In this document: in pieces, positions 1-64,000 of the stretch
Numbering within the stretch: the first letter of the stretch is position 1
Layout of the letters: each line of letters begins with the position of its first letter
NCBI GenBank assembly: GCA_964561785.1
Contig: CAZLRF010000001.1
Location: 77,201-141,200, forward strand
Direction: 5' to 3'
Source: an uncultured Acidobacteriota bacterium
Lineage (GTDB): Bacteria; Acidobacteriota; Vicinamibacteria; Fen-336
Length of the DNA: 64,000 nt
Made by a program: the position numbers and the translations under genes
The notes under the pieces: generated by a model
What the model saw: only the letters and a program-made list of their open reading frames with translations
Told to the model about the DNA's origin: nothing
Databases searched by the model: none

Positions 1-156
1 GCGCGCGGCACGCCTCGTCGATCGCGACGTACGCCTCCTCCGCCGCGCGCTCGGGCGCGAGCGTCCCGCTCGCGTCCGTCCACGTCAGCAGCACGAGCTC
101 CCCGCCCGCCACGCTCGTCCTCGCCCTCTCGTCCACGCCGGCTTCGCTCGCCATGG
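1..156 (-). CDS. partial hypothetical protein (N-terminal 52 codons; gene runs off the window edge)
   Basis: Reverse strand reads ATG at 154-156 then MPMASEAGVDERARTSVAGGELVLLTWTDASG... open to position 1. No family recognised. It is divergent from the DAHP synthase gene. Confidence 0.25.
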
Positions 157-329
157 GCATTCGTGTGGACCCTCTCCCGGAAGCAACGGCGCTCAGCGTG
201 CCCGTGCGCACCGCGCGCGGTCAATGGGATCTTTGCATCAACGCAACGTGCGTTTCGCTCAATATCGACGAGGGTGGCACGCATGTGGCGACGTACGAAG
301 TATTACGCGTCGCCCGTAGAACCTTTTCG

Positions 330-359
330 TTGACGGCCTTTCCCGGCGGCGCTTAGCAT
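330..359 (+). promoter_or_regulatory. putative sigma70-like promoter (TTGACG, 18 nt spacer, TAGCAT) for the DAHP synthase gene
   Basis: TTGACG at 330-335 and TAGCAT at 354-359 lie in a locally AT-richer island (about 200-360). This is unusual for this GC-rich window. A 7-bp-stem hairpin (CGACCGG...CCGGTCG) sits in the ~47 nt leader. Confidence 0.35.
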
Positions 360-406
360 GCGCCTCGACCGGCGGGTCCGACCGGTCGTGCGTTCGACAC
401 CGTGGA

Positions 407-1234
407 GTGCCCATGAGCAGCGTGCGAGCCGTGACGGTCCGTGACTGTACGTTCGGCGGAGCCGAGGTGGTCGTGATGGCCGGGCCGTGCGCGGTCGAGT
501 CGCGGGGGCAGATCTTCGAGGCGGCCGAGGTCGTGGCCGCCTCCGGCGCGCGCTTCCTCCGCGGGGGGGCCTTCAAGGTGCGCAGCGCCCCGACCGCGTT
601 CCAGGGGCTCGGGTGGGACGGTTGGAAGCTCCTGCGCGAGGCGGCGGACGCTCACGGCCTGCTCACGGTGAGCGAGATCCTCTCCGAGGAGCAGATCGAC
701 GAGGGCCGCCGCTACGTGGACTTCGCGCAGATCGGCAGCCGGAACATGCAGAACATCCCGCTGCTCAAGGCGCTCGGCCGGTCGCGGATGCCGGTCATGC
801 TCAAGCGGGGCTTCGGCTGCACGATCGACGAGTGGATCCACGCCGCCGAGTACGTCCTGCGGGAGGGCAACCCCGACGTCGTGATGTGCGAGCGAGGCAT
901 TCGCACGTTCGAGACGGCCACGCGCTTCACCCTCGACGTCGCCGCGGTCCCGATCGCGAAGGCGCGGCTCGGCCTCCCGGTGATCGTGGACCCCTCGCAC
1001 GCGGCCGGCCACCGCGAGTGGGTGGAGTGCCTGACGCTGTCGGGCATCGCCTGCGGCGGCGACGGGCTGCTGGTCGAGACGCACCCCGAGCCGTCGAAGG
1101 CGCTGTCCGACGGTCCCCAGGCCGTGCCGCTCTCGGACTTTCCGGCCCTGATGGAGAAGGCGCGCCGCGTGGCCCACGCGGTGGGCCGCTCGGTGCGCGA
1201 GGTGCCCGCGGGGGCGGTCGCCGCCGCCTGCTAG
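407..1234 (+). CDS. 3-deoxy-7-phosphoheptulonate (DAHP) synthase, class I-beta (Bacillus/Thermotoga AroA(G) type)
   Basis: Matches DAHP synthase I-beta along its length: AGPCAVES, LRGGAFKxRSAP, QIGSRNMQN, LKRG, CERGIRTFETATR, VDPSHAAG, GLLVETHP. The probable true start is ATG 413, 5-6 nt after GGAG; the track ORF starts at GTG 407. Confidence 0.85.
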   Translation: MPMSSVRAVTVRDCTFGGAEVVVMAGPCAVESRGQIFEAAEVVAASGARFLRGGAFKVRSAPTAFQGLGWDGWKLLREAADAHGLLTVSEILSEEQIDEGRRYVDFAQIGSRNMQNIPLLKALGRSRMPVMLKRGFGCTIDEWIHAAEYVLREGNPDVVMCERGIRTFETATRFTLDVAAVPIAKARLGLPVIVDPSHAAGHREWVECLTLSGIACGGDGLLVETHPEPSKALSDGPQAVPLSDFPALMEKARRVAHAVGRSVREVPAGAVAAAC

Positions 1235-1237
1235 CGC

Positions 1238-2407
1238 TCAGGGCCGGCCCGCCGCCTCCTTGCGCGCCCTCTCCGCGTCCTCGCGGGCCTGCTGCTCGCG
1301 CTTCAACCGCTGCACGATCGCCTGGTGGCGGTCGCCGTCCTCCCGTCGTCCCAGGCGGTAGTACACCATGGCGAGCGAGACGTGGGCTTCCGAGAAGGCC
1401 GGCTCGTCCCCGACGAGCCGCTCGAGCGTCGCCCGGGCCGCCTCGAGGTCCCCCTTCGCGATCTGGACGAGGGCGACCTGGTAGCGCACGCCCGGGTCCC
1501 CGGGCCGCAGGGCGCCCGCCCGCTCGAGGTGCGACATCGCCTCGTCGTTCCGGCCGTCCTGGCGCAGGAGCAGGCCGAGCAGGAGGTGGGAGTCGAAGTG
1601 GTTGGGGTTCACCTCGATCTCGCGGCGCAGGAACTCGGCGGCGGCCGTGCCCTCCCCCATCCGTACGAGGACCTCGCCGAGGATCCCGTTGGCGGTGGGC
1701 AGGCGGGGGTCGATCTCGAGTGCGCGCCGCAGCTCCTTCTCCGCCGCGATGTCGTCGTTCGCCTCGCGGCTCGCGATCGCGAGCAGCAGGTGCGACTGCG
1801 CGGAGTCGCCCCGGCGCAGGATGCGGTCGATCACGGCCTGGCCGCGCTCGTACTGCCGGTCGCGCACGAGCGCGGTCCCGATCATGTAGAGGACCGCCTG
1901 GTTCTCCGGGTCCTTCTCGAGGACGGGGTCGAGCAGAGCGATCACCGCCTTCCACTCCCCGAGGAGGAGCCGGCAGTCGGCGAGAAGGAGCGTCGCGGTG
2001 GGATGGGACGGCTCCTCCTCGAGCACGGCCTCGAGCTCGGCGGCCGCCTCGCGGAAGCGGCTCGCCTTGTAGAGAGCGACCGCGAGGTTGTTCCGCGTGG
2101 CGACCGCGGCGGGCCGCAGCGCGAGAGCCGAGCGATACTCGCGGATCGCCTCCTCGTAACGTCCCAGCCCGGCGTAGACGACGCCGAGATTCGACCGCGC
2201 CTCCCAGCTCCTCGGGGCGAGCTCGAGGAACAGCCGGTACTGCGCGGCCGCCTCCTCGAGTCGCCCCTCCTTCTGGAGCGCCACCGCGTTGGCGGCGATC
2301 GCCGCCGGGTCGGCGGCCGGCCGGGGGGGCGGCGCCGTGGCCTGGACCGCGAGGACGGCGAGAAGAGCGCGCAGCGGCGTCACGCACCTATTCTGGCGCA
2401 GTATCAT
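1238..2407 (-). CDS. secreted TPR-repeat protein
   Basis: N-terminal signal peptide (LRALLAVLAVQATA) followed by repeated 34-residue TPR-like units (A..Y...L.L.P....A..NLG..Y). Its stop abuts the convergent DAHP synthase stop. Confidence 0.8.
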   Translation of the reverse strand: MILRQNRCVTPLRALLAVLAVQATAPPPRPAADPAAIAANAVALQKEGRLEEAAAQYRLFLELAPRSWEARSNLGVVYAGLGRYEEAIREYRSALALRPAAVATRNNLAVALYKASRFREAAAELEAVLEEEPSHPTATLLLADCRLLLGEWKAVIALLDPVLEKDPENQAVLYMIGTALVRDRQYERGQAVIDRILRRGDSAQSHLLLAIASREANDDIAAEKELRRALEIDPRLPTANGILGEVLVRMGEGTAAAEFLRREIEVNPNHFDSHLLLGLLLRQDGRNDEAMSHLERAGALRPGDPGVRYQVALVQIAKGDLEAARATLERLVGDEPAFSEAHVSLAMVYYRLGRREDGDRHQAIVQRLKREQQAREDAERARKEAAGRP

Positions 2408-2427
2408 GGCCGGTGGAGGCCACCGCG

Positions 2428-4800
2428 ATGCGACAGCCGTCCGCCCTCGTCCTCTCCCTTCTCCCCGCTCTCGCCGCCCTGCCCCATCCCGTCGCCGGCC
2501 AGGAGCCGCCCCTCGACGCGCGCGCGCTCGCCCGGCGGGTCGAGGTGGTGGCGGAGCCGGTGCATCCTTTCCGCTACAACCAGCCGATCCCGGCCCCGAA
2601 CCAGACGAAGCCCCTGCTCGCGCGGCGGCGGGCGTTCTTTCCCGGGGAGCGGGTGACGCTGTCCTTCCGCCTGCCCCCGGGAGCGGCGGTCGCGGGGACG
2701 GTACGGGCGAAGCTCGCGCTGTCTCTGCACGACCTCGACGGGGCGAAGCAGAGAGACCTCGGGGAGACCACGCTCGTGGCCGGTCCGGCGGTCGAGGGGA
2801 CCCTCGCGTTCACGGTGCCCGAGGCGGCGGCCGGGCGCCTCCTCCTCGCCGGACGCTTCACCGCGGAGGACGGCCAGGTCCTCGCGACGCGCAGCAACGT
2901 CGTCCTCGTGACGGGCGAGTACCCGCGCCTCCTGGGAGCGGCGCGCGCCGCCCTTGACGAGGCGCGCGTGAAGCTGGAGAAGGCGGACGCGCTCCTGCGC
3001 GAGGTCAGCCTGCCCTCGACGGAGATGCTGGTCGAGGACGCCGAGATGCGCTGGTCGGATTTCGGCGACCCCGCGCGGGACTGGGCCTTCGTGAAGCGGC
3101 AGCTCGAGACGGCCTCCGAGTACGCGCGGCGCCTCGCCGCCGGCGAGGACCCGTGGAGAGGCCGCACCGGCGCCTTCACCAAGGCCTATCGCTCCGAGGT
3201 GGACGGGACGCTCCAGCCCTACGCGCTCTACGTCCCGCCGTCCTACGACCCGGGAAAGGCGTGGCCGATGATGGTCAGCCTCCACGGGGCGACCTCGAAC
3301 CACCTCCTCAACCGGCGCCGCGTGTTCGGCCTCGGCAACGCCCCCGGCGAGCAGGACTACGACGCGATCCGCAACGAGGTGGCCTTCCCGGACGTCGGGT
3401 TCGTCGTCCTCTCCCCCTACGGCCGCGGCGAGGTCGCCGGATACAACGGCCTCGCCGAGCGCGACGTCCTGCGCGCGATGGACCACGTCGAGCGCGCCTA
3501 CCGGATCGACCCCGACCGGGTCCACCTCACCGGCCTCTCGATGGGCGGCGGGGGGACGTGGCACCTCGGCCTGCGCTACCCCGACCGCTTCGCGTCGATC
3601 GCCCCGGTCTGCGCGGTGGCCGACATGGACATGATGCCGTGGACGGCGGGCTGGGGCGCCCTCGACCGGGAGTGGATGAGCCTCACCGGCTACTCGCGGA
3701 TCGTCGAGAACGCGTCCAACCAGCGGGTCCTCGTCTTCCACGGGGACGAGGACGACGCGGTGACGGTCGCCGCCTCGCGCCGCATGGCGGAGGCGTTCGA
3801 GAAGGCGGGCCTCGCCGCGAACCTCCGCTACTTCGAGCTGCCCGGCGTGACCCACTTCGCCTGGGACTTCGCCTACCGCGACGCCTCGCTCTTCGAGCGG
3901 GTGCGCGAGATCCGCCGCAACCCCTTCCCGCAGCGCGTCGTGTACTCGACGTTCTCCCCCCGCTACAACAAGGCCTACTGGCTGCGCATCGACCGGATCG
4001 AGAAGGGCCTCGCGCTGGCGCGGGTCGAGGGAACGCAGCGGGCGGGCGTCTTCGACCTCGCCGCCACGAACGTCGCCGCGCTCTCGCTGCTCCTGTCCCC
4101 CGAGATCGCCTCCCCGGGGAAGCCGGTCGAGGTGCGCGTGGGAGGCCAGCAGGTCTTCCGGGGGACGCCGAAGGGCGCGGTGCTGAGCCTCGCCCGCTCC
4201 GGCGGAGGCTGGAAGACGACCTCGCCCTTCTCCGGACCGGCCCAGGGGCCGCCGGACCGCGCCGAGGCGGGCATTCGCGCCGGGGGAGGCTTCGCCTCGT
4301 ACGGCCCCCACGTCTACGTCTACGGCACGCTCGGCGACGCGGCGACGACGGCGGCGGCGAAGGCGGGCGCGGAGGCCCTGGCGAGCTGGGGAGAGAACGT
4401 CCGCGCGCGCTGGCGCGTGCTCGCCGACACCGAGGTCACGCCGGAGATCCTGCAGAACAACAACCTCGTGCTCGTCGGCAGTGCGTCGACGAACCGCGTC
4501 CTCGCCGGCCTCGTGGGCCTGCCGATCCACCAGGACGCGGCCGGGACATGGGCGGGGAGGCGCAGGCTCGCCGGCCCCGGCGCGACGTACCGGCTGCTCG
4601 CCCCGAACCCCGGCGTGCCGTCGCACCTCGTCCAGGTCTACGGCGGCAGCACGAAGGCGGCGCTCGAGCGCTTCGCTCCCATCGGCTGGCGGCAGGCGCC
4701 GCCGTTCTCGCAGTTCGCGGACTACGTCGTCGTGGAGGAGGACGGCACGGTCGTGCTCGAGGGCTTCTTCCGGGACGGCTACACGATCCCGGGGCGCTGA
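2428..4800 (+). CDS. secreted alpha/beta-hydrolase (esterase/peptidase S9-like) multidomain protein
   Basis: ATG 2428 is in frame with the long 487..4800 ORF and follows TATCAT by 22 nt. A signal peptide is present. The core hydrolase has HGATSN, the nucleophile elbow GLSMGGGG, and Asp/His motifs (FHGDEDD..., THF). About 790 aa. Confidence 0.75.
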   Translation: MRQPSALVLSLLPALAALPHPVAGQEPPLDARALARRVEVVAEPVHPFRYNQPIPAPNQTKPLLARRRAFFPGERVTLSFRLPPGAAVAGTVRAKLALSLHDLDGAKQRDLGETTLVAGPAVEGTLAFTVPEAAAGRLLLAGRFTAEDGQVLATRSNVVLVTGEYPRLLGAARAALDEARVKLEKADALLREVSLPSTEMLVEDAEMRWSDFGDPARDWAFVKRQLETASEYARRLAAGEDPWRGRTGAFTKAYRSEVDGTLQPYALYVPPSYDPGKAWPMMVSLHGATSNHLLNRRRVFGLGNAPGEQDYDAIRNEVAFPDVGFVVLSPYGRGEVAGYNGLAERDVLRAMDHVERAYRIDPDRVHLTGLSMGGGGTWHLGLRYPDRFASIAPVCAVADMDMMPWTAGWGALDREWMSLTGYSRIVENASNQRVLVFHGDEDDAVTVAASRRMAEAFEKAGLAANLRYFELPGVTHFAWDFAYRDASLFERVREIRRNPFPQRVVYSTFSPRYNKAYWLRIDRIEKGLALARVEGTQRAGVFDLAATNVAALSLLLSPEIASPGKPVEVRVGGQQVFRGTPKGAVLSLARSGGGWKTTSPFSGPAQGPPDRAEAGIRAGGGFASYGPHVYVYGTLGDAATTAAAKAGAEALASWGENVRARWRVLADTEVTPEILQNNNLVLVGSASTNRVLAGLVGLPIHQDAAGTWAGRRRLAGPGATYRLLAPNPGVPSHLVQVYGGSTKAALERFAPIGWRQAPPFSQFADYVVVEEDGTVVLEGFFRDGYTIPGR

Positions 4801-4825
4801 CGTGCGCGCACGAAAGGAGCCGACC

Positions 4826-6055
4826 GTGACGAGACCTTGCAGCCGGCGGCGCTTTCTCGGCCTCGCTGCCGCGGCCCCGCTCGCCGCGGCCTCGGGCTGC
4901 GGGGGAAGGGGAGGCTCCCCCGCCGGGCCCTCGCCCACCCCGACCCCGGCTCCCCCCTCGACGGGGAGCGGCGTCGTGGCCCTGACCGGCGCCCGCGCGT
5001 ACGGCGGCGAGGCCGCCGCGGCCCTGCGCCAGGCCCTCGACCTCCTCGGCGGCGTCGGCTCCCTCGTGCGCGGCAAGAGCGTCGCGGTCAAGGTCAACCT
5101 GACCGGCTGGCCGTTCCGCTCCCTCTTCGGCCGCCCCCCCGGCGAGACCTACGTGACGCACGGCGACACCGCGCTCGCGCTCGCGCAGGTCCTCTTCGAG
5201 AACGGGGCCCGGAGGATCCGCTTCCTCGAGTCGCAGGGCGTGGCCCTGCCGCTCGAGGAGGTCCTCGCCGCGGCGGGCTGGGACGTGCGCGCGCTGCAGG
5301 CGATCGCCGGCGTCGAGTTCGAGAACACCCGCAACCTCGGGAGGCATTCGAGCTACGCGCGCCTCGCCGTCCCCGACGGCGGCCGGCTGTTCTCCCACCT
5401 CGAGGTGAACCGCTCCTACGCGGACACCGACGTCCTCGTCTCGCTGTGCAAGATGAAGGAGCACGCGACCGCGGCGGGGATCACGCTCTCGATGAAGAAC
5501 CTGTTCGGCATCACGCCGAACTCGCTCTACGGGCTGGGGACGCCGGGGGAGAACAACCTCGGGTACCGGGGGCCGATCCACGGCAAGGCGGAGGGATGGA
5601 CGCAGCCGCTTCCGGGCGAGAAGCCGGGCCTGGAGAACGAGGTCGTCGGCGTGCGGGTGCCCCGCGCGATCGTCGACGAGTGCCTCGCCCGGCCGATCCA
5701 CCTCGCGATCGTGGACGGGATCACGACGATCCGCGGGGGCGAGGGCTGGTGGAACGCGGGCATCGCCCCGATCGCGCCGGGCGTGGTCGTCGCCGGCTGG
5801 AGCGCGCTCTCCACCGACGCGGTGTCGGCGGCGGTGATGGGCTTCGACCCCCGCGCGGCGCACTTCACGGCGCCGTTCGAGACCCGAGAGAACCACCTGC
5901 TGCTCGCGGAGCAGGCGGGCCTCGGCACCGCCGACCTCGCGCGCATCGAGGTGCGCGGCCTGAAGGTCGCCGACGTCCGCACGCCGTTCCGCTCGTCCTC
6001 GTTCCGGTGGGAGCCCGTCCTCGCCCTCGGCGGCCCCGGGGGGCCGATCGGCTGA
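4826..6055 (+). CDS. DUF362 domain protein with twin-arginine (TAT) signal
   Basis: GTG 4826 follows the RBS AAAGGAG. The N-terminus has the TAT motif RRRFLGLAAAAPLAAASGC. The rest resembles DUF362 proteins (VKVNL..., LCKMKEH, TIRGGEG). Confidence 0.75.
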   Translation: MTRPCSRRRFLGLAAAAPLAAASGCGGRGGSPAGPSPTPTPAPPSTGSGVVALTGARAYGGEAAAALRQALDLLGGVGSLVRGKSVAVKVNLTGWPFRSLFGRPPGETYVTHGDTALALAQVLFENGARRIRFLESQGVALPLEEVLAAAGWDVRALQAIAGVEFENTRNLGRHSSYARLAVPDGGRLFSHLEVNRSYADTDVLVSLCKMKEHATAAGITLSMKNLFGITPNSLYGLGTPGENNLGYRGPIHGKAEGWTQPLPGEKPGLENEVVGVRVPRAIVDECLARPIHLAIVDGITTIRGGEGWWNAGIAPIAPGVVVAGWSALSTDAVSAAVMGFDPRAAHFTAPFETRENHLLLAEQAGLGTADLARIEVRGLKVADVRTPFRSSSFRWEPVLALGGPGGPIG

Positions 6056-6109
6056 GCCGCGTCCGAAAACGGCTAGTCGGCCGCGCCCCCGCGCCGTAAG
6101 CTTCCGGGC

Positions 6110-7606
6110 ATGGACGCCCTCGCTGCCGCCCTCCCCCCGAGGGCCGCCCTCGACCGGGCCCGCCTCTCGCGCGACCCGCGCTTCGACGGGCGGTTCTTCG
6201 TGGCGGTCACGTCGACCGGCGTCTACTGCCGCCCGATCTGCCCGGCGCCGAGCCCGCGACGGGCCCACGTGCGCTACTACCCCACCGCGGCCGCCGCCGC
6301 CGGCGCGGGCTACCGTCCCTGCCTGCGCTGCCGGCCGGAGGCCGCGCCGGGCACGCCGGCGTGGATCGGCACGTCCGCCGTCGTGAGGCGGGCGCTCGCG
6401 CTCCTGGACGAGGGCGCGCTCGACGAGGGCTCGGTCGAGGCGCTCGCCGCCCGGGTGGGCATCGGGCCCCGCCAGCTCCACCGACTCTTCGTGGCCCACG
6501 TGGGCGCCGCCCCGCTCGCGGTCGCCCAGACCCGCCGACTCCACTTCGCGAAGACGCTGCTCGACGAGACCGACCTCCCGGTCACCCAGGTCGCCTTCGC
6601 CTCCGGCTTCCGGAGCCTGCGCCGCTTCAACGACGCGTTCCGCCGCGCGTTCTCCCGGCCCCCGAGCGCGCTGCGCCGCCTGCGCCGGGCGGGCGCTGCG
6701 CCCGCCCCGGGCGCGGTGGCCCTCCGCCTCGCGTTCCGCCCGCCCTACGACCTCGACGCCGTGCTCGCGTTCCTCGGCGCCCGGGCGATCCCCGGCGTCG
6801 AGCGCATCGAGCAGACCGCCTACGCGCGCACGATCGCGGTCCAGCCCAGGCCCGCGGCCGTGCGCGTCTCACGCGCGCCGGGCCGCAACGAACTGCTCCT
6901 CCGCGTGCACGGGGCACCCCCGACCGCGCTGCTCGCGGTCACGAGCCACGCCCGGCGGGTCTTCGACCTCGGCGCCGACCCCGCCGCGGTCGCCGCCGTG
7001 CTCCGTCGGGACCCCCTCCTCGCCCCCCTCGTGCGACGGCGCCCCGGCCTGCGCATCCCGGGGGCCTGGGAGACGTTCGAGTGCGCGGTGCGCGCGATCC
7101 TCGGCCAGCAGGTGAGCGTGTCTGCCGGCCGCACGCTGGCCGCCCGGCTCGTCGAGCGCGCCGGCGTTCCTCTCGAGCGGCCGATCGACGGTCTCACGCG
7201 CGTCTTCCCGTCGCCGCAGGCGCTCGCGGGCGCGGAGCTCTCGGGCCTCGGCCTCACCGCCGCCCGGGCGCGCACGATCGCGACCCTCGCGCGCGCCGTG
7301 GCCGACGGCCGCCTCGATCTCGGGGGCTCCCCTGACGCCGTCCGCGCCGCCCTCGTCGAGATCTGCGGGGTCGGCGCCTGGACCGCGGAGTACGTCGCGC
7401 TGCGGGCCCTGGGCGAGCCGGACGCGTTCCCGGCCGGAGACCTCGTCCTGCGCCGGGCCGCCGGCGGCGGCCGCGCCCTCGCGGAGCGCAAGCTCGCGGC
7501 GCGCGCCGCGGCGTGGCGACCCTGGCGCGGCTACGCCGCATTCCACCTCTGGGGCGCCGGCGCGCCCCGTCCTCGGCGGCGCTCCGCGCGCCGCGGATCG
7601 GAGTGA
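6110..7606 (+). CDS. alkA: bifunctional Ada-like methylphosphotriester methyltransferase / AraC-type regulator / DNA-3-methyladenine glycosylase II
   Basis: The N-terminal Ada zinc-cysteine motif is present (CRPICPA...CLRCRP). An AraC-type HTH follows (GIGPRQLHRLF, FASGFRSLRRFNDAFRRAF). The C-terminal AlkA HhH-GPD glycosylase domain is present (GVGAWTAEYVALRALGEPDAFP). The architecture matches the mycobacterial alkA fusion. Confidence 0.85.
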   Translation: MDALAAALPPRAALDRARLSRDPRFDGRFFVAVTSTGVYCRPICPAPSPRRAHVRYYPTAAAAAGAGYRPCLRCRPEAAPGTPAWIGTSAVVRRALALLDEGALDEGSVEALAARVGIGPRQLHRLFVAHVGAAPLAVAQTRRLHFAKTLLDETDLPVTQVAFASGFRSLRRFNDAFRRAFSRPPSALRRLRRAGAAPAPGAVALRLAFRPPYDLDAVLAFLGARAIPGVERIEQTAYARTIAVQPRPAAVRVSRAPGRNELLLRVHGAPPTALLAVTSHARRVFDLGADPAAVAAVLRRDPLLAPLVRRRPGLRIPGAWETFECAVRAILGQQVSVSAGRTLAARLVERAGVPLERPIDGLTRVFPSPQALAGAELSGLGLTAARARTIATLARAVADGRLDLGGSPDAVRAALVEICGVGAWTAEYVALRALGEPDAFPAGDLVLRRAAGGGRALAERKLAARAAAWRPWRGYAAFHLWGAGAPRPRRRSARRGSE

Positions 7607-7611
7607 CGACG

Positions 7612-8091
7612 ATGGTGTACGAGGAGATCGACTCGCCGGTCGGTCCGCTGCTCGTGGCCTCGGACGAGGCGGGCCTGCGGCTCGTCCACTTCCAGGCCGC
7701 CCGCCGCCGCGAGCCCGACCCCGCGTGGACGCGCGACGCGTCCGCGTTCGCCGACCTGCGTCGCCAGCTCGCCGAGTACTTCCGGGGCGAGCGGCGGACG
7801 TTCGACGTCCGCCTCGCCCCGGAGGGCACGGCGTTCCAGCGCGACACCTGGCGGGCGCTGGCGTCGATCCCCTACGGCGCCACGATCTCCTACGCCGAGC
7901 TCGCACGGCGCGTCGGCCGTCCCCGGGCGGTTCGGGCCGTGGGCGCCGCGAACGGCGCGAACCCCTTGCCGATCCTCGTCCCCTGCCACCGCGTCATCGG
8001 AGCGGACGGCTCGCTCACCGGCTTCGGCGGCGGCCTCGACACGAAGCGGCGCCTCCTCGAGCTCGAGGGCGCGCTCCTGCCGGCAGGATAG
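7612..8091 (+). CDS. ogt: methylated-DNA--protein-cysteine methyltransferase
   Basis: PCHRVIG active-site motif with surrounding MGMT signature (IPYGATISYAELARRVG, ANGANPLPILVPCHRVIGADGSLTGFGGGL). ATG 7612 lies 5 nt after the alkA stop. Confidence 0.85.
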   Translation: MVYEEIDSPVGPLLVASDEAGLRLVHFQAARRREPDPAWTRDASAFADLRRQLAEYFRGERRTFDVRLAPEGTAFQRDTWRALASIPYGATISYAELARRVGRPRAVRAVGAANGANPLPILVPCHRVIGADGSLTGFGGGLDTKRRLLELEGALLPAG

Positions 8092-8093
8092 CC

Positions 8094-9194
8094 CTACGGC
8101 TTCGACGTCTCGGCCGGCGGCGGGCCGTCCGCGGGCGCGGTCGCGACGACCGGCTCCGGCTCCTGGTGGTAGCTCTCCACGAGCGCGGTGAGGATCGCCG
8201 CGACCAACGGCCCGAGCACGATGCCGATGAAGCCGAACGCGCTCACCCCGCCCATGAGGCTGATGATGAGCACGAGCGTGTTCATCTGCGCCTTGCCGGA
8301 GAGCAGGACCGGCCTCACGACGTTGTCGATGTTGCCGAGGACGAGGACACCCACCGCGGCCAGAACGATCCCCTGGACGAGGGAGCCGGAGAGGGCGAGC
8401 CACACCGCGGCGGGCAGCCAGACGAGCGACGCCCCCACCAGGGGCAGGAGCGCGAGGATCCCCATGATCGATCCCCACAGGGCGGCCCCCCTGATCCCGA
8501 GGAGCCCGAACGTGACGCCCCCGATCAGCCCCTGCAGGATGGCGATCGCGAGCGTCGCGGTCACGCTCGCCGAGATGAGCTCGCGCCCGAGCGAGAGGAG
8601 CCGCTCGTTCTGCTCCTTCCCGAACGGCAGGACGCGAGAGAGCGCCCCCGAGAAGGCCTCGGCGTCGCGGAGGAGGAAGAACAGGAGCCCGAGGGTGATC
8701 ACGAGCGAGAAGAGGAACGACAGCGCACCCCTGACCAGCCCCCCCGCCTGCCGCGAGAGGAACTCGGCCACGAGGCCGACGCTCGCGGTGATCTTCGCGA
8801 TCATCTCCTGCTCGGTGGGAAGGAACGGGGCCCGGGCCCGGGCCCACTCCCACGCCCGGTGGAGCCAGGCCGACGCCCCGCCCTCGCTGCGGAGCTGGGC
8901 CTCGAGATAGGCGGCCGCCGGCCGGCCCTCGGAGACGAGCGCGGTCCCGACGAAGGCGACCGGGATCACGAGCAGGACGACCACCGCCACGGTGAGCAGC
9001 GCCGCCGTGCGCGTCCGCCCGAGGCGCGGCTCGAGCCGCACCCGGGCCGGGTCGAGGCAGATCGCGAGCACGACCGCCCAGCCGATCTCCACCACGAACG
9101 GCTCGACGATGCGCCAGGCGAGCCATCCGATCAGCAGGACGGTCCCGTAGAACACCAGCTGCGACACCCGCTCGGCTTCGTGCTTTCGCGCCAT
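8094..9194 (-). CDS. AI-2E family transporter (PerM/YhhT-like permease)
   Basis: Only the C-terminal ~367 aa of the 631-aa track ORF resemble AI-2E permeases. They have multiple TM helices and the LLPLVGASLVWLP...GNIDNVVRP pattern. ATG at 9192-9194; the upstream extension is GC noise. Confidence 0.8.
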   Translation of the reverse strand: MARKHEAERVSQLVFYGTVLLIGWLAWRIVEPFVVEIGWAVVLAICLDPARVRLEPRLGRTRTAALLTVAVVVLLVIPVAFVGTALVSEGRPAAAYLEAQLRSEGGASAWLHRAWEWARARAPFLPTEQEMIAKITASVGLVAEFLSRQAGGLVRGALSFLFSLVITLGLLFFLLRDAEAFSGALSRVLPFGKEQNERLLSLGRELISASVTATLAIAILQGLIGGVTFGLLGIRGAALWGSIMGILALLPLVGASLVWLPAAVWLALSGSLVQGIVLAAVGVLVLGNIDNVVRPVLLSGKAQMNTLVLIISLMGGVSAFGFIGIVLGPLVAAILTALVESYHQEPEPVVATAPADGPPPAETSKP

Positions 9195-9229
9195 CCGCTC
9201 CCCCGGGAGAATGCGGGCCTCGCCCGCCC

Positions 9230-11656
9230 TCACGCCTCGCACTCGACCGTCACGACCGCGCCCGCCTTCGCCCAGGGCACGAGCGTCCCCTCGAGCGGCT
9301 TCCCGTCCACCACGAGCCGGAGGGGCTTCCCGCCGCCCGCGTTCTTCACGCGGATCCGGTACTCGGCCCCCCGGCACCTGCGGACGATGGTGTACTCCGG
9401 GACCTCCCTGCCGATGCACGGGCTGACCCGCAGCCCCCCGAGCTCCGGCCGGACGCCGAGGATGTGCTGCGAGATCGCGACGAAGTTCCAGGCGGCCGTG
9501 CCCGTGAGCCAGGAGTTCTTGGCCTCGCCGTGGCGCACCGCGTCCCTGCCCGCGATCATCTGGGCGTAGACGTAGGGCTCCAGCCGGTGCACGTCCGAGA
9601 TCTCCTCCCGGTAGGCGGGGGCGATCTTCTTCCAGAGGGCGAGGGCGCGGTCGCCGCGGCCGATCACGGTCTCCGCGATCATCACCCACGGGTTGTTGTG
9701 GCAGAAGATCCCGGCGTTCTCCTTGTAGCCCGGCGGGTACGAGCTGATCTCGCCGAGCTCGAGGTGGTACGCCTCGTAGGCCGGCTGGTTGAGGACGATC
9801 CCGTGCTCGGTCTCCAGCCGGTCCCGGGTGGCGTCGAGGGCCTTTCGGGCGTGCCCGGAGGCGACCCCGATCCCCGCCATCACGCAGTAGCCCTGGGTCT
9901 CGATGAAGATCTGGCCGTCCTCGCACTCCGAGGAGCCGACCTTCTTCCCGAAGAAGTCGTAGGCGCGCAGGAACCACTCCCCGTCCCACCCGTGCTCGAG
10001 GACCGTCTTCTCCATCCGCGCCGCGTGCTCCCGGGCGGAGCGCGCCTCGTCGGCGAAGCCCATCGCCTCGGCGAGGGCGGCGTAGTCGGGGGCCACGTGG
10101 ACGAACAGGCCGGCGATGAAGACGGACTCCGCCGTGCGCCCGACCCGGTTCCCGGTCGTCTGGAACGACTCGCCAGGCGTGTCGGAGAAGCAGTTGAGGT
10201 TCAGGCAGTCGTTCCAGTCCGCCCGCCCGATGAGCGGCAGGCCGTGGGGGCCCAGGTTGTGGAGGACGTGGTGGAAGGAGCGCCGGAGGTGCTCGAACAG
10301 CGTCGCGGCGTCCTTCGGGTCGTTGTCGAACGGCACCGTCTCCTTCAGGACCGAGAGGTCACCCGACTCCTTCACGTAGGCCGCTGTTCCCGAGATGAGC
10401 CACAGCGGGTCGTCGTTGAAGCCCGAGCCGACCGCGTCGTTGCCCCGCTTCGTGAGCGGCTGGTACTGGTGGTAGGCGCTGCCGTCCGGCTTCTGCGTGG
10501 CCGCGATGTCCAGGATCCGCTCCCGCGCGCGGGCGGGGACGAGGTGGACGAACCCGAGGAGGTCCTGGTTCGAGTCGCGGAAGCCCATGCCGCGGCCGAT
10601 CCCCGTCTCGAAGTACGAGGCCGAGCGCGACATGTTGAACGTGACCATGCACTGGTACGGGTTCCAGATGTTCACCATCCGGTCGAGGCGCGCATCGCCC
10701 GAGCGAACGGTGTACGTGGAGAGCAGCTCCGTCCAGTAGTCGCGCAGGGCGAGCAGCGCCGCGTCGGCCTGGGCCGTCGTCCGGAACCGGGCGAGCAGCT
10801 CCCGCGCCGGCGTCTTGTTCACGACGCCCGGGCGCTCGAACTTCTCCGCGACCGGGTTCTCGACGTAGCCGAGGACGAAGACGAACGTCTTCTCCTCGCC
10901 GGGGAGAAGGTCCACCTCGAGCTGGTGGGACCCGATCGGGTGCCAGCCGCTCGCCACGGAGTTGCGCGAGCGGCCCTCCGCCACCGCCTGCGGCTCGCCG
11001 AAGCCGTTCCAGAGGCCGACGAAGCTCTCCCGGTCCGTGTCGAACCCGGCCACGGGCGCGTTGACCGAGTGCACCGCGTAGTGGTTCCGCCGCTCGCGGT
11101 ACTCGGTCTTGTGGTAGATCGTCGAGCCCTCGACCTCCACCTCGCCGATCGAGAGGTTCCTCTGGTAGTTCGTCTGGTCGTCCCACGCGTCCCACAGGCA
11201 GAACTCCACGAACGAGAACAGCTTCACGCTCTTGGCCCCGCCCGACGTGTTCCCCAGCGTGACCCGGTGCACCTCGGCGTTCGTCCCGAGCGGGACGAAG
11301 TACACCACCTCGGCCCGCACGCCCCGCCGCTCGCCCGTGATCTTCGAGTACGACAGGCCCACCCGGCACTCGTAGAAGTCGAGCTCCCGCTTCACGGGGG
11401 CCCAGCCCGGCGTCCAGTAGTCGCCCCCGTCGTGGACGTAGTAGTAGCGGCCGCCGGCGTCGGTCGGCACGTTGTTGTATCGGTAGCGGGTGAGCCGCCG
11501 CAGCCGCGCGTCCCGGTAGAAGCAGTACCCTCCGCCGGTGTGGGAGACGAGCCCGAAGAACTCCTCGGTCCCGATGTAGTTGATCCAGGGGTAGGGCGTC
11601 CGCGGCGTCTCGATCACGTACTCGCGGGCGTCGTCGTCGAAGCGGCCGAAGCGCAT
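9230..11656 (-). CDS. glycoside hydrolase family 94 phosphorylase (cellobiose/cellodextrin/chitobiose phosphorylase type)
   Basis: 808 aa, the canonical length. The catalytic region reads RDSNQD, DWND..., GESxx, (G)IFCHNNPW. The N-terminus matches GH94 ([27 protein letters not shown]). Confidence 0.85.
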
Positions 11657-11760
11657 GCAAACCTCTCGCGCCGCATGATGCCATGCAAAGGGGTCAGATC
11701 TTGAATCTGCTCATCCGCCACCCGCCTCTGTGGTATCTAGGGCGCGACAGGAGGTGACCC

Positions 11761-13308
11761 GTGCCCCGGTCCCGACGGCTGCCGCCGATCCTCGCCTGGG
11801 TCCTGCTTGCGGGGTGCGCCGCGCTCGCCTCCCCCGCGCCGCCGCCGGACGGCCGGCCGCCGAACGTCGTCCTGATCTACGCCGACGACCTCGGCTGGGG
11901 CGACACCGGCCCGTACGGCGCGACGGCCGTGAGGACCCCCCACATCGACCGCCTCGCCGCGGAGGGGCTGCGCTTCACCGACGCGTACGCGACTTCGGCC
12001 ATCTGCACGCCGTCGCGCTTCTCTCTGCTCACCGGCCGCTACGCCTGGCGCGAGAGCGGCCGGGGCGTCCTCCCCGGCGACGCGCCGATGATGATCCGGC
12101 CCGGCACGCCCACGATCGCCTCGCTGCTCAAGCAGAAGGGCTACGCGACCGCCGTCGTCGGCAAGTGGCACCTCGGCCTCGGCGACGGCCGGCCGGACTG
12201 GAACGGCGCGATCCGGCCGGGGCCCGAGACGCTCGGCTTCGACCACCACTTCCTGATCCCGGCCACGGTCGATCGCGTCCCCTGCGTCTTCGTCGAGGAC
12301 GGCAAGGTCGTTTCTCTCGACCCCGCCGACCCGATCGAGGTGAGCTACACGACGCCCTTCCCGGGCCTGCCCACGGGCCGTACCCACCCGCAGCTGCTCA
12401 CCCTGCGCGCCACGCACGGGCACGACATGGCGATCGTCCACGGCATCGGCCGCATCGGCTTCATGCGCGGCGGCCGCGCGGCCCTGTGGAAGGACGAGGA
12501 CGTCGCCGACACGCTGGTCCGGCAAGCCACGCGCTTCATCGACGCCCACCGGGACCGGCCGTTCTTCCTGTACTTCGCCACCCACGACGTCCACGTCCCC
12601 CGCGTCCCGCACCCGCGCCTTCGCGGCCGCTCGCCGCTCGGCGCCCGCGGGGACGTGATCGAGCAGTTCGACGCTCAGGCGGGGGCGATCCTCGACGCGC
12701 TCGGGAAGCACGGCCTCGCGCGAGGCACGCTCGTCGTCCTCTCGAGCGACAACGGCCCGATCGAGGACGACGGCTACGAGGACTTCACGCCGCCCTCGGT
12801 CCGACCGACCCATCGCCCCGGCGGGCCGTACCGCGGCGCGAAGTACAGCCTGCTCGAGGCGGGCACCCGCATGCCGCTCCTCGTACGCTGGACGGGTCGC
12901 GTGAAGCCGGGCGTCAGCTCGGCCCTCCTGGGCCAGGTGGACCTCGTCCGCAGCCTCGCCGCGCTCGTGGGCGCGAGCGTGCCCGAGGGAGCGGCCGTCG
13001 ATTCCGAGAACGTCCTCCCGGCCCTCCTCGGCGACAGCCCGACGGGCCGCGACCACCTCGTCGTCCAGGCCACCCGCGACCTCGCCCTGCGGGAGGGCCG
13101 CTTCAAGTTCATCCCGCCCGGCGCGAGCGAGGTGAAGGAGGGCCTCGACGCGATCCACCAGACGCGGGAGACGGTCGGCCCGACCGGGCTGCTCTTCGAC
13201 CTCGAGGCGGACCCGGCCGAGCGGAAGGACCTCTCCGCCCGCGAGCCGGAGCGCGCCGCGGCGATGGCGAAGCGGCTCGCGCGGCTCCGGGAGTCGCCGC
13301 CCCGGTAG
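11761..13308 (+). CDS. arylsulfatase (formylglycine-dependent sulfatase family), secreted
   Basis: Signal peptide present. Sulfatase signature CTPSRFSLLTGRY (Cys to FGly site), YADDLGWGD, GKWHLG. RBS AGGAGG lies 6 nt upstream of GTG 11761. Confidence 0.85.
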   Translation: MPRSRRLPPILAWVLLAGCAALASPAPPPDGRPPNVVLIYADDLGWGDTGPYGATAVRTPHIDRLAAEGLRFTDAYATSAICTPSRFSLLTGRYAWRESGRGVLPGDAPMMIRPGTPTIASLLKQKGYATAVVGKWHLGLGDGRPDWNGAIRPGPETLGFDHHFLIPATVDRVPCVFVEDGKVVSLDPADPIEVSYTTPFPGLPTGRTHPQLLTLRATHGHDMAIVHGIGRIGFMRGGRAALWKDEDVADTLVRQATRFIDAHRDRPFFLYFATHDVHVPRVPHPRLRGRSPLGARGDVIEQFDAQAGAILDALGKHGLARGTLVVLSSDNGPIEDDGYEDFTPPSVRPTHRPGGPYRGAKYSLLEAGTRMPLLVRWTGRVKPGVSSALLGQVDLVRSLAALVGASVPEGAAVDSENVLPALLGDSPTGRDHLVVQATRDLALREGRFKFIPPGASEVKEGLDAIHQTRETVGPTGLLFDLEADPAERKDLSAREPERAAAMAKRLARLRESPPR

Positions 13309-13317
13309 GCGAAGGCC

Positions 13318-13767
13318 CTACTTCCGCTTCCGGCTCGCCTCGTACCGGGCCACGAAGGCCTCGACCGGGGTGCTCGCCACCAGCCTCCCGATCGCCGCGA
13401 GCGGCAGGTCCTCCGGAGCGCGGAAGCGGATGCAGGACTTGCCCATGTCCGCCTTCTTCCCCTCCGCCTTGAAGGCCGCCTCGAGGGCCGCGGCCTGGGC
13501 CGGCACCTGGTAGACGCCCATCAGGTAGAGCGCGCAGTAGCTCTTCTGCGAGGCGAGGGCGGCGTAGCAGAGCGGCTCGCCGTTGTAGGTGTCGGGGTAC
13601 CGGCTGAGCGGCACCGCCCACACGATCATCCCGTACCCCATCGCCTCACGGTAGCCTCTCGGCAGACTCTTCCGCACGACCTTGCGCACCGTCTCGATCG
13701 CCGCGCGGCGCTCCTTCGGCAGGCTCTCCAGGTACTCCGCGACCGTCTTCGCGTTCGATGTCGCCAT
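13318..13767 (-). CDS. DUF1801 domain protein (YdhG-like)
   Basis: The C-terminal 150 aa of the long track ORF resemble DUF1801. ATG at 13765-13767 (MATSNAKTVAEYLESLP...). Confidence 0.65.
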   Translation of the reverse strand: MATSNAKTVAEYLESLPKERRAAIETVRKVVRKSLPRGYREAMGYGMIVWAVPLSRYPDTYNGEPLCYAALASQKSYCALYLMGVYQVPAQAAALEAAFKAEGKKADMGKSCIRFRAPEDLPLAAIGRLVASTPVEAFVARYEASRKRK

Positions 13768-13799
13768 GCCCCCTCCCCTGTTTCGAGCCGCCCGCGCCC

Positions 13800-14187
13800 T
13801 CAGGCGAGGCAGGCTCCGTGCTCCCGCAGCAGCTCCCTCAGCACGGAGCGGTGGCAGCGCGAGGCGTCGGCGCAGTAGCAGCCGACCGAGACGTCGGTCT
13901 GGTGCGAAAGCGCGGCCAGCAGGTCGAGCAGCCGCGCCGCCTCCGGCCGCTTCATCTCGGCGCGGTACCGCCGGACGAAGGTCGCCCAGGAGCGCTCGTC
14001 CGCGGCCGCCAGGCCGAGCTTCACGAGCGCCTCCGACGGAGACAGCTCCGGCAGCCACACGTCGTAGAAGTCGCGCGAGGCGTGCTCGGCCCTCGGCACG
14101 CCGCGGGGCGGCCGACGAACGGTCCCGAGGCGAAGGCCTTCTCCCCGATGCCCGGGGGCTTCCCAGCCTGACGATGCGAATGGCCAT
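13800..14187 (-). pseudogene. DUF488 (YeaO-like) gene interrupted by a frameshift at a G5/C5 homopolymer
   Basis: The C-terminal 99 codons (GTG-initiated ORF 13800..14099) match YeaO/DUF488 from the WPRG region onward. The true N-terminus, MAIRIVRLGSP (ATG 14185-14187), lies in another reading frame. The two frames meet at GGGGG 14154-14158, and an in-frame TGA at 14169-14171 truncates the downstream frame. Confidence 0.55.
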
Positions 14188-14283
14188 TGGGGGTGATGTT
14201 AACGCGGGTGGAGCGATGTAGAATCCGCGAGCCTTTTCCACGCCCAGCCGTCGCCCCGCTCGCACCCGTCGGAGGAGCCGCCC

Positions 14284-14490
14284 GTGATCGGCCGCACGCT
14301 CGCCCACTACCGCATCACCGCCGCGATCGGGGCTGGCGGCATGGGCGAGGTCTACCGCGCCACCGACACGAAGCTCGGCCGCGACGTGGCCCTCAAGGTG
14401 CTCCCGGCCGACACCGCCTCGCGCCCCGACCGGCTGGAGCGATTCCGCCGCGAGGCGCGAGCGGTCGCCGCCCTCAACCACCCGCCGCAT
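14284..14490 (+). pseudogene. Ser/Thr kinase N-terminal fragment (paralogue family relic)
   Basis: GTG 14284 begins [41 protein letters not shown]...ALNHP. Kinase homology stops after ~69 aa. The family-conserved TAGAAT element lies 59 nt upstream. Confidence 0.5.
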
Positions 14491-14535
14491 GACCGACGCC
14501 CTGCGCGAGGCCGGGCTCGACTGACCCCCCTGCAA

Positions 14536-14765
14536 GACCCCGCGTTCGCCCTGTCCTTCGAGGCCGACCGCGTCGAGGTCGCGCGCTCGGGAGACCTCGC
14601 CTACGAGACCGGCTCCTACTCGATGACGATGACCGGCCCGGACAGAAGCCGGCCACCGAGAAAGGCCACTACGTGGTCGTGTGGAGGAAGGGCGCGGACG
14701 GCGCCTGGAAGGTCGTGGTGGACGCGCCGCTGTCCGACCCTCCCGACGCCGCCGCGGGGAAGTGA
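14536..14765 (+). pseudogene. DUF4440/SnoaL-like C-terminal remnant with frameshift
   Basis: [35 protein letters not shown] continues the truncated kinase frame. [33 protein letters not shown] continues in the +2 frame. The shift is at a ccggg run near 14637. No N-terminal half is present. Confidence 0.45.
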
Positions 14766-14818
14766 ACCTGGTCAACTTCAACCTGCGCTCAGACTTCCGG
14801 GGACCAGCGATCGACTCA

Positions 14819-14851
14819 ATTGTGATGTAGATGTATAATCTACATCACAAT
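14819..14851. promoter_or_regulatory. 33-bp palindromic operator containing a TATAAT box and overlapping the vapB start codon
   Basis: ATTGTGATGTAGAT-gtata-ATCTACATCACAAT has perfect 14-bp arms. TATAAT is at 14834-14839. The vapB ATG (14850) is inside the right arm, implying a leaderless or near-leaderless, autoregulated transcript. Confidence 0.5.
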
Positions 14852-15104
14852 GACCAGGACTCAGATCCAGCTGCCCGACGCCCTCTATGCCCAGGCGAAG
14901 CGCATCGCCGAGCGGCAGGAGATGTCGCTCGCCGAGCTCGTGCGCCGGGGACTCGAGCACATGGTCCGGCTGCACGCGGCCGCCGACGGGCCGTCGACGG
15001 GGTGGAGCCTCCCCGACCCCGTCGCCCTCGGGGAGTTCCTCGCCCCGGTCGACGACTGGCGCGAGCTCGCGAGCGCGTCCCGTGTCGCGGACGCCGAGCG
15101 ATGA
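14850..15104 (+). CDS. vapB: type II antitoxin VapB (ribbon-helix-helix)
   Basis: 84 aa. MTRTQIQLPDALYAQAKRIAERQEMSLAELVRRGLEHM is an RHH antitoxin. Its stop overlaps the vapC start (ATGA). Confidence 0.75.
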   Translation: MTRTQIQLPDALYAQAKRIAERQEMSLAELVRRGLEHMVRLHAAADGPSTGWSLPDPVALGEFLAPVDDWRELASASRVADAER

Positions 15105-15535
15105 TCTCCATCGACACGAATGTCCTGCTGTACAGCCTCAACCGGGACTGCCCCGAGCATGCCGCGGCTCGCGCGTTCGTCGAGGACTGCGCGCGCCGGC
15201 CGGACGTGGCGATCGCGGAGCTGGCGCTCGTGGAGCTGTACGTGCTCCTGCGCAACCCCGCGGTCGTGCGCCGGCCCCTCGAGGCCCGGCCCGCCGCCGA
15301 GCTCTGCCAGGCGTTTCGTCGTCACCCCCGCTGGGCGCTCGTCGGCTCCGCCGACGTGATGGACCGCGTCTGGACGGCGGCGGCCCGGCCCGGGGTCGCG
15401 CGACGGCACGTCTTCGACGCCCGCCTCGCCCACACGCTGCTCGACCACGGCGTGACCGAGCTCGCCACCCGCAACGTCCGCGACTTCGAGGGCTTCGGCT
15501 TCGCCCGCGTCTTCGACCCCGTCTCCGGACGCTGA
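15101..15535 (+). CDS. vapC: type II toxin VapC (PIN domain RNase)
   Basis: MISIDTNVLLY... carries the PIN acidic residues (D5, E, D). It overlaps vapB by 4 nt. Confidence 0.8.
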   Translation: MISIDTNVLLYSLNRDCPEHAAARAFVEDCARRPDVAIAELALVELYVLLRNPAVVRRPLEARPAAELCQAFRRHPRWALVGSADVMDRVWTAAARPGVARRHVFDARLAHTLLDHGVTELATRNVRDFEGFGFARVFDPVSGR

Positions 15536-15620
15536 GCGCCGTCTTCCGCGGGCCGGGACGAGGATCTCGCGCAGCCGAGTCCGTCTCGGCCTGAGCCAGT
15601 TCTGATAGCATCGGCGGCTC

Positions 15621-17867
15621 GTGCGCCCGCGAGCCGCCATGACCGCCCTCCTCCCGGCGACCGTCCTCCTGACGGCCGTCCTCGCCGCCCGTGCCACGGC
15701 CGCGGCCTCCCCCGCCGTGGCCCCCGAGACCCCGCCCGCCGCCACCGCCGTGCGCGTCACGACTCCGCCGATCGTCGATGGCGACGTGCTCGGCGACCCG
15801 GCGTGGGCCGCGGCGCCGCCGATCGTCGGCTTCTGGCAGACCGCGCCGTCCGAGGGCGCCCCGGCCTCCGAGCCGACCGAGGTCCGCATCGTCTACACCG
15901 CGGACGCCTTGTACTTCGGCGTCGTCTGCCACGACTCCGACCCCTCCGGGATCGTGGTGAGCGGCAGCCGGCGCGACTCGCCGCTCGACGAGACCGACGC
16001 CTTCCAGATCGTCCTCGACACGTACCGCGACCGCCAGAGCGGCTTCGTCTTCGGCACGAACCCGGCTGGCCTCGAGTACGACGGGCAGATCACGAACGAG
16101 GGCCAGGGCGGCGGGATGGCGGGGCCCGGCGCCGCCGGGGGCTCGCTCACCGGCTTCAACCGGAACTGGGACGGCGTGTGGGCCGTGAAGACCCGCACCG
16201 GGGACTTCGGCTGGAGCGCGGAGTTCGCGATCCCGTTCCGCACGCTGCGCTACCGCGCGGGCGGCGGCGAGTGGGGCATGAACCTCCAGCGCAACATCCG
16301 CCGACGCAACGAGAGCGCGTACTGGGCCCCCCTCCCCCGCCAGTACGACCTGTTCCGCGTCTCCCGGGCCGGCGCCCTCCTGGGCCTCGAGCCGCCGCCC
16401 CCGCGCAACCTGAAGCTGCTGCCCTACGCGCTCGCGGAGGCCACCGAGCGCCCCGCGCTCGGGTCGTCGACGGACTCGCGGGCGGACGCGGGGGGCGACC
16501 TCAAGTGGAGCGTGACCCCGAGCCTCGCCCTCGACGCGACGGTCAACACGGACTTCGCCCAGGTCGAGGTCGACGAGCAGCAGGTGAACCTCGACCGCTT
16601 CAACCTCTTCTACCCCGAGAAGCGGCCGTTCTTCCTCGAGAACGCGGGCCTGTTCTCGGCGGGGTCACCGGGCGAGGTGGACCTGTTCTTCTCGCGCCGG
16701 ATCGGGATCGGGCCGCAGGGCCAGGTGGTCCCGATCGCAGCCGGGGTGCGCCTCTCCGGCAAGCTCGGCGGCCTCAACGTGGGCCTGCTCGACATGCAGA
16801 CGCGCGAGGGCACGACCCTCGTCCCCCCGAGCAACTTCGCGGTCGTGCGCGTCTCGCGGGAGATGCCGAACCGCTCGCGCGCCGGCGTCATCTTCGTCAA
16901 CCGCGCGGGCACGGGCGACCGCTCGCCCGAAGGAGACGTCAACCGCACATTCGGGGCGGACGGCCGGTGGGGCATCGGCCGCTACGGCGCCGTCGAGGGC
17001 TACGCGGCCAAGACCGACACGCCGGGGCTCGTCGGGAAGGACGTCGCCTGGAACCTCGGCGCGAACCTCAGCTCCCCCTCCTGGGAGATGAACGCCGAGT
17101 ACACGGAGGTCCAGGGAAACTTCAACCCGGAGGTGGGCTTCCTCGCCCGCCGCGACTTCCGCAAGCCCGAGGGCCTGCTCCTCTACCGTTACCGCCCGAG
17201 CGGCTTTCTCGGGCTCCTCGAGGTCCGGCCGCACGTGTCCTACCGGGGCTACTGGAAGCCGGACGGGTTCCAGGAGTCGGGCTTTCTCCACGTCGACAAC
17301 CACCTCGAGTGGAGGTCGGGCTGGGAGGTCCACACCGGGATCAACTTCACCCACGAGGGCGTGCGGCAGCCGTTCGAGATCTACCCCGGCGTCGTCGTGG
17401 CCCCGGGGAGCTACTCCAACACCGAGGCCATGCTCGTCGGCATCACGAACCAGGGCGCGCCGCTGAGCCTCGAGGCGCGCGTGACGCTCGGCGGCTTCTT
17501 CGGCGGCAGCCGGGTGAGCGTGGTGAGCACGCTGCGGGGGCGGATCGGCGAGGTCTTCAACACGAGCGTCGACTACTCCCGCAACGACGTGAGCCTGCCC
17601 GAGGGCCGCTTCGTCACGAACCTGCTGCGGATGCGGCTGTCCTACTCGTTCAGCACGCGCGTCTACCTGCAGGCCCTGCTGCAGTACAACGACGTCATCG
17701 ACAACTGGTCGACGAACCTGCGCTTCGGCTGGCTCCACGCCGCGAACACCGGCCTCTTCGTCGTCTACAACGAGAACCGCGACACCGAGAGCGATCCGCT
17801 CGGCATCGGCGTGCGCGACCGCAGCCTCACCGTCAAGTACTCCCACACGTTCGACCTGCTCGACTGA
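15621..17867 (+). CDS. DUF5916 / CBM9-like domain outer-membrane-associated protein
   Basis: Signal peptide, then a CBM9-like N-terminal region (DGDVLGDPAW...). A long beta-rich C-terminal body has DTYRDRQSGFVFGTNP and NFxV..VRxSRE. The size (748 aa) and motifs fit DUF5916 proteins. Confidence 0.7.
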   Translation: MRPRAAMTALLPATVLLTAVLAARATAAASPAVAPETPPAATAVRVTTPPIVDGDVLGDPAWAAAPPIVGFWQTAPSEGAPASEPTEVRIVYTADALYFGVVCHDSDPSGIVVSGSRRDSPLDETDAFQIVLDTYRDRQSGFVFGTNPAGLEYDGQITNEGQGGGMAGPGAAGGSLTGFNRNWDGVWAVKTRTGDFGWSAEFAIPFRTLRYRAGGGEWGMNLQRNIRRRNESAYWAPLPRQYDLFRVSRAGALLGLEPPPPRNLKLLPYALAEATERPALGSSTDSRADAGGDLKWSVTPSLALDATVNTDFAQVEVDEQQVNLDRFNLFYPEKRPFFLENAGLFSAGSPGEVDLFFSRRIGIGPQGQVVPIAAGVRLSGKLGGLNVGLLDMQTREGTTLVPPSNFAVVRVSREMPNRSRAGVIFVNRAGTGDRSPEGDVNRTFGADGRWGIGRYGAVEGYAAKTDTPGLVGKDVAWNLGANLSSPSWEMNAEYTEVQGNFNPEVGFLARRDFRKPEGLLLYRYRPSGFLGLLEVRPHVSYRGYWKPDGFQESGFLHVDNHLEWRSGWEVHTGINFTHEGVRQPFEIYPGVVVAPGSYSNTEAMLVGITNQGAPLSLEARVTLGGFFGGSRVSVVSTLRGRIGEVFNTSVDYSRNDVSLPEGRFVTNLLRMRLSYSFSTRVYLQALLQYNDVIDNWSTNLRFGWLHAANTGLFVVYNENRDTESDPLGIGVRDRSLTVKYSHTFDLLD

Positions 17868-17879
17868 CGGGACCGGCGG

Positions 17880-18308
17880 TCAGGGCGAAGCGCCCGGAAG
17901 GAGCTTCAGGCGCTCGCAGTGCCGCGGCCGCACGACCCCGAAGTGGCGCCGGTCCAGCGTCGCGACCTTCCGCTCGCCGAGCTTCTCGCAGACCGCGATG
18001 ACCGCAGCGTCGACCATGCCGAGATCGAGGTCGGCGTTGTCTCTCTGCAGCTCCACGACACGTTCGAGATCCTCGGCCGCGAGGTGCTCGAGACGATAGG
18101 CGCCCCGCGCGACGTCCTCGACGAAGGTGGACCACACCGCCGGCTGGAGTCGCTTGCGGATCCAGTAGTCCACCTCCACCAGGGTCGGTCCCACGACCAC
18201 CAGCGGCTCGTCGGTCTCCTCGAGCAGCGCGGCACAGCTCGCGTGCGCGGGGTCATCGGCATCGAGGGCAGCCAGGATCGGGCCCGTGTCGAGGACGAGA
18301 GCCATCAC
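17880..18308 (-). CDS. vapC: type II toxin VapC (PIN domain)
   Basis: MMALVLDTGPILAAL... has PIN architecture. Its start overlaps the stop of the upstream antitoxin. Confidence 0.8.
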   Translation of the reverse strand: MMALVLDTGPILAALDADDPAHASCAALLEETDEPLVVVGPTLVEVDYWIRKRLQPAVWSTFVEDVARGAYRLEHLAAEDLERVVELQRDNADLDLGMVDAAVIAVCEKLGERKVATLDRRHFGVVRPRHCERLKLLPGASP

Positions 18309-18529
18309 TGCCGCGCCGGGAGGTCCTCTCTCTCGACGCTTTCCTGCGAGACACCGCCACCGGACCGCCCGATCCCGAGGCGCGGCCTTCGCTCGCGGCG
18401 CAACTCAGCCGCCTTCCTCGCGAGAATCTCTCCGGCGAGGTGAGCCAGAGAGACACCTCGCCGCCTTGCCTCGGCACGAAGCGTCTCGAGGTCTGCCTCG
18501 TTTGCCGCGACCGTCGTCCTCTGAATCAT
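18305..18529 (-). CDS. vapB: type II antitoxin (CopG/RHH-like VapB)
   Basis: The likely start is the second Met (MIQRTTVAANEADLETLRAEARRRGVSLAHL, ATG at 18527-18529). The track ORF extends to 18562. Confidence 0.65.
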   Translation of the reverse strand: MIQRTTVAANEADLETLRAEARRRGVSLAHLAGEILARKAAELRRERRPRLGIGRSGGGVSQESVEREDLPARQ

Positions 18530-18583
18530 GAATCTGATGCTGGCATATGATGCGGAGCCCAACGAGGTTTGCTTCTGCGCGCC

Positions 18584-20293
18584 TCAGAGCGGCCGCACGC
18601 GCGGCCACTCGAGCTCGACGCCCTGACTTCGCAGCGCCTCCTGGAACGCGGCGAGCCGCTTCGGGTCGCGGCGGACCTGGCGCGGCGGCTCCCCCGACTC
18701 CTTGCAGAACGCGGCGAGCGCCCCCGCCGCCTCGCCGATCGCCCACTCCACCGGGTGCAGGCGGTAGCAGCCGTTGGTGATGTGCGTGGTGCCCACGTTC
18801 TTGCAGGCGGGCAGCAGGTTCTCCACCCGTCGCGGGAGGAGGGCCCCGAGGGGAACCTGGAACGGGAGGCTGGAGACGTCGAGGTAGTTGTCGCCGCCCG
18901 TCGTCGGGTGGAGGTCGATGCGGTAGGCGCCGACCCCGACGGAGTCCGGGAAGGCCTCCGCCGTCACCTCCTCGCGCGGCTTCCCGGTCCTCTTCCGCCG
19001 GGCCTCGGTCGAGACGTGCTCCTCCTTGACCGTGAGCTCGGCCCGGATCCGGCGCGACTCGCGGACGTAAGGGGACTTTGCGAGCCCGTCCGCGGTGCCG
19101 ACCACGTCCTCGCGCAGCCGCAGTCCCTTCCATCCCGCACCGCCGTCGGGGCGCGGGGCCTCGGTCTGCATCCAGTAGAGCAGCGACAGGCTGAGCTGCT
19201 TCGCGCGGGCCACCGACCGCGCGCGCTCCTCGCGGGTGCGATCGGAGAGCGGCTCGAGCCAGTAGTCGTTCTGCGGCCAGTTGACGAGCGAGATGCCGCT
19301 CGCGTAGGTCCCGGGGACGAAGCGCTTCGGGTCGGCGATCCGGCGGTAGTCGAACAGGTTGAGGCCCTCCTCGACGGGACCGGCGGGGTCGAAGGCGAGC
19401 GTGCGGGGGGCGAGCGTGATGGGGTGGCTCGTCTGCCACGAGAGCAGCTTCCCCGGCCAGGGCGGCCGGAGCGCGGGCACGTAGTCCCGCCAGAAGCCGT
19501 ACTCCGCGGGCCGCGGGATCGTGTGGTCGGCCCCGGGCACGTAGTCGATCGCGAAGCAGCACGTGAAGGCCTGCTCCGCGTCGGGTCGCGCCACGTCGGG
19601 AGCGCTCTCCTCCCCCGTGTCCGAGCGCGACTCGGCGCCGACCACGTACTCCGTGCCCGTCAGCGGCAGCAGCTCGCCGAGCTCCGTCGCGTCGACGAAG
19701 AGGGGCGCCGCGAGCGTGACCCGCCGGCCCTCGCGGAGGTCCTCGACCGTGACCGCGCGCACGCGGTCGCCGGCCACGTCGGCGGACACCGGCACGTGCT
19801 CGACGAGCAGGCGCAGGCGCCGGCCGCTCACGAACGGCGCGAGCATCTGCGCGAGCACCGCGAGGCCGACCCGCGGCTCGTGGCACAGGGCCGACACCGC
19901 GCCCCCGCCCGGGTTGAGGTGGGCTTCGGCGCGCGCGGCCGCGCTCAGCGGGTAGTGCTCGCGGTAGAAGGCGCGCACGAGGTCGCGGTAGCGCCGGTAG
20001 GAGCGGTTGCAGCCGAAGCTCTCGATCCAGGGGTGCTCGTCGGGGGGCACCGCCTGCGCGCTGACCTGCCCCCCGATCCAGTCGGTCTCCTCGGTCAGGA
20101 TCACGTCGAGGCCCGCCCGGCACGCCGCGAGCGCGGCGGCGCAGCCGCCGAAGCCCCCGCCGACGATCACGAGGTCGGCCGCCAGCTCCCGGACGGGCGT
20201 CCCGAACGCCGCCGCCCGTGCCGGCCGGAAGGCCCCGGCGAGGAGCGTCAGGGCGCTCGACCCGAGGAAGGCACGACGCGTGAATGTGCCCAT
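18584..20293 (-). CDS. TAT-exported FAD-dependent oxidoreductase (PF12831-like)
   Basis: ATG 20291-20293 gives MGTFTRRAFLGSSALTLLAGAF (twin-arginine signal). A Rossmann motif follows (DLVIVGGGFGGCAAALAA). The 569-aa body is typical of FAD oxidoreductases found near glycoside hydrolases. Confidence 0.75.
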   Translation of the reverse strand: MGTFTRRAFLGSSALTLLAGAFRPARAAAFGTPVRELAADLVIVGGGFGGCAAALAACRAGLDVILTEETDWIGGQVSAQAVPPDEHPWIESFGCNRSYRRYRDLVRAFYREHYPLSAAARAEAHLNPGGGAVSALCHEPRVGLAVLAQMLAPFVSGRRLRLLVEHVPVSADVAGDRVRAVTVEDLREGRRVTLAAPLFVDATELGELLPLTGTEYVVGAESRSDTGEESAPDVARPDAEQAFTCCFAIDYVPGADHTIPRPAEYGFWRDYVPALRPPWPGKLLSWQTSHPITLAPRTLAFDPAGPVEEGLNLFDYRRIADPKRFVPGTYASGISLVNWPQNDYWLEPLSDRTREERARSVARAKQLSLSLLYWMQTEAPRPDGGAGWKGLRLREDVVGTADGLAKSPYVRESRRIRAELTVKEEHVSTEARRKRTGKPREEVTAEAFPDSVGVGAYRIDLHPTTGGDNYLDVSSLPFQVPLGALLPRRVENLLPACKNVGTTHITNGCYRLHPVEWAIGEAAGALAAFCKESGEPPRQVRRDPKRLAAFQEALRSQGVELEWPRVRPL

Positions 20294-20371
20294 GACGCGA
20301 CCAAGAATACCCCGGCGGGCCGGGTGCGGCCGCGGTACAATCCCCCGCGGGCCAAGCCCCTCCCCCGACAC

Positions 20372-21814
20372 GTGCGCCCCCTTTCGGCCCCGGCCGCCGC
20401 CCTCGCGCTCCTCGTGGCCGCCGCCCTGCTGCTCCCCCTCCGGCCGCACGGGGACGCCGGCGAGTATCTCCTGATGCTCGAGTCGTGGGACCGCCACCGC
20501 TCGCCCGACCTGCGGCCTCAGGACCGCGACGCCCTGCGGGCGCTGCTCGCCGGCGAGGGTCTCGCGATCGACGAGGGCCGCGTCCTGCCGAACTACCACG
20601 GGGGGCGCGACGGGCGGCTCTACTGCTACCACTTCTGGGGCTACTCGCTCGCGGGCGTGCCCGCCCGGCGGGCGCTCGAGGCCCTCGGCCGCTCGCCGCT
20701 GCGGGCGCTGCCGCTGACGAACGCGGTCCTCCTCGGCCTCGCGCTCGCCGCGACCGCGCTCCTGCCGTGGGACCGCTCGCGCCGCCTGCTACTGGGCGGC
20801 CTCCTGCTCTTCTCCCCGGCCCTCGCCTTCCTGATGTGGCCCCACCCGGAGGTCTTCTCGTTCGCGCTCGTGTCGATCGCCCTCGTCTTCGCGGCACGCG
20901 GCCGCCACGCGGCGGGCGTTCTCGCCGCCGCCCTGGCCTCGCTCCAGAACCCGCCCCTCGTCCTCCTCGTCGCCCTCCTGTGGACCGCGGCGGCGCGCGA
21001 GGCCTGGCGAAAGCGGTCGCTCCCCTCCGTCGTCTCCGCTTCCCTCGCCGCCCTGCCGGGCCTCGCGCCCGCCGCCTTCTACCTCTGGCAGTTCGGCGTC
21101 TTCAACCTCTCCGTGCGTCCGTCGGAGGCGGCCGAGAGCCTCTCCGCCCGACGTGCGCTCGACCTCGCGATCGACCCGAACCTGGGCCTGCTGCCCCACG
21201 CACCGCTCCTCCTCCTGCTCGCCCCTCTCGGCGCCCTCGCCGCGCTGCGTCGGAGGCGCCTCACGCCGGCCCTCCTCGTCTTCGTCCTCCTCCCGCTCCT
21301 CGCCTACGCCACCACCGCGAACAGCAACTGGAACAACGACACCTCGGGACCGAGCCGGTACGTCGTGTGGCTCTTTCCGCTCGTCGCGTTCCCGGCCGTG
21401 GGCGGGTTCGGCGCAAGCCCCGCGACGCCCCTCGGAAGAGCGGCCGGGTGGGCCCTCGGCCTCGCCCTCGCGACGCAGGCCGCGGCCGTGCTCGCCCGCG
21501 GAGGACCGCTCGCCCGCTCGGACTTCCTCGCGCACTCGCGGGCCGCACGCCTCGTCCTCGACCACTGGCCCGCGCGCTACCATCCCTCCCCCGAGGTGTT
21601 CGTCGAGCGCACGCTCCACCACGAGGGCGTCTTCGAGGGGCCGGTCGTCTACCGGAACCCGGAGGGCCGCTGCCGCAAGGCCTGGCTCCAGTGGCGCCAC
21701 GCCGGGGAGCTCCTCGCGGAGTGCGGCGCGCCGCCCGGGGAGATGGCGGCGCGCCTGCGGGCGAACGCCGGCTCCCGTGAGACGAAGCGCGACTGGACGT
21801 ACGTCGACTATTGA
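20372..21814 (+). CDS. polytopic integral membrane protein of unknown function (possibly glycosyltransferase-like)
   Basis: Only the last 480 codons of the 1081-aa track ORF look protein-like. There are many hydrophobic helices (LLVAAALLLPL, LLGLALAATALLPW, LLLFSPALAFLMWP, FVLLPLLAYA). The putative promoter GCGGTACAATCCC lies 30 nt upstream of GTG 20372. Confidence 0.5.
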   Translation: MRPLSAPAAALALLVAAALLLPLRPHGDAGEYLLMLESWDRHRSPDLRPQDRDALRALLAGEGLAIDEGRVLPNYHGGRDGRLYCYHFWGYSLAGVPARRALEALGRSPLRALPLTNAVLLGLALAATALLPWDRSRRLLLGGLLLFSPALAFLMWPHPEVFSFALVSIALVFAARGRHAAGVLAAALASLQNPPLVLLVALLWTAAAREAWRKRSLPSVVSASLAALPGLAPAAFYLWQFGVFNLSVRPSEAAESLSARRALDLAIDPNLGLLPHAPLLLLLAPLGALAALRRRRLTPALLVFVLLPLLAYATTANSNWNNDTSGPSRYVVWLFPLVAFPAVGGFGASPATPLGRAAGWALGLALATQAAAVLARGGPLARSDFLAHSRAARLVLDHWPARYHPSPEVFVERTLHHEGVFEGPVVYRNPEGRCRKAWLQWRHAGELLAECGAPPGEMAARLRANAGSRETKRDWTYVDY

Positions 21815-21994
21815 GGCGCCTCGGCGCGGCGTCGGCGCCCCGAGGGCAGTGGTACGATTCCGCCTTCCGTCCAGCTCAACCCCGGGGGCCCCGATGACCA
21901 AGACGCCCGCGCCAATCCGGACCCGCCGCGCCGCGCTCGCCGCGAACCGCGACGCGACGATCGAGCGGCGCTTTCGCGCACAGCCGCCGACGGC

Positions 21995-24397
<2,403 letters not shown>

Positions 24398-24672
24398 TCG
24401 TCGTCCCACCACGACGAGGCGGCCTGCCGGTCCGCCTCCCCGACGAAGGGCGGGTGTCTGTCGAACGCGAAGAGACGTCAGGCACGCGCGAGAGCACCCG
24501 CCGCGTGCTGGCCTCGTCGCCTCCGCGCGGCCGCGGCCCTGTGGCCGTTCTATCGCCTCGGCCGGCGCCTGCGCGACGCCCGAGAGGCGGCCGCGCGCGA
24601 CGGACCCCCGAGCCGCCCCGCCCGGGTCTGGAGGCCTTGATCGCGCTCGCCGCAGAGAGGTAGCCTCGCGCC

Positions 24673-25305
24673 GTGGTGAGCACCCTCACGATCCGCGACG
24701 CGCGGCCGGCGGACGAGGCCGCGGCCTACCACGTCTGTCTCAAGACCGGGGACCACGGCCGGGACGGCGAGCCGTTCTACCGCGACGACCCCGACGCGCT
24801 CGGCCGGATCTTCGTGGGCCCGTACCTCGCCTTCGAGCCGGACCTCGCCCTCGTTCTCGAGGACGGGGAGGGCGTCTGCGGCTACGCCTTCGGGGCGCTC
24901 GACTCGCGGGCGTTCTACGCGCGCTACGAGAAGGAGTGGCGGCCGGAGCTGTGCGCGCGGTTCCCGATGCCGCCCGGCGAGCCGTCCTCGTGGACCCGGG
25001 CCGAGACCGTGCACTCCTGGTACCACCGGCCCGAGTACTTCTGCCCGGAGCCCTACGAGGCGCACCCGTCCCACATGCACATCGACCTGCTCGAGCGGGC
25101 CCGGGGCCGGGGTTACGGCCGCCGGATGATGGAGGAGGTGATGGCCCGGCTGCGCGAGCGCGGGTCGCCGGGCGTGCACCTCGGGGTGAGCGTCCTCAAC
25201 ACGCCCGCCCTGGGCTTCTACGCCCGGCTCGGCTTCCGCGAGGTCGTGCGCACCGGCACGACGACGGACGGCACGGTCTACCTCGCCCGGAGCCTCCGGG
25301 GCTGA
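24673..25305 (+). CDS. GNAT family N-acetyltransferase
   Basis: 210 aa. Acetyl-CoA binding region RGRGYGRRMMEEV...GFYARLGF. GTG start 6 nt after a TAGCCT hexamer. Confidence 0.75.
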   Translation: MVSTLTIRDARPADEAAAYHVCLKTGDHGRDGEPFYRDDPDALGRIFVGPYLAFEPDLALVLEDGEGVCGYAFGALDSRAFYARYEKEWRPELCARFPMPPGEPSSWTRAETVHSWYHRPEYFCPEPYEAHPSHMHIDLLERARGRGYGRRMMEEVMARLRERGSPGVHLGVSVLNTPALGFYARLGFREVVRTGTTTDGTVYLARSLRG

Positions 25306-25346
25306 GCGCCGCCTCGCTCCGCGGCCGCCGCGCTACCATCTCCGCC

Positions 25347-26816
25347 ATGGAGAACGCTCGCCCGATCCGCGCCCTTCCGCTCCTCTGCGTCGCCGCCCTC
25401 CTCCTCGCCGGCGCTGCCCCCGCCCAGGAGGCCCGGGTCACCGTCTCCTCGCGGGCGGGCGACCGGCTGACCGACCGGGCGTCCGTCCGCTTCCAGGCGG
25501 CCGCCGCGGCCGGCCCGGGGTTCCGCATCGACCCCTCGGTGCGCCTGCAGACGATGGAGGGCTTCGGGGCGGCCTTCAACGAGGCCGGCATGATCGCCCT
25601 CTCCAGCCTGCCCGCCTCCGAGCAGGAGGAGGTGCTGGCGCGGATCTTCGACCCCGCGAAGGGCGCCGGCCTCACGATGATGAAGGTGGACCTCGGCGGC
25701 AACGACTTCATGTCGGCCGGCCCCTGGTACACCTACGCCGAGACGCCGGGCGACGCGGAGCTCGCCTCCTTCTCGATCGCGCGCGACCTCGGCCCCCACG
25801 GTGTCGCCACCTTCGTCAAGCGGGCCCGGCGCCACGGCGAGTTCCGGCTGCAGGCCTACATGGACTACCCGCCGGACTGGATGCTGATCGACCCCGTGCG
25901 CTTCCAGGACGTCGACCCCCGCTGGTTCCCGGTGCTGGCCCGCTACTACCTGCGCTACGTGGAGGAGTACGCGAAGGAGGGGCTCGCCATCGACTTCCTG
26001 AGCCCCTTCAACGAGCCGGGCATCTACACCAAGATCCCCTTCTGGAAGATCCGCGACCTCGTGCGCGACCACCTCGGGCCGCTGTTCGAGCGGGCCGGGG
26101 TGAAGACGAAGCTGCAGACCCCCGAGTTCCTCTCCCGGGAGAACGCCTGGTGGAACGCGCCCACCGTGCTCGACGACCCCGGGGCGCGGCGCTACCTGAC
26201 CGCGCTCGCCTACCACGGCTACGACGAGCCGGTGGCGAACACCGAGTGGGCGAGGGCCATGGTGGCCCTGCACGAGCGCTACCCGGACCTCCCGCAGTGG
26301 ATGACGGAGTACTGCCACGCCTACCAGGCCGGCACCCCGAAGACGCTGGCGCTTCCCGCGCTGTCCTTCGAGGACGGCGACTTCTGGGGCAACCGCATCT
26401 TCACGGACGTCGAGGCCCGCGCCTCGGTGTGGATGTACTGGAACCTGATCCTCGACGAGAAGGGCGGTCCCTGGCTGGTGAGCCCCGTGCACGGCAACCC
26501 CGACGGCAACGTGCAGCACGCGGTCGTGGTGATCGACCGCCAGGCGAAGAAGGTCACCTGGACCGGCACCTACTGGCACCTCGCCCACTTCAGCCGCTAC
26601 GTGCGCCCCGGCGCCGTGCGCATCGGGGTGGCGCCGCTCGAGGCGGGGGCCCCGGCGGGCGTGCGCTGCCTCGCCTTCGAGCCGCCCGGGGGCGGCGTGG
26701 TGGCGCAGCTCCTCAACAGCGCCGAGAGCGCCTCGAAGGTGCCGCTCGTGTGGCAGGGCCGCACGGCCAGCGTCGACCTGCCGGCCCGCTCCATCGCGAC
26801 CGTGCGCTGGCGCTGA
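25347..26816 (+). CDS. glycoside hydrolase family 30 (glucosylceramidase-like), secreted
   Basis: ATG 25347, in frame with track ORF 24936..26816. Signal peptide present. GFGAAFNEAG, FNEPG (acid/base), WMTEYC (nucleophile region). 489 aa. Confidence 0.8.
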   Translation: MENARPIRALPLLCVAALLLAGAAPAQEARVTVSSRAGDRLTDRASVRFQAAAAAGPGFRIDPSVRLQTMEGFGAAFNEAGMIALSSLPASEQEEVLARIFDPAKGAGLTMMKVDLGGNDFMSAGPWYTYAETPGDAELASFSIARDLGPHGVATFVKRARRHGEFRLQAYMDYPPDWMLIDPVRFQDVDPRWFPVLARYYLRYVEEYAKEGLAIDFLSPFNEPGIYTKIPFWKIRDLVRDHLGPLFERAGVKTKLQTPEFLSRENAWWNAPTVLDDPGARRYLTALAYHGYDEPVANTEWARAMVALHERYPDLPQWMTEYCHAYQAGTPKTLALPALSFEDGDFWGNRIFTDVEARASVWMYWNLILDEKGGPWLVSPVHGNPDGNVQHAVVVIDRQAKKVTWTGTYWHLAHFSRYVRPGAVRIGVAPLEAGAPAGVRCLAFEPPGGGVVAQLLNSAESASKVPLVWQGRTASVDLPARSIATVRWR

Positions 26817-26933
26817 GCGAGGTCTCCGCCTCGCCCGTTCGAGACGCCGCGGCTCGACCTCGTTCGAGTCGAGCCGGCTCGGCCCCGCGAGCCCCGAGCC
26901 GGCGTAGGATGAGCGTACGACCAGGAGGACGTG

Positions 26934-28301
26934 ATGACCGAATCCACCAAGACCTCGCGCCGCGACTTCTTCAAGGCGGCCTCCGCGGGAGCGCTCGTCT
27001 CCACCCTCGCCCCGTCGATCCTGCGCTCGGCCGAGGCGGCCGTCTCGCCCAACGACCGGATTCGCGTGGCCACCATCGGCCTCGGCATGATGGGCCTCAA
27101 CGACACCAACACCGCCCTCAAGGTGCCCGGGGTCGAGCTGGTCGCGGTGGCGGACTGCTACGACGGTCGGCTTCAGAGGGCGAAGGAGCTCTTCGGCCCC
27201 GGCGTCCACACCACCCGCGACTGCTTCGAGGTCCTCGACCGAAAGGACGTCGACGCGGTCATCGTCGCGACCCCCGACCACTGGCACCAGAAGCTCTCGA
27301 TCGCCGCGCTCGAGCGGGGCAAGGCGGTCTACGTCGAGAAGCCGGTGGTGCAGAAGATCGAGGAGGGCGCGGCCCTCGTGGCCGCGCAGAAGAAGTCGGG
27401 CAAGGTCCTCCAGGTCGGGAGCCAGCCGATCAGCTCGGTCGTGACCGAGAAGGCCCGGGAGCTCTTCCGCGCCGGCGCGATCGGCAAGCTCAACATGGTC
27501 ACCATCCTGATCAGCCGGAACGACGCGCTGGGCGCCTGGGAGTGGCCCATCCCCACCGACGCCTCGACCGCCACCGTCGACTGGGACCGCTTCCTCGGTC
27601 ACGCCCCGAAGCGGCCCTTCGACGCCCAGCGCTTCTTCCGCTGGCGCAAGTACTGGGACTACGGGACCGGCGTCGCGGGCGACATGTACGTCCACCGCTT
27701 CACGTCGCTGCACCGGATCATCGACTCGAAGGGGCCGGTCAAGGGCATGGCGACCGGCGGCGTGCGGTTCTGGCTCGACCGCGAGGTCCCGGACATGCAG
27801 CTCGGCCTCTACGAGTACCCGGAGACCGACAGCCACCCCGCCTTCACCCTCCAGCTCGGGGCGAACTTCGCCGACGGGGGCCACGGGCCGACGTTCCAGC
27901 TCGTCGGGGACGAGGGCGTCATGTCGCTCGAGGGGGCCGGCATCAAGCTCAGCCGCTCCGCCAAGTCCGACGACGAAGGCTTCGAGCGGTCGCTCCTGCA
28001 GACCTTCGCCGAGGCCGAGCAGAAGCGGTGGCTGGCGGAGGTGGCGGAGAAGCGCGCCGAGATGGCGGCGCCGCAGTCGACGCCGCTCTCCACGACGAGC
28101 GAGTACCTGCCCCCGCGGGGCTACGACTCCCACCTCGACCACTTCCGGATCTTCTTCCGCGCGATGCGCGGCGGGGAGCCGGTGGTCGAGGACGCGGCCT
28201 ACGGTCTGCGCGCGGCGGCGCCCGCGCTCATCGCGAACATCGCCCTCGTCGAGAACCGTATCGTCGGCTGGGACCCGGAGGCGATGACGCTCGTGCGCTG
28301 A
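26934..28301 (+). CDS. TAT-exported Gfo/Idh/MocA family oxidoreductase
   Basis: Twin-arginine signal ([14 protein letters not shown]). Rossmann motif ([12 protein letters not shown]) and EKP motif (VYVEKP). ATG 26934 follows the RBS AGGAGG by 5 nt. Confidence 0.8.
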
Positions 28302-28331
28302 CTGGCGCGCAGTTGTGGTCTCATCAAAAGT

Positions 28332-28374
28332 CCACAATCGGTAGAATCTGGACTTGACAGAAGTCCACATGCGC
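28332..28374 (+). promoter_or_regulatory. repeat-containing putative operator/promoter upstream of the DUF4143 ATPase gene
   Basis: AAGTCCACA at 28332-28340 and 28366-28374, with an inverted copy TGGACTT at 28354-28360. TAGAAT and TTGACA hexamers lie between the repeats. Confidence 0.35.
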
Positions 28375-28388
28375 AGGACACTCGTGTC

Positions 28389-29717
28389 GTGCCCCTGCAC
28401 CCGATCCTGGCCGACAAGCTGAGCTCCACGCTCGCGGCGAGCCCCGTCCCGCCGTTCACCCGGCGAGACGCCCGACTGCCGGCCATCGCGGGCAAGGTCC
28501 ATTCGGTCATCGGGATGCGCCGCGCCGGCAAGACGACCTTCCTGCACCAGCTTCAGGCGGAGAGGCGACGGTCGGTCCCGGTCGAGCGGGCGCTCTTCCT
28601 GAGCCTCGACGACGAACGCCTGGGCGGCATCGAGGTCGACCAGCTCGGCTTCCTGGTCGAGGAGTACTACCGGCGCTACCCGGCGTCGCGCGGGCGCGAC
28701 AGCGTGCTCTGGCTGCTCGACGAGGTCCAGCTCGTACCGGGCTGGGAGCGGTTCGTCCGCCGCGTGATCGACTCGGAGAAGGCCGAGATCGTCGTCTCGG
28801 GATCCTCCGCTCGCCTCCTCTCGCGAGAGGTGCACACGTCGCTGCGCGGTCGCGGGATCGCCACCGTCATCCGGCCCTTCAGCTTCCGCGAGTTCCTCAG
28901 GCACCGCGCCGAGGAGCCGCGCGAGGAGCCCCGCCGCTGGACTCCCGCCGAGCGGTCGCTCGTCGAGATGCGTTTCCGCGAGTACCTGGTCGAGGGCGGC
29001 TTCCCCGAGGCGCAGGGCCTCCCTGCCCCACTGCGCGTCGAGCTCCTCCAGGGCTACGTCGACACCGTCCTCTTCCGCGACGTGGTGGAGCGCTACGGCG
29101 TCACGCAGGTCGCGGCGCTGCGGTGGCTGGTGCGACACTGCCTGCGCAACCCCGCCGGCGCCTTCAGCGTCCACCGGCTGCACCGCGATCTCAGGTCCCA
29201 GGGGCACGGCCTCGGGCGAGAGGCGGTCGACGCGATGCTCGGCCACCTCCTGGACGCGTTCCTGCTCAGCGCCGTGCCGATCGCGACGGAATCGGAGCGG
29301 CAACGCAACTCGAACCCGCGCAAGCTCTACCCCGCGGATCCCGGCCTGATCGGGGCCTTCGACGCGTCGGGCCGCGCCAACGTCGGCCACGCTCTCGAGT
29401 CGGCCGTGCTGAACGAGCTCGACCGACGGGGCGCCGAGAGCGCCTACGTGAAGACCGAGGAAGGCCTGGAGGTGGACTTCCTCGCCCGCCACCCGGGAGC
29501 GGGAGAGGAGCTCGTCCAGGTGTGCGCGGACCCGTCGGAGCCGGGCGTGCGCGATCGCGAGCTGCGCGCCCTCGCTGCGGCCGCGGCGCTCCATCCGCGG
29601 GCCGAGCGGAGGCTCCTCGTGCTCGACCGCGACGCGCTCCCGCCCGTGGCCACGCCGGGCGTCGAAGTCCTGCCCGCCTACGAGTGGCTCCTCGCCCCCG
29701 AGCCGCGCGGAGGCTAG
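28389..29717 (+). CDS. AAA+ ATPase with DUF4143 (COG1373 family)
   Basis: Walker A (GMRRAGKTT), Walker B (LWLLDEV), and a C-terminal DUF4143-like region. It is a paralogue of the gene at 60294..61454. Confidence 0.75.
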   Translation: MPLHPILADKLSSTLAASPVPPFTRRDARLPAIAGKVHSVIGMRRAGKTTFLHQLQAERRRSVPVERALFLSLDDERLGGIEVDQLGFLVEEYYRRYPASRGRDSVLWLLDEVQLVPGWERFVRRVIDSEKAEIVVSGSSARLLSREVHTSLRGRGIATVIRPFSFREFLRHRAEEPREEPRRWTPAERSLVEMRFREYLVEGGFPEAQGLPAPLRVELLQGYVDTVLFRDVVERYGVTQVAALRWLVRHCLRNPAGAFSVHRLHRDLRSQGHGLGREAVDAMLGHLLDAFLLSAVPIATESERQRNSNPRKLYPADPGLIGAFDASGRANVGHALESAVLNELDRRGAESAYVKTEEGLEVDFLARHPGAGEELVQVCADPSEPGVRDRELRALAAAAALHPRAERRLLVLDRDALPPVATPGVEVLPAYEWLLAPEPRGG

Positions 29718-29764
29718 CCGGTCGGGCTCAGGCCACCTCGAGGCCGGCCGCTGCCGGTGTGGCG

Positions 29765-30559
29765 CTACTTCCCGGCTGGTCCAGCCGTCGGGCGGTTGAC
29801 GTCGCCGACGGCCTCTTCCATGAGCGTGGCGACGCCGCGCGGGTCCTCCTGCTGGGCGACGTGGCCGCCCGGGAACGTGCGGATCGTCCAGCCCCGCGCG
29901 ACCGCGCGCTGCCAGCTCTTGTCGGTGCGGGCCCGCTCCTCGGCCGACTGGTCCTTCGGGACGAAGGCGACGTAGGTCACGGGCAGCTTCAGCGCGGCGG
30001 GGTTCCTGTACGAGACCGGCTGGCTGAAGCACTTGATCGACTGTTTAACGTTGTGGGGCGGCGGCGTGTCGGGCTTGACCCACGGCACCTGCATGAATCC
30101 GTCCGCGAAGCGGGAGGGGTCCCGCGGGCCGTCGCCGCCGAAGAGGTCCCAGAGCGACATGCCGTCCTCCGGTACCGCCGCGTCGAGGAAGATCACGTGG
30201 CGAATGCGCTCCGGCACACGGTCCATGACGCCGGTGATGACCATCCCGCCGTAGCTGTGGCCCGTGAGCACGACGTCGCGGAGGTCCTCGAAGAGGATCA
30301 GGTTGACCACGTCGTCGATGTGGGTCTGGAGGTCGATGTCGGGGCTGTTGAGGTGCATCCGCTCGCCGAGGCCGGTGAGGGTGACCCGGTAGACCGTGTG
30401 GCCGTCGTCGCTGAGGAACTGGCCGGTCCTCTTCCATTCCCAACCGCCGGCGGTGGCTCCGTGAACGACGACGTACGTGTTCTTCCCGGACCCGTCGGCC
30501 GCGCGGGCGCCCGTCACGCTCAGCAGGCCGGCGGTGGCGACGAAGGCGATCAGCTTCAT
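29765..30559 (-). CDS. secreted alpha/beta-hydrolase (esterase)
   Basis: ATG at 30557-30559 with the RBS GGAAGAA. Signal peptide MKLIAFVATAGLLSVTGARA. Nucleophile elbow GHSYGG. 264 aa. Confidence 0.7.
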   Translation of the reverse strand: MKLIAFVATAGLLSVTGARAADGSGKNTYVVVHGATAGGWEWKRTGQFLSDDGHTVYRVTLTGLGERMHLNSPDIDLQTHIDDVVNLILFEDLRDVVLTGHSYGGMVITGVMDRVPERIRHVIFLDAAVPEDGMSLWDLFGGDGPRDPSRFADGFMQVPWVKPDTPPPHNVKQSIKCFSQPVSYRNPAALKLPVTYVAFVPKDQSAEERARTDKSWQRAVARGWTIRTFPGGHVAQQEDPRGVATLMEEAVGDVNRPTAGPAGK

Positions 30560-30701
30560 GGTTCTTCCGATGGTCGGCAGCCGGTGAATCAGCCGGACTG
30601 CGGCGGCCGGAGTGTAGCACCAGTCCGGGAGCGAGCTCGCCGTATGACTGCGCGAGGGTTCGGCGTGCGGGCGCGGCCGGACGGCGCCGCCGCCGACTGG
30701 A

Positions 30702-30900
30702 TCACTCGAGCATCGCCGCGCCCAGTCGCTCGAGGAAGCCGTCGTAGACCTTCTGCTTCCCGAAGCCCTCTTGCCGTCGACACCCATGCGCACGACGACC
30801 AGGTTCCACTCGGGCACGACGAAGAGCACGTTGTGGTTGAGGCCGCTGGCGTAAGCGAAAGTCGAGGTCGAGGGCGCGGGCGATCGACCAGGCGTTGAGA
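30702..30900 (-). pseudogene. overlapping gene remnants (beta-lactamase-family C-terminus; glycosyltransferase-like N-terminus)
   Basis: One frame reads ...GLNHNVLFVVPEWNLVVVRMGV, a serine-hydrolase/beta-lactamase C-terminal signature. Another reads MVVARRWDGLGGRLHALLNAWSIARAL, a GT11-like N-terminus. Neither has a full-length partner. Confidence 0.25.
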
Positions 30901-31101
30901 AGCGCGTGGAGGCGGCCTCCGAGTCCGTCCCAGCGCCTGGCCACCACCATCGCCCCCGCGGGCACCCGCGTCATCTCCGCCATCGGTCGGTGGCGATTGT
31001 AGACGCGTCCGCCGCTCCGGCCCTGGGGTAAAATCCCAGCCTCACGTCCCCCGTAGAACCCAGCCTCGACCAACGCCGAGCGGACCCGGAGGAGACCGAG
31101 C

Positions 31102-31908
31102 CTGATCGGAGAGACACTCGCGCACTACCGAATCACCGCCGCCACAGGCGCCGGGGGCATGGGGGAGGTGTACCGGGCCGCCGACACGAAGCTCGGGCGG
31201 GAAGTGGCGCTCAAGGTCCTGCCCGCTGCCCTCGCCTCCGACCCCGATCGGCTCGGCCGCTTCGAGCGCGAGGCGCGGGTCCTCGCGTCCCTCAACCACT
31301 CCGGCATCGCCCACCTCTACGGCTTCGAGAGCGCCCCGCTCCCCGACGGCGCGACGGCACACGTCCTCTTGATGGAGCTCGTCCCTGGCGAGGACCTCGC
31401 CGAGCGGCTCCGGCGCGGGCCCGTGCCCGTCGACGAGGCGATCGCGATCGCGAGGCAGGTGGCCGAGGCGCTCGAAGAAGCACACGAGAAGGGCATCGTC
31501 CACCGCGACCTCAAGCCGGCGAACGTCAAGGTCACGCCGGACGGCAAGGTGAAGGTCCTCGACTTCGGCCTCGCCAAGGCCTAGTCGGGCGAGAGCCCCG
31601 GAGCGACGTCGAGCGCCGATCTCTCGCAGTCCCCCACCCTCGCCGCGACCGGCACCGCGGCCGGGATCATCCTCGGCACCGCGGCCTACATGTCCCCCGA
31701 GCAGGCCCGGGGCAAGGCCGTCGACAAGCGCGCCGACATCTGGGCCTTGGGCGTCCTTCTGTTCGAGATGCTGACCGGCCGGCGCCTCTTCGAGGGCGAG
31801 ACGGTGAGCGACACGCTCGCGCCGGGGTCGATGGGGGGCGCGCCACGCCCTGAGGCCGCTCGCGCGGGGCGTCTCAGCGGCCGAGCGGGTCGACGACCAG
31901 AACCGTGA
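31102..31908 (+). pseudogene. Ser/Thr kinase paralogue with CTG at the start position and an in-frame TAG
   Basis: [30 protein letters not shown]...[27 protein letters not shown], then TAG at 31582-31584. It continues in the same frame with [47 protein letters not shown] and ends at 31908 with no C-terminal domain. About 85% identical to the intact kinase at 40990. Confidence 0.6.
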
Positions 31909-32088
31909 TGTCGTCTTGCCGCGGGACGGAACGAGGCCGCCACGCCGCGACCTCCGAGAGCAGCCTCCGCGACAGCTCCTCCGGCGTCGCCGAGCGGGTA
32001 CTCGCGCAGGACCTCGTCGAGGCGCGCGTCGCCGAAGGGCTCGCCGGCGGCACGATACCAGCCCTGGGCGCGCCGCCGACCCCGGGCT

Positions 32089-32676
32089 TCAGGCCAGGAC
32101 GTCGGCGACGGGAACGGGCTCGGGCCCGAACGGCTCGCCCGCGACCGACTCGGCGAGGGCGAACGCCGGCCCGGCGACCATCCGGCCCCGCACGTTCGTG
32201 AAGGTCTCGACCCGCTGGCGCTCGCAGTCGACGAGCCAGAGCGAGCCCACCCCCATCGTGCCGTAGGCCTCGGTCTTCACGCCCCGGTCGGTCGCCTCCG
32301 TGCCGGGCGAGAGCACCTCCGCCACCCAGTCCGGCATCAGCGTGACCGGCGAGAGGGCCATGTCGGGCCAGCCGGCCCCGCTTCGGCGCCAGCCCGCGAC
32401 GTCCGGAACGAGCCGGCTGAGCGCCCGCTCCGACCGCAGCTCCGGCTCCACCGCGAAGAACCAGTCCGGGGGCTCGCCACCCCGGCTGCGTCCGAAGCGC
32501 TGGTGGAGCGCGCCGAAGAGGCGTCCCTGGGCGGCCCCGTGCCGCGGCCTGGGCCGGGGCGACATCAGGTAGACCCCGGACGCGATCTCGCCGCTCACCC
32601 CTTCGGGCTCGTTCTCGAGACGCGCCTCGAGCGCCCGGAAGTGGCGGAGCAGGCTGTCGTCGACCGCAGTGGCCAT
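32089..32676 (-). CDS. Uma2 family endonuclease (DUF820, putative restriction-endonuclease-like)
   Basis: 196 aa from ATG 32674-32676. Typical Uma2 pattern ...EPEGVSGEIA......TDRGVKTEAY...GVGSLWLVD. Confidence 0.7.
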   Translation of the reverse strand: MATAVDDSLLRHFRALEARLENEPEGVSGEIASGVYLMSPRPRPRHGAAQGRLFGALHQRFGRSRGGEPPDWFFAVEPELRSERALSRLVPDVAGWRRSGAGWPDMALSPVTLMPDWVAEVLSPGTEATDRGVKTEAYGTMGVGSLWLVDCERQRVETFTNVRGRMVAGPAFALAESVAGEPFGPEPVPVADVLA

Positions 32677-32784
32677 GGCCTCGCCACGAGGATAGCACCA
32701 GAGCACAGGCCTCGGGCGGCGTGCGGTAGAATGCCGGCTCCGTTCCCCGTTGAACCCAACCGTCGCCGCCCGGAGGCCCCGACC

Positions 32785-33311
32785 CTGATCGGAGAGACCC
32801 TCGCCCACGACCGCGTCACCGCCCCGCTCGGCGCGGGGGGAATGGGCGAGGTCTTCTGCGCCACCGACACGAAGCTCGGCCGCGAGGTGGCCCTCAAGCT
32901 GCTGCCGGGGGAGCTCGCGGACCGATTCGGATCGCCTCGCCCGCTTCGAGCGCGAGGCCAGGGTCCTCGCCTCGCTCAACCACCCCGGCATCGCTCACCT
33001 CTACGGCTTCGAGAGCGCGACGCTCGCCGACGGCACGACGGCCCACGTCCTCGTCATGGAGCTCGTCGAGGGAGAGGACCCGGATGATGGTCGTCGAGCT
33101 GGGGCCCGGGGACCCTCTCGAGGCGTCCCGGCCGCAAGTCCTCTTCGAGGGCGAGTTCGCCGGAGGAGTCGGTCGCGAGCGAGGCTACGACGTCACCCCG
33201 GACGGGCAGCGGTTCGTCGTGGCCCGCGGGCGCTCGCAGGGCGGGGGCGAGGTCAACGTCGTCCTCAACTGGCTCGACGAGCTTCGCCTCCGCTCGTCGG
33301 AGTCGAGGTGA
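32785..33311 (+). pseudogene. Ser/Thr kinase paralogue collapsed by internal deletion (N-terminal lobe joined to the extreme C-terminus, with frameshift)
   Basis: CTG-ATC-GGA start (LIGETLAH...[26 protein letters not shown]...[14 protein letters not shown]...VMELVEGEDP), then a frame change at similar sequence (gtcgtcgagctggggcccggggaccc). It ends with ...YDVTPDGQRFVVARGRSQGGGEVNVVLNWLDELR, the C-terminal end of the propeller-type kinases. Confidence 0.55.
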
Positions 33312-33534
33312 CGCCGCGCCTGCAGGTCGTGCGCGTCCCCTCAGCTCGGCGTCTCGCCCGAGATCTCGCGCCAGAGGTCCGAGACGCCGAGCTCGGCGGC
33401 CCACCGCAGGGCCGTAGCTTGGCACCCGGGCCCGAGGCCCGGCGGATCGAAAGCCCGCTTCGCTGCTGGTAGAATCCCCCGTCCCCCGTGCACCGCACCA
33501 ATCGTCATCCCCCGGAACCCGAGGGCTTCGCGTC

Positions 33535-35823
33535 GTGATCGGCCGCACGCTCGCCCACTACCGCGTCACCGCCGCGATCGGCGCCGGCGGGATGGGCGAG
33601 GTCTACCGCGCCACCGACACGAAGCTCGGCCGCGACGTGGCCCTCAAGGTCCTGCCGGCCGAGATGGCCTCGCACCCGGAGCGCGTCGAGCGGTTCCGGC
33701 GTGAAGCGAAGGCCCTCGCCGCGCTCGACCACCCCGGCGTCGTCGGCGTGTACTCGGTCGAGGAAGCGGACGGCGTCCACTTCCTGACCATGCAGCTCGT
33801 CGAGGGCCAGCCGCTCGACCAGCTCATCCCCGAGGGTGGGATGCCGGTCGAGCGGATCCTCGAGATTGCTTCGGCGCTCGCCGAGGCCCTGGCCGCCGCT
33901 CACGAGAGGGGCATCGTCCACCGCGACCTCAAGCCGGCGAACGTCATGGTCGCCAGAGACGGGCGCCTGAAGGTCCTCGACTTCGGCCTCGCGCGAACGA
34001 GCGGAGGCCCGGCGGACGCGCCCGGCGGGTCGGAGCTGCCCACCGACCTTCGCACGCGCGAGGGCGTCGCGATGGGGACGGTGCCGTACATGTCGCCCGA
34101 GCAGCTCCAGGGGCGGGCCGTGGACGGCCGCTCGGACATCTTCTCCCTGGGCGTCGTCCTCTACGAGATGGCGACGGGTCGGCGGCCGTTCCGCGCCGAC
34201 AGCGCGGCGGCGCTGATGTCGGCCATCCTGCGGGACGACCCGGAGCCTGCGGTCCGGCTTCGCTCCGATCTGCCCCCGGCCCTTTCCCGCGTGATCGAGC
34301 GCTGCCTCGCGAAGGAGCCCGCGGCGCGCTTCCAGTCGGCCGCGCACGTGAGGTCCGCCCTCGAGGGCGCGCCGGAGGCGGCGGGCCGCGTGGCTCTCGC
34401 GGCCCGAGAGGCCGACACGAAGTCGATCGTGGTCCTCCCGTTCGCCAACCTGAGCCCGGATCCCGACACCGAGTACTTCAGCGACGGGCTGACCGACGAG
34501 ATCATCACCGACCTGTCACGCGTGCGGGCCCTGCGCGTGATCTCCCGGTCCTCGGCGATGCGCCTCAAGGGCGACGGGCGCAGCGTCGGGGAGATCGGCC
34601 GAGAGCTCGCCTGCCGGTACGTGCTCGAAGGAAGCGTGAGGCGCGCCGCGAGCACCCTGCGCATCACGGCCCGGCTGGTGGACGCGCCGAACGACGTCCA
34701 GCTCTGGGCCGACAAGTACGGAGGCACGCTCGACGACGTGTTCGACATCCAGGAGCGGGTGTCGCGGTCGATCGTGGACGCCCTCGAGATCCGGCTGACG
34801 CCGCAGGAGGCCGCGCAGCTCGCCGAGCGGCCGATCGCCGACGCTCGCGCCCAGGAGTGCTACCTCCGTGCGCGGAGCGAGATCTGGAGCTTCCTGCCGG
34901 GCGGCCTGGAGCGGGCCATCGGCCACCTGGAGGCCGCGCTCCGGCTGGTCGGCGAGAACGCCCTCGTCTACCAGGGGCTCGGCGAGGCCTACTTCCAGCA
35001 CGTCAACATCGGGGTCGCGGGCGGCCGGGAGGAGGAGCTCGTCCGGAAGGCCGAGTGGTGCGCGGACAGGATCTTCGCGCTCGAGCCCGACTCGCCGCGC
35101 GGGCACCTCGTCCGTGCCAACACCCAGCTGGCGCGGGGCGACGTCCACGGCTGCGGCCGGAGCCTGAGGCGCGCGCTGCAGGTCTTCCCGAACGACATCC
35201 CGGCGCTGCAGCTCTACACCCACGTGCTCGGCTGGCTCACCGGGAAGCCCGACGCGGCGGCGCCGGTGGCGGCGCGGCTCCTCGACGTCGACCCGCTCGG
35301 TGCGATCAGCCTCCTGATGGCCGCCATGATGCGGCTGTTCACGGGCCGGTTCGGCGATGCGCTCGAGCCCGCGCGCCGCATGTTCGAGCTCGACCCGGTC
35401 ACCCCGGTCTGCCGCGCGAACTACGCGATGGCCCTGGCGTACGACCGGCGGATCGAGGAGGCGGAGGCGCTGTGCGAGGGGGTGTCGGCTCAGCCGGATT
35501 CGGACGTCGGCACCTGGCAGATGGGACTCTGGCGGGCGGCCTGGCGAGGGGACCGTGCGGAGGTCCTGCGGCTCGCCGAAGGGCCCTACCAGCAGGCGGC
35601 CGCATGGGATGCGGAGATCCCCTGGCTCCTCGCGAGCGCCCACGCCGCGGTCGGCGCCACGGAGGAGGCGCTTCACTGGCTCGACCGCGCGATCGACGGC
35701 GGGATGATCAACTACCCCTTCCTCTCCGAGCACGACCGCAACCTCGACGGCCTGCGCGGCGACCCGCGGTTCGGCCGCCTGATGGAGCGGGCCCGGCGGG
35801 AATGGGAGCGGTTCGACGTCTGA
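33535..35823 (+). CDS. Ser/Thr protein kinase with C-terminal TolB-N-like and TPR domains (intact family member)
   Basis: GTG start gives [64 protein letters not shown]. Then the VVLPFANLS...DGLTDEIITDLSR TolB-N-like region and TPR-like repeats. 762 aa. Confidence 0.85.
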   Translation: MIGRTLAHYRVTAAIGAGGMGEVYRATDTKLGRDVALKVLPAEMASHPERVERFRREAKALAALDHPGVVGVYSVEEADGVHFLTMQLVEGQPLDQLIPEGGMPVERILEIASALAEALAAAHERGIVHRDLKPANVMVARDGRLKVLDFGLARTSGGPADAPGGSELPTDLRTREGVAMGTVPYMSPEQLQGRAVDGRSDIFSLGVVLYEMATGRRPFRADSAAALMSAILRDDPEPAVRLRSDLPPALSRVIERCLAKEPAARFQSAAHVRSALEGAPEAAGRVALAAREADTKSIVVLPFANLSPDPDTEYFSDGLTDEIITDLSRVRALRVISRSSAMRLKGDGRSVGEIGRELACRYVLEGSVRRAASTLRITARLVDAPNDVQLWADKYGGTLDDVFDIQERVSRSIVDALEIRLTPQEAAQLAERPIADARAQECYLRARSEIWSFLPGGLERAIGHLEAALRLVGENALVYQGLGEAYFQHVNIGVAGGREEELVRKAEWCADRIFALEPDSPRGHLVRANTQLARGDVHGCGRSLRRALQVFPNDIPALQLYTHVLGWLTGKPDAAAPVAARLLDVDPLGAISLLMAAMMRLFTGRFGDALEPARRMFELDPVTPVCRANYAMALAYDRRIEEAEALCEGVSAQPDSDVGTWQMGLWRAAWRGDRAEVLRLAEGPYQQAAAWDAEIPWLLASAHAAVGATEEALHWLDRAIDGGMINYPFLSEHDRNLDGLRGDPRFGRLMERARREWERFDV

Positions 35824-35836
35824 AGGAGACCGTTTT

Positions 35837-35867
35837 GCCCATACTCATGCGTATTGCTAGTATGGGC
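35837..35867. promoter_or_regulatory. inverted repeat (GCCCATACT...AGTATGGGC) immediately upstream of the vapB GTG
   Basis: 9-bp perfect arms at 35837-35845 and 35859-35867 around a 13-nt centre. It ends 2 nt before the start codon at 35870. Confidence 0.45.
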
Positions 35868-35869
35868 AC

Positions 35870-36109
35870 GTGAAGACCACCGTGGAGATCCCGGACGCCC
35901 TCCTCGAACGCGCCCGTGTCCACGCCCGACGTTCCGGGCGGCCCCTGCGCGCCTTGATCGAGGAAGGGCTTCGCCTCGTGCTCCAGGCGGGGTCCGCGAG
36001 CGTCGACTATCGCCTGCCCGACCGCGGCGTCGGCGTACCGGGAGCACCGAACCCGCTGGAGGCCATGAGCTGGCAGGACCTCCGCGACGAAGTCTACGGC
36101 GGCCGCTGA
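35870..36109 (+). CDS. vapB: type II antitoxin VapB (MTTLDLDDDLL-type)
   Basis: MKTTVEIPDALLERARVHARRSGRPLRALIEEGLRLVL matches the VapB antitoxin family paired with PIN toxins. Confidence 0.7.
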   Translation: MKTTVEIPDALLERARVHARRSGRPLRALIEEGLRLVLQAGSASVDYRLPDRGVGVPGAPNPLEAMSWQDLRDEVYGGR

Positions 36110-36115
36110 GTCGCG

Positions 36116-36550
36116 ATGCTGGCGGTCGACACCAACATCCTCGTGTACGCACACCGGCGGGAGGCGTCCGAGCACGCCGCCGCGACCGAGGTCGTGCGCT
36201 CCCTGGCCGAGGGTGCGCAGCCGTGGGCCGTCCCCTGGCCGTGTCTGTACGAGTTCTTCAGCGTGGTCACGCACCCGAAGATCTGGCGCGATGCGGCCAG
36301 CACTCCGTCGCAGGCCTGGGCGCAGATCGAGGCCTGGCTCGGCTCGCCCAGCCTGCGCCTGCTCGGCGAGACGCCGGAGTTCGGCCGCCTGCTCGCCCGC
36401 TTCCTGGACCGGCCACGGGTGCGAGGAGGTATCGTCCACGACGCCCGGGTGGCTGCGCTGTGCGTGGCCCACGGCGTCGAGGCGCTGCTCACGCGCGACC
36501 GCGACTTCTCCCTGTTCGAGGAGCTGCGCACCCGCAATCCCCTTGCCTGA
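36116..36550 (+). CDS. vapC: type II toxin VapC (PIN domain)
   Basis: MLAVDTNILVYAHRREA...VHDARVAALCVAHGVEALLTRDRDF is a classic VapC. Confidence 0.8.
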   Translation: MLAVDTNILVYAHRREASEHAAATEVVRSLAEGAQPWAVPWPCLYEFFSVVTHPKIWRDAASTPSQAWAQIEAWLGSPSLRLLGETPEFGRLLARFLDRPRVRGGIVHDARVAALCVAHGVEALLTRDRDFSLFEELRTRNPLA

Positions 36551-36845
36551 GACTGCGACCCGCGCTCCGAGCCCCGACCGGGCGCAAGCTGCCCGTCTCC
36601 CTCGTCACGATGTTCGGGGACTCGAGGCGCTCCGCCTCTTCGGCCTCCGACAGCCCCGGCCGCAGCGCCTTCTGGACGAACTCCGAGCGTGAACGCCGCG
36701 GGCCGCTCGGCCTTCGCGTTCTCCCGCTCCCCCGCTGCGGCGGCGCTCGCGACGGCCACCGCCAGCACCACGCCTGCCCCTCGGAGCATTCGCAGCTGCG
36801 CGCGCCCGAGGGTGACGTTCGGCCGCGCACCGCTTCTTCCCCTCT

Positions 36846-37271
36846 TCAGGCTCGCTTCCCCTCCGGCCACCACGACTCGACCGCGAGGCCCGGGATGCGT
36901 CGGAAGTGACGGACGTTTCGCGTGACGACGGCCAGGGAGCTCTCGAGCGCGGTGGCCCCGATGAGGACGTCCTCGACCCTTATCGGCTGGCCCGCGGCCT
37001 CGAGCTCGGCCAGCAGGTCCCCCACCCGAAGGGCCTCGCGCTCCCCGAACGGCAGGACCCGCACCCGTCCCAGCACCTCGCGAGCGATCCGCCCCCAGAG
37101 GTCTCCCGCTCCGGGGCGACGCCGTGCCCCGTAGCGCAGCTCGCTCACGCACACCGCGGAGGTGAAGGCGGCGCTCGGCGCCAGCTCGCGAAGGCGGGCC
37201 AGGACCGACGGCTCCGGCCGCTTCTTGAGGACCTCCGAGAGAACGTTGGTGTCGAGCAGGTACCCCCTCAC
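36846..37271 (-). CDS. vapC: type II toxin VapC (PIN domain)
   Basis: GTG at 37269-37271 gives VRGYLLDTNVLSEVLKKRPEPSVLARL...VLIGATALESSLAVVTRNVRHF. The long upstream extension in the track is low-complexity GC noise. Confidence 0.75.
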   Translation of the reverse strand: MRGYLLDTNVLSEVLKKRPEPSVLARLRELAPSAAFTSAVCVSELRYGARRRPGAGDLWGRIAREVLGRVRVLPFGEREALRVGDLLAELEAAGQPIRVEDVLIGATALESSLAVVTRNVRHFRRIPGLAVESWWPEGKRA

Positions 37272-37564
37272 CGCGGGCCTCGCCGCCGCCCCCCGTAGAC
37301 CCGCGGGCGGCGCCGTTGGCGCGCCGCCACCGCCTCCTCGACGCCGTCGAAGAAGGGGTCGTCGGCCTCCAGCCAGCCCCGGACCGCCGCCAATCCCTCG
37401 CCCGGGTCCCCCGATCCGGGCGGGACCAGACGGGCCATCGGCCGGCCGCGGCGTGTGATGAGGACCGTCTCGCCCCCGTAGGCCACGCGTCCCAGGAGGT
37501 CCGAGAGCCGCCTCTTGGCCTCCGCGACGTTCACGGCCTCCACCGTCGCCCTCCCCACGTGCAC
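37268..37564 (-). CDS. phd: Phd/YefM family antitoxin
   Basis: ...VEAVNVAEAKRRLSDLLGRVAYGGETVLITRRGRPMARLVP is the Phd/YefM fold signature. It overlaps the vapC start by 4 nt. An ATCATA...TATGAT inverted repeat lies upstream (37575-37600). Confidence 0.7.
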   Translation of the reverse strand: MHVGRATVEAVNVAEAKRRLSDLLGRVAYGGETVLITRRGRPMARLVPPGSGDPGEGLAAVRGWLEADDPFFDGVEEAVAARQRRRPRVYGGRRRGPR

Positions 37565-37654
37565 CTCCTACATGATCATCATAGTCTACTTGGATATGAT
37601 GGTCACGAGACCGACGGCCCGCGTCGCTCCGAGGACGCTTCGAGGGAGGCACCC

Positions 37655-38500
37655 ATGACGCTCCGCTACCGCATCGTCAACGTCTTCACCCAGGGGACGC
37701 GCCCGCTCACCGGCAACCCCCTCTGCGTGTTCGAGAGCGGCGAGGGGCTCGACGACGCCACCATGCAGGCGCTGGCCCGCCAGCTCAACCTCTCGGAGAC
37801 GACGTTCCTCCTGCCCTCGACGCGAGCGAGCGCCCGGGTGCGCATCTTCACGCCGGCCTACGAGATGCCCTTCGCCGGCCACCCGACGCTCGGCACCGCG
37901 TACGTCTGCCGCGCCCTCGGCCTCGCGGGCGACGAGGTGACGCTCGAGACGAAGGCCGGCGTCATCCCCGTGACCGCGGCCGCCGACCGCTTCACGCTCC
38001 GGGCGAACCCGCCGACCTGGCGCGAGCTCGAGCTGCCCCGCGCCGCGCTGGCCGGCCTCCTCGGCCTCGAAGAGGCTGACCTCGCCGAGCGGCCGCTCTG
38101 GGTGCGGGCCGGCACCGAGCAGCTCGTCGTGCCGCTCGCGAGCCCGGCCGCCGTGCGGCGCGCGCGGCCCCGCACGGGGGCGTTCGACGCGCTGCCGGGC
38201 GAGGACGGGCCCGGCCAGGCGTACCTCTTCGCGGAGACCGGTCCGGGGCGCCTGCTCTCGCGGTTCTTCTTCCCCCAGGGGGAGGCGATCCTCGAGGACC
38301 CGGCCACCGGCTCGGCCACGGCGAACCTCGGCGGGTGGTGCCTCGCCACCGGCCGCGCGCTGCCCTGCGCGTTCGAGATCGCCCAGGGCGAGCAGGCCGG
38401 CCGCCCCTCCACGCTCTTCCTGCGGGTGGAGAGCGACCGGCGCATCCTCGTCTCGGGGGACGTGGTCGAGCTCGGGGGCGGGACCTTCGACCTGCGGTAG
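37655..38500 (+). CDS. phzF: PhzF family phenazine-biosynthesis-like isomerase
   Basis: ATG 37655 follows the RBS GAGGGAGG. MTLRYRIVNVFT...GNPLCVF...LNLSETTFLL...E..FAGHPTLGTAY is the PhzF/YddE signature. 281 aa. Confidence 0.8.
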   Translation: MTLRYRIVNVFTQGTRPLTGNPLCVFESGEGLDDATMQALARQLNLSETTFLLPSTRASARVRIFTPAYEMPFAGHPTLGTAYVCRALGLAGDEVTLETKAGVIPVTAAADRFTLRANPPTWRELELPRAALAGLLGLEEADLAERPLWVRAGTEQLVVPLASPAAVRRARPRTGAFDALPGEDGPGQAYLFAETGPGRLLSRFFFPQGEAILEDPATGSATANLGGWCLATGRALPCAFEIAQGEQAGRPSTLFLRVESDRRILVSGDVVELGGGTFDLR

Positions 38501-38509
38501 GACGAGGAG

Positions 38510-39212
38510 CTACCGCTCCCGCCGCGGGCGGCCCTCGGACGCCGGGGCGGCCTTCACCGCCACGAAGACCACGTGCCGGCGCCCTCCCGCTCCGGAGCGG
38601 CGGGCGACCCGGACGGCGGACGCGTCGAACCCGCTGTCCCGGAGGCGGCGCAGGTAGCGCTCGTCCGGTCCCGTCGCCCAGACCGCGAGCGCGCCGTTCG
38701 CCCGGAGGGCGCCGTGGCACGCGACGATGCCGTTCGCGTCGTAGAGTCCCGCGTTCGCCTCGTGGATGAGCGCGTCGGGACCGTTGTCCACGTCCAGCAG
38801 GATCAGGTCGTAGGCGGCGCGCGCCTCCCGGATGCGCTCCCGGACGTCGCCCACGCGCACGCTGACGCGCGGGTCCTCGAGCGGCCTCCCGGCCAGGTGG
38901 CCCACGTGGACGCGGTTCCACTCCACCACGGAAGCGGACTGCTCGGCGAGCACGACTCTTCCGTGCGGAGGGAGGAGGTCGAGGGTCGCGCGCAGGGAGA
39001 ACCCGAGGCCGAGCCCTCCGACCAGCGCCGTCCCCGCGTGGCTCGCCCTCGCGAAGGCGAGGCGGGCCAGCTCGTCCTCGGACCCATGGGCGCGGCTCGA
39101 CATGAGGACGAGGCCGTCGAAGCCCACCTCCCACTCGGTGCCCCGCCGCGACAGCGTGAGCCGGGTGCCGTCGGCGGTCCGCGCCTCGTCCACCCGGATC
39201 CAGGGCAGCATG
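38510..39212 (-). CDS. spermidine-synthase-like class I SAM-dependent methyltransferase
   Basis: Only the C-terminal 234 aa of the 733-aa track ORF are protein-like. Methyltransferase motif I (ALVGGLGLGFSLRATL) and the acidic post-I residue pattern (DLILLDVDNGPD) are present. Confidence 0.65.
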
Positions 39213-39540
39213 CCCGCCTCAGTGCTCGACGACCTTGCCCGGCTCGAGCGTGCGGTCGAAACCGGAGGCGGCGGGCATGGGTGCGACGCTACCACGCCTG
39301 CCGCGGCCGGGCCAGCGGCCTCCTCCTGGCCTGCAGCACGCAGAGCGCCGGGAACTCCGTCTCGCCGGACGGTCGCCGCTTCCTCGTCCGGCTCCAGGAC
39401 GCGAGGGCGATCCCCACTCAGGTCCGCGGGTTGCAGAGCTGGCTCGAGGAGCTCGAGGCGAAGGTGCCCGTCTCCGAGTAGACGGTCGGCCGCTCCTGAT
39501 CGGAGGAGCGTGGCGTCCGCCGACGGGACGGGTCGCTCGT

Positions 39541-39714
39541 GTGCTGCCCGGGGCGGGCGTGGACGAGACGCTCGATCGCGAGGCCCGGCTCCGCTCCTTC
39601 GACGAGGCCACGGCACGGCAGGAGTCCCGCAACCGTGCCCGGCGCCGCGCGCGGCGGGTCGGAGAACGGGGTTGGACCCGCGAGGAGCTGTACGACCGTG
39701 CCTGCCCTCGTTGA
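39541..39714 (+). CDS. putative small antitoxin partner of the downstream PIN gene
   Basis: 57-aa ORF from GTG 39541 ending ...ERGWTREELYDRACPR. It overlaps the PIN gene start by 17 nt. Family assignment is uncertain. Confidence 0.4.
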   Translation: MLPGAGVDETLDREARLRSFDEATARQESRNRARRRARRVGERGWTREELYDRACPR

Positions 39715-40129
39715 CACCAACGTCCTCGTCTACCGGTTCGACCCGCGCGATCCCGGGAAACAGCGCCGGGCGACGGGACTGCTGCGGGGCGGGATCGAGG
39801 GACGGTCGTTGTATCTGGCACACCAGACGATCGTCGAGTTCGTGGCCGCGGTGACGCGGCCGCTGTCCGGTGGACGCCCTCTCCTGACCCTGGCCGAAGC
39901 CGTGCGGGAGACGGAGGATCTCTGCGACCAGTTCGTCGTCCTGCTGCCCGACGAACTGCTGGTCCGCACCGCCCTGCGGGGCACGGCCGCGTACCAGCTC
40001 GCCTGGTTCGACGCCCACATGTGGGCCTACGCCGAGCGCTACGGAATCCCGGAGATCCTGTCCGAGGACTTCCAGCACGGGCGCCGCTACGGGGGCGTGC
40101 GCGCCGTCAACCCGTTCCTGGCCGGCTGA
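39698..40129 (+). CDS. PIN domain protein (VapC-like toxin)
   Basis: GTG 39698 gives VPALVDTNVLVYRFD...WFDAHMWAYAERYGIPEILSEDFQHGRRYGGVRAVNPF with the PIN acidic residues conserved. Confidence 0.75.
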   Translation: MPALVDTNVLVYRFDPRDPGKQRRATGLLRGGIEGRSLYLAHQTIVEFVAAVTRPLSGGRPLLTLAEAVRETEDLCDQFVVLLPDELLVRTALRGTAAYQLAWFDAHMWAYAERYGIPEILSEDFQHGRRYGGVRAVNPFLAG

Positions 40130-40383
40130 TCGCGGCCGAAACGCCGCTGGATCGAAGTTGCGGCCGAGGGACAGGGACGGCTCGAGTCGATGCGAGAATG
40201 TCGCGATAGCAGACCGATGCGAGCCACCGCCGCCCTGCTCACGATCGCCCTCGTGCCGGAGGCCGGGGCCTCCTGGGGGCGCACGCAGACGCCGCCCGAG
40301 GTGACCCAGGCCGACCGGGCGCTCCTCTCGTCCCTCGAAGGCCCCCGGTGCGTCCTTCGCCCGGCTGCGCGAATTCGCCCGGC

Positions 40384-40645
40384 AGAGCGAGCGAGCGCGA
40401 TCGCGATCGACGAGGCGATCGCCATCGCGAAGCACATCGCCGAGGCGCTCGAGGCCGCTCACGAGAAGGGCATCGTCCACCGCGACCTCAAGCCGGCGAA
40501 CGCCAAGCTCACGCCCGATGGCTCCCCGGACGGCCGCCGCTTCGTCTTCGTCGAGCCCGCGCGTGCGAAGGACGAGAGCACCCGCATCGACGTGGCCCTC
40601 CACTGGGCCCGGCACCTCGGGGCGGGGCGGCCCGGCGCGCCGTGA
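40384..40645 (+). pseudogene. Ser/Thr kinase remnant (catalytic-loop segment fused to the C-terminal end)
   Basis: ...[39 protein letters not shown] joins directly to SPDGRRFVFVEPARAKDESTRIDVALHWARHL. The junction sits at a PDG motif shared by the kinase core ([13 protein letters not shown]) and the propeller tail (SPDGQRFV). Confidence 0.5.
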
Positions 40646-40926
40646 TCTCCGCACGCCTCGTCGCCGCGCTGCTGCTGGCGACGCCGGTCCTCGGCACGGC
40701 GGAAAGGCCACCCTTGCTGCTCGACGACTTCTCCAGACCCGACGGGCGTTCCGCGCTCGGCACCGCGTGGCGGGCCTTCACCGACCAGGTGATGGGCGGC
40801 GTCTCGACCCAGTCGGTCGGCCGGGAGACGGTCGAGGGAGAGCGGGCCCTCCTGAGCGTCGGCATCGTCGCGTCGAAGCGAGCCTTCCGAGCCGACGTCG
40901 CGGTCTCGAGGATCGAGCTCTACTGA
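40642..40926 (+). pseudogene. CIA30-domain protein N-terminal fragment (truncated)
   Basis: LLLDDFSRPDGRSALGTAWRAFTDQVMGGVSTQSV... matches the start of CIA30 family proteins. It stops after 94 codons, about half the expected length. Confidence 0.4.
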
Positions 40927-40989
40927 GTCGAGCCGCCTCGGACGAGCGCTTCGAGGTCCAGCGTATAATCGCCACCTTCCCCAGTTCGA

Positions 40990-43038
40990 GTGCGTCGTCG
41001 CTGCGGTGGAGCGAGGAAGCTTCGCCGACGGGAGGCGATCCTGATCGGGCAGATCCTTTCGCACTACAAGGTCACCTCGGCCCTCGGGGCCGGGGGGATG
41101 GGTGAGGTCTACCGCGCCACCGACACGAAGCTCGGCCGCGAGGTCGCGCTCAAGCTCCTCCCCGAGGCCTTTGCCTCCAACCCCGATCGCCTCGCCCGCT
41201 TCGAACGAGAAGCGAAGGTCCTCGCCTCGCTCAACCACCCGGGCATCGCGCACCTCTACGGCTTCGAGAGCGCGCGCCTCGAGGGAGGGCCCACGGCTCA
41301 CTTCCTGGCCATGGAGCTCGTGGAAGGGGAAGACCTGGCCGAGCGGCTGAAGCGCGGGGCGATCCCCGTCGACGAGGCCGTCGCGATCGCGAAGCAGGTG
41401 GCCGAGGCCCTCGAGGAGGCGCACGAGAAGGGCATCGTCCACCGGGACTTCAAGCCCTCCAACGTGAAGGTGACGCCGGAGGGCAAGGTCAAGGTCCTCG
41501 ACTTCGGCCTCGCCACGGCCTTCACGGGCGAAGGGCCGGGCGCCGCGGCGAGCGCCGACCTGTCGCAGTCTCCCACGCTGGCCCGGACCGGCACCGCGGC
41601 CGGGATCATTCTCGGCACCGCGGCCTACATGTCGCCCGAGCAGGCCCGCGGGAAGCCCGTCGACAAGCGGACCGACATCTGGGCCTTCGGCGTCGTGCTC
41701 TTCGAGATGCTGAGCGGCCGGCGGCTCTTCACCGGCGAGACGGTGAGCGACGTGCTCGCGTCGGTGCTGAAGACCGAGCCCGACTGGAGGGCGCTGCCGG
41801 CGGCGACGCCCCCCCGCATCCGCGGAATGCTGCGGCGCTGCCTCGCCCGCGGCCCGAAGCTGCGGCTGAGGGACATCGGGGACGCGCGGCTCGTCCTCGA
41901 GGAGGCGCTGGCGGGCGCGCCGGGGGAGGAGTCGGCCCCGCCCGGGTCGACGCGCCCGTCCCGCGAGCGCACCTGGAAGGCGCTCGCCGCGGCCTCGACG
42001 CTCCTGGCCGTGGCGTTCGGGGCCTTGTGGGCGGGCTCGTCGCGCCGCACGTCGAGCCCGACGCCCGCGCTGCGGGCGTCGATCCCGCTCCCCGAGGGCC
42101 TTCACCTCGACGGGTTCGGGCCGCCGGTCCTCGCCCTCTCCCGCGACGGGCGGACCCTCGCGTTCGTGGCGCGAGGCGCGACGGGGGCCCCGCGCCTGTA
42201 CGTACGCCCGCTCGACGCCGCGCAGGCCGTCCTCGTCCCGGGCAGCGACACCGCGGAGGGACCCTTCTTCTCTCCCGACGGGCGGTGGGTGGCCTTCGCC
42301 GTCGGCACCTCGCTGGCCGGAGGGCAGCCTCCCGAGCTGCGCAAGTACTCGCTGGAGACGCAACTCACCCAGACGATCGGCCCGCTGGAGGACTACTTCG
42401 GCGGCGTGTGGCGCGAGGACGACTCGATCCTGTTCGTGGGGGCGGTCCCCGGGGGCCTGTGGACCGTTCCGGCCAGCGGCGGCGCGCCCCGGCTGCTCGT
42501 GGAGCGATTCCGCCGGGGCGATCGCGAGGAGGCCATGCGGGTGGCCTGGCCCGACCTTCTGCCCGACGGTCGGACCCTCCTCCTCAACGACGCGAACTCC
42601 CCCGCAGAGTCCCACCTCGTGACGGTGGACCTGGCGAGCGGCGAGATGAAGGACCTGGGCCTGCGAGGCTGGGGGGCTCGCTGGGTGTCCACCGGCCACG
42701 TCGTGTACGCGGGGCTCGACGCCTCCCTGATGGCGGTGCCGTTCGACGCGAAGGATCTCCGCCCGAAGGGGACGCCGGTGGCTCTGGCCCCCGACACCGC
42801 GCTCGCCCGCCTCAACGCTCCGGCCGTCGCGTTCTCGCACACGGGCACGCTGGTCCGCGCGACCGGGTACCTGCAGGGGAGCCGCCGGGAGCCCATGCAC
42901 GCGGTGGCCTTGACTGCCGCGGGGGCGAGGAGGCTCCTCTCGGCGGAGGCGGCCCTGTACGGGCGCGGCCTCGCGCTGCCCGAGTTCATGATCGAGATCG
43001 AGCTCGAGGCCCACAAGCCCCGGGACGCCGGCCGGTAG
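40990..43038 (+). CDS. Ser/Thr protein kinase with C-terminal TolB-like beta-propeller (intact family member)
   Basis: Kinase core [74 protein letters not shown] segment ALAAASTLLAVAFGALWA. Repeated SPDGR/DGRTL units with the NW-type C-terminal end. The first in-frame canonical start is GTG 40990, but the family-conserved position is CTG 41041, 5 nt after GGGAGG. Confidence 0.8.
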   Translation: MRRRCGGARKLRRREAILIGQILSHYKVTSALGAGGMGEVYRATDTKLGREVALKLLPEAFASNPDRLARFEREAKVLASLNHPGIAHLYGFESARLEGGPTAHFLAMELVEGEDLAERLKRGAIPVDEAVAIAKQVAEALEEAHEKGIVHRDFKPSNVKVTPEGKVKVLDFGLATAFTGEGPGAAASADLSQSPTLARTGTAAGIILGTAAYMSPEQARGKPVDKRTDIWAFGVVLFEMLSGRRLFTGETVSDVLASVLKTEPDWRALPAATPPRIRGMLRRCLARGPKLRLRDIGDARLVLEEALAGAPGEESAPPGSTRPSRERTWKALAAASTLLAVAFGALWAGSSRRTSSPTPALRASIPLPEGLHLDGFGPPVLALSRDGRTLAFVARGATGAPRLYVRPLDAAQAVLVPGSDTAEGPFFSPDGRWVAFAVGTSLAGGQPPELRKYSLETQLTQTIGPLEDYFGGVWREDDSILFVGAVPGGLWTVPASGGAPRLLVERFRRGDREEAMRVAWPDLLPDGRTLLLNDANSPAESHLVTVDLASGEMKDLGLRGWGARWVSTGHVVYAGLDASLMAVPFDAKDLRPKGTPVALAPDTALARLNAPAVAFSHTGTLVRATGYLQGSRREPMHAVALTAAGARRLLSAEAALYGRGLALPEFMIEIELEAHKPRDAGR

Positions 43039-43057
43039 GGTCGAGGGCCGGCCGCCC

Positions 43058-44533
43058 GTGAGCACGACGCTCGAGCACGTCGACGTCCTGATCGTCGGGG
43101 CGGGCCTCTCGGGGATCGACGCCGCGCACCACCTGCAGGCGCTCTGCCCCGGGAAGACGTACGCGATCCTCGAGCAGCGCGGGCGGATCGGCGGGACGTG
43201 GGACCTCTTCCGCTACCCCGGCATCCGGTCGGACTCCGACATGCTCACGATGGGCTACTCGTTCCGGCCCTGGACGGACCCGCGGGCGATCTCGCCGGGG
43301 TTGGAGATCCGCGAGTACATCGAGGCGGCCGCGCACGAGGAGGGGATCGACCGGAAGATCCGGTTCGGCCACACGGTCCGCCGCGCCTCCTGGTCCTCGG
43401 CGGAGGCGCGGTGGACGGTCGAGGGGAGGCGCCTGTCTCCCGAGGGGCCCGACGAGCCGTTCGCTCTCACCTGCGGCTTCCTCTTCTCCTGCGCCGGCTA
43501 CTACCGCTACTCGGCCGGCTACACCCCGGACCTCCCCGGCCTCGAGCGCTTCGCCGGCCGCGTCGTCCATCCCCAGGCCTGGCCGGAGAACCTCGACCAC
43601 GCAGGAAAGAGGATCGTCGTCGTCGGGTCGGGCGCCACCGCGGTGACGCTCGTCCCCGCGCTCGCGAGGACCGCCGCCCACGTCACCATGCTGCAGCGCT
43701 CGCCCACGTGGATCCTGTCCATGCCGGAGACAGACCCGGTCGTGAACGCGCTGCGGGCGATGCTGGGCGCGCAGTGGGCCTATCGCCTGGGTCGCTTCAA
43801 GAACGTCGTCCTCATGTCGCTCCTCTACCGGGCGTCGCGGCGCTTCCCCCGCCTCGTCGGACGCGCCCTCCTCGCGCAGGTGCGACGGCAGGTGGGGCCG
43901 GGCGTGGACGCCTCGACGCACTTCGCACCCCGCTACGGCCCGTGGGAGCAGCGGCTGTGCCTCGTGCCCGACGGAGACCTGTTCCGGGCCCTGCGCGAGG
44001 GCCGCGCGAGCGTCGCCACCGGCACGATCGAGACGTTCACCGAGACGGGCGTGCGCCTCGCGTCCGGCGAGGAGATCGCGGCCGACCTCGTCGTCACCGC
44101 CACCGGGCTCGTCATGCAGTTCCTCGGGGGCGTCGAGCTCGACGTCGACGGCCGTGCGGTCGCCCCGGGCCGGTGCCTCTCCTACAAGGGCGTCATGCTG
44201 TCGGGAGTGCCGAACCTCGCGGCGGTGTTCGGCTACGTCAACGCGTCCTGGACCCTCAAGGCGGACCTCGTCTGCGCCTGGGTGTGCCGGCTGCTCCTCG
44301 AGATGGACCGCCGGGGTGCGCGAGTCGTCACCCCGGCCGCCGGCGACGAGGCGCCGGCCGCACCGTTCGTCGAGGGCTTCACGCCGGGCTACGTGATGCG
44401 CGCCCTCGACCTCTGGCCGAAGCAGGGCGGCACGGCCCCGTGGCGCGTCCACCAGGACTACCTCCGCGACACGCTCGACCTGGGCCGGGGTCCCGTCGCC
44501 GGCGACGCGCTCGTCTTCTCGGGCCGGATGTAG
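43058..44533 (+). CDS. flavin-containing (Baeyer-Villiger type) monooxygenase, class B
   Basis: FAD motif VLIVGAGLSGIDAAHHL. FMO/BVMO fingerprint FRYPGIRSDSDM and YSFRPW. Second Rossmann motif RIVVVGSGATAV. 491 aa. Confidence 0.8.
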   Translation: MSTTLEHVDVLIVGAGLSGIDAAHHLQALCPGKTYAILEQRGRIGGTWDLFRYPGIRSDSDMLTMGYSFRPWTDPRAISPGLEIREYIEAAAHEEGIDRKIRFGHTVRRASWSSAEARWTVEGRRLSPEGPDEPFALTCGFLFSCAGYYRYSAGYTPDLPGLERFAGRVVHPQAWPENLDHAGKRIVVVGSGATAVTLVPALARTAAHVTMLQRSPTWILSMPETDPVVNALRAMLGAQWAYRLGRFKNVVLMSLLYRASRRFPRLVGRALLAQVRRQVGPGVDASTHFAPRYGPWEQRLCLVPDGDLFRALREGRASVATGTIETFTETGVRLASGEEIAADLVVTATGLVMQFLGGVELDVDGRAVAPGRCLSYKGVMLSGVPNLAAVFGYVNASWTLKADLVCAWVCRLLLEMDRRGARVVTPAAGDEAPAAPFVEGFTPGYVMRALDLWPKQGGTAPWRVHQDYLRDTLDLGRGPVAGDALVFSGRM

Positions 44534-44549
44534 CATTCCCGCCGGAGGT

Positions 44550-45413
44550 GTGACGAAGGTGGAGCGAGCCGGGCGTCCCCCGTGGCGGCGGGCGGCCGGG
44601 CCCGCGCTGCGCATCGCGGCCCTCCTCCTCGTCGTCTCGGCCCTCATGCTGATCTTCGAGCGAAGGCTGATCTACTTCCCCCAGCGCGAGCACGACGTCA
44701 CCCCGCGCCAGCTCGGCCTCGCCTTCGAGGACCTCACGCTCACCGCGGAGGACGGGGTGAGGATCCACGCCGTCTACCTGCCCCCGCCGGGCGAGCCGCG
44801 CTGGACGGTCCTCTTCGCCCACGGCAACGGCGGCAACCTGAGCCACCGCCTCGACCGGACGCTCCTCCTGCAGTCGCAGCTGGGCGCGGCGGTGCTGCTC
44901 TTCGACTACCGGGGCTACGGGCGGAGCGAGGGCTCGCCCGACGAGGAGGGGACGTACCGCGACGCGCGAGCGGCCCACCGGTGGCTGGTCGAGGAGAAGG
45001 GCGTCCCTCCGGACCGGCTCGTCGTCTTCGGCGAGTCGCTCGGCTCGGCGGTGGCGCTCGACCTCGCGCTCGTTCGCCCGAGCCGCGCGCTCGTCCTCGA
45101 GTCGCCCTTCGCGTCCGTCCCGGCCATGGCGCGGGCGGTGTACCCCTTCCTGCCGCTGTGGCCCCTCGTCCGCACGCGCTACGACAACGAGGCGAAGGCC
45201 CCCCGCCTCTCGGTGCCGCTGCTGGTCCTGCACGGGGACCGCGACGAGGTCGTGCCGTTCTCGCAGGGGCGGCGTGTCTTCGAGGCGGCGCCCGAGCCAA
45301 AGCGCTTCTTCGCGATCCCCGGGGCCGGCCACAACGACACGTACCTCGTGGGCGGCGAGGCGTACTGGGCCGCCGTCCGGGACTTCCTCGAGACGCTCCC
45401 TGAGCCCAGTTGA
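44550..45413 (+). CDS. alpha/beta-hydrolase (BAAT/esterase-like) with N-terminal membrane anchor
   Basis: Hydrophobic N-terminus (IAALLLVVSALMLIF), HGNGGN oxyanion region, nucleophile elbow GESLGS, LVLHGDRDEVVP and GAGHND. It lies 17 nt after the FMO stop. Confidence 0.75.
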   Translation: MTKVERAGRPPWRRAAGPALRIAALLLVVSALMLIFERRLIYFPQREHDVTPRQLGLAFEDLTLTAEDGVRIHAVYLPPPGEPRWTVLFAHGNGGNLSHRLDRTLLLQSQLGAAVLLFDYRGYGRSEGSPDEEGTYRDARAAHRWLVEEKGVPPDRLVVFGESLGSAVALDLALVRPSRALVLESPFASVPAMARAVYPFLPLWPLVRTRYDNEAKAPRLSVPLLVLHGDRDEVVPFSQGRRVFEAAPEPKRFFAIPGAGHNDTYLVGGEAYWAAVRDFLETLPEPS

Positions 45414-45689
45414 GGGGTCCCGTCAGCCCTTGACCGTCATGACCGCTCGCATGACCCAGACCCGGTCTTCGGGTGGCGCTCCACCAGGAGCCGATATCGC
45501 TCGTCGCCGCCGAGTACCCCCCACGTCTCCGCGACCGCCGGCGGCGGCTCGCCCCACGCCCCGCGGTCCCCCGCACCGCCGTGGTTCGTGCGGCCGTGCG
45601 GCACCGCCTGCTCGACGGCGGAGCGGACGGCCCCCCACGGCGGCCGGCACGATCGCCCCGCGGGTGGCGAGCACCGACCCGACGGTGGC

Positions 45690-45870
45690 CCCAATTCGAG
45701 GTGCACGTCGGGCATGGCCGCGACGTGCCGGAACACGAAGGGCATCCTCGCGATGTTGCGCAACTGGGCGAGTGCCTTCTCCTCGACCGGGACGTCTCCC
45801 TGGGGAGAGGTCGTCCAGAGCTTGATCGGCGTCCGGCCCTCCAGCTCGACGCGCACGGCCCCCCCCGCTA
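45690..45870 (-). pseudogene. RtcB RNA ligase N-terminal remnant
   Basis: ...GRTPIKLWTTSPQGDVPVEEKALAQLRNIARMPFVFRHVAAMPDVHLE matches the RtcB N-terminus (..AxxQLxNxAxLPxxxxxxxAMPDxHxG). Homology stops there, and the rest of the ~400-aa protein is absent. Confidence 0.3.
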
Positions 45871-46269
45871 CGCCCCGGTCGCCCGCGTCACCTGCAGGGT
45901 GTCGGTGTACTGCTGGAAGCTCACGACCTTGCCTTCGCGCAGCTTCCAGACGTGGGCGAACTGGGCGTGGATCTTCGTGCCGGTCTTCTTGTAGGCGCCG
46001 CCGTAGCGGCCCGTGGCCAGGACGACGTCGCCCGCGTCGTGGACCTCCTCGAGCATGACCGCGAAGCCGTCCCACTCGGTGCCGAGCCGCATGAACACGC
46101 CCTCGAGGACCGCCTGCGGGCCGACGTAGGGATTCTTGTCGGCGTAGGGGAAGCCCTCGGCCTCGTTCCAGACGATGCCGGGGTCCATCGCCCCGAGCAC
46201 GGTCGGGACGTCGCCGCGGCCGAAGGCGGCGTAGAGCGACTTCATCATGTCGGCGTTCTGCTGTGACAC
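45868..46269 (-). CDS. SnoaL-like / NTF2-fold (ketosteroid-isomerase-like) protein
   Basis: 133 aa. MSQQNADMMKSLYAAFGRGDVPTVLGAMDPGIVWNE...GKVVSFQQYTDT is the NTF2-like fold pattern. Confidence 0.7.
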   Translation of the reverse strand: MSQQNADMMKSLYAAFGRGDVPTVLGAMDPGIVWNEAEGFPYADKNPYVGPQAVLEGVFMRLGTEWDGFAVMLEEVHDAGDVVLATGRYGGAYKKTGTKIHAQFAHVWKLREGKVVSFQQYTDTLQVTRATGA

Positions 46270-46371
46270 GGGTCCTCCTCCTGTGACGGCCGAGACTGAA
46301 CTGGGAAGCGAGTGGCCGGCAGCGTGCCACAGAGCCGCACCCGGCGCAAGCGGGGGCGGCTGCTCAGCTTC

Positions 46372-46902
46372 TCACTCGTCCCTCGCACGCTCCACGCATG
46401 CCAGGGGAAGGAAGAGGGGCGTGGCCCCGCCGTGCATCCCGCCCTCGCGTACGCCCTCGAGGGGCTCGAAGCCGTATCGCGCGTAGAAGGCGACCGCGTC
46501 GGGCTTGGCGTCGGTGACGACCCCGACGCACCCCAGGGAGTCCCGCTGCACCAGCGCCAGGTCGAGAACGTGCCGCAGCAGGGCGCGCCCCACGCCGAGT
46601 CCCTGGGCGCGGTGGTCCACCGCGAACCGCGCGAGCCGCAGGACGGGGAGCGGATAGGCGGGCAAGCGTCGCCGCAGGCGAGCGGAGGGCAGGGTCCTGC
46701 GCTCCAGGCTGCCCACGCTCACCGTCGCAAAACCCGTCAGCCGTCCCTCCGCCAGGGCGACGTAGGTCACGGCGAGGTGGAGCTTCCACTGGTTCTGGCC
46801 GGCGTAGTGGTGGAAGAACCGGTCGAGGTCGGCCTGCCCGCAGGAGAACCCGCCGCGATCGTCGTCGGGCCGGAGGGGCCGGATCTCAAGCGCGGCGGCC
46901 AC
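46372..46902 (-). CDS. tacT: GNAT-family toxin (TacT/AtaT-like aminoacyl-tRNA acetyltransferase)
   Basis: 176-aa GNAT (RAQGLGVGRALLRHVL..., AFYARYGFEP). It sits immediately downstream of, and overlaps by 17 nt, a DUF1778 antitoxin gene. Confidence 0.7.
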   Translation of the reverse strand: MAAALEIRPLRPDDDRGGFSCGQADLDRFFHHYAGQNQWKLHLAVTYVALAEGRLTGFATVSVGSLERRTLPSARLRRRLPAYPLPVLRLARFAVDHRAQGLGVGRALLRHVLDLALVQRDSLGCVGVVTDAKPDAVAFYARYGFEPLEGVREGGMHGGATPLFLPLACVERARDE

Positions 46903-47161
46903 GCATCAGCTCCCGCAGGGCTTCCGAGGGCGCCGGGGCCCTCCCCACCGCGGCGGCGATGCGGTCGAACGACTCGTCGTCCAGGACGATGCGGGCCGGG
47001 ATCAGGGCCTCGTCGGGCAGGTCACGGCGGGCGGTCATGAAGAACAGGAGCGCCTGCTCGACCACGTAGTTCTTCTTGAGGCCGTGGCTCTCGGTGAACC
47101 GGTCCAGCTCCTCCTTGGTGGCCGAGGAGATCGTGGCCGAGATCTGGGACTGCGTGCTCAT
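46886..47161 (-). CDS. tacA: DUF1778 (TacA-like RHH) antitoxin
   Basis: ATG at 47159-47161 gives MSTQSQISATISSATKEELDRFTESHGLKKNYVVEQALLFF...IVLDDESFDRIAAAVGRAPAPSEALRELM. The N-terminal RHH region and a C-terminal toxin-neutralising helix are typical of DUF1778. Confidence 0.7.
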   Translation of the reverse strand: MSTQSQISATISSATKEELDRFTESHGLKKNYVVEQALLFFMTARRDLPDEALIPARIVLDDESFDRIAAAVGRAPAPSEALRELMRGRRA

Positions 47162-47187
47162 GGTCGCCTCTTCATGGACAACATGGG

Positions 47188-47201
47188 ATTTCCATGGAAA
47201 T
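47188..47201. promoter_or_regulatory. perfect 14-bp palindrome ATTTCCATGGAAAT (putative TacA operator) with phased CATGG repeats
   Basis: It lies 27 nt upstream of the tacA start on the coding strand. Three CATGG motifs are spaced ~10 nt apart (47173-47197). Confidence 0.45.
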
Positions 47202-47246
47202 ACTAGTCCCGAGCAGGCACCGGCACAAGGACCCCGGTCGGACGCC

Positions 47247-47600
47247 TCACCTTCGCGGGAACGCCATGCGGCGGACGATCGCCTCGTAGCGCGGGTTGGC
47301 GGCGAGCTCCGGGAAGAAGCGGCGGGCCAGGGGCGCGTAGACCATGTTCGGCGTCCGGTCCTCGAGCGCCTTCTCGTACCAGCCGATCGCCTCGTCGATC
47401 TCGCCGAGCGCGCCGTGGATGGCCGCGAAGGTTCGGCCAGCCTGGCGTGGGCCAGGGCCAAGTCCGGCGCCCGGGCCGCGGCCTGCTGGAGGTAGTCGAC
47501 GCTCTTGTCCATCTCCACGACGGTGCCGGCCGCGAAGTCGCGCCCCTTGAGGTACAGGCGATACGCCTGGCGTTCGGGCGTCGGCGGACGGGGACGGCGC
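47247..47600 (-). pseudogene. C-terminal TPR/kinase-tail remnant with frameshift
   Basis: One frame: ...AYRLYLKGRDFAAGTVVEMDKSVDYLQQAAARAPDLALAHARLAEP. The next frame: TFAAIHGALGEIDEAIGWYEKALEDRTPNMVYAPLARRFFPELAANPRYEAIVRRMAFP. Both resemble the TolB-N/TPR tail of the local kinases and cyclases. Confidence 0.3.
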
Positions 47601-47707
47601 TGGCTTGTGGGGTTGAGGCTTCGGCGCGATTCTACCGCACTCGATCGCCCGAGGACGCCGCCCATCGAAGTGATCTATCATTCGGACTCGGAGATGAGAA
47701 CCACCTC

Positions 47708-49948
47708 ATGACGAACCCGCCCGCTCCGCGCACGATCGCCGTCCTCACGAGCGGGGGCGACGCCCCCGGGATGAACGCCGCCGTGCGCGCGGTCGTGCGC
47801 ACGGCCCTCGCCCGCGGCCAGCGGGTCTTCGCGATCCGGGAGGGCTACGAGGGAGCGGTGGCCGGGGGCGACCGGATCGTCCCCATGACCTGGTCCTCCG
47901 TCGGCGGGATCCTCCACCAGGGGGGCACCGCGATCGGGACGGCCCGGTCCGACCGCTTCCGGACCCGCGAGGGGCGGCTCGCCGCGGCCGAGAACTTCCT
48001 CAAGGCGGGGATCGACAGCCTGGTCGTGATCGGGGGCGACGGCAGCCTGAGCGGAGCCGACGCCCTGCGACAGGAGTGGCGGGGCCTCGTGGACGAGCTG
48101 GTCGCGAGCGGCCGGGTCGACGCGGAGGCGGCGGCCCGGGCGATCCCGTTCAGCATCGTGGGCCTCGTCGGCTCGATCGACAACGACATGTCGGGCACCG
48201 ACATCACGATCGGCGCCGACACGGCGCTGCACCGGATCACCGAGGCGATCGACGCGATCGCCTCCACCGCGGCCAGCCACCAGCGCACGTTCGTGGTCGA
48301 GGTCATGGGCCGGCACTGCGGCTACCTCGCCCTCATGGGCGCGATCGCCACCGGGGCGAGCTGGGTCCTCATCCCGGAGAGCCCGCCCGACGTGGACGAC
48401 TGGGAGTCCACGATGTGCGAGCGGCTGCGCACGGGACGCCTGGCCGGCCGGCGCGACTCGATCGTGATCGTGGCCGAGGGGGCGCACGACCGCCACGGGA
48501 GCCCCATCACCGCCGAGCACGTCCGCAAGGTCCTCCAGGAGCGGCTCAACGAGGACGTGCGGGTCACGATCCTCGGCCACGTGCAGCGGGGCGGCGCGCC
48601 CTCCGCGTTCGACCGCTACATGAGCACGCTGCTCGGCCACGCCGCGGTCGAGGAGCTCCTCTCCTCGCCCCCCGGGAGCGAGCCCCAGCTCATCGGGATG
48701 AAGGACAACCGGGTCACCCGCCAGCCGCTCATGGAGTGCGTCGAGCAGACGCGCAAGGTGGCCTCCTGCGTGAAGGAGGGGCGCTACGAGGAGGCGATGG
48801 CCCTGCGGGGCCGCGGCTTCGCCTCGGCCCTGCGCACGCTGCGCACGATCGTCCGCGCCCTCCCCCACCCGCCGGCCGAGGGCCAGAAGCGCTACCGCTT
48901 CGCGATCATGCACGGGGGCGGCCCCGCCCCCGGCATGAACACCGCGGTGCGCGCGGCGCTGCGCCTGACGCTCGACCGCGGGCACCGCGTGCTCGGGGTC
49001 CGCAACGGCTTCAGGGGGCTCGTGGAGGGCGACTTCTTCGAGATGGGCTGGATGAGCGTCAACGGCTGGGCGAGCCGGGGCGGGGCCGAGCTCGGCACGA
49101 ACCGCCGCCAGCCCGCCGACCGCGAGCTGTACACGATCGCCCGCCACATCGAGAAGCACGAGATCGACGGGATCCTGATGATCGGCGGCTGGTCGGGCTA
49201 CTCCGCGATCGCGAAGCTCCACGCGGAGCGCGAGCGCTTCCCCGCCTTCAACCTGCCGATCATCTGCCTGCCCGCCTCGATCAACAACAACCTGCCCGGC
49301 TCCGAGCTGTCGATCGGGAGCGACTCCGCCCTCAACAACATCGTGAGCGCGGTGGACAAGATCAAGACCTCGGCGGTGGCGTCCCAGCGCTGCTTCGTGG
49401 TGGAGGTGATGGGCCGCCGGTGCGGCTACCTCGCGCTGCTCTCCGGCCTCGCCACCGGCGCCGAGCGCGTGTACATGCACGAGGACGGGGTCACCCTCGC
49501 CGACCTCCAGAAGGACCTCGAGTCGCTCAAGGACGGCTTCCGCCACGGCAAGCGGCTCGGCCTCCTCATCCGCAACGAGGACGCGAACCCCTTCTACACG
49601 ACCTCCTTCATGTGCGCCCTGTTCGAGCAGGAGGGGGGCGAGCTGTTCGACGTGCGCCAGGCGATCCTCGGCCACCTCCAGCAGGGCGGCGACCCGAGCC
49701 CGTTCGACCGCATCCTCGCGACACGAATGGCCGCGGAGAGCGTCGCCTACCTGGTCGAGGAGGCGGGCCGGGGCCCGAGGGGCCAGGCCGCGTTCGTCGG
49801 CATCCGGGAGGGCAAGCTCTCGATCACGCCGTTCGACGAGATGCCGCGCCTCATGGACCTCGAGAACCACCGCCCGAAGGAGCAGTGGTGGCGCCAGCTC
49901 GCGCCGATCGCCGAGCGGCTCGCCGCCCCCGGCCCCGGGTCCCCGTAG
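47708..49948 (+). CDS. pfkA: ATP-dependent 6-phosphofructokinase, tandem-duplicated (eukaryote-like two-domain) form, 746 aa
   Basis: The N-terminal half carries full PFK motifs: TSGGDAPGMNAAVRAVV, VIGGDGSLSGA, GTDITIGADTA, VEVMGRHCGYLAL. The C-terminal half is a second PFK fold (HGGGPAPGMNTAVRAAL, VEVMGRRCGYLAL). Its GGDGS has degenerated to GGWSG and its GxDTA to GSDSA. ATG 47708 is in frame with track ORF 47447..49948. Confidence 0.85.
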   Translation: MTNPPAPRTIAVLTSGGDAPGMNAAVRAVVRTALARGQRVFAIREGYEGAVAGGDRIVPMTWSSVGGILHQGGTAIGTARSDRFRTREGRLAAAENFLKAGIDSLVVIGGDGSLSGADALRQEWRGLVDELVASGRVDAEAAARAIPFSIVGLVGSIDNDMSGTDITIGADTALHRITEAIDAIASTAASHQRTFVVEVMGRHCGYLALMGAIATGASWVLIPESPPDVDDWESTMCERLRTGRLAGRRDSIVIVAEGAHDRHGSPITAEHVRKVLQERLNEDVRVTILGHVQRGGAPSAFDRYMSTLLGHAAVEELLSSPPGSEPQLIGMKDNRVTRQPLMECVEQTRKVASCVKEGRYEEAMALRGRGFASALRTLRTIVRALPHPPAEGQKRYRFAIMHGGGPAPGMNTAVRAALRLTLDRGHRVLGVRNGFRGLVEGDFFEMGWMSVNGWASRGGAELGTNRRQPADRELYTIARHIEKHEIDGILMIGGWSGYSAIAKLHAERERFPAFNLPIICLPASINNNLPGSELSIGSDSALNNIVSAVDKIKTSAVASQRCFVVEVMGRRCGYLALLSGLATGAERVYMHEDGVTLADLQKDLESLKDGFRHGKRLGLLIRNEDANPFYTTSFMCALFEQEGGELFDVRQAILGHLQQGGDPSPFDRILATRMAAESVAYLVEEAGRGPRGQAAFVGIREGKLSITPFDEMPRLMDLENHRPKEQWWRQLAPIAERLAAPGPGSP

Positions 49949-49977
49949 GCGTATACTCGCGGCGAGCGTTCCCGCCC

Positions 49978-52338
49978 ATGGAAGACGACGAGGAAGCCGG
50001 GGGGAAGACCCCGCCTCTGGGCAGCGCGCCGCCGCGCCGCGGCGGCGTGGTGAGGCGCCTGCTCGACGGCCTGCGGGGCGGGACGCCGCGGCCGCCTTCG
50101 CTCGAGCCGCCGCAGCGGCTCGGCCGCTACCGCATCCTCGAGCGCATCGGCCAGGGGGGGATGGGCGTCGTGTTCGCCGCCGAGGACGAGAGCCTCGGCC
50201 GCCGCGTGGCGGTGAAGACCGTCGTCGAGCCGGACGAATCGGCCCGCGGCCGCTTCCGGCGCGAGGCGCGCGCGGCGGCGGCGGTCAACCACCCGAACGT
50301 CTGCCAGGTCTACGAGATCGGGGAGGACCGCGGCCAGCTCTTCATCGCCATGGAGCTGCTCGACGGAGAGCCCCTGTCGGAGAGGCTCGCCCGCGGCAGG
50401 CTCCCGGTGACAGAGGCGGTCGAGGTCGGACGATCGATCCTCTCCGCCCTCGCCGCCCTCCACGCCTCCGGTGTCGTCCACCGCGACCTCAAGCCCTCGA
50501 ACGTCTTCCTCTCGCCCCACGGGGTGAAGGTGCTCGACTTCGGCCTCGCGCGGCCGCTCCCGAGCGACATCACGCGCTCCCTCGAGGCCGGGACCGAGCT
50601 CACCCGCCCCGGCCTCCTCGTCGGCACGCCGCGCTACATGGCGCCGGAGCAGGTCCTCGGCCGCGCGGTCGACGCCCGCACCGACCTGTTCTCCACCGCC
50701 GCCGTCCTCTACGAGGCCGTGGCGGGGCGGCCCGCCTTCCTCGGGACGACGGTGGTCGAGGTGCTCTCGGCCACCCTCCACGAGGAGCCGCCGGCCCTCG
50801 GCGGCGACGCGACGGCGGTGGCGTTCGATCGCGCCCTGCGGCGGGCTCTGGCGAAGCGACCGGAGGAGCGTCCCGCCTCCGCGGACGAGCTGCGCGCGGA
50901 GCTCGAGGCCGTGGTCGCGAGAGCGCCGGGCGGCCCCGCCTCGGTCGCGCGACCCCTCAAGCGACTGGTCGTCCTGCCGTTCCGGGTGCTGCGTCCCGAC
51001 CCGGACGTGGACTTCCTGTCGTTCGCGCTCTCGGACGCCGTTTCCGCGTCGCTCGCGGGCCTGCCCACGGTGGTCCTCCGCTCGAGCGCCGTCGCCGCCC
51101 GCTTCGCCTCCGAGGCCCCCGACCTCGTCGCCCTCGCCTCCCAGGCGAACGTCGACCTCGTCCTGATGGGAACGCTGCTGCGCTCCGGCGACCGGATCCG
51201 GGCCAGCACCCAGCTCGTGGAGGCCCCCGCCGGCACCATCGTCGCCTCCCACGCCCTGCAGTCGGCGGTGGGCGACGTGTTCCGCCTCCAGGACGAGCTG
51301 GCGGAGCGGATCGTGGAGGCGCTCTCGCCCTCCCTCGACGCGCGGGAGCGCCCGGCTCGCCGGGCGGGGCCGGCGAGCGCGCGCGCGTACGAGCTCTACC
51401 TGCGGGCGAACGAGGCCGCGCGCGATCTGGCCGCGGCGGGGGCCGCGCGCGACCTGTACCGGCGCTGCGTGGAGGAGGACCCCGGCTTCGCCCCCGCCTG
51501 GGCGAAGCTCGGCCGGTGCCACCGGCTGCTCGCGAAGTACTCCCTCGAGGACCCGGCCGCGAACCTCGCCCTCGCCGACGCCGCCTTCCGCCGGGCCCTC
51601 GACCTCGACCCGGCCCTGCCCGTCGCCCACAAGCTCTACGCCCACCGCGAGGCGGAGACGGGGCGAGCGCGCGACGCGATGGTCCGCCTGCTCTCGCTCG
51701 CCCGCGAGGCCGGCAACGACCCCGAGGTCTTCGCCGGCCTCGTCCACGCGTGCCGCTACTGCGGCCTGCTCGAGGCGTCGGAGGCGGCTCACCGCGAGGC
51801 GCGCCGGCTGGACCCGCACATCTCGACGAGCGTCGTCTACACCTACTGGGCGCGGGGTGAGATGGAGCGCATCCTGACCGAGACGAGCGACGGGGCCGAG
51901 TTCGAGCTGCGGGCGATGGCGCTCGAGACGCTCGGGAGACGGGAGGAGGCGAAAGCGATCCTGGAGCGGGCGCGCGGCCAGGCCCTGACGCCGGTCTTCC
52001 TCTCGATCGTGAGCGCGCTCGAGAGCCTGCTCGCCGACGGCCCGCAGGCGGTCGAGGCCTTCGCCCGCCTCGCCGCGCAGCACAGCGACCCCGAGGCCCT
52101 GTTCCTGTACGGTTCGGCCCAGGCGCGGGTCGGCGACCGGAGCGGGTCCCTCGCCTCTCTCGCCGCGTCGGTGGCCGGGGGCTTCACGGTCCCCGACGCG
52201 CTGCGGGGCCACCCCTGGCTCGCGACGATCCGCTCCGAGAGCGTCCTCGCCGGCCTGGCGGAGCAGGCCGAGTCGGCGCGCGGCGAGGCCGCCCGGGCCT
52301 TCCTCGAGGCCGACGGCCCCTCCCTGCTCGGGGTCTGA
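49978..52338 (+). CDS. Ser/Thr protein kinase with TolB-N-like region and TPR C-terminal domain
   Basis: ATG 49978 is in frame with track ORF 48076..52338. GQGGMGVVFAA, VAVK, HRDLKPSNVFL, DFGLAR, YMAPEQ. Then LVVLPFRVLRPDPDVDFLSFALSD..., like the TolB-N domain of the kinase at 33535. TPR-like repeats follow. A TATACT hexamer lies 20 nt upstream. Confidence 0.85.
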   Translation: MEDDEEAGGKTPPLGSAPPRRGGVVRRLLDGLRGGTPRPPSLEPPQRLGRYRILERIGQGGMGVVFAAEDESLGRRVAVKTVVEPDESARGRFRREARAAAAVNHPNVCQVYEIGEDRGQLFIAMELLDGEPLSERLARGRLPVTEAVEVGRSILSALAALHASGVVHRDLKPSNVFLSPHGVKVLDFGLARPLPSDITRSLEAGTELTRPGLLVGTPRYMAPEQVLGRAVDARTDLFSTAAVLYEAVAGRPAFLGTTVVEVLSATLHEEPPALGGDATAVAFDRALRRALAKRPEERPASADELRAELEAVVARAPGGPASVARPLKRLVVLPFRVLRPDPDVDFLSFALSDAVSASLAGLPTVVLRSSAVAARFASEAPDLVALASQANVDLVLMGTLLRSGDRIRASTQLVEAPAGTIVASHALQSAVGDVFRLQDELAERIVEALSPSLDARERPARRAGPASARAYELYLRANEAARDLAAAGAARDLYRRCVEEDPGFAPAWAKLGRCHRLLAKYSLEDPAANLALADAAFRRALDLDPALPVAHKLYAHREAETGRARDAMVRLLSLAREAGNDPEVFAGLVHACRYCGLLEASEAAHREARRLDPHISTSVVYTYWARGEMERILTETSDGAEFELRAMALETLGRREEAKAILERARGQALTPVFLSIVSALESLLADGPQAVEAFARLAAQHSDPEALFLYGSAQARVGDRSGSLASLAASVAGGFTVPDALRGHPWLATIRSESVLAGLAEQAESARGEAARAFLEADGPSLLGV

Positions 52339-52391
52339 GCGCGGCGGGGCCCGCCTCCGCGCGGGCGATTCTCCCGTGAGATGATGCGCCG

Positions 52392-53786
52392 TTGCACGAG
52401 GAGGCACGCTTGGGCCACCCGTTCCGTTCGCTCGCCCCGGTCGTCCTGGCTTTCGCGACCCTCGCCGCGGCCGCCGAGGATCCCCGCCTCGAAGGCGCGT
52501 CGCGAAGCGAGCGCAACGGCTGGATCCTCGTACGCCTCCAGGGCGCGCCGGCCGACGTCGGCTACCAGCACGGGCGCCTCCTCGCGAAGGAGGTCGAGGA
52601 CGCCGTCGCCGTCGCCCGCCTGGGGCTGATCCAGGACGGCAAGCGGGACTGGGCGTTCTACCGCCGGGCGGCCGAGGTCGTCTTCTGGCCCGGCGTCGAC
52701 GCCGAGTACCGCCAGGAGATGCGGGGGATCGCGCAGGGCGCCGCGGCCGGCGGGGCGAAGGTCGACCTGTGGGACGTGGTCGCCCTCAACGCCAGCATCG
52801 AGTTCGGCTACTACACGGCCAGCCTCGACCGGGACGGCCGCTCCGGCGCCCCCGACAAGTGCAGCGCGTTCGTCGCCACCGGAAGCTTCACCCGCGACGG
52901 CCGCCCGGTGATCGCCCACAACAACTGGTCGGGCTACCTGGAGGGCTCGCGCTGGAACGTGATCTTCGACATCCGCCCCGCCGCCGGGCACCGCATCCTC
53001 ATGGACGGCATGCCGGGCCTCATCCACAGCGGGGACGACTTCGGCGTGAGCTCGGCCGGGCTCGCGATCACCGAGACCACGATCACCGGCTTCCGCGGGT
53101 TCGACCCGAAGGGGATCCCGGAGTTCGTCCGCGCCCGCAGGGCGATGCAGCATGCCTCCTCGATCGACGACTTCGACCGCATCATGCGGGAGGGCAACAA
53201 CGGCGGCTACGCCAACGCCTGGCTGGTGGCCGACGTGAGGACCGGCGAGATCGCCCGGCTCGAGCTCGGCCTGCGCAACGTGACCCTCGAGCGGACGAAG
53301 GACGGCTACTTCGCGGGGACGAACTTCCCCGTGAGCCCGAAGCTCGCCGCCGAGGAGACGACGTTCCGCCTCGACGACCCGTCGCTCAGCGCCAACGCCC
53401 GGCGGGTCCGCGCCGACGAGCTGATCCGGGAGGCGAAGGGGACGATCGACCTCGCCTTCGCGAAGCGCTACCTCTCGGACCACCACGACGCCTACGAGAG
53501 GCGCAACGACGCCCCCAGCGAGCGCACGCTGTGCGGGCACGTGGACCTGTCCCCGCGCGGCATGGGCGACTGGTTCTCGGCCTTCGGCCCGGCGGGCACC
53601 GTCCAGTCGAAGGCGGCCGACGCCCCCATGATCGTGCGCATGGCCCTCGAGGCGGCGATGGGCCACCCCTGCGGCGCCACCTGGAAGGCCGCGCCCCACC
53701 TCGCGAAGCACCCGGGCTACGCGTGGACGAAGCCCCTGATGCGGGACCTCGTGGCCGGGCCGTGGACGCTCTTCGCGGCGCCCTAG
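52392..53786 (+). CDS. secreted Ntn-hydrolase, C45 (acyl-CoA:6-APA acyltransferase-like) / choloylglycine-hydrolase superfamily
   Basis: Signal peptide, then a candidate autoproteolytic nucleophile in DKCSAFVATGSFTRDGRPVIAHNNW. The size (about 460 aa) fits. The start is TTG 52392 or the in-frame TTG 52410, 5 nt after GGAGG. Confidence 0.6.
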   Translation: MHEEARLGHPFRSLAPVVLAFATLAAAAEDPRLEGASRSERNGWILVRLQGAPADVGYQHGRLLAKEVEDAVAVARLGLIQDGKRDWAFYRRAAEVVFWPGVDAEYRQEMRGIAQGAAAGGAKVDLWDVVALNASIEFGYYTASLDRDGRSGAPDKCSAFVATGSFTRDGRPVIAHNNWSGYLEGSRWNVIFDIRPAAGHRILMDGMPGLIHSGDDFGVSSAGLAITETTITGFRGFDPKGIPEFVRARRAMQHASSIDDFDRIMREGNNGGYANAWLVADVRTGEIARLELGLRNVTLERTKDGYFAGTNFPVSPKLAAEETTFRLDDPSLSANARRVRADELIREAKGTIDLAFAKRYLSDHHDAYERRNDAPSERTLCGHVDLSPRGMGDWFSAFGPAGTVQSKAADAPMIVRMALEAAMGHPCGATWKAAPHLAKHPGYAWTKPLMRDLVAGPWTLFAAP

Positions 53787-53796
53787 GCCCGGGCCC

Positions 53797-55038
53797 TCAC
53801 AGCCAGCCCTTCCGCCGGAACCAGGCGACCATTCCCCCCGCGGTGACGAGCGAGATCGCCCAGAACGCGGGATAGGCCCACGGCCAGTCGAGCTCCGGGA
53901 AGTGGTGGAAGTTCATCCCGTAGACCCCGGCGAGGAAGGTGAGGGGGATGAAGATCGTGCCGATGATCGTCAGCACCTTCATCACCTCGTTCATCCGGTT
54001 GCTCATCGAGGTCATGTAGGTCTCGGTGAGCCCCGAGGCCACCTCGCGGTAGGTCTCCACGATGTCGATCGCCTGGACGGCGTGGTCGTAGACGTCCCGG
54101 ATGTAGGTCCTCGTCACGTCGGAGAAGCACTCGTGGGGCTCGCGCTGCATCTTCTGCAGCACCTCGCGCATCGGCCACAGCGCCCGCCGCACGAGCAGCA
54201 GCTCGCGCTTGAGGCGATGGATCTCCTGGATCGTGTCCGGCGACGGGTGCTGGAGGACCCGGTCCTCCAGCTCCTCCAGCCGGTCGCCGAACATCTCCAG
54301 GATCGGGAACGCCTCGTCGACCACCGCGTCGATCAGCGAGTAGGCGAGGAAGCTCGCGTCGTTGCGGCGCAGCGCGGAGCCGGGGGCGCGGATGCGGTCG
54401 CGGATCGGGTCCCACACGTCCCCCGGCGTCTCCTGGAAGGTGAGCACGGTCTTGTGCCCGACGAAGATGCTGACCTGCTCGGTGTGGAGCATGCCCTCGC
54501 GCAGCTCGAGCTCGCGGACGATCACGAACAGCCGGGCCTGGTAGCCGCCGTCCTCCTCGTAGGACTGCACCTTCGGCCTCTGGGGAACGTGCAGCACGTC
54601 CTCGATCGCGAGCGGGTGCAGGCGGTACTTCTCGGCGAGGGCGCGCACCACGCCGAGGTCGCCGAGGCCGTCGACGTTGATCCAGCGCACGACCGACCAG
54701 TCCGGCCGGTGCCGGGCGATGAACGAGGGCAGGTCGCGCACCTCCTCGAAGACCGCCTGAGCGGGCGCGTAGTCGACGCAGGTGATCCGGACGGCGATCG
54801 GGGTGTGGGGAACCGCGGCGAGGTCCTGCGGCTCGATCCCCGCCTCCGAGCCCGGCGCCGCCTTCTTGAACCGGCGCGGAAGGCGCAGCCCGCGCTTGCC
54901 CTTCGGCGGGGCCTTGCGGGTGCGGCGGGCGGGCCGGGCCGGCGCCGCTTCCGGCTGGGCGGGCGGCTCCGCGGGGGACGACGCCGCCCCGTCGACCGGC
55001 TCCGTCGCCCCGTCCCCGCTCCGCGTCTCGTCGCTCAT
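53797..55038 (-). CDS. corA: magnesium/cobalt/nickel transporter CorA
   Basis: The C-terminal two-TM region carries the YGMNF signature. The cytoplasmic funnel domain is conserved. 413 aa. Confidence 0.85.
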   Translation of the reverse strand: MSDETRSGDGATEPVDGAASSPAEPPAQPEAAPARPARRTRKAPPKGKRGLRLPRRFKKAAPGSEAGIEPQDLAAVPHTPIAVRITCVDYAPAQAVFEEVRDLPSFIARHRPDWSVVRWINVDGLGDLGVVRALAEKYRLHPLAIEDVLHVPQRPKVQSYEEDGGYQARLFVIVRELELREGMLHTEQVSIFVGHKTVLTFQETPGDVWDPIRDRIRAPGSALRRNDASFLAYSLIDAVVDEAFPILEMFGDRLEELEDRVLQHPSPDTIQEIHRLKRELLLVRRALWPMREVLQKMQREPHECFSDVTRTYIRDVYDHAVQAIDIVETYREVASGLTETYMTSMSNRMNEVMKVLTIIGTIFIPLTFLAGVYGMNFHHFPELDWPWAYPAFWAISLVTAGGMVAWFRRKGWL

Positions 55039-55077
55039 CCGGTCCTCTCGTCCTCTCCGTCGCGGGCTTCCCCGCGC

Positions 55078-56340
55078 TCAGCCGACGTAGGGTATCGTCT
55101 GCGGGCCCTCGGGGAGAACCGCCACCGGCGCGTCGCCGCCGAGCCTCTCGAGCTCGCGCCCCACCGCCTCCCCGACGTCCGCGACCGGCTCGAGGAACGC
55201 GCGGCGCACGTCCTCGTCCGGAAGCTCGGACCGCAGCGCGACCCGGGCCCGGAGGCGGATGAGGGCGAGCAGCTGCGCCTCCCACTGGTCGTAGAGGGAG
55301 AAGCCGGGCGCCTCGATCGTGTCGAGCACCGCGCGCGGGGTGGGGTGGTCGAACAGCAGCTTCTTGAAGTTCCCGTGGTCGGGGAAGCCGTCCTCGCACC
55401 GCGAGGCGGCCACGATGAGCCCGCCCTCCTCCACGATCTGCGCCGCCGCCGACATCCCTTTCACCGTCTGGTACAGGTTCTGGTCGAGCGGGTAGCCGCT
55501 GTTGGTCGTGACCACCACCGGGAACCGCCGCGGGCACGCGACCATCGCCGTCTCCTTCGAGAAGGCGCACGCCCGCTCGTGGGCGAGGAGCGGGTCCCCG
55601 CAGAAGAAGCGGGTGATCTCCCGCCGGCGGTTGAGCGTCACGTTGACGCAGAAGTCGACCGGGAGGAGCGCCCCGTTGTGGCGGACGATCGCCTGGGTCG
55701 GGTTGCCCTCGAGGAGCCCCCAGGTCGAGCGCGGGTCCCCGATCGTCCTCGCGTCGTGGTAGCGCATGATCGACGCGATGTCGGCGACGGCGGGAAAGGT
55801 CCCCTTGTAGCCGCCGGAGAAGCCGGCCATGAAGTGCGGCTCCACGAAGCCGAGCACGATCCTGCGGTCCGCCTCCACGTACTCCCGGTTGAAGAAGACC
55901 GTCTCCCCGTCCGCGGACCTCCCCGCGGGGAGCATCGTCGCGGGATCGTGCGCGCTGTGGTTCACGACCCGGTAGCGCGCGAGCACCTCGGGGCCGACCA
56001 TCGAGCGAAGCTCCGCCGGCGTGTTCGCGCGGTGCGAGCCCGTGCCGTTCACGATCGTGACCCGATCCGGGGAGACGTGGTCGAGCTCGGCGAACAGCCA
56101 CGGCAGGAGCCGGTCCGAGGGCAGCGGGCGGGTGAGGTCGGGGATCACGACCGCCAGACGCTCCCCCGCCCGGACCGCCTCCCGCAGCGGCGGGGCGCCG
56201 ATCGGGCGGCGCACCGCCTCGCGGAACGCCGCCGCCTCGTCGGGGAGGCCGGGCAGGAAGCGCGGCTCGAGCACCCTCACGCTTCGGCCCGGGACGTCGA
56301 CCTCGAGGCCGTCGCGGCCGTACTGCAGGCGGACTCGCAC
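55078..56340 (-). CDS. larA: LarA-family nickel-pincer-dependent (lactate) racemase/epimerase homologue (DUF2088)
   Basis: 420 aa with the LarA pattern: N-terminal DUF2088 region ([13 protein letters not shown]), GTGSHR, and [12 protein letters not shown]. It lies directly upstream of corA on the same strand with a 39-nt gap. Confidence 0.8.
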
Positions 56341-56411
56341 CGCGCAAAGCTACGCCGCCGCGCCGCCCGGGTCAACGCCGCCGCGCGGGCGCGGTACAAT
56401 CCCGCCGCGCC

Positions 56412-60293
<3,882 letters not shown>

Positions 60294-61454
60294 TCAGGAG
60301 AGATCGCCGGCCCACAGCTCGTCGAGGAACTCCCCGAGCGGCAGGATATCGACGTTTCCGACCCGCCGCCGTCGTCGGTCGAGGCTCACGCAGATCGCGC
60401 GCTTCAGCGTGCGCTCCTCGGCCAGCGCGACGAGGGCCCGCAGCTCGCGAGGCGCCACGTTCTCCTTCGCCTTGACCTCGATCGCCGTGTGGTCCCCGAG
60501 CACGAAGTCGACCTCGTAACCGGACGCCGAGCGCCAGTGGCCGACCGGGGCTCCCCCGGCGTAGTCCCGGTGGCAGACGAGCTCGTGGAGGAGGTACGTC
60601 TCGAAGGCCGAACCGAACTCCGGGGTCCCCGGCCGCACCAGGCGCCCCTGCAGCCAGGAGACGACGCCGACGTCGAAGAAGTAGTACTTCGGCGAGACGA
60701 GTGGCTTGCGGGTCGACGAGCGCGTCCAGGCCGGGACCTCGTGCAGGAGCAGGGTGTCGCGCAGGATGTCGAAGTACTCGTAGACCGTCGTGCGCGGCAC
60801 CTGGGCGTCGCTCGCCACGGCGGTGAAGTTCACGACCGTCGCGTTGCACGCCGCCGCGACCCGGAGAAGGCGGCTGAAGGCCGGGACGTTCCTCATCGCC
60901 CCTTCGGCCACGATCTCCTGCTGGAGGTAGGTCCCGGCGTAGGCCTCGAGGTCCGCCCCGGGGTCGTCGGAGAAGTAGATGGACGGGAGGAGTCCCCGGG
61001 ACACCGCGCGGGCGAGGTCGAAATGCGTCCCGAGCTCGCGACGGGTCAGGGGGTGCAGGTGACGCGTCCGGGCTCGGCCTCCCAGGAGGTTGACCCCGCC
61101 CCGCCTGAACTTCCGAGCGCTGGAGCCGGTGAGGAGGAACCGCGTCCCCCGCTCCTCGATCAGGCGGTGGACCTCGTTCAGGATCGACGGCAGGCGCTGC
61201 ACCTCGTCGATCACGACGACCTCGCCGCGACCCGTGACCTCCTCCGCCAGCCGCCCCGGGCGCTGGCTGAGGGCGAGGTAGACCGCCCCGTCCAGGAGAT
61301 CGTACACGCGGGCCTTCGGGAGCTGGCGCCTCGCGAGGGTGCTCTTGCCCGTCTGGCGGGGACCGAACAGGAAGTGCGACTTGCGGGCGAGCCACGCCTC
61401 GAGATCGACCGCGCGCTCGACGTGGGGCGTGGGCAACGTCATCTCAGTCGTCAT
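60294..61454 (-). CDS. AAA+ ATPase with DUF4143 (COG1373 family), second paralogue
   Basis: Walker A (GPRQTGKST), Walker B (VVVIDEVQ), and a DUF4143-type C-terminus. Its stop codon directly abuts the purL stop. Confidence 0.75.
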   Translation of the reverse strand: MTTEMTLPTPHVERAVDLEAWLARKSHFLFGPRQTGKSTLARRQLPKARVYDLLDGAVYLALSQRPGRLAEEVTGRGEVVVIDEVQRLPSILNEVHRLIEERGTRFLLTGSSARKFRRGGVNLLGGRARTRHLHPLTRRELGTHFDLARAVSRGLLPSIYFSDDPGADLEAYAGTYLQQEIVAEGAMRNVPAFSRLLRVAAACNATVVNFTAVASDAQVPRTTVYEYFDILRDTLLLHEVPAWTRSSTRKPLVSPKYYFFDVGVVSWLQGRLVRPGTPEFGSAFETYLLHELVCHRDYAGGAPVGHWRSASGYEVDFVLGDHTAIEVKAKENVAPRELRALVALAEERTLKRAICVSLDRRRRRVGNVDILPLGEFLDELWAGDLS

Positions 61455-61513
61455 TTATCCTGCCATATGACGACTCGGCCGTCAAGGTATCAGGAACGGG
61501 CGCAAGACGGGGA

Positions 61514-61930
61514 TCAGGCCCCGAGGGTCTCGAGGCCGAAAGCGCGCGCGGCGAGGGCCAGGGCGGCGTCGTGCGTCGCCACGACCGGGTCGAGGCCGGT
61601 CTGCTCGCGCCACAGGAGGGCCGTGGCGAGGTGGATGGCATCGAGCGTCCCGAGCGGTGTGGGGAGAGGGTCCCCCGCCCTCGAGAGAACCGGCCGCTGG
61701 AGCAGCACGAGATCGACGGCCTCGAGCCACTCGGCGATCGCGTTTCTCCTGGCGACCGCCTCCTCGAGGGAAAGCGCCCCCTGCAGGCGCAGCCGGTCGA
61801 TCGTCCGGGGGCACTCGACCGCCAGGAGCTCGCTCGAGACGAGCGCGTCCGCGGAGCGGATCTCGGGGAGGAAGCCGGCCTCGCGAAGCACGAAGCGCAG
61901 CAGGGCCGAGGAGTCGAGGTAGAGGGTCAC
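61514..61930 (-). CDS. vapC: type II toxin VapC (PIN domain)
   Basis: MTLYLDSSALLRFVL...LDAIHLATALLW...VATHDAALALAARAFGL is a classic PIN/VapC. Confidence 0.8.
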   Translation of the reverse strand: MTLYLDSSALLRFVLREAGFLPEIRSADALVSSELLAVECPRTIDRLRLQGALSLEEAVARRNAIAEWLEAVDLVLLQRPVLSRAGDPLPTPLGTLDAIHLATALLWREQTGLDPVVATHDAALALAARAFGLETLGA

Positions 61931-62175
61931 CGCTTCTCGCGGTCCTCGAGGAGAAGCGCCGTGCTGTCCGTCGGCCCGGCGGGTGGAGGCGGGAGGGCGA
62001 CCTCGGAGGGCCTGCGCGTGGCCCGGCGGACTCGCAGCGGCTCGCTCGCCTCGTAGGGGACGAGCCTGGCGATGGGTGTGTCGCGGTCGAGAATCGTCAG
62101 GGGTCGTCCTCCCCGGACGCCCCTCAGGTGCTCGCTGAGCCTCGCCTTGAGCTCGGCAATCCCGACGGTCTTCAT
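61927..62175 (-). CDS. phd: Phd/YefM family antitoxin
   Basis: MKTVGIAELKARLSEHLRGVRGGRPLTILDRDTPIARLVP. It overlaps the vapC start by 4 nt. Confidence 0.7.
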   Translation of the reverse strand: MKTVGIAELKARLSEHLRGVRGGRPLTILDRDTPIARLVPYEASEPLRVRRATRRPSEVALPPPPAGPTDSTALLLEDREKR

Positions 62176-62200
62176 GACCTATGGTGACCTGGACAGGTCA
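62175..62200. promoter_or_regulatory. TGACCT direct repeat plus TGACCTG..CAGGTCA inverted repeat (putative Phd operator)
   Basis: It lies immediately upstream of the phd start on the minus strand. The 7-bp arms are separated by 2 nt, and an extra TGACCT half-site sits 4 nt away. Confidence 0.4.
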
Positions 62201-62229
62201 TCTCGGTCAAGTGAAGCGGGCGACCGGGG

Positions 62230-63600
62230 CTAGCGGCTCTTCTCCACCGCCTCGGTCGTGACCCGGTACTTCGCGAGCATGTTGGCCTTCTCCCAGGGCG
62301 GGAGCGAGGCCCGGTCCTTCAGGTAGCCGAGGAAGCGCCCGGTCACCTCGGCGAAGTGGGGCTCGTGGCCCACGCGGTAGACGTCCGGGATCACGACGCG
62401 CAGGCGGGCCCCCTCGTCCGCGACGGCGAGGCCGGGGCGGTCCTTCGCGAGGAGCGCCACGCGCTTCTCGAGCGCTCTCCTCACGGCCGGCCGCTCGGCG
62501 GGCGCGAGCGGGACGACGTACAGCTCCGGCCGCCAGCTCTGCTCGGCGCCCTGCAGGATCTCGAGCCGGGCCCGGCGGCCCCGCACGACCGCGACGTGGG
62601 TGTCGCCCGCGCCCGGCGGCGCCTCGTAGTTCCACCGGACCTCGACGCGGGCGTGGATCCCGCGGACGGTGAAGCTGGCCTCGCCGTTCGCGAAGTAGTC
62701 GAGCCTTCCGTCCTTCATCCCGGCGGCGAGGGACGGGGCGAGCGTCTTCTCCCCGGTCAGGCGCAGGAGCTGCGCCTCGTCGAGCACGGTCGGCCAGCGG
62801 CGCGCCCGGAGGACCTCGACCTGCGAGCGGTGGTCGATCGCCTGGCCGGGGAAGAGCGTGAAGAAGGTGAGGTCCACGAGGTGGGTGGCCACGTCACCGA
62901 GGGCCTCGCCCTGCTCGGCGGTGTCGAAGAACCAGTACGGACGCAGGTTCACCGCGCCCGCCACCGTCTTCATCAGGTGGTGGACGCTCCGCATCTCGAT
63001 CGCCGGCTCCTGCGGCGTCCCGGGCGGGACGGCCCCCGTGACGTCGCGGTCCTGCGCGAGCTCCTTCTGGAGGATGGTCGTGATCTCGGACCGCTCGGTC
63101 ATCACGTCGTAGGCGACGAGGCCCCTCGCGTCCGCGAGTTCGAGCGCCCGCTCGAGCCGGGGGAAGTCCGCGGCCGAGATGATCCAGGGCTTGTCGGCCA
63201 GCACGTCGAGTCCCGCCTCCAGCGACGCGAGGATGCGGTCGATCTTCCCGCGGTTCCGCCCCGAGAGGACGACCACGTTGCCCGGCCTGTCGCGGAGCAT
63301 GCGCTCCATGAAGTCGGGCCCGGCGTGGATCTCGAGCCGCCAGTCGGTGGGGCGCTCGGCGCGCCGGTTGAACGCCGACACGCGGCCGAGGTGGCCCAGG
63401 AGGTCGGGGCCGAGGGGGGCGTAGACGTGCACGGTGGGGTCGACGCCCGGGTACGCCTCCTTCTGGATGAGGGCGGCGTGGAAGTGGCCGGGGTCGAGGG
63501 TGATCAGGCGCACGGGCTCTCTCCCGGACGCCATCAGGCCGCCGCCGAGGAGGAGGAGGAGCGCGGCCGGGAGGAGGACGGGGAGCGGGGCGTGGCGCAC
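62230..63600 (-). CDS. secreted oxidoreductase-like protein of uncertain family
   Basis: Only the C-terminal ~457 aa of the 513-aa track ORF are taken. GTG 63598-63600 gives a hydrophobic N-terminus (VRHAPLPVLLPAALLLLLGGGL). The body has a conserved-looking HFHAAL motif (ITLDPGHFHAALIQKEAY). Family assignment is weak. Confidence 0.5.
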   Translation of the reverse strand: MRHAPLPVLLPAALLLLLGGGLMASGREPVRLITLDPGHFHAALIQKEAYPGVDPTVHVYAPLGPDLLGHLGRVSAFNRRAERPTDWRLEIHAGPDFMERMLRDRPGNVVVLSGRNRGKIDRILASLEAGLDVLADKPWIISAADFPRLERALELADARGLVAYDVMTERSEITTILQKELAQDRDVTGAVPPGTPQEPAIEMRSVHHLMKTVAGAVNLRPYWFFDTAEQGEALGDVATHLVDLTFFTLFPGQAIDHRSQVEVLRARRWPTVLDEAQLLRLTGEKTLAPSLAAGMKDGRLDYFANGEASFTVRGIHARVEVRWNYEAPPGAGDTHVAVVRGRRARLEILQGAEQSWRPELYVVPLAPAERPAVRRALEKRVALLAKDRPGLAVADEGARLRVVIPDVYRVGHEPHFAEVTGRFLGYLKDRASLPPWEKANMLAKYRVTTEAVEKSR

Positions 63601-63741
63601 GAGAGCACCTCCATGGGCGACCCGGGAGGGTACACCCTCCCCCGCCGTGCGCACCATTGACTTCCGGGGCGGCTCCGATAAGCTCGCCCGGACCACGCCC
63701 GCCCGGCGCGCGCCGGGCCATCCCCCGTCCCCGGAGGACCC

Positions 63742-64000
63742 ATGAACCAGGCCGTCGCGAGCATCTGGCACCCGATCGACGTCGCCATCCTGATCCTCTA
63801 CTTCGCGGCGATGATCGGCATCGGCGTCGCCGTCATGAAGAGGGCGTCGAAGGGGCTCGACTCCTACTTCCTCGCCGGCAACCAGCTCCCCTGGTACGTC
63901 CTCGGCGTCTCCAACGCCTCGGCGATGTTCGACATCACGGGGACGATGTGGCTCGTCTACAACATCTTCGTCTACGGGATGAAGGGGATCTGGCTGCCCT
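63742..64000 (+). CDS. sodium:solute symporter (SSS) family transporter, N-terminal part (continues beyond the window)
   Basis: ATG 63742 follows CCGGAGGACC. MNQAVASIWHPIDVAILILYFAAMIGIGVAVMKR...YFLAGNQLPWYVLGVS is the SSS N-terminal signature. Confidence 0.7.
   Translation, partial: MNQAVASIWHPIDVAILILYFAAMIGIGVAVMKRASKGLDSYFLAGNQLPWYVLGVSNASAMFDITGTMWLVYNIFVYGMKGIWLP

Follow-up and report, generated by a model that had tools for sequence, protein, structure and literature searches.

The window, the whole 64,000-nucleotide stretch of DNA analysed here, contains eight kinase-related loci detectable by tblastn, which appear to be Hanks-type Ser/Thr kinase paralogues in the genome (73% G+C) of an uncultured, soil-type, Vicinamibacteria-like Acidobacteriota bacterium. 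The IGxTLxHY N-terminus is found in only five of them, one full-length (33535), one truncated at its 3' end (41041) and three fragments. The preliminary description, which counted five intact and at least four decayed kinases with this common N-terminus, was therefore an overcount. The loci, with the elements that precede them, are as follows.

14219..14224, + strand: TAGAAT, putative -10 box of the 14284 kinase remnant
14225..14283, + strand: C-rich leader of the 14284 remnant, with GGAGGAG (14271-14277) 6 nt before GTG
14284..14484, + strand: kinase N-terminal fragment, 67 aa, GTG start
21995..24397, + strand: full-length kinase with TPR repeats and another N-terminus, outside the IGxTLxHY group
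31029..31034, + strand: TAAAAT, putative -10 box of the 31102 pseudogene
31035..31101, + strand: leader of the 31102 pseudogene, with GGAGGAG (31088-31094) 7 nt before CTG
31102..31821, + strand: kinase pseudogene, its conserved start position occupied by CTG; homology ends at 31821
32727..32732, + strand: TAGAAT, putative -10 box of the 32785 pseudogene
32785..33083, + strand: kinase pseudogene, CTG start; homology ends at 33083
33470..33475, + strand: TAGAAT, putative -10 box of the 33535 kinase
33535..35823, + strand: full-length Ser/Thr kinase of 762 aa, with TPR repeats and a GTG start
40430..40522, + strand: kinase catalytic-loop scrap, 31 aa
40964..40969, + strand: TATAAT, putative -10 box of the 41041 kinase
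40970..41040, + strand: conserved non-coding leader of the 41041 kinase, with GGGAGG (41030-35) 5 nt before CTG
41041..43038, + strand: Ser/Thr kinase with PD40 propeller, CTG start
49952..49957, + strand: TATACT box, 26 nt before ATG 49978
49978-52338: full-length kinase with another N-terminus, ATG start

The fragment at 14284 continues into a frameshifted DUF4440/SnoaL remnant that reaches 14838. The 31102 pseudogene is interrupted by an in-frame TGA (31582-31584), and the 32785 pseudogene has a frameshift near 32920 and has lost the sequence after 33083 relative to the full-length gene of L169, a 95-96% identical relative. The 41041 gene, which is of mosaic origin, was earlier described as an intact kinase at 40990 with GGGAGG 5 nt before a conserved CTG. 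Both sequence elements are present and its kinase domain is complete, but its match to relatives of about 900 aa ends at 42978 and about 260 aa are missing at the 3' end. Each of the window's three CTG copies is thus damaged, by an internal deletion (32785), a nonsense codon with truncation (31102) or 3' truncation (41041). The three CTGs fall into two leader lineages and do not represent three separate events.

The hexamers upstream of the five IGxTLxHY copies lie where they had been placed. The sixth, TATACT, begins at 49952 rather than 49951, and belongs not to a further IGxTLxHY copy but to the 49978 kinase, whose N-terminus differs. The window contains 11 copies of TANAAT, where shuffled sequence has 2.1 +/- 1.5 (11 or more in none of 100 shuffles), and across the kinase family TAnAAT hexamers are 93-fold denser upstream of starts than within genes. 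An upstream element is therefore real and beyond chance, as proposed; to judge from the sequence, however, these hexamers are ordinary -10 promoter boxes, and no motif specific to the family. The only acceptable -35 match is the TCGAAA found 17 nt from the 33470 box. In six related leaders homology starts at the TATAAT at 40964, and in the annotation of one homologue (P0085) the ATG within TAGAATG, the equivalent of the 32727 box, serves as a false start. Wherever a CTG gene has a TANAAT box, the box lies 58-110 nt upstream, the leadered class, while in a second class of family members it lies 12-30 nt upstream of an ATG, GTG or TTG.

Reading of the sequence bore out the first codons reported previously, GTG at 14284 and 33535 and CTG at 31102, 32785 and 41041, as well as a ribosome-binding site close before each, at a spacing of 5-9 nt in the five copies (for 32785, GGAGG at 32772-76, 8 nt before CTG; for 33535, GAGGG at 33521-25, 9 nt before GTG). 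C makes up 45% of the leaders and G 28%, and their C-G skew is 0.23, compared with 0.035 +/- 0.068 in random segments (p about 0.001). The C-rich character described earlier holds for four of the five copies and fails for the 41041 leader. In frame with its CTG, the 31102 leader contains a TAG (31054-56) and none of the codons ATG, GTG and TTG.

In at least eight other assemblies, too, full-length relatives of 778-914 codons have CTG at the homologous start position, each time behind a strong Shine-Dalgarno sequence. The organisms that carry CTG genes are all uncultured. The CTG relatives are listed below, with lengths counted from CTG.

L001: 905 codons
L002: ORF continues to the contig end
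L163a: 885 codons
L165a: 778 codons
L167: 885 codons
L168: 890 codons
L169a: 914 codons
L169b, L163b, L079, L083 and L085: ORFs still open where the fetched sequence ends
L166: about 900 codons, second N-terminus type

Between the upstream stop and CTG there is no in-frame ATG, GTG or TTG in L001, L165a, L079, L166 and the 31102 copy of the window. Among the 120 closest homologues, 9 have a verified CTG start and about 14 are likely to have one, and CTG candidates make up about 3% of an unbiased sample of the family. The CTG genes are phylogenetically non-independent; we estimate at least six origins.

The frame of the 41041 gene is open from a GTG at 40990, 17 codons before CTG, and translation from there would add a 17-residue N-terminal extension and make the CTG an internal leucine codon. 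The same extension (VRRRCGGARQPRRREAI) was called in P0121, from the cluster of P0002, which is 91% identical to the window kinase, and in L163, L167 and L168 gene callers chose a GTG 9-10 codons upstream. We consider this unlikely. In the leaders of L163, L165a, L167 and L168 the codon matching TGC 41005-07 of the window is a TGA in frame, and L165a lacks a canonical start before its CTG. Its paralogue L165b has the same leader with a frame-changing 1-nt indel and TTG at the CTG position, which argues that the leader is non-coding and the extension accidental. No Shine-Dalgarno (SD) sequence precedes GTG 40990, and about 14 nt separate this GTG from the 5' end to be expected, whereas GGGAGG is spaced 5 nt before CTG 41041. 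Furthermore, the 17 codons of the extension have a GC3 of 0.71 (hand count) versus 0.93-0.95 in the gene, and the 18 in-frame codons before CTG have a pN/pS of 0.98 and a GC3 of 0.69. The frame from GTG 40990 is open by chance, a TGA of the non-coding leader having become TGC.

It was also suggested that the CTG marks start-codon decay preceding pseudogenisation, so that the CTG copies would be untranslated and heading for loss. The disruption of every CTG copy in the window is in line with this, as are the fast turnover of the family, with its many fragments, and the poor initiation at CUG in E. coli, where its output is only 0.86% of that of AUG (PMC11497404), and in mycobacteria, where CUG was not selected as a start (PMC4633059). 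Nonetheless, a dead start seems quite improbable given the full-length CTG ORFs of the other assemblies, among them the 32785 gene itself, which L169 retains over 914 codons with the same CTG and 96.5% nucleotide identity. Over the whole gene, dN/dS is 0.255 for the CTG-start pair L001 and L002, and the window gene gives 0.30 against either one. Directly after CTG, codons 2-19 have a pS of 0.449, a pN of 0.124, a pN/pS of 0.28 and a GC3 of 0.91. The SD sequence before CTG is stronger, not weaker, than elsewhere: its pairing energy averages -8.8 kcal/mol, with a match of at least 4 nt in 93%, against -2.6 for ATG, -4.1 for GTG and -2.05 for TTG starts of the family (Mann-Whitney p = 2e-7; p = 0.003 when a single gene represents each independent lineage, n = 7). 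Deletions, a nonsense codon and a frameshift brought about the damage to the copies in the window; the start codon was not the route of decay.

Termination-reinitiation, in which a ribosome ending an upstream ORF at the TGA of CTGA restarts at CTG, is very unlikely as the general means of initiation. CTGA does overlap the stop of the upstream gene in L002 (a Rieske/FMN-reductase gene) and L169b (a kinase), and in L165a a leader uORF stops at the TGA overlapping CTG. The 33535 kinase, with its own promoter and GTG in the window, has a counterpart in L169 that is coupled to the upstream gene, its CTG start overlapping the stop of an upstream kinase. However, in the majority of CTG genes a -10 box and leader of their own precede the start and no ORF runs into CTGA, the short uORF seen in four leaders ends 12-13 codons before CTG and is missing from the window, and the TGA arises automatically from CTG followed by ATC. 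Alternatively, that adjacent ATC may be the codon actually used.

Translation from a downstream ATG (Met20 of GAGGMGEVY), the start given in the source annotation (P0001, ATG 41098) and for 10 more homologues out of the best 120 hits, is hardly credible, as no SD sequence precedes this ATG and codons 2-19 show purifying selection and coding-type GC3. Moreover, the Pfam kinase model starts at residue 9, numbered from CTG or GTG, so that a start at Met20 would remove its positions 1-11, among them the first beta strand and one half of the glycine-rich loop. Gene finders such as Prodigal and GeneMark are not known to consider CTG as a start; the Met20 calls were thus forced, and the proteins of these kinases appear to be annotated wrongly.

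The CTG is most likely a working, SD-compensated start rather than a step in decay. We are fairly confident of the overall reading, in which each copy would have its own sigma-70-type promoter, its TAnAAT box conspicuous against the G+C-rich background, and be transcribed into an mRNA with a C-rich, G-poor, weakly structured leader of 52-71 nt and a strong SD sequence 5-9 nt before the first codon. Transcription start sites and the decoding of CUG as a start in vivo are inferred from these features; most likely fMet-tRNA would initiate directly on CUG, an intrinsically weak event rescued by the strong, well-spaced SD sequence on a leadered mRNA, and in some tandem genes the CTGA stop/start overlap may contribute translational coupling. 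TTG or GTG starts probably changed to CTG on repeated occasions, in highly redundant genes whose expression level we infer to be low, and the damage in the window would stem from birth-and-death turnover and recombination within the family, not from the start codon. The earlier proposal of functional CUG initiation in this organism is thus supported comparatively, by conservation of CTG in full-length relatives, purifying selection, a strong SD sequence and the onset of coding. Organism-wide use is not: among the window's 31 high-GC3 ORFs, none of the others examined needs a CTG start, and CUG use looks specific to the kinase family.

About 13% of Acidobacteria genes are leaderless and have a TANNNT box some 12 nt before the start (Zheng et al. 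2011, PMC3160421). Like them, the kinase genes have -10 boxes that are conspicuous in a high-G+C genome. Much of the family is leaderless-like, as are several other genes of the window (ATG 14850, ATG 56412), with a box 12-30 nt before the start, and several such relatives start with TTG, which is unusual in model organisms. In contrast, the five window copies belong to the leadered class, with the box at 58-77 nt. Weak starts tend to be compensated by a stronger SD sequence (Belinky, Rogozin and Koonin 2017, PMC5622118), and likewise the weakest start class of the kinase family has the strongest SD by far. That study covered AUG, GUG and UUG only; here the pattern reaches CUG, and it stands beside a leaderless/leadered split of the family.

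CUG accounts for 0.024% of annotated bacterial starts (PMC11497404). CTG starts were found by ribosome profiling in 0.7% of Caulobacter crescentus genes (PMC4117421), and one, on a leadered mRNA of Deinococcus deserti, was confirmed by an N-terminal peptide (PMC4007540). As in those bacteria, a rare start that is near-cognate at its first position would be used on leadered mRNAs in a high-G+C genome and missed by standard gene finders. Unlike there, CTG recurs in one paralogous family and is conserved across species, and the evidence here is comparative. Judged on these sequences, CTG starts are known, if rare, and their recurrence in this kinase family is unusual. In E. coli infC, which starts with AUU and is autoregulated through IF3, a deliberately poor start codon sets or regulates expression, as CTG may do here; the codon is another one, however, and the products here are kinases, not translation factors. 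In domain architecture and N-terminus the window kinases resemble the expanded Ser/Thr kinase families of Acidobacteriota, with their C-terminal PD40/TolB-like propellers or TPR repeats, and as in L163, L167 and L169 they stand in tandem arrays interspersed with Uma2 and PIN genes. Set against those families the window proteins are ordinary, and it is the manner of their expression that is of interest.

Eight kinase-related loci were found in the window by tblastn with the 33535 kinase and full-length homologues as queries, and only five of them carry the IGxTLxHY N-terminus, a smaller number than the five intact and at least four decayed copies to which the preliminary description had assigned it. 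These five, named by the position of their first codon, are as follows.

33535: full-length kinase of 762 aa, with kinase domain and TPR repeats
41041: kinase with a complete kinase domain and part of a PD40 propeller; homology to relatives of ~900 aa stops at 42978, with an FMO-like gene next
31102: kinase copy with an in-frame TGA; homology stops at 31821
32785: kinase copy with a frameshift; homology stops at 33083
14284: kinase copy of 67 aa, fused to a DUF4440 remnant

Compared with full-length homologues, a premature stop, frameshift or truncation was found in 14284, 31102, 32785 and 40430 and at the 3' end of 41041. The translations of 33535 and 41041 contain the Hanks-type catalytic motifs (GxGxxG loop, VA(I/L)K lysine, HRD and DFG) and score 168.5 and 154.7 bits against the Pkinase profile (PF00069), above its gathering score of 31.7; the 14284 fragment falls under this cut-off (27.2 bits) because only model positions 1-58 are present. 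The G+C content is 70-79% along the whole length of the window, and the closest relatives of its kinases are proteins of Vicinamibacteria and other Acidobacteriota metagenome-assembled genomes, the best match among the species representatives searched being 75% identical. A search for exact matches to the 33535 kinase gave none.

At 31102, 32785 and 41041 the conserved first codon is CTG, which stands at the position homologous to the ATG, GTG or TTG starts of relatives. The 41041 gene (P0001, 646 aa in the source annotation) and 10 other homologues among the best 120 matches are annotated from a downstream ATG (Met20, GAGGMGEVY), a start that would cut away kinase model positions 1-11. DNA was obtained for six of these "truncated" homologues (P0030, P0042, P0081, P0108 and P0120, annotated from MGEVY, were left out), and in five of the six the conserved start was CTG (P0001, P0005/L001, P0006/L002, P0080/L165 and P0088/L166; P numbers are proteins and L numbers homologous loci from other assemblies), the sixth, P0090/L164, having TTG. 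CTG was also found in all four DNA-checked homologues annotated with N-terminal extensions (P0062/L163, P0083/L167, P0039/L168 and P0085/L169). Measured from the CTG, the ORFs span 778-914 codons, and in L001, L165a, L079, L166 and window 31102 the stretch from the upstream stop to the CTG is free of in-frame ATG, GTG and TTG. Altogether, 9 of the 120 closest homologues have a verified CTG start and about 14 probably have one, an unusually high share for a single family; among 147 family genes sampled regardless of start, the conserved codon was ATG in 97, GTG in 25 and TTG in 17, with four CTG candidates and four unresolved. Sequencing error was ruled out as the source of the CTG, since it recurs in independent NCBI, ENA and JGI assemblies.

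The pattern of substitution changes at this codon. Over the 18 codons after the CTG in 13 CTG-start genes, pS was 0.449 and pN 0.124 (pN/pS 0.28) with a GC3 of 0.91, and over the 18 in-frame codons before it pN/pS was 0.98 and GC3 0.69; the boundary between non-coding and coding sequence falls at the CTG. For whole genes, dN/dS was 0.255 when the CTG-start gene of L001 was compared with that of L002, and 0.30 when the window gene was compared with either. A GGAGG-type Shine-Dalgarno sequence lies 5-9 nt upstream in 14 of 15 CTG genes, and across the family Shine-Dalgarno pairing energy differs markedly between start codons.

Shine-Dalgarno (SD) strength by conserved start codon: mean pairing energy; share of genes whose SD matches over 4 nt or more
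CTG: -8.8 kcal/mol; 93%
GTG: -4.1 kcal/mol; 54%
ATG: -2.6 kcal/mol; 27%
TTG: -2.05 kcal/mol; 18%

The difference was significant overall (p = 2e-7) and when one gene was taken per independent lineage (p = 0.003). Weak start codons have been shown to tend toward compensation by stronger Shine-Dalgarno sequences (PMC5622118), and in Deinococcus deserti CTG and TTG starts were found on leadered mRNAs (PMC4007540); the compensated, leadered CTG class described here agrees with both. Functional CUG initiation, one of two possibilities raised in the preliminary description, is supported by the comparative evidence of a homologous CTG in long relatives, a coding signature that begins at the CTG and a strong Shine-Dalgarno sequence. 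We consider it likely that the CTG is a genuine, Shine-Dalgarno-compensated CUG start, a rare but known mechanism that recurs in this kinase family.

The second possibility, that the start codon decayed first and pseudogenisation followed, finds no support in L169, in which the 32785 gene is full-length (914 codons) and shares the TAGAATG leader, GGAGG and CTG of the window copy. L169 shares 95-96.5% nucleotide identity with window 32019-33083 and 33536-35038, and since its undamaged copy already has the CTG, this codon is older than the damage in window 32785. Most of that gene (kinase A) has been replaced in the window by a 453-nt segment, 33084-33535, which brings a short remnant of a propeller-kinase 3' end (33186-33287 similar) and a new TAGAAT promoter; no Pfam domain was found in the segment, and its sole similarity was the short one to propeller-kinase 3' ends. 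The downstream gene, kinase B (33535 in the window), starts in L169 with a CTG that overlaps the kinase A stop (CTGA) and in the window with a GTG behind its own promoter, which hints that translational coupling helps some CTG starts. The same CTGA overlap occurs in L002 with an unrelated upstream gene.

The region also contains Uma2, PIN and RHH genes and other remnants, and looks like a variable one with birth-and-death turnover of kinase paralogues. The 41041 kinase (40960-42978) is a recombinant of two paralogue types that meet near +680 nt, where the kinase domain ends: from -80 to ~+680 it matches the L163a/L165a type at 85-95%, and beyond that the L001/L002 type. The breakpoints of kinase-remnant homology at 31821/31822, 33083/33084 and 42978 coincide with ends of L169 synteny. 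A Uma2-family gene lies between kinase remnants (32089-32994, minus strand), and the order kinase-Uma2-kinase recurs in L163, L167 and L169.

Unlike the five loci with a clear upstream stretch, window 41041 does have an in-frame GTG before its CTG, at 40990, and the same open upstream frame is present in P0121, a close homologue. The leader of this type can be aligned from the TATAAT box to the start codon in six loci. An in-frame TGA is found in the L163, L165a, L167 and L168 leaders, where the window has TGC (41005-07), and in L165b, which has TTG at the start position, a 1-nt indel shifts the upstream frame; the leader is therefore non-coding, conserved as nucleotides and not as codons, and the frame left open from GTG 40990 is accidental. 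Copies in other assemblies have 2-5 differences over ~70 positions, with a pS of 0.25-0.43 in the adjacent gene, and between them and the window copy there are 10-18 differences; this conservation, higher than expected under neutrality, could reflect either functional constraint or gene conversion. Conservation ends just upstream of the -10 box in all six leaders. Four of them (L163 1474-1491, L165 ~4250, L167 and L168) contain a mini-uORF, ATG TCG CGT CGT CGC TGA (MSRRR*), in a region homologous to window 40985-41007, where the ATG is absent; in L165a a 2-nt insertion lengthens it to a TGA that overlaps the CTG start.

No Rfam family was matched in the window at gathering scores. In single-sequence folding the leaders were no more stable than shuffled sequences (z-scores -1.2 to +1.2), the consensus folds of 4 and of 6 leader sequences were mutually inconsistent, and no pairs changed on both sides, although 4 or 6 sequences hold too little variation for a firm negative. 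On these results sequestering of the Shine-Dalgarno sequence by the C-rich 5' end was dropped, as was a hairpin at GGUGGAGC...GCUCCGCC; both are at most possible. The window leaders are C-rich and G-poor (45% C vs 28% G, p ~0.001 against random segments), with the 41041 leader as an exception, and in the simplest reading such leaders would stay unstructured and leave the Shine-Dalgarno sequence accessible.

The hexamers, Shine-Dalgarno sequences and first codons of the preliminary description were all present, with the position of TATACT corrected to 49952. The TAnAAT element that it described for the kinases is not specific to this family, as the same hexamer precedes non-kinase genes in the window:

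14834: TATAAT, before ATG 14850
28342: TAGAAT, before GTG 28389
56395: TACAAT, before ATG 56412

The window contains 11 TANAAT hexamers where 2.1 are expected, none of 100 dinucleotide shuffles gave as many, and most of the 11 boxes lie directly upstream of gene starts, several without a kinase. The hexamer is the organism's general -10 box, of the sigma-70 type, conspicuous only against a G+C-rich genome, and the promoter and ribosome-binding-site features are themselves ordinary. A scan for TTGACA-like -35 hexamers 16-18 nt upstream of the -10 box passed only TCGAAA at 33447 (17-nt spacer, before TAGAAT 33470). For 79 high-G+C loci of the kinase family, the density of TANAAT over the 110 nt preceding the start is 93 times that within the gene (3.57 vs 0.038 per kb), and its distance to the start is bimodal. 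A 12-30 nt class, leaderless or nearly so, has ATG, GTG or TTG starts, and a leadered class at 58-110 nt holds every CTG start that has a TANAAT box. This layout agrees with the leaderless genes, ~13% of acidobacterial genes, reported to have TANNNT ~12 nt upstream (PMC3160421). In addition, TATAAT, TATACT or TAGACT boxes end 6-10 nt before the conserved TTG in the kinases of L011, L014, L033, L064, L152 and L164, and such a -10-like box stands at the same distance before the CTG of L114; these look like leaderless or near-leaderless UUG starts and, in L114, a CUG start.

Other window genes, too, have promoters of the leaderless type. At 14826-15535 (plus strand) a perfect palindrome, GTGATGTAGAT-GTATA-ATCTACATCAC, spans TATAAT 14834; the ATG at 14850, 10 nt past the box, opens an 84-aa RHH_5 protein and is followed by a PIN-domain ORF (15002-15535), a pair that resembles a toxin-antitoxin module whose promoter is overlapped by an operator. 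At 56395-56412 (plus strand) the ATG of a 1293-aa gene has TACAAT 11 nt upstream, a leaderless-type promoter on a probable housekeeping gene; from its N-terminus (MAILRLPGG...) we take the product, by eye, to be PurL-like. A CTG behind a Shine-Dalgarno sequence was seen in just one of the 31 high-GC3 ORFs of the window, the 31102 kinase remnant; in the others inspected, the sequence ahead of the first canonical start does not look coding. Judged from so few ORFs, CTG use looks like a trait of the family and not of the whole organism. An apparent further case, a DUF488 gene (13800-14187, minus strand), was explained by a frameshift: it starts at ATG 14187 (MAIRIVRLGSPR...) and shifts frame near a C5/G3 run at ~14150, which makes it a pseudogene unless the assembly is wrong there. 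This ATG has a TAACAT box 8 nt upstream, in divergent orientation to the kinase promoter.

CTG is not among the starts that standard gene finders consider, and for this reason these kinases are stored in public databases with wrong N-termini: in 11 of the 120 closest homologues residues 1-19 are missing, and with them part of the ATP-binding loop, and others have spurious N-terminal extensions. For Acidobacteriota metagenome-assembled genomes, such errors affect the annotation of domains, the prediction of structures and the calling of pseudogenes. It is also conceivable, if unlikely, that start-codon selection in this lineage is more tolerant at the first base than in model bacteria. All four NTG codons would then serve as starts, and even mRNAs with little or no leader could use UUG and occasionally CUG. 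Such tolerance might stem from changes in the anticodon stem of the initiator tRNA or from a different IF3; a search of the window and 26 related loci gave no tRNA gene, that of the initiator included. The kinases would then be only the visible part of a trait common to the lineage, and numerous N-termini in these genomes would be mis-annotated.

On the favoured reading of compensated CUG initiation, the family offers a natural test set for the usability of the start codon that bacteria avoid most, being recurrent, found across species, under selection and equipped with strong Shine-Dalgarno sequences. Of all annotated bacterial starts 0.024% are CUG, and in E. coli this codon reaches 0.86% of the activity of AUG (PMC11497404); by ribosome profiling it was assigned to 0.7% of Caulobacter genes (PMC4117421), and it is not used as a start in mycobacteria (PMC4633059). 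Leaderless translation was shown to require AUG or GUG in E. coli, mycobacteria and Deinococcus (PMC4633059, PMC4007540), and it is from this requirement that the seemingly near-leaderless UUG and CUG kinase starts described here differ.

Follow-up and report, generated by a model that had tools for sequence, protein, structure and literature searches.

A bacterial tandem 6-phosphofructokinase gene resembling the two-domain enzymes of eukaryotes

A gene of 746 codons within the window (the whole stretch of 64,000 nucleotides that was analysed) very probably encodes a genuine bacterial ATP-dependent 6-phosphofructokinase (PFK) of the two-domain ‘eukaryotic-type’ class, which, judging from its sequence, would share its duplication and fusion ancestry with the PFKs of animals, fungi and amoebozoans. 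The double-length form of this glycolytic enzyme is usually credited to animals and fungi, whereas the host of the window is a bacterium, most likely an acidobacterium of the class Vicinamibacteria. The name ‘6-phosphofructokinase’ is the right one for the gene, in keeping with the curated models TIGR02478 and IPR009161.

47708 to 49948, + strand: tandem 6-phosphofructokinase gene (open reading frame with translation, TIGR02478, match to human and rabbit PFKM, AlphaFold model)

The reading frame begins with an ATG at position 47708 and ends with a stop codon at 49946-49948, and a GGAG sequence is located ~12-17 nucleotides 5′ of the start. This assignment of the start codon is supported by close homologues, which match the protein in length (745-750 amino acids) and cover 99-100% of the query. 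The Pfam domain PF00365 is found twice, at residues 10-315 and ~397-681 (two stretches, 659.9 bits in total), and the two halves of the protein share 34% identity (E 2e-54, 171 bits). An AlphaFold model (pLDDT 89.8, pTM 0.91) matches the structures of human PFKP and PFKL (4u1r, 8w2g, 4rh3) with TM scores of 0.95-0.97 and rmsd values of 1.6-1.9 Å over ~735 columns. Single-domain PFKs span half of the model (TMq 0.39), and the PfkA fold can be recognized in each of the two halves (TMt about 0.9). As modelled, the domains would be arranged in three dimensions as in the solved eukaryotic PFKs. These data show that the product is one chain with two PFK folds, laid out like the human PFK monomer and corresponding to two single-domain bacterial PFKs paired in a dimer.

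The motifs of the N-terminal half, mapped in E. coli numbering with a reference sequence that is 100% identical to PDB 1pfk, are as follows.

47708 to 48862, + strand: N-terminal, predicted catalytic PFK domain together with the helices between the domains, residues 1-385 (PF00365 at residues 10-315)
48032 to 48046, + strand: GGDGS, the Mg-ATP loop, E. coli G101-S105 (motif mapping, N-terminal half)
48047 to 48160, + strand: region with the ~24-residue insertion after GGDGS (L-INS-i alignment)
48173 to 48187, + strand: SIDND, with Asp158 as the catalytic base (E. coli D127) and with Asp160 (D129) (motif mapping)
48212 to 48226, + strand: GADTA of the N-terminal half (motif mapping)
48305 to 48313, + strand: MGR, E. 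coli M169-G170-R171, N-terminal half (motif mapping)

The catalytic and substrate-binding set of this half is complete (G11, R72, D103, S125, D127, D129, R162, M169-G-R171, E222, R243, H249 and R252), and is identical to that of the single-domain PfkA enzymes of E. coli (1pfk) and G. stearothermophilus (3pfk/6pfk), which are described by TIGR02482. Among 115 homologues that are 68-98% identical to the window PFK, the set is invariant except for S156, which occupies the S125 position and is a serine in 81%. With such an active site, the N-terminal half should catalyse the conversion of F6P and ATP to F1,6BP and ADP. The protein nevertheless differs from PfkA in its double length, in the covalent fusion of its halves and in the additional N-terminal insertion, and neither half reaches the TIGR02482 cut-off.

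The C-terminal half preserves the fold, but many of the corresponding motifs are altered.

48863 to 49945, + strand: C-terminal, putatively regulatory (pseudo-catalytic) PFK domain, residues 386-746 (PF00365, 303 bits)
49184 to 49198, + strand: GGWSG, the degenerate match of GGDGS (D103>W; human GGFEA) (motif mapping)
49277 to 49291, + strand: SINNN, the degenerate match of SIDND (both Asp>Asn; human TVSNN) (motif mapping)
49316 to 49330, + strand: GSDSA of the C-terminal half (motif mapping)
49409 to 49417, + strand: MGR, kept here where human PFK has MGG; Arg570 is invariant and part of the sugar-phosphate pocket (motif mapping, 115 homologues)
49673 to 49684, + strand: HLQQ, the counterpart of HVQR, with His656 kept and R252>Q as in human Q664 (motif mapping)

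This half is predicted to lack catalytic capacity because the Mg-ATP aspartate has become W (D103), the catalytic base and its neighbour have both become N (D127 and D129), and P and Q have taken the places of D12 and R252. Trp495 of GGWSG is found in 110 of the 115 homologues, and at position 526, within SINNN, 100 of them have N and 14 have D.

The initial annotation had described a 746-residue protein with two PFK folds, whose N-terminal half keeps GGDGS, GxDTA and MGR, and had likened the pairing of a catalytic N-terminal half with an inactivated, effector-type C-terminal half to the eukaryotic enzymes. The reading frame, the duplicated PF00365 match and the structural model agree with the first point, the motifs at 48032-48046, 48212-48226 and 48305-48313 with the second, and the residue comparisons favor the third. 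Its account of C-terminal degeneration holds for GGWSG, and for the retention of the fold and of MGR. The change from DTA to DSA, however, is no sign of degeneration, since even the catalytic N-terminal half of human PFKM has GTDSA at this site, and E. coli PfkA has GFFTA. The decisive C-terminal losses went unnoticed there, namely SIDND to SINNN, R252 (HVQR to HLQQ) and D12 (GGD to GGP).

Despite these losses, residues lining the mammalian allosteric sugar-bisphosphate site are kept. R466, R561, M568-G569, E624, R650, H656 and Q659 of the window protein correspond to human R471, R566, M573-G574, E629, R655, H661 and Q664. Among the 115 homologues, R466, R561, M568-G569, R650 and H656 are invariant, and E624 and Q659 are conserved in 97% and 99%, respectively. 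Mean conservation is nearly the same for the C-terminal (0.818) and N-terminal (0.835) halves, and dN/dS is 0.13-0.25 in both, demonstrating that purifying selection on the C-terminal half equals that on the N-terminal half. It is thus very improbable that the C-terminal half is a functionless, decaying relic, even though it resembles human PFKM less than its partner does (41% versus 55% identity to the respective halves) and has lost catalytic motifs, given that the homologues show no or almost no variation at nine key positions of the pocket and effector sites. Equally improbable is the converse proposal of a second working active site, for which the retention of MGR, E222, R162, R243 and H249 could be cited, since the five substitutions listed above leave it with neither the Mg-ATP ligand nor the catalytic base, and cost it a substrate arginine.

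The human citrate site evolved from the bacterial PEP/ADP effector site, and relative to PfkA the effector-site residues of the window protein are changed to A (N-terminal half) and K (C-terminal half) instead of R at position 154, and to S/E at position 187. Two citrate-site residues of human PFKM are K557 and K617 (PMC2990764). K553, the counterpart of K557, is invariant in the 115 homologues, and R612, which maps to K617, is only 70% conserved. H721 aligns to human R735 and is only 19% conserved; R735 may instead correspond to the adjoining R722, which hardly varies.

Homology with the enzymes of other organisms suggests that the C-terminal half would serve as a regulatory domain that binds a sugar bisphosphate activator, and that nucleotides and anions, at effector sites built jointly by the two halves, would switch the enzyme from one of its R and T states to the other. 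Enzymes of the eukaryotic-type class are under allosteric control by F2,6BP/F1,6BP, AMP/ADP, ATP and citrate and assemble into tetramers via their regulatory domains; for bacterial tandem PFKs, catalysis, assembly and regulation are all predicted from homology. We suggest F1,6BP rather than F2,6BP as the C-terminal ligand because Arg570 of MGR is kept where human PFKM, and most eukaryotic representatives tabulated, have Gly, and because F2,6BP, the main activator of the animal enzymes, is not known as a metabolite of bacteria. Several eukaryotic representatives also carry a C-terminal MGR, and therefore Arg570 alone cannot tell the two ligands apart. The allosteric sugar site of human PFKL does bind F1,6BP (PMC11345425).

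Animal PFKs (human PFKM, PFKP and PFKL, and rabbit muscle PFK; 4omt, 3o8l, 4u1r, 8w2g) are colinear two-domain proteins of ~750 residues that are 48% identical to the window protein, and share with it the N-terminal active site, the N-terminal insertion, and a dead C-terminal half that has a sugar-bisphosphate pocket and a citrate-site Lys. They differ at the C-terminal motifs, as listed above, and in the vertebrate C-terminal tail (~27 residues, IPR041914), which is autoinhibitory and stabilises the T state (PMC11345425). This tail is missing from the window PFK, for which the alignment ends at residue 739 of 746, matching residue 753 of 780 in human PFKM. The fungal alpha and beta subunits (S. 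cerevisiae 3o8o, K. pastoris 3opy) likewise have the tandem layout and a degenerate C-terminal half (615-634 bits, TM 0.92-0.95). However, the window PFK does not have their ~200-residue glyoxalase-like N-terminal extension, there is no sign of paralogous alpha and beta subunits, and representatives of fungal length (960-1060 residues) mostly read QGG or HGG in place of the C-terminal MGR.

The initial annotation had left open whether the protein is a rare independent fusion or a relative of the eukaryotic lineage, and had called for each half to be compared separately. These comparisons clearly favor the relative. The protein scores 982.6 bits against the NCBIfam model TIGR02478 (‘6PF1K_euk’), well beyond the cut-off of 708.4, with residues 8-739 matching profile positions 1-740 of 744, and it is colinear with residues 16-753 of human PFKM at 48% identity (E 8e-222 to 1e-224 for human and rabbit PFKM). 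Against the single-domain model TIGR02482 (PFKA_ATP, cut-off 371.35), the N-terminal half alone (320.5 bits) and the C-terminal half alone (217.5 bits) both fall short, and the whole protein exceeds the cut-off solely through the sum of three stretches. The C-terminal half alone gives 434 bits with residues 392-753 of human PFKM and 152-165 bits with single-domain PFKs, and its best PDB matches are the C-terminal halves of mammalian PFK. The window and human C-terminal halves also have the derived states D12>P and R252>Q in common, and a tree of halves places all C-terminal halves in one clade with 74% neighbor-joining (NJ) bootstrap support. On the strength of these comparisons, we conclude that the C-terminal half is orthologous to the eukaryotic C-terminal halves and stems from the same fusion event.

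It is consequently extremely improbable that a bacterial pfkA gene was duplicated and fused independently, by convergence and without relation to the eukaryotic event. Single-domain PFKs are the norm in bacteria, and in at least one protein (P0244) the two halves cluster together, so that independent duplications may occur. For the window protein, however, the C-terminal half scores far higher with eukaryotic C-terminal halves than with its own N-terminal half (171 bits) or with single-domain PFKs (~165 bits), and the full-length TIGR02478 match, the shared derived states and the single C-terminal clade all argue against convergence. The N-terminal insertion is a further trait held in common with eukaryotes, as it is found in the N-terminal halves of animal, fungal and amoebozoan PFKs and is missing from single-domain PFKs. 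It is also missing from the tandem PFKs of Lewinellaceae (P0205) and from P0169.

Nor is the fusion rare. More than 100 clusters are 68-98% identical to the window PFK, and two-domain PFKs are present in hundreds of bacteria from at least five bacterial phyla, with relatives in Vicinamibacteria, Anaerolineae, Propionibacteriaceae, Arcanobacterium, Lewinellaceae and cultured Syntrophobacteria. The NCBI and JGI pipelines label these long forms plainly as ‘6-phosphofructokinase’. By the terms of the initial annotation, for which a long form already widespread and characterised in related taxa would not be new, occurrence in at least five phyla leaves little that is novel. Long bacterial PFKs are widespread and named in databases, and our literature search found no paper describing or biochemically characterising a bacterial tandem PFK, which does not prove that such enzymes are unpublished. 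The window gene is accordingly ordinary, as one of hundreds of bacterial copies, and taken by itself it changes little. Of greater value is the family: bacterial two-domain PFKs are simple and intron-free, come in part from cultured strains and can be expressed in E. coli, and could be used, with natural intermediates available, to trace the conversion of a duplicated catalytic domain into an allosteric one.

Most relatives derive from metagenome-assembled genomes (MAGs), which might raise the concern that the gene is a eukaryotic contaminant or the product of a chimeric assembly in a metagenomic bin. The likelihood of this is negligible. The gene is intron-free, its GC content (0.727) and GC3 (0.99) are like those of the neighbouring genes, and the flanking genes are bacterial (GNAT, SnoaL, CorA, LarA and PurL). 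A 91-residue open reading frame upstream of the GNAT gene gave no match in a Pfam search. Moreover, the same downstream genes adjoin the PFK gene in several independent MAGs, on contigs as long as 1.1 Mb (L005) and 1.4 Mb (L001), and homologues are present in the cultured strains Desulfacinum infernum DSM 9756, D. hydrothermale DSM 13146, Thermodesulforhabdus norvegica and Arcanobacterium urinimassiliense.

The PFKs of Syntrophobacteria (e.g. Desulfacinum), Lewinellaceae, Arcanobacterium, Anaerolineae and Propionibacteriaceae belong to the same family and fusion as the window protein, with 47-67% identity, and differ from it in how far the C-terminal half has degenerated. Syntrophobacteria keep D12, D127, R171 and R252 (GAD, TIDNN, MGR, HLQR), Lewinellaceae keep D12, R171 and R252 (GAD, MGR, QMQR), and Arcanobacterium keeps D127, whereas D12, D127, D129 and R252 are all lost in the clade of the window protein.

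The placement of these lineages was evaluated with NJ trees built from Kimura-corrected distances, in which many tips carry no taxonomic label. A first tree of halves gave 0% support for the N-terminal and C-terminal clades due to mis-split or odd sequences (P0157, P0244 and P0249), and the final tree was made from a cleaned set. A midpoint-rooted tree of full-length proteins, which places bacterial copies beside Amoebozoa, was set aside because midpoint rooting is unsafe here, and the two halves were used to root each other instead. With this rooting, Lewinellaceae and Syntrophobacteria-type bacteria are at the base of both half-trees (86% support for the N-terminal core clade; 74% for the C-terminal core plus P0132), and the clade of all other sequences leaves out these basal bacteria with 99% support. 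Backbone bootstraps within the core clade are 9-26%. Among the labelled tips, no bacteria are nested within eukaryotes, and no eukaryotes within bacteria. PFK domain trees were also built in an earlier study (PMC11976288).

Because some bacterial lineages have less degenerate C-terminal halves and are basal in both half-trees, we tentatively place the origin of the fusion in Bacteria. A fuller scenario, to which we give a little short of even confidence, is that both duplication and fusion happened in Bacteria, that the window protein belongs to the bacterial lineage that is sister to the enzymes of animals, fungi and amoebozoans, and that eukaryotes received the two-domain PFK from a bacterium, with its allosteric character already established. 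Living bacteria would then represent a graded series of C-terminal inactivation. The series would start with the Lewinellaceae and P0169 types, in which the N-terminal insertion is missing and C-terminal D12 and R252 are kept, and would lead through Syntrophobacteria (insertion there; D12, D127, R171 and R252 kept) and Arcanobacterium (D127 kept) to Vicinamibacteria including the window gene (only R171 kept), and finally to most eukaryotes, in which none is kept.

The opposite direction, in which a eukaryote such as an amoebozoan grazer gave a finished two-domain PFK to bacteria and the gene then spread among phyla, so that the bacterial family would be secondary, seems unlikely to us, despite several observations in its favor. 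The window protein is 48% identical to human PFKM, the midpoint-rooted tree puts the bacterial copies beside the amoebozoans Balamuthia, Cavenderia and Flabellula, and the backbone of the core clade is weak. In addition, the distribution over bacterial phyla is patchy and Acidobacteriota and Chloroflexota copies are 67% identical, which indicates lateral spread among bacteria. A eukaryotic donor is harder to reconcile with Syntrophobacteria and Lewinellaceae, which keep ancestral C-terminal states lost in every labelled eukaryote, with the missing insertion in Lewinellaceae and P0169, and with the basal position of such bacteria and the lack of nesting described above. The GC3 of 0.99 reflects full adaptation to the host genome and so argues against a recent transfer. 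If an origin of the fusion in Bacteria is correct, one of the most familiar accounts of how allostery evolved would need to be revised. Textbooks credit the event to eukaryotes, and so does a PFK superfamily review from 2025, which treats the fusion and the regulatory domain as eukaryotic (PMC12203962). Likewise, a 2024 paper on the structure of human PFKL describes the regulatory domain as a eukaryotic invention (PMC11345425).

The PFK gene is followed on the same strand by a protein kinase gene, whose start is 29 nucleotides past the PFK stop codon.

49978 to 52338, + strand: Ser/Thr protein kinase with a TPR-containing C-terminal region (Pkinase, E 3e-42)

In the pfk-pkn4 operon of Myxococcus xanthus, a Ser/Thr kinase activates PFK (Nariya & Inouye 2002, cited in PMC2887360). 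The window resembles this operon in that a Ser/Thr kinase gene follows pfk on the same strand after a 29-nucleotide gap, the two kinases being likened by gene order, and the kinase at 49978-52338 is a possible, unproven regulator of the PFK. The adjacency could also be due to chance, because the 64-kb window carries five Ser/Thr kinase open reading frames. The linkage is kept in the closest relatives only. The kinase gene lies downstream of PFK in L001, L002, L004 and L027, and is missing in L003, L021 and all loci below ~85% identity, as a result of which it is probably not an integral, conserved partner of the PFK.

The phosphofructokinase (PFK) gene starts at an ATG at 47708 on the plus strand, with a GGAG a short distance upstream, and extends for 746 codons to a stop at 49946-49948. 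This start is correct, as evident by close homologues of 745-750 amino acids that cover 99-100% of the protein. Pfam model PF00365 is matched twice (residues 10-315 and about 397-681; 659.9 bits in total), and the N-half (residues 1-385) and C-half (386-746) share 34% identity (E 2e-54), confirming the tandem two-PFK protein proposed in the initial annotation. The motifs reported there are also present, namely GGDGS, GADTA and MGR in the N-half and GGWSG, GSDSA and MGR in the C-half. However, the change from DTA to DSA is uninformative as a sign of degeneration, since the catalytic half of human PFKM carries GTDSA and E. coli PfkA carries GFFTA. The decisive C-half losses had been overlooked: SIDND has become SINNN (the catalytic Asp pair), HVQR has become HLQQ, and GGD has become GGP.

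Several comparisons place the protein in the eukaryotic-type fusion lineage. TIGR02478 (6PF1K_euk), the NCBIfam equivalog model of the eukaryotic two-domain enzyme, matches residues 8-739 (982.6 bits, threshold 708.4), whereas under the single-domain model TIGR02482 the N-half (320.5 bits) and C-half (217.5 bits) each fall below the cut-off of 371.35. The top solved-structure matches are rabbit (E 1e-224) and human (E 1e-222) muscle PFK, colinear over residues 16-753, compared with only about 240 bits for single-domain bacterial PFKs. Over its whole length the protein is 48% identical to human PFKM; the N-half reaches 55% and the C-half 41%. Searched alone, the C-half scores 359-434 bits with mammalian and yeast C-halves, well ahead of single-domain PFKs (152-165 bits). 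Chains of human PFKP and PFKL fit an AlphaFold model of the protein (pLDDT 89.8, pTM 0.91) over about 735 columns (TM 0.95-0.97, rmsd 1.6-1.9 Å), whereas single-domain PFKs superpose on only one half. The vertebrate C-terminal tail, judged by alignment to human PFKM, and the fungal N-terminal extension are both lacking. Thus, of the two origins initially offered, kinship with the eukaryotic lineage stands, and an independent fusion is rejected by the TIGR02478 match, the C-half scores, the colinearity with muscle PFK and the model superposition.

To read individual residues, the halves of about 80 tandem PFKs were aligned with the E. coli (100% identical to PDB 1pfk), B. subtilis and G. stearothermophilus enzymes, and columns were read in E. 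coli numbering. This check of both halves reveals a full catalytic set in the N-half (G11, R72, D103, S125, D127, D129, R162, M169-G-R171, E222, R243, H249 and R252). The C-half carries D12P, D103W, D127N, D129N and R252Q, and retains R72, R162, M169-G-R171, E222, R243 and H249. The retained residues make up the site that UniProt assigns to fructose-2,6-bisphosphate (F2,6BP) in human PFKM: in the numbering of the window protein, R466, R561, M568-G569, E624, R650, H656 and Q659 align with human R471, R566, M573-G574, E629, R655, H661 and Q664. Likewise, K553 and R612 align with K557 and K617, two residues of the human PFKM citrate site (PMC2990764).

Among 115 homologues (68-98% identity), mean conservation is equally high in the C-half (0.818) and the N-half (0.835); R466, K553, R561, M568, G569, R570, R650 and H656 are invariant, and R722 is almost so. 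Values of dN/dS against five relatives are 0.13-0.25 in both halves. Taken together, these data make the C-half a selected, non-catalytic module that is predicted to bind a ligand. The N-half would phosphorylate F6P using ATP, a sugar bisphosphate activator would be held in the C-half pocket, and nucleotide or anion effectors may bind at interfaces between the halves, by analogy with eukaryotic PFK. In the PFK active site, the MGR arginine makes contact with the 1-phosphate. We favor F1,6BP as the putative C-half ligand because the invariant Arg570 of this motif has Gly as its human PFKM counterpart, because bacteria are not known to contain F2,6BP, and because F1,6BP occupies the corresponding site of human PFKL (PMC11345425).

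The gene is bacterial. Its GC content (0.727; GC3 0.99) is in line with that of its neighbors, and the flanking genes are also bacterial (Ser/Thr kinases, FMO-like oxidoreductase, alpha/beta hydrolase, SnoaL, GNAT, CorA, LarA, PurL, GH94 and DAHP synthase). The block of PFK, phospholipase-B-like, CorA and LarA genes recurs in independent MAG loci, one of which (L001) lies on a 1.4-Mb contig. The closest named relatives are Vicinamibacteria (Acidobacteriota), with 87-89% identity. Some other features of the window are as follows.

46886-47161, minus strand: ORF of 91 amino acids (MSTQSQISATISS...), just upstream of the PFK gene on the opposite strand
46372-46905, minus strand: GNAT acetyltransferase gene, its start overlapped by this ORF
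28302-29717, plus strand, and 60294-61454, minus strand: two paralogous ATPase genes (AAA_14 + DUF4143)
32089-32994 and 36110-36550: Uma2-family nuclease and PIN-domain ORFs, between the two ATPase genes

By eye, the layout of the first pair and the C-terminal sequence of the 91-residue ORF resemble a DUF1778/RHH antitoxin with a GNAT toxin (TacAT-like); Pfam gave no match to this ORF.

The protein is another member of a known family, and the suggested rarity of long bacterial PFKs does not hold. The 120 homologue clusters listed (68-98% identity) are all of bacterial type, and any with a functional name bear '6-phosphofructokinase' (NCBI, nr) or '6-phosphofructokinase 1' (JGI). A scan of GTDB species representatives gave 27 loci, which fall in Acidobacteriota (Vicinamibacteria and others), Chloroflexota (Anaerolineae and others) and Propionibacteriaceae. 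Arcanobacterium (Actinomycetaceae), Lewinellaceae and Phaeodactylibacter (Bacteroidota) and numerous Syntrophobacteria came from cluster look-ups and another search; cultured members of the last group are Desulfacinum infernum DSM 9756, D. hydrothermale DSM 13146, Thermodesulforhabdus norvegica and Desulfoferrobacter suflitae. The TIGR02478 description already lists one bacterial exception, Propionibacterium acnes. In the literature searched we found no paper on a bacterial two-domain PFK, and the duplication is described as eukaryotic in a 2025 superfamily review (PMC12203962) and a 2024 PFKL structure paper (PMC11345425). This single locus is of modest interest; the bacterial family as a whole merits proper phylogenetic and biochemical study.

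The history of the fusion was examined with about 80 full-length tandem PFKs from a search of 50%-identity representatives (P-numbers). Labeled eukaryotes were human, Caenorhabditis, Balamuthia, Cavenderia, Flabellula, Amphiamblys and the marine protist transcriptome MMETSP0958; labeled bacteria came from the distribution searches (e.g. Syntrophobacteria, Lewinellaceae, Arcanobacterium), and many tips carry no label. In neighbor-joining trees in which the halves root each other (300 bootstraps), the C-halves form one clade (74%). Bacterial groups lie at the base of both half-trees, first P0205 (Lewinellaceae), P0169, P0231 and P0249, then P0132 (Syntrophobacteria); support is 86% for the N core clade and 74% for the C core plus P0132. 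When a full-length neighbor-joining tree is rooted on these groups, the other 55 sequences form a clade (99%) whose backbone is unresolved (9-26%); a single subtree holds every labeled eukaryote, and the labeled bacteria all lie outside it. Character states are consistent with this rooting.

Character states of tandem PFKs (ancestral residues of the C-half; N-half insertion)
Syntrophobacteria: D12, D127, R171 and R252 kept; insertion present
Lewinellaceae: D12, R171 and R252 kept; insertion absent
P0169: D12, D127, D129 and R252 kept; insertion absent
Labeled eukaryotes: D12, D127, D129 and R252 lost; insertion present where compared (human, Balamuthia, Cavenderia)

Given the basal bacteria and the agreeing character states, parsimony tentatively favors a fusion that arose in Bacteria and was later transferred to eukaryotes. 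The basal placement comes from neighbor-joining trees only and might stem from long-branch attraction towards the root set by the paralogous half, and the basal groups could be separate fusions. The much less degenerate C-halves of P0132 and P0306-P0424 (Syntrophobacteria), P0205 and P0169, which keep GAD, TIDNN or TIDND, MGR and HLQR, look like natural intermediates between a catalytic and a regulatory domain. The halves of P0244 (730 amino acids), both with an odd KTMDN motif, cluster together in the tree of halves; this could reflect a separate duplication of later date or simply the way the halves were split.

The next gene, which begins 29 nucleotides past the PFK stop, encodes a Ser/Thr kinase whose C-terminal region contains TPR repeats. 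The layout is that of the M. xanthus pfk-pkn4 operon, whose PFK is activated by the kinase (PMC2887360). Among the related loci compared, the kinase downstream of PFK is confined to L001, L002, L004 and L027, which are the closest relatives; L003, L021 and every more distant locus lack it. Across the window and its close relatives, the slot between the PFK and phospholipase-B-like genes is an insertion/deletion hotspot, as evident by the kinase in the window, about 2.4 kb of unrelated sequence in L003 (8209-10683) and almost nothing in L021 (1444-1587). Five Ser/Thr kinase ORFs lie in the 64-kb window, all on the plus strand.

21815-24397, plus strand: Ser/Thr kinase
31057-31584, plus strand: Ser/Thr kinase, N-terminal part of the kinase domain only
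33418-35823, plus strand: Ser/Thr kinase
40990-43038, plus strand: Ser/Thr kinase
49978-52338, plus strand: Ser/Thr kinase that follows PFK

Given this abundance and the confinement to closest relatives, we treat the adjacency as a lead rather than as a system component. TPR or PD40 repeats occur in several of the five ORFs, the ORF at 31057-31584 may be truncated, and this stretch of the genome is unusually rich in kinases.
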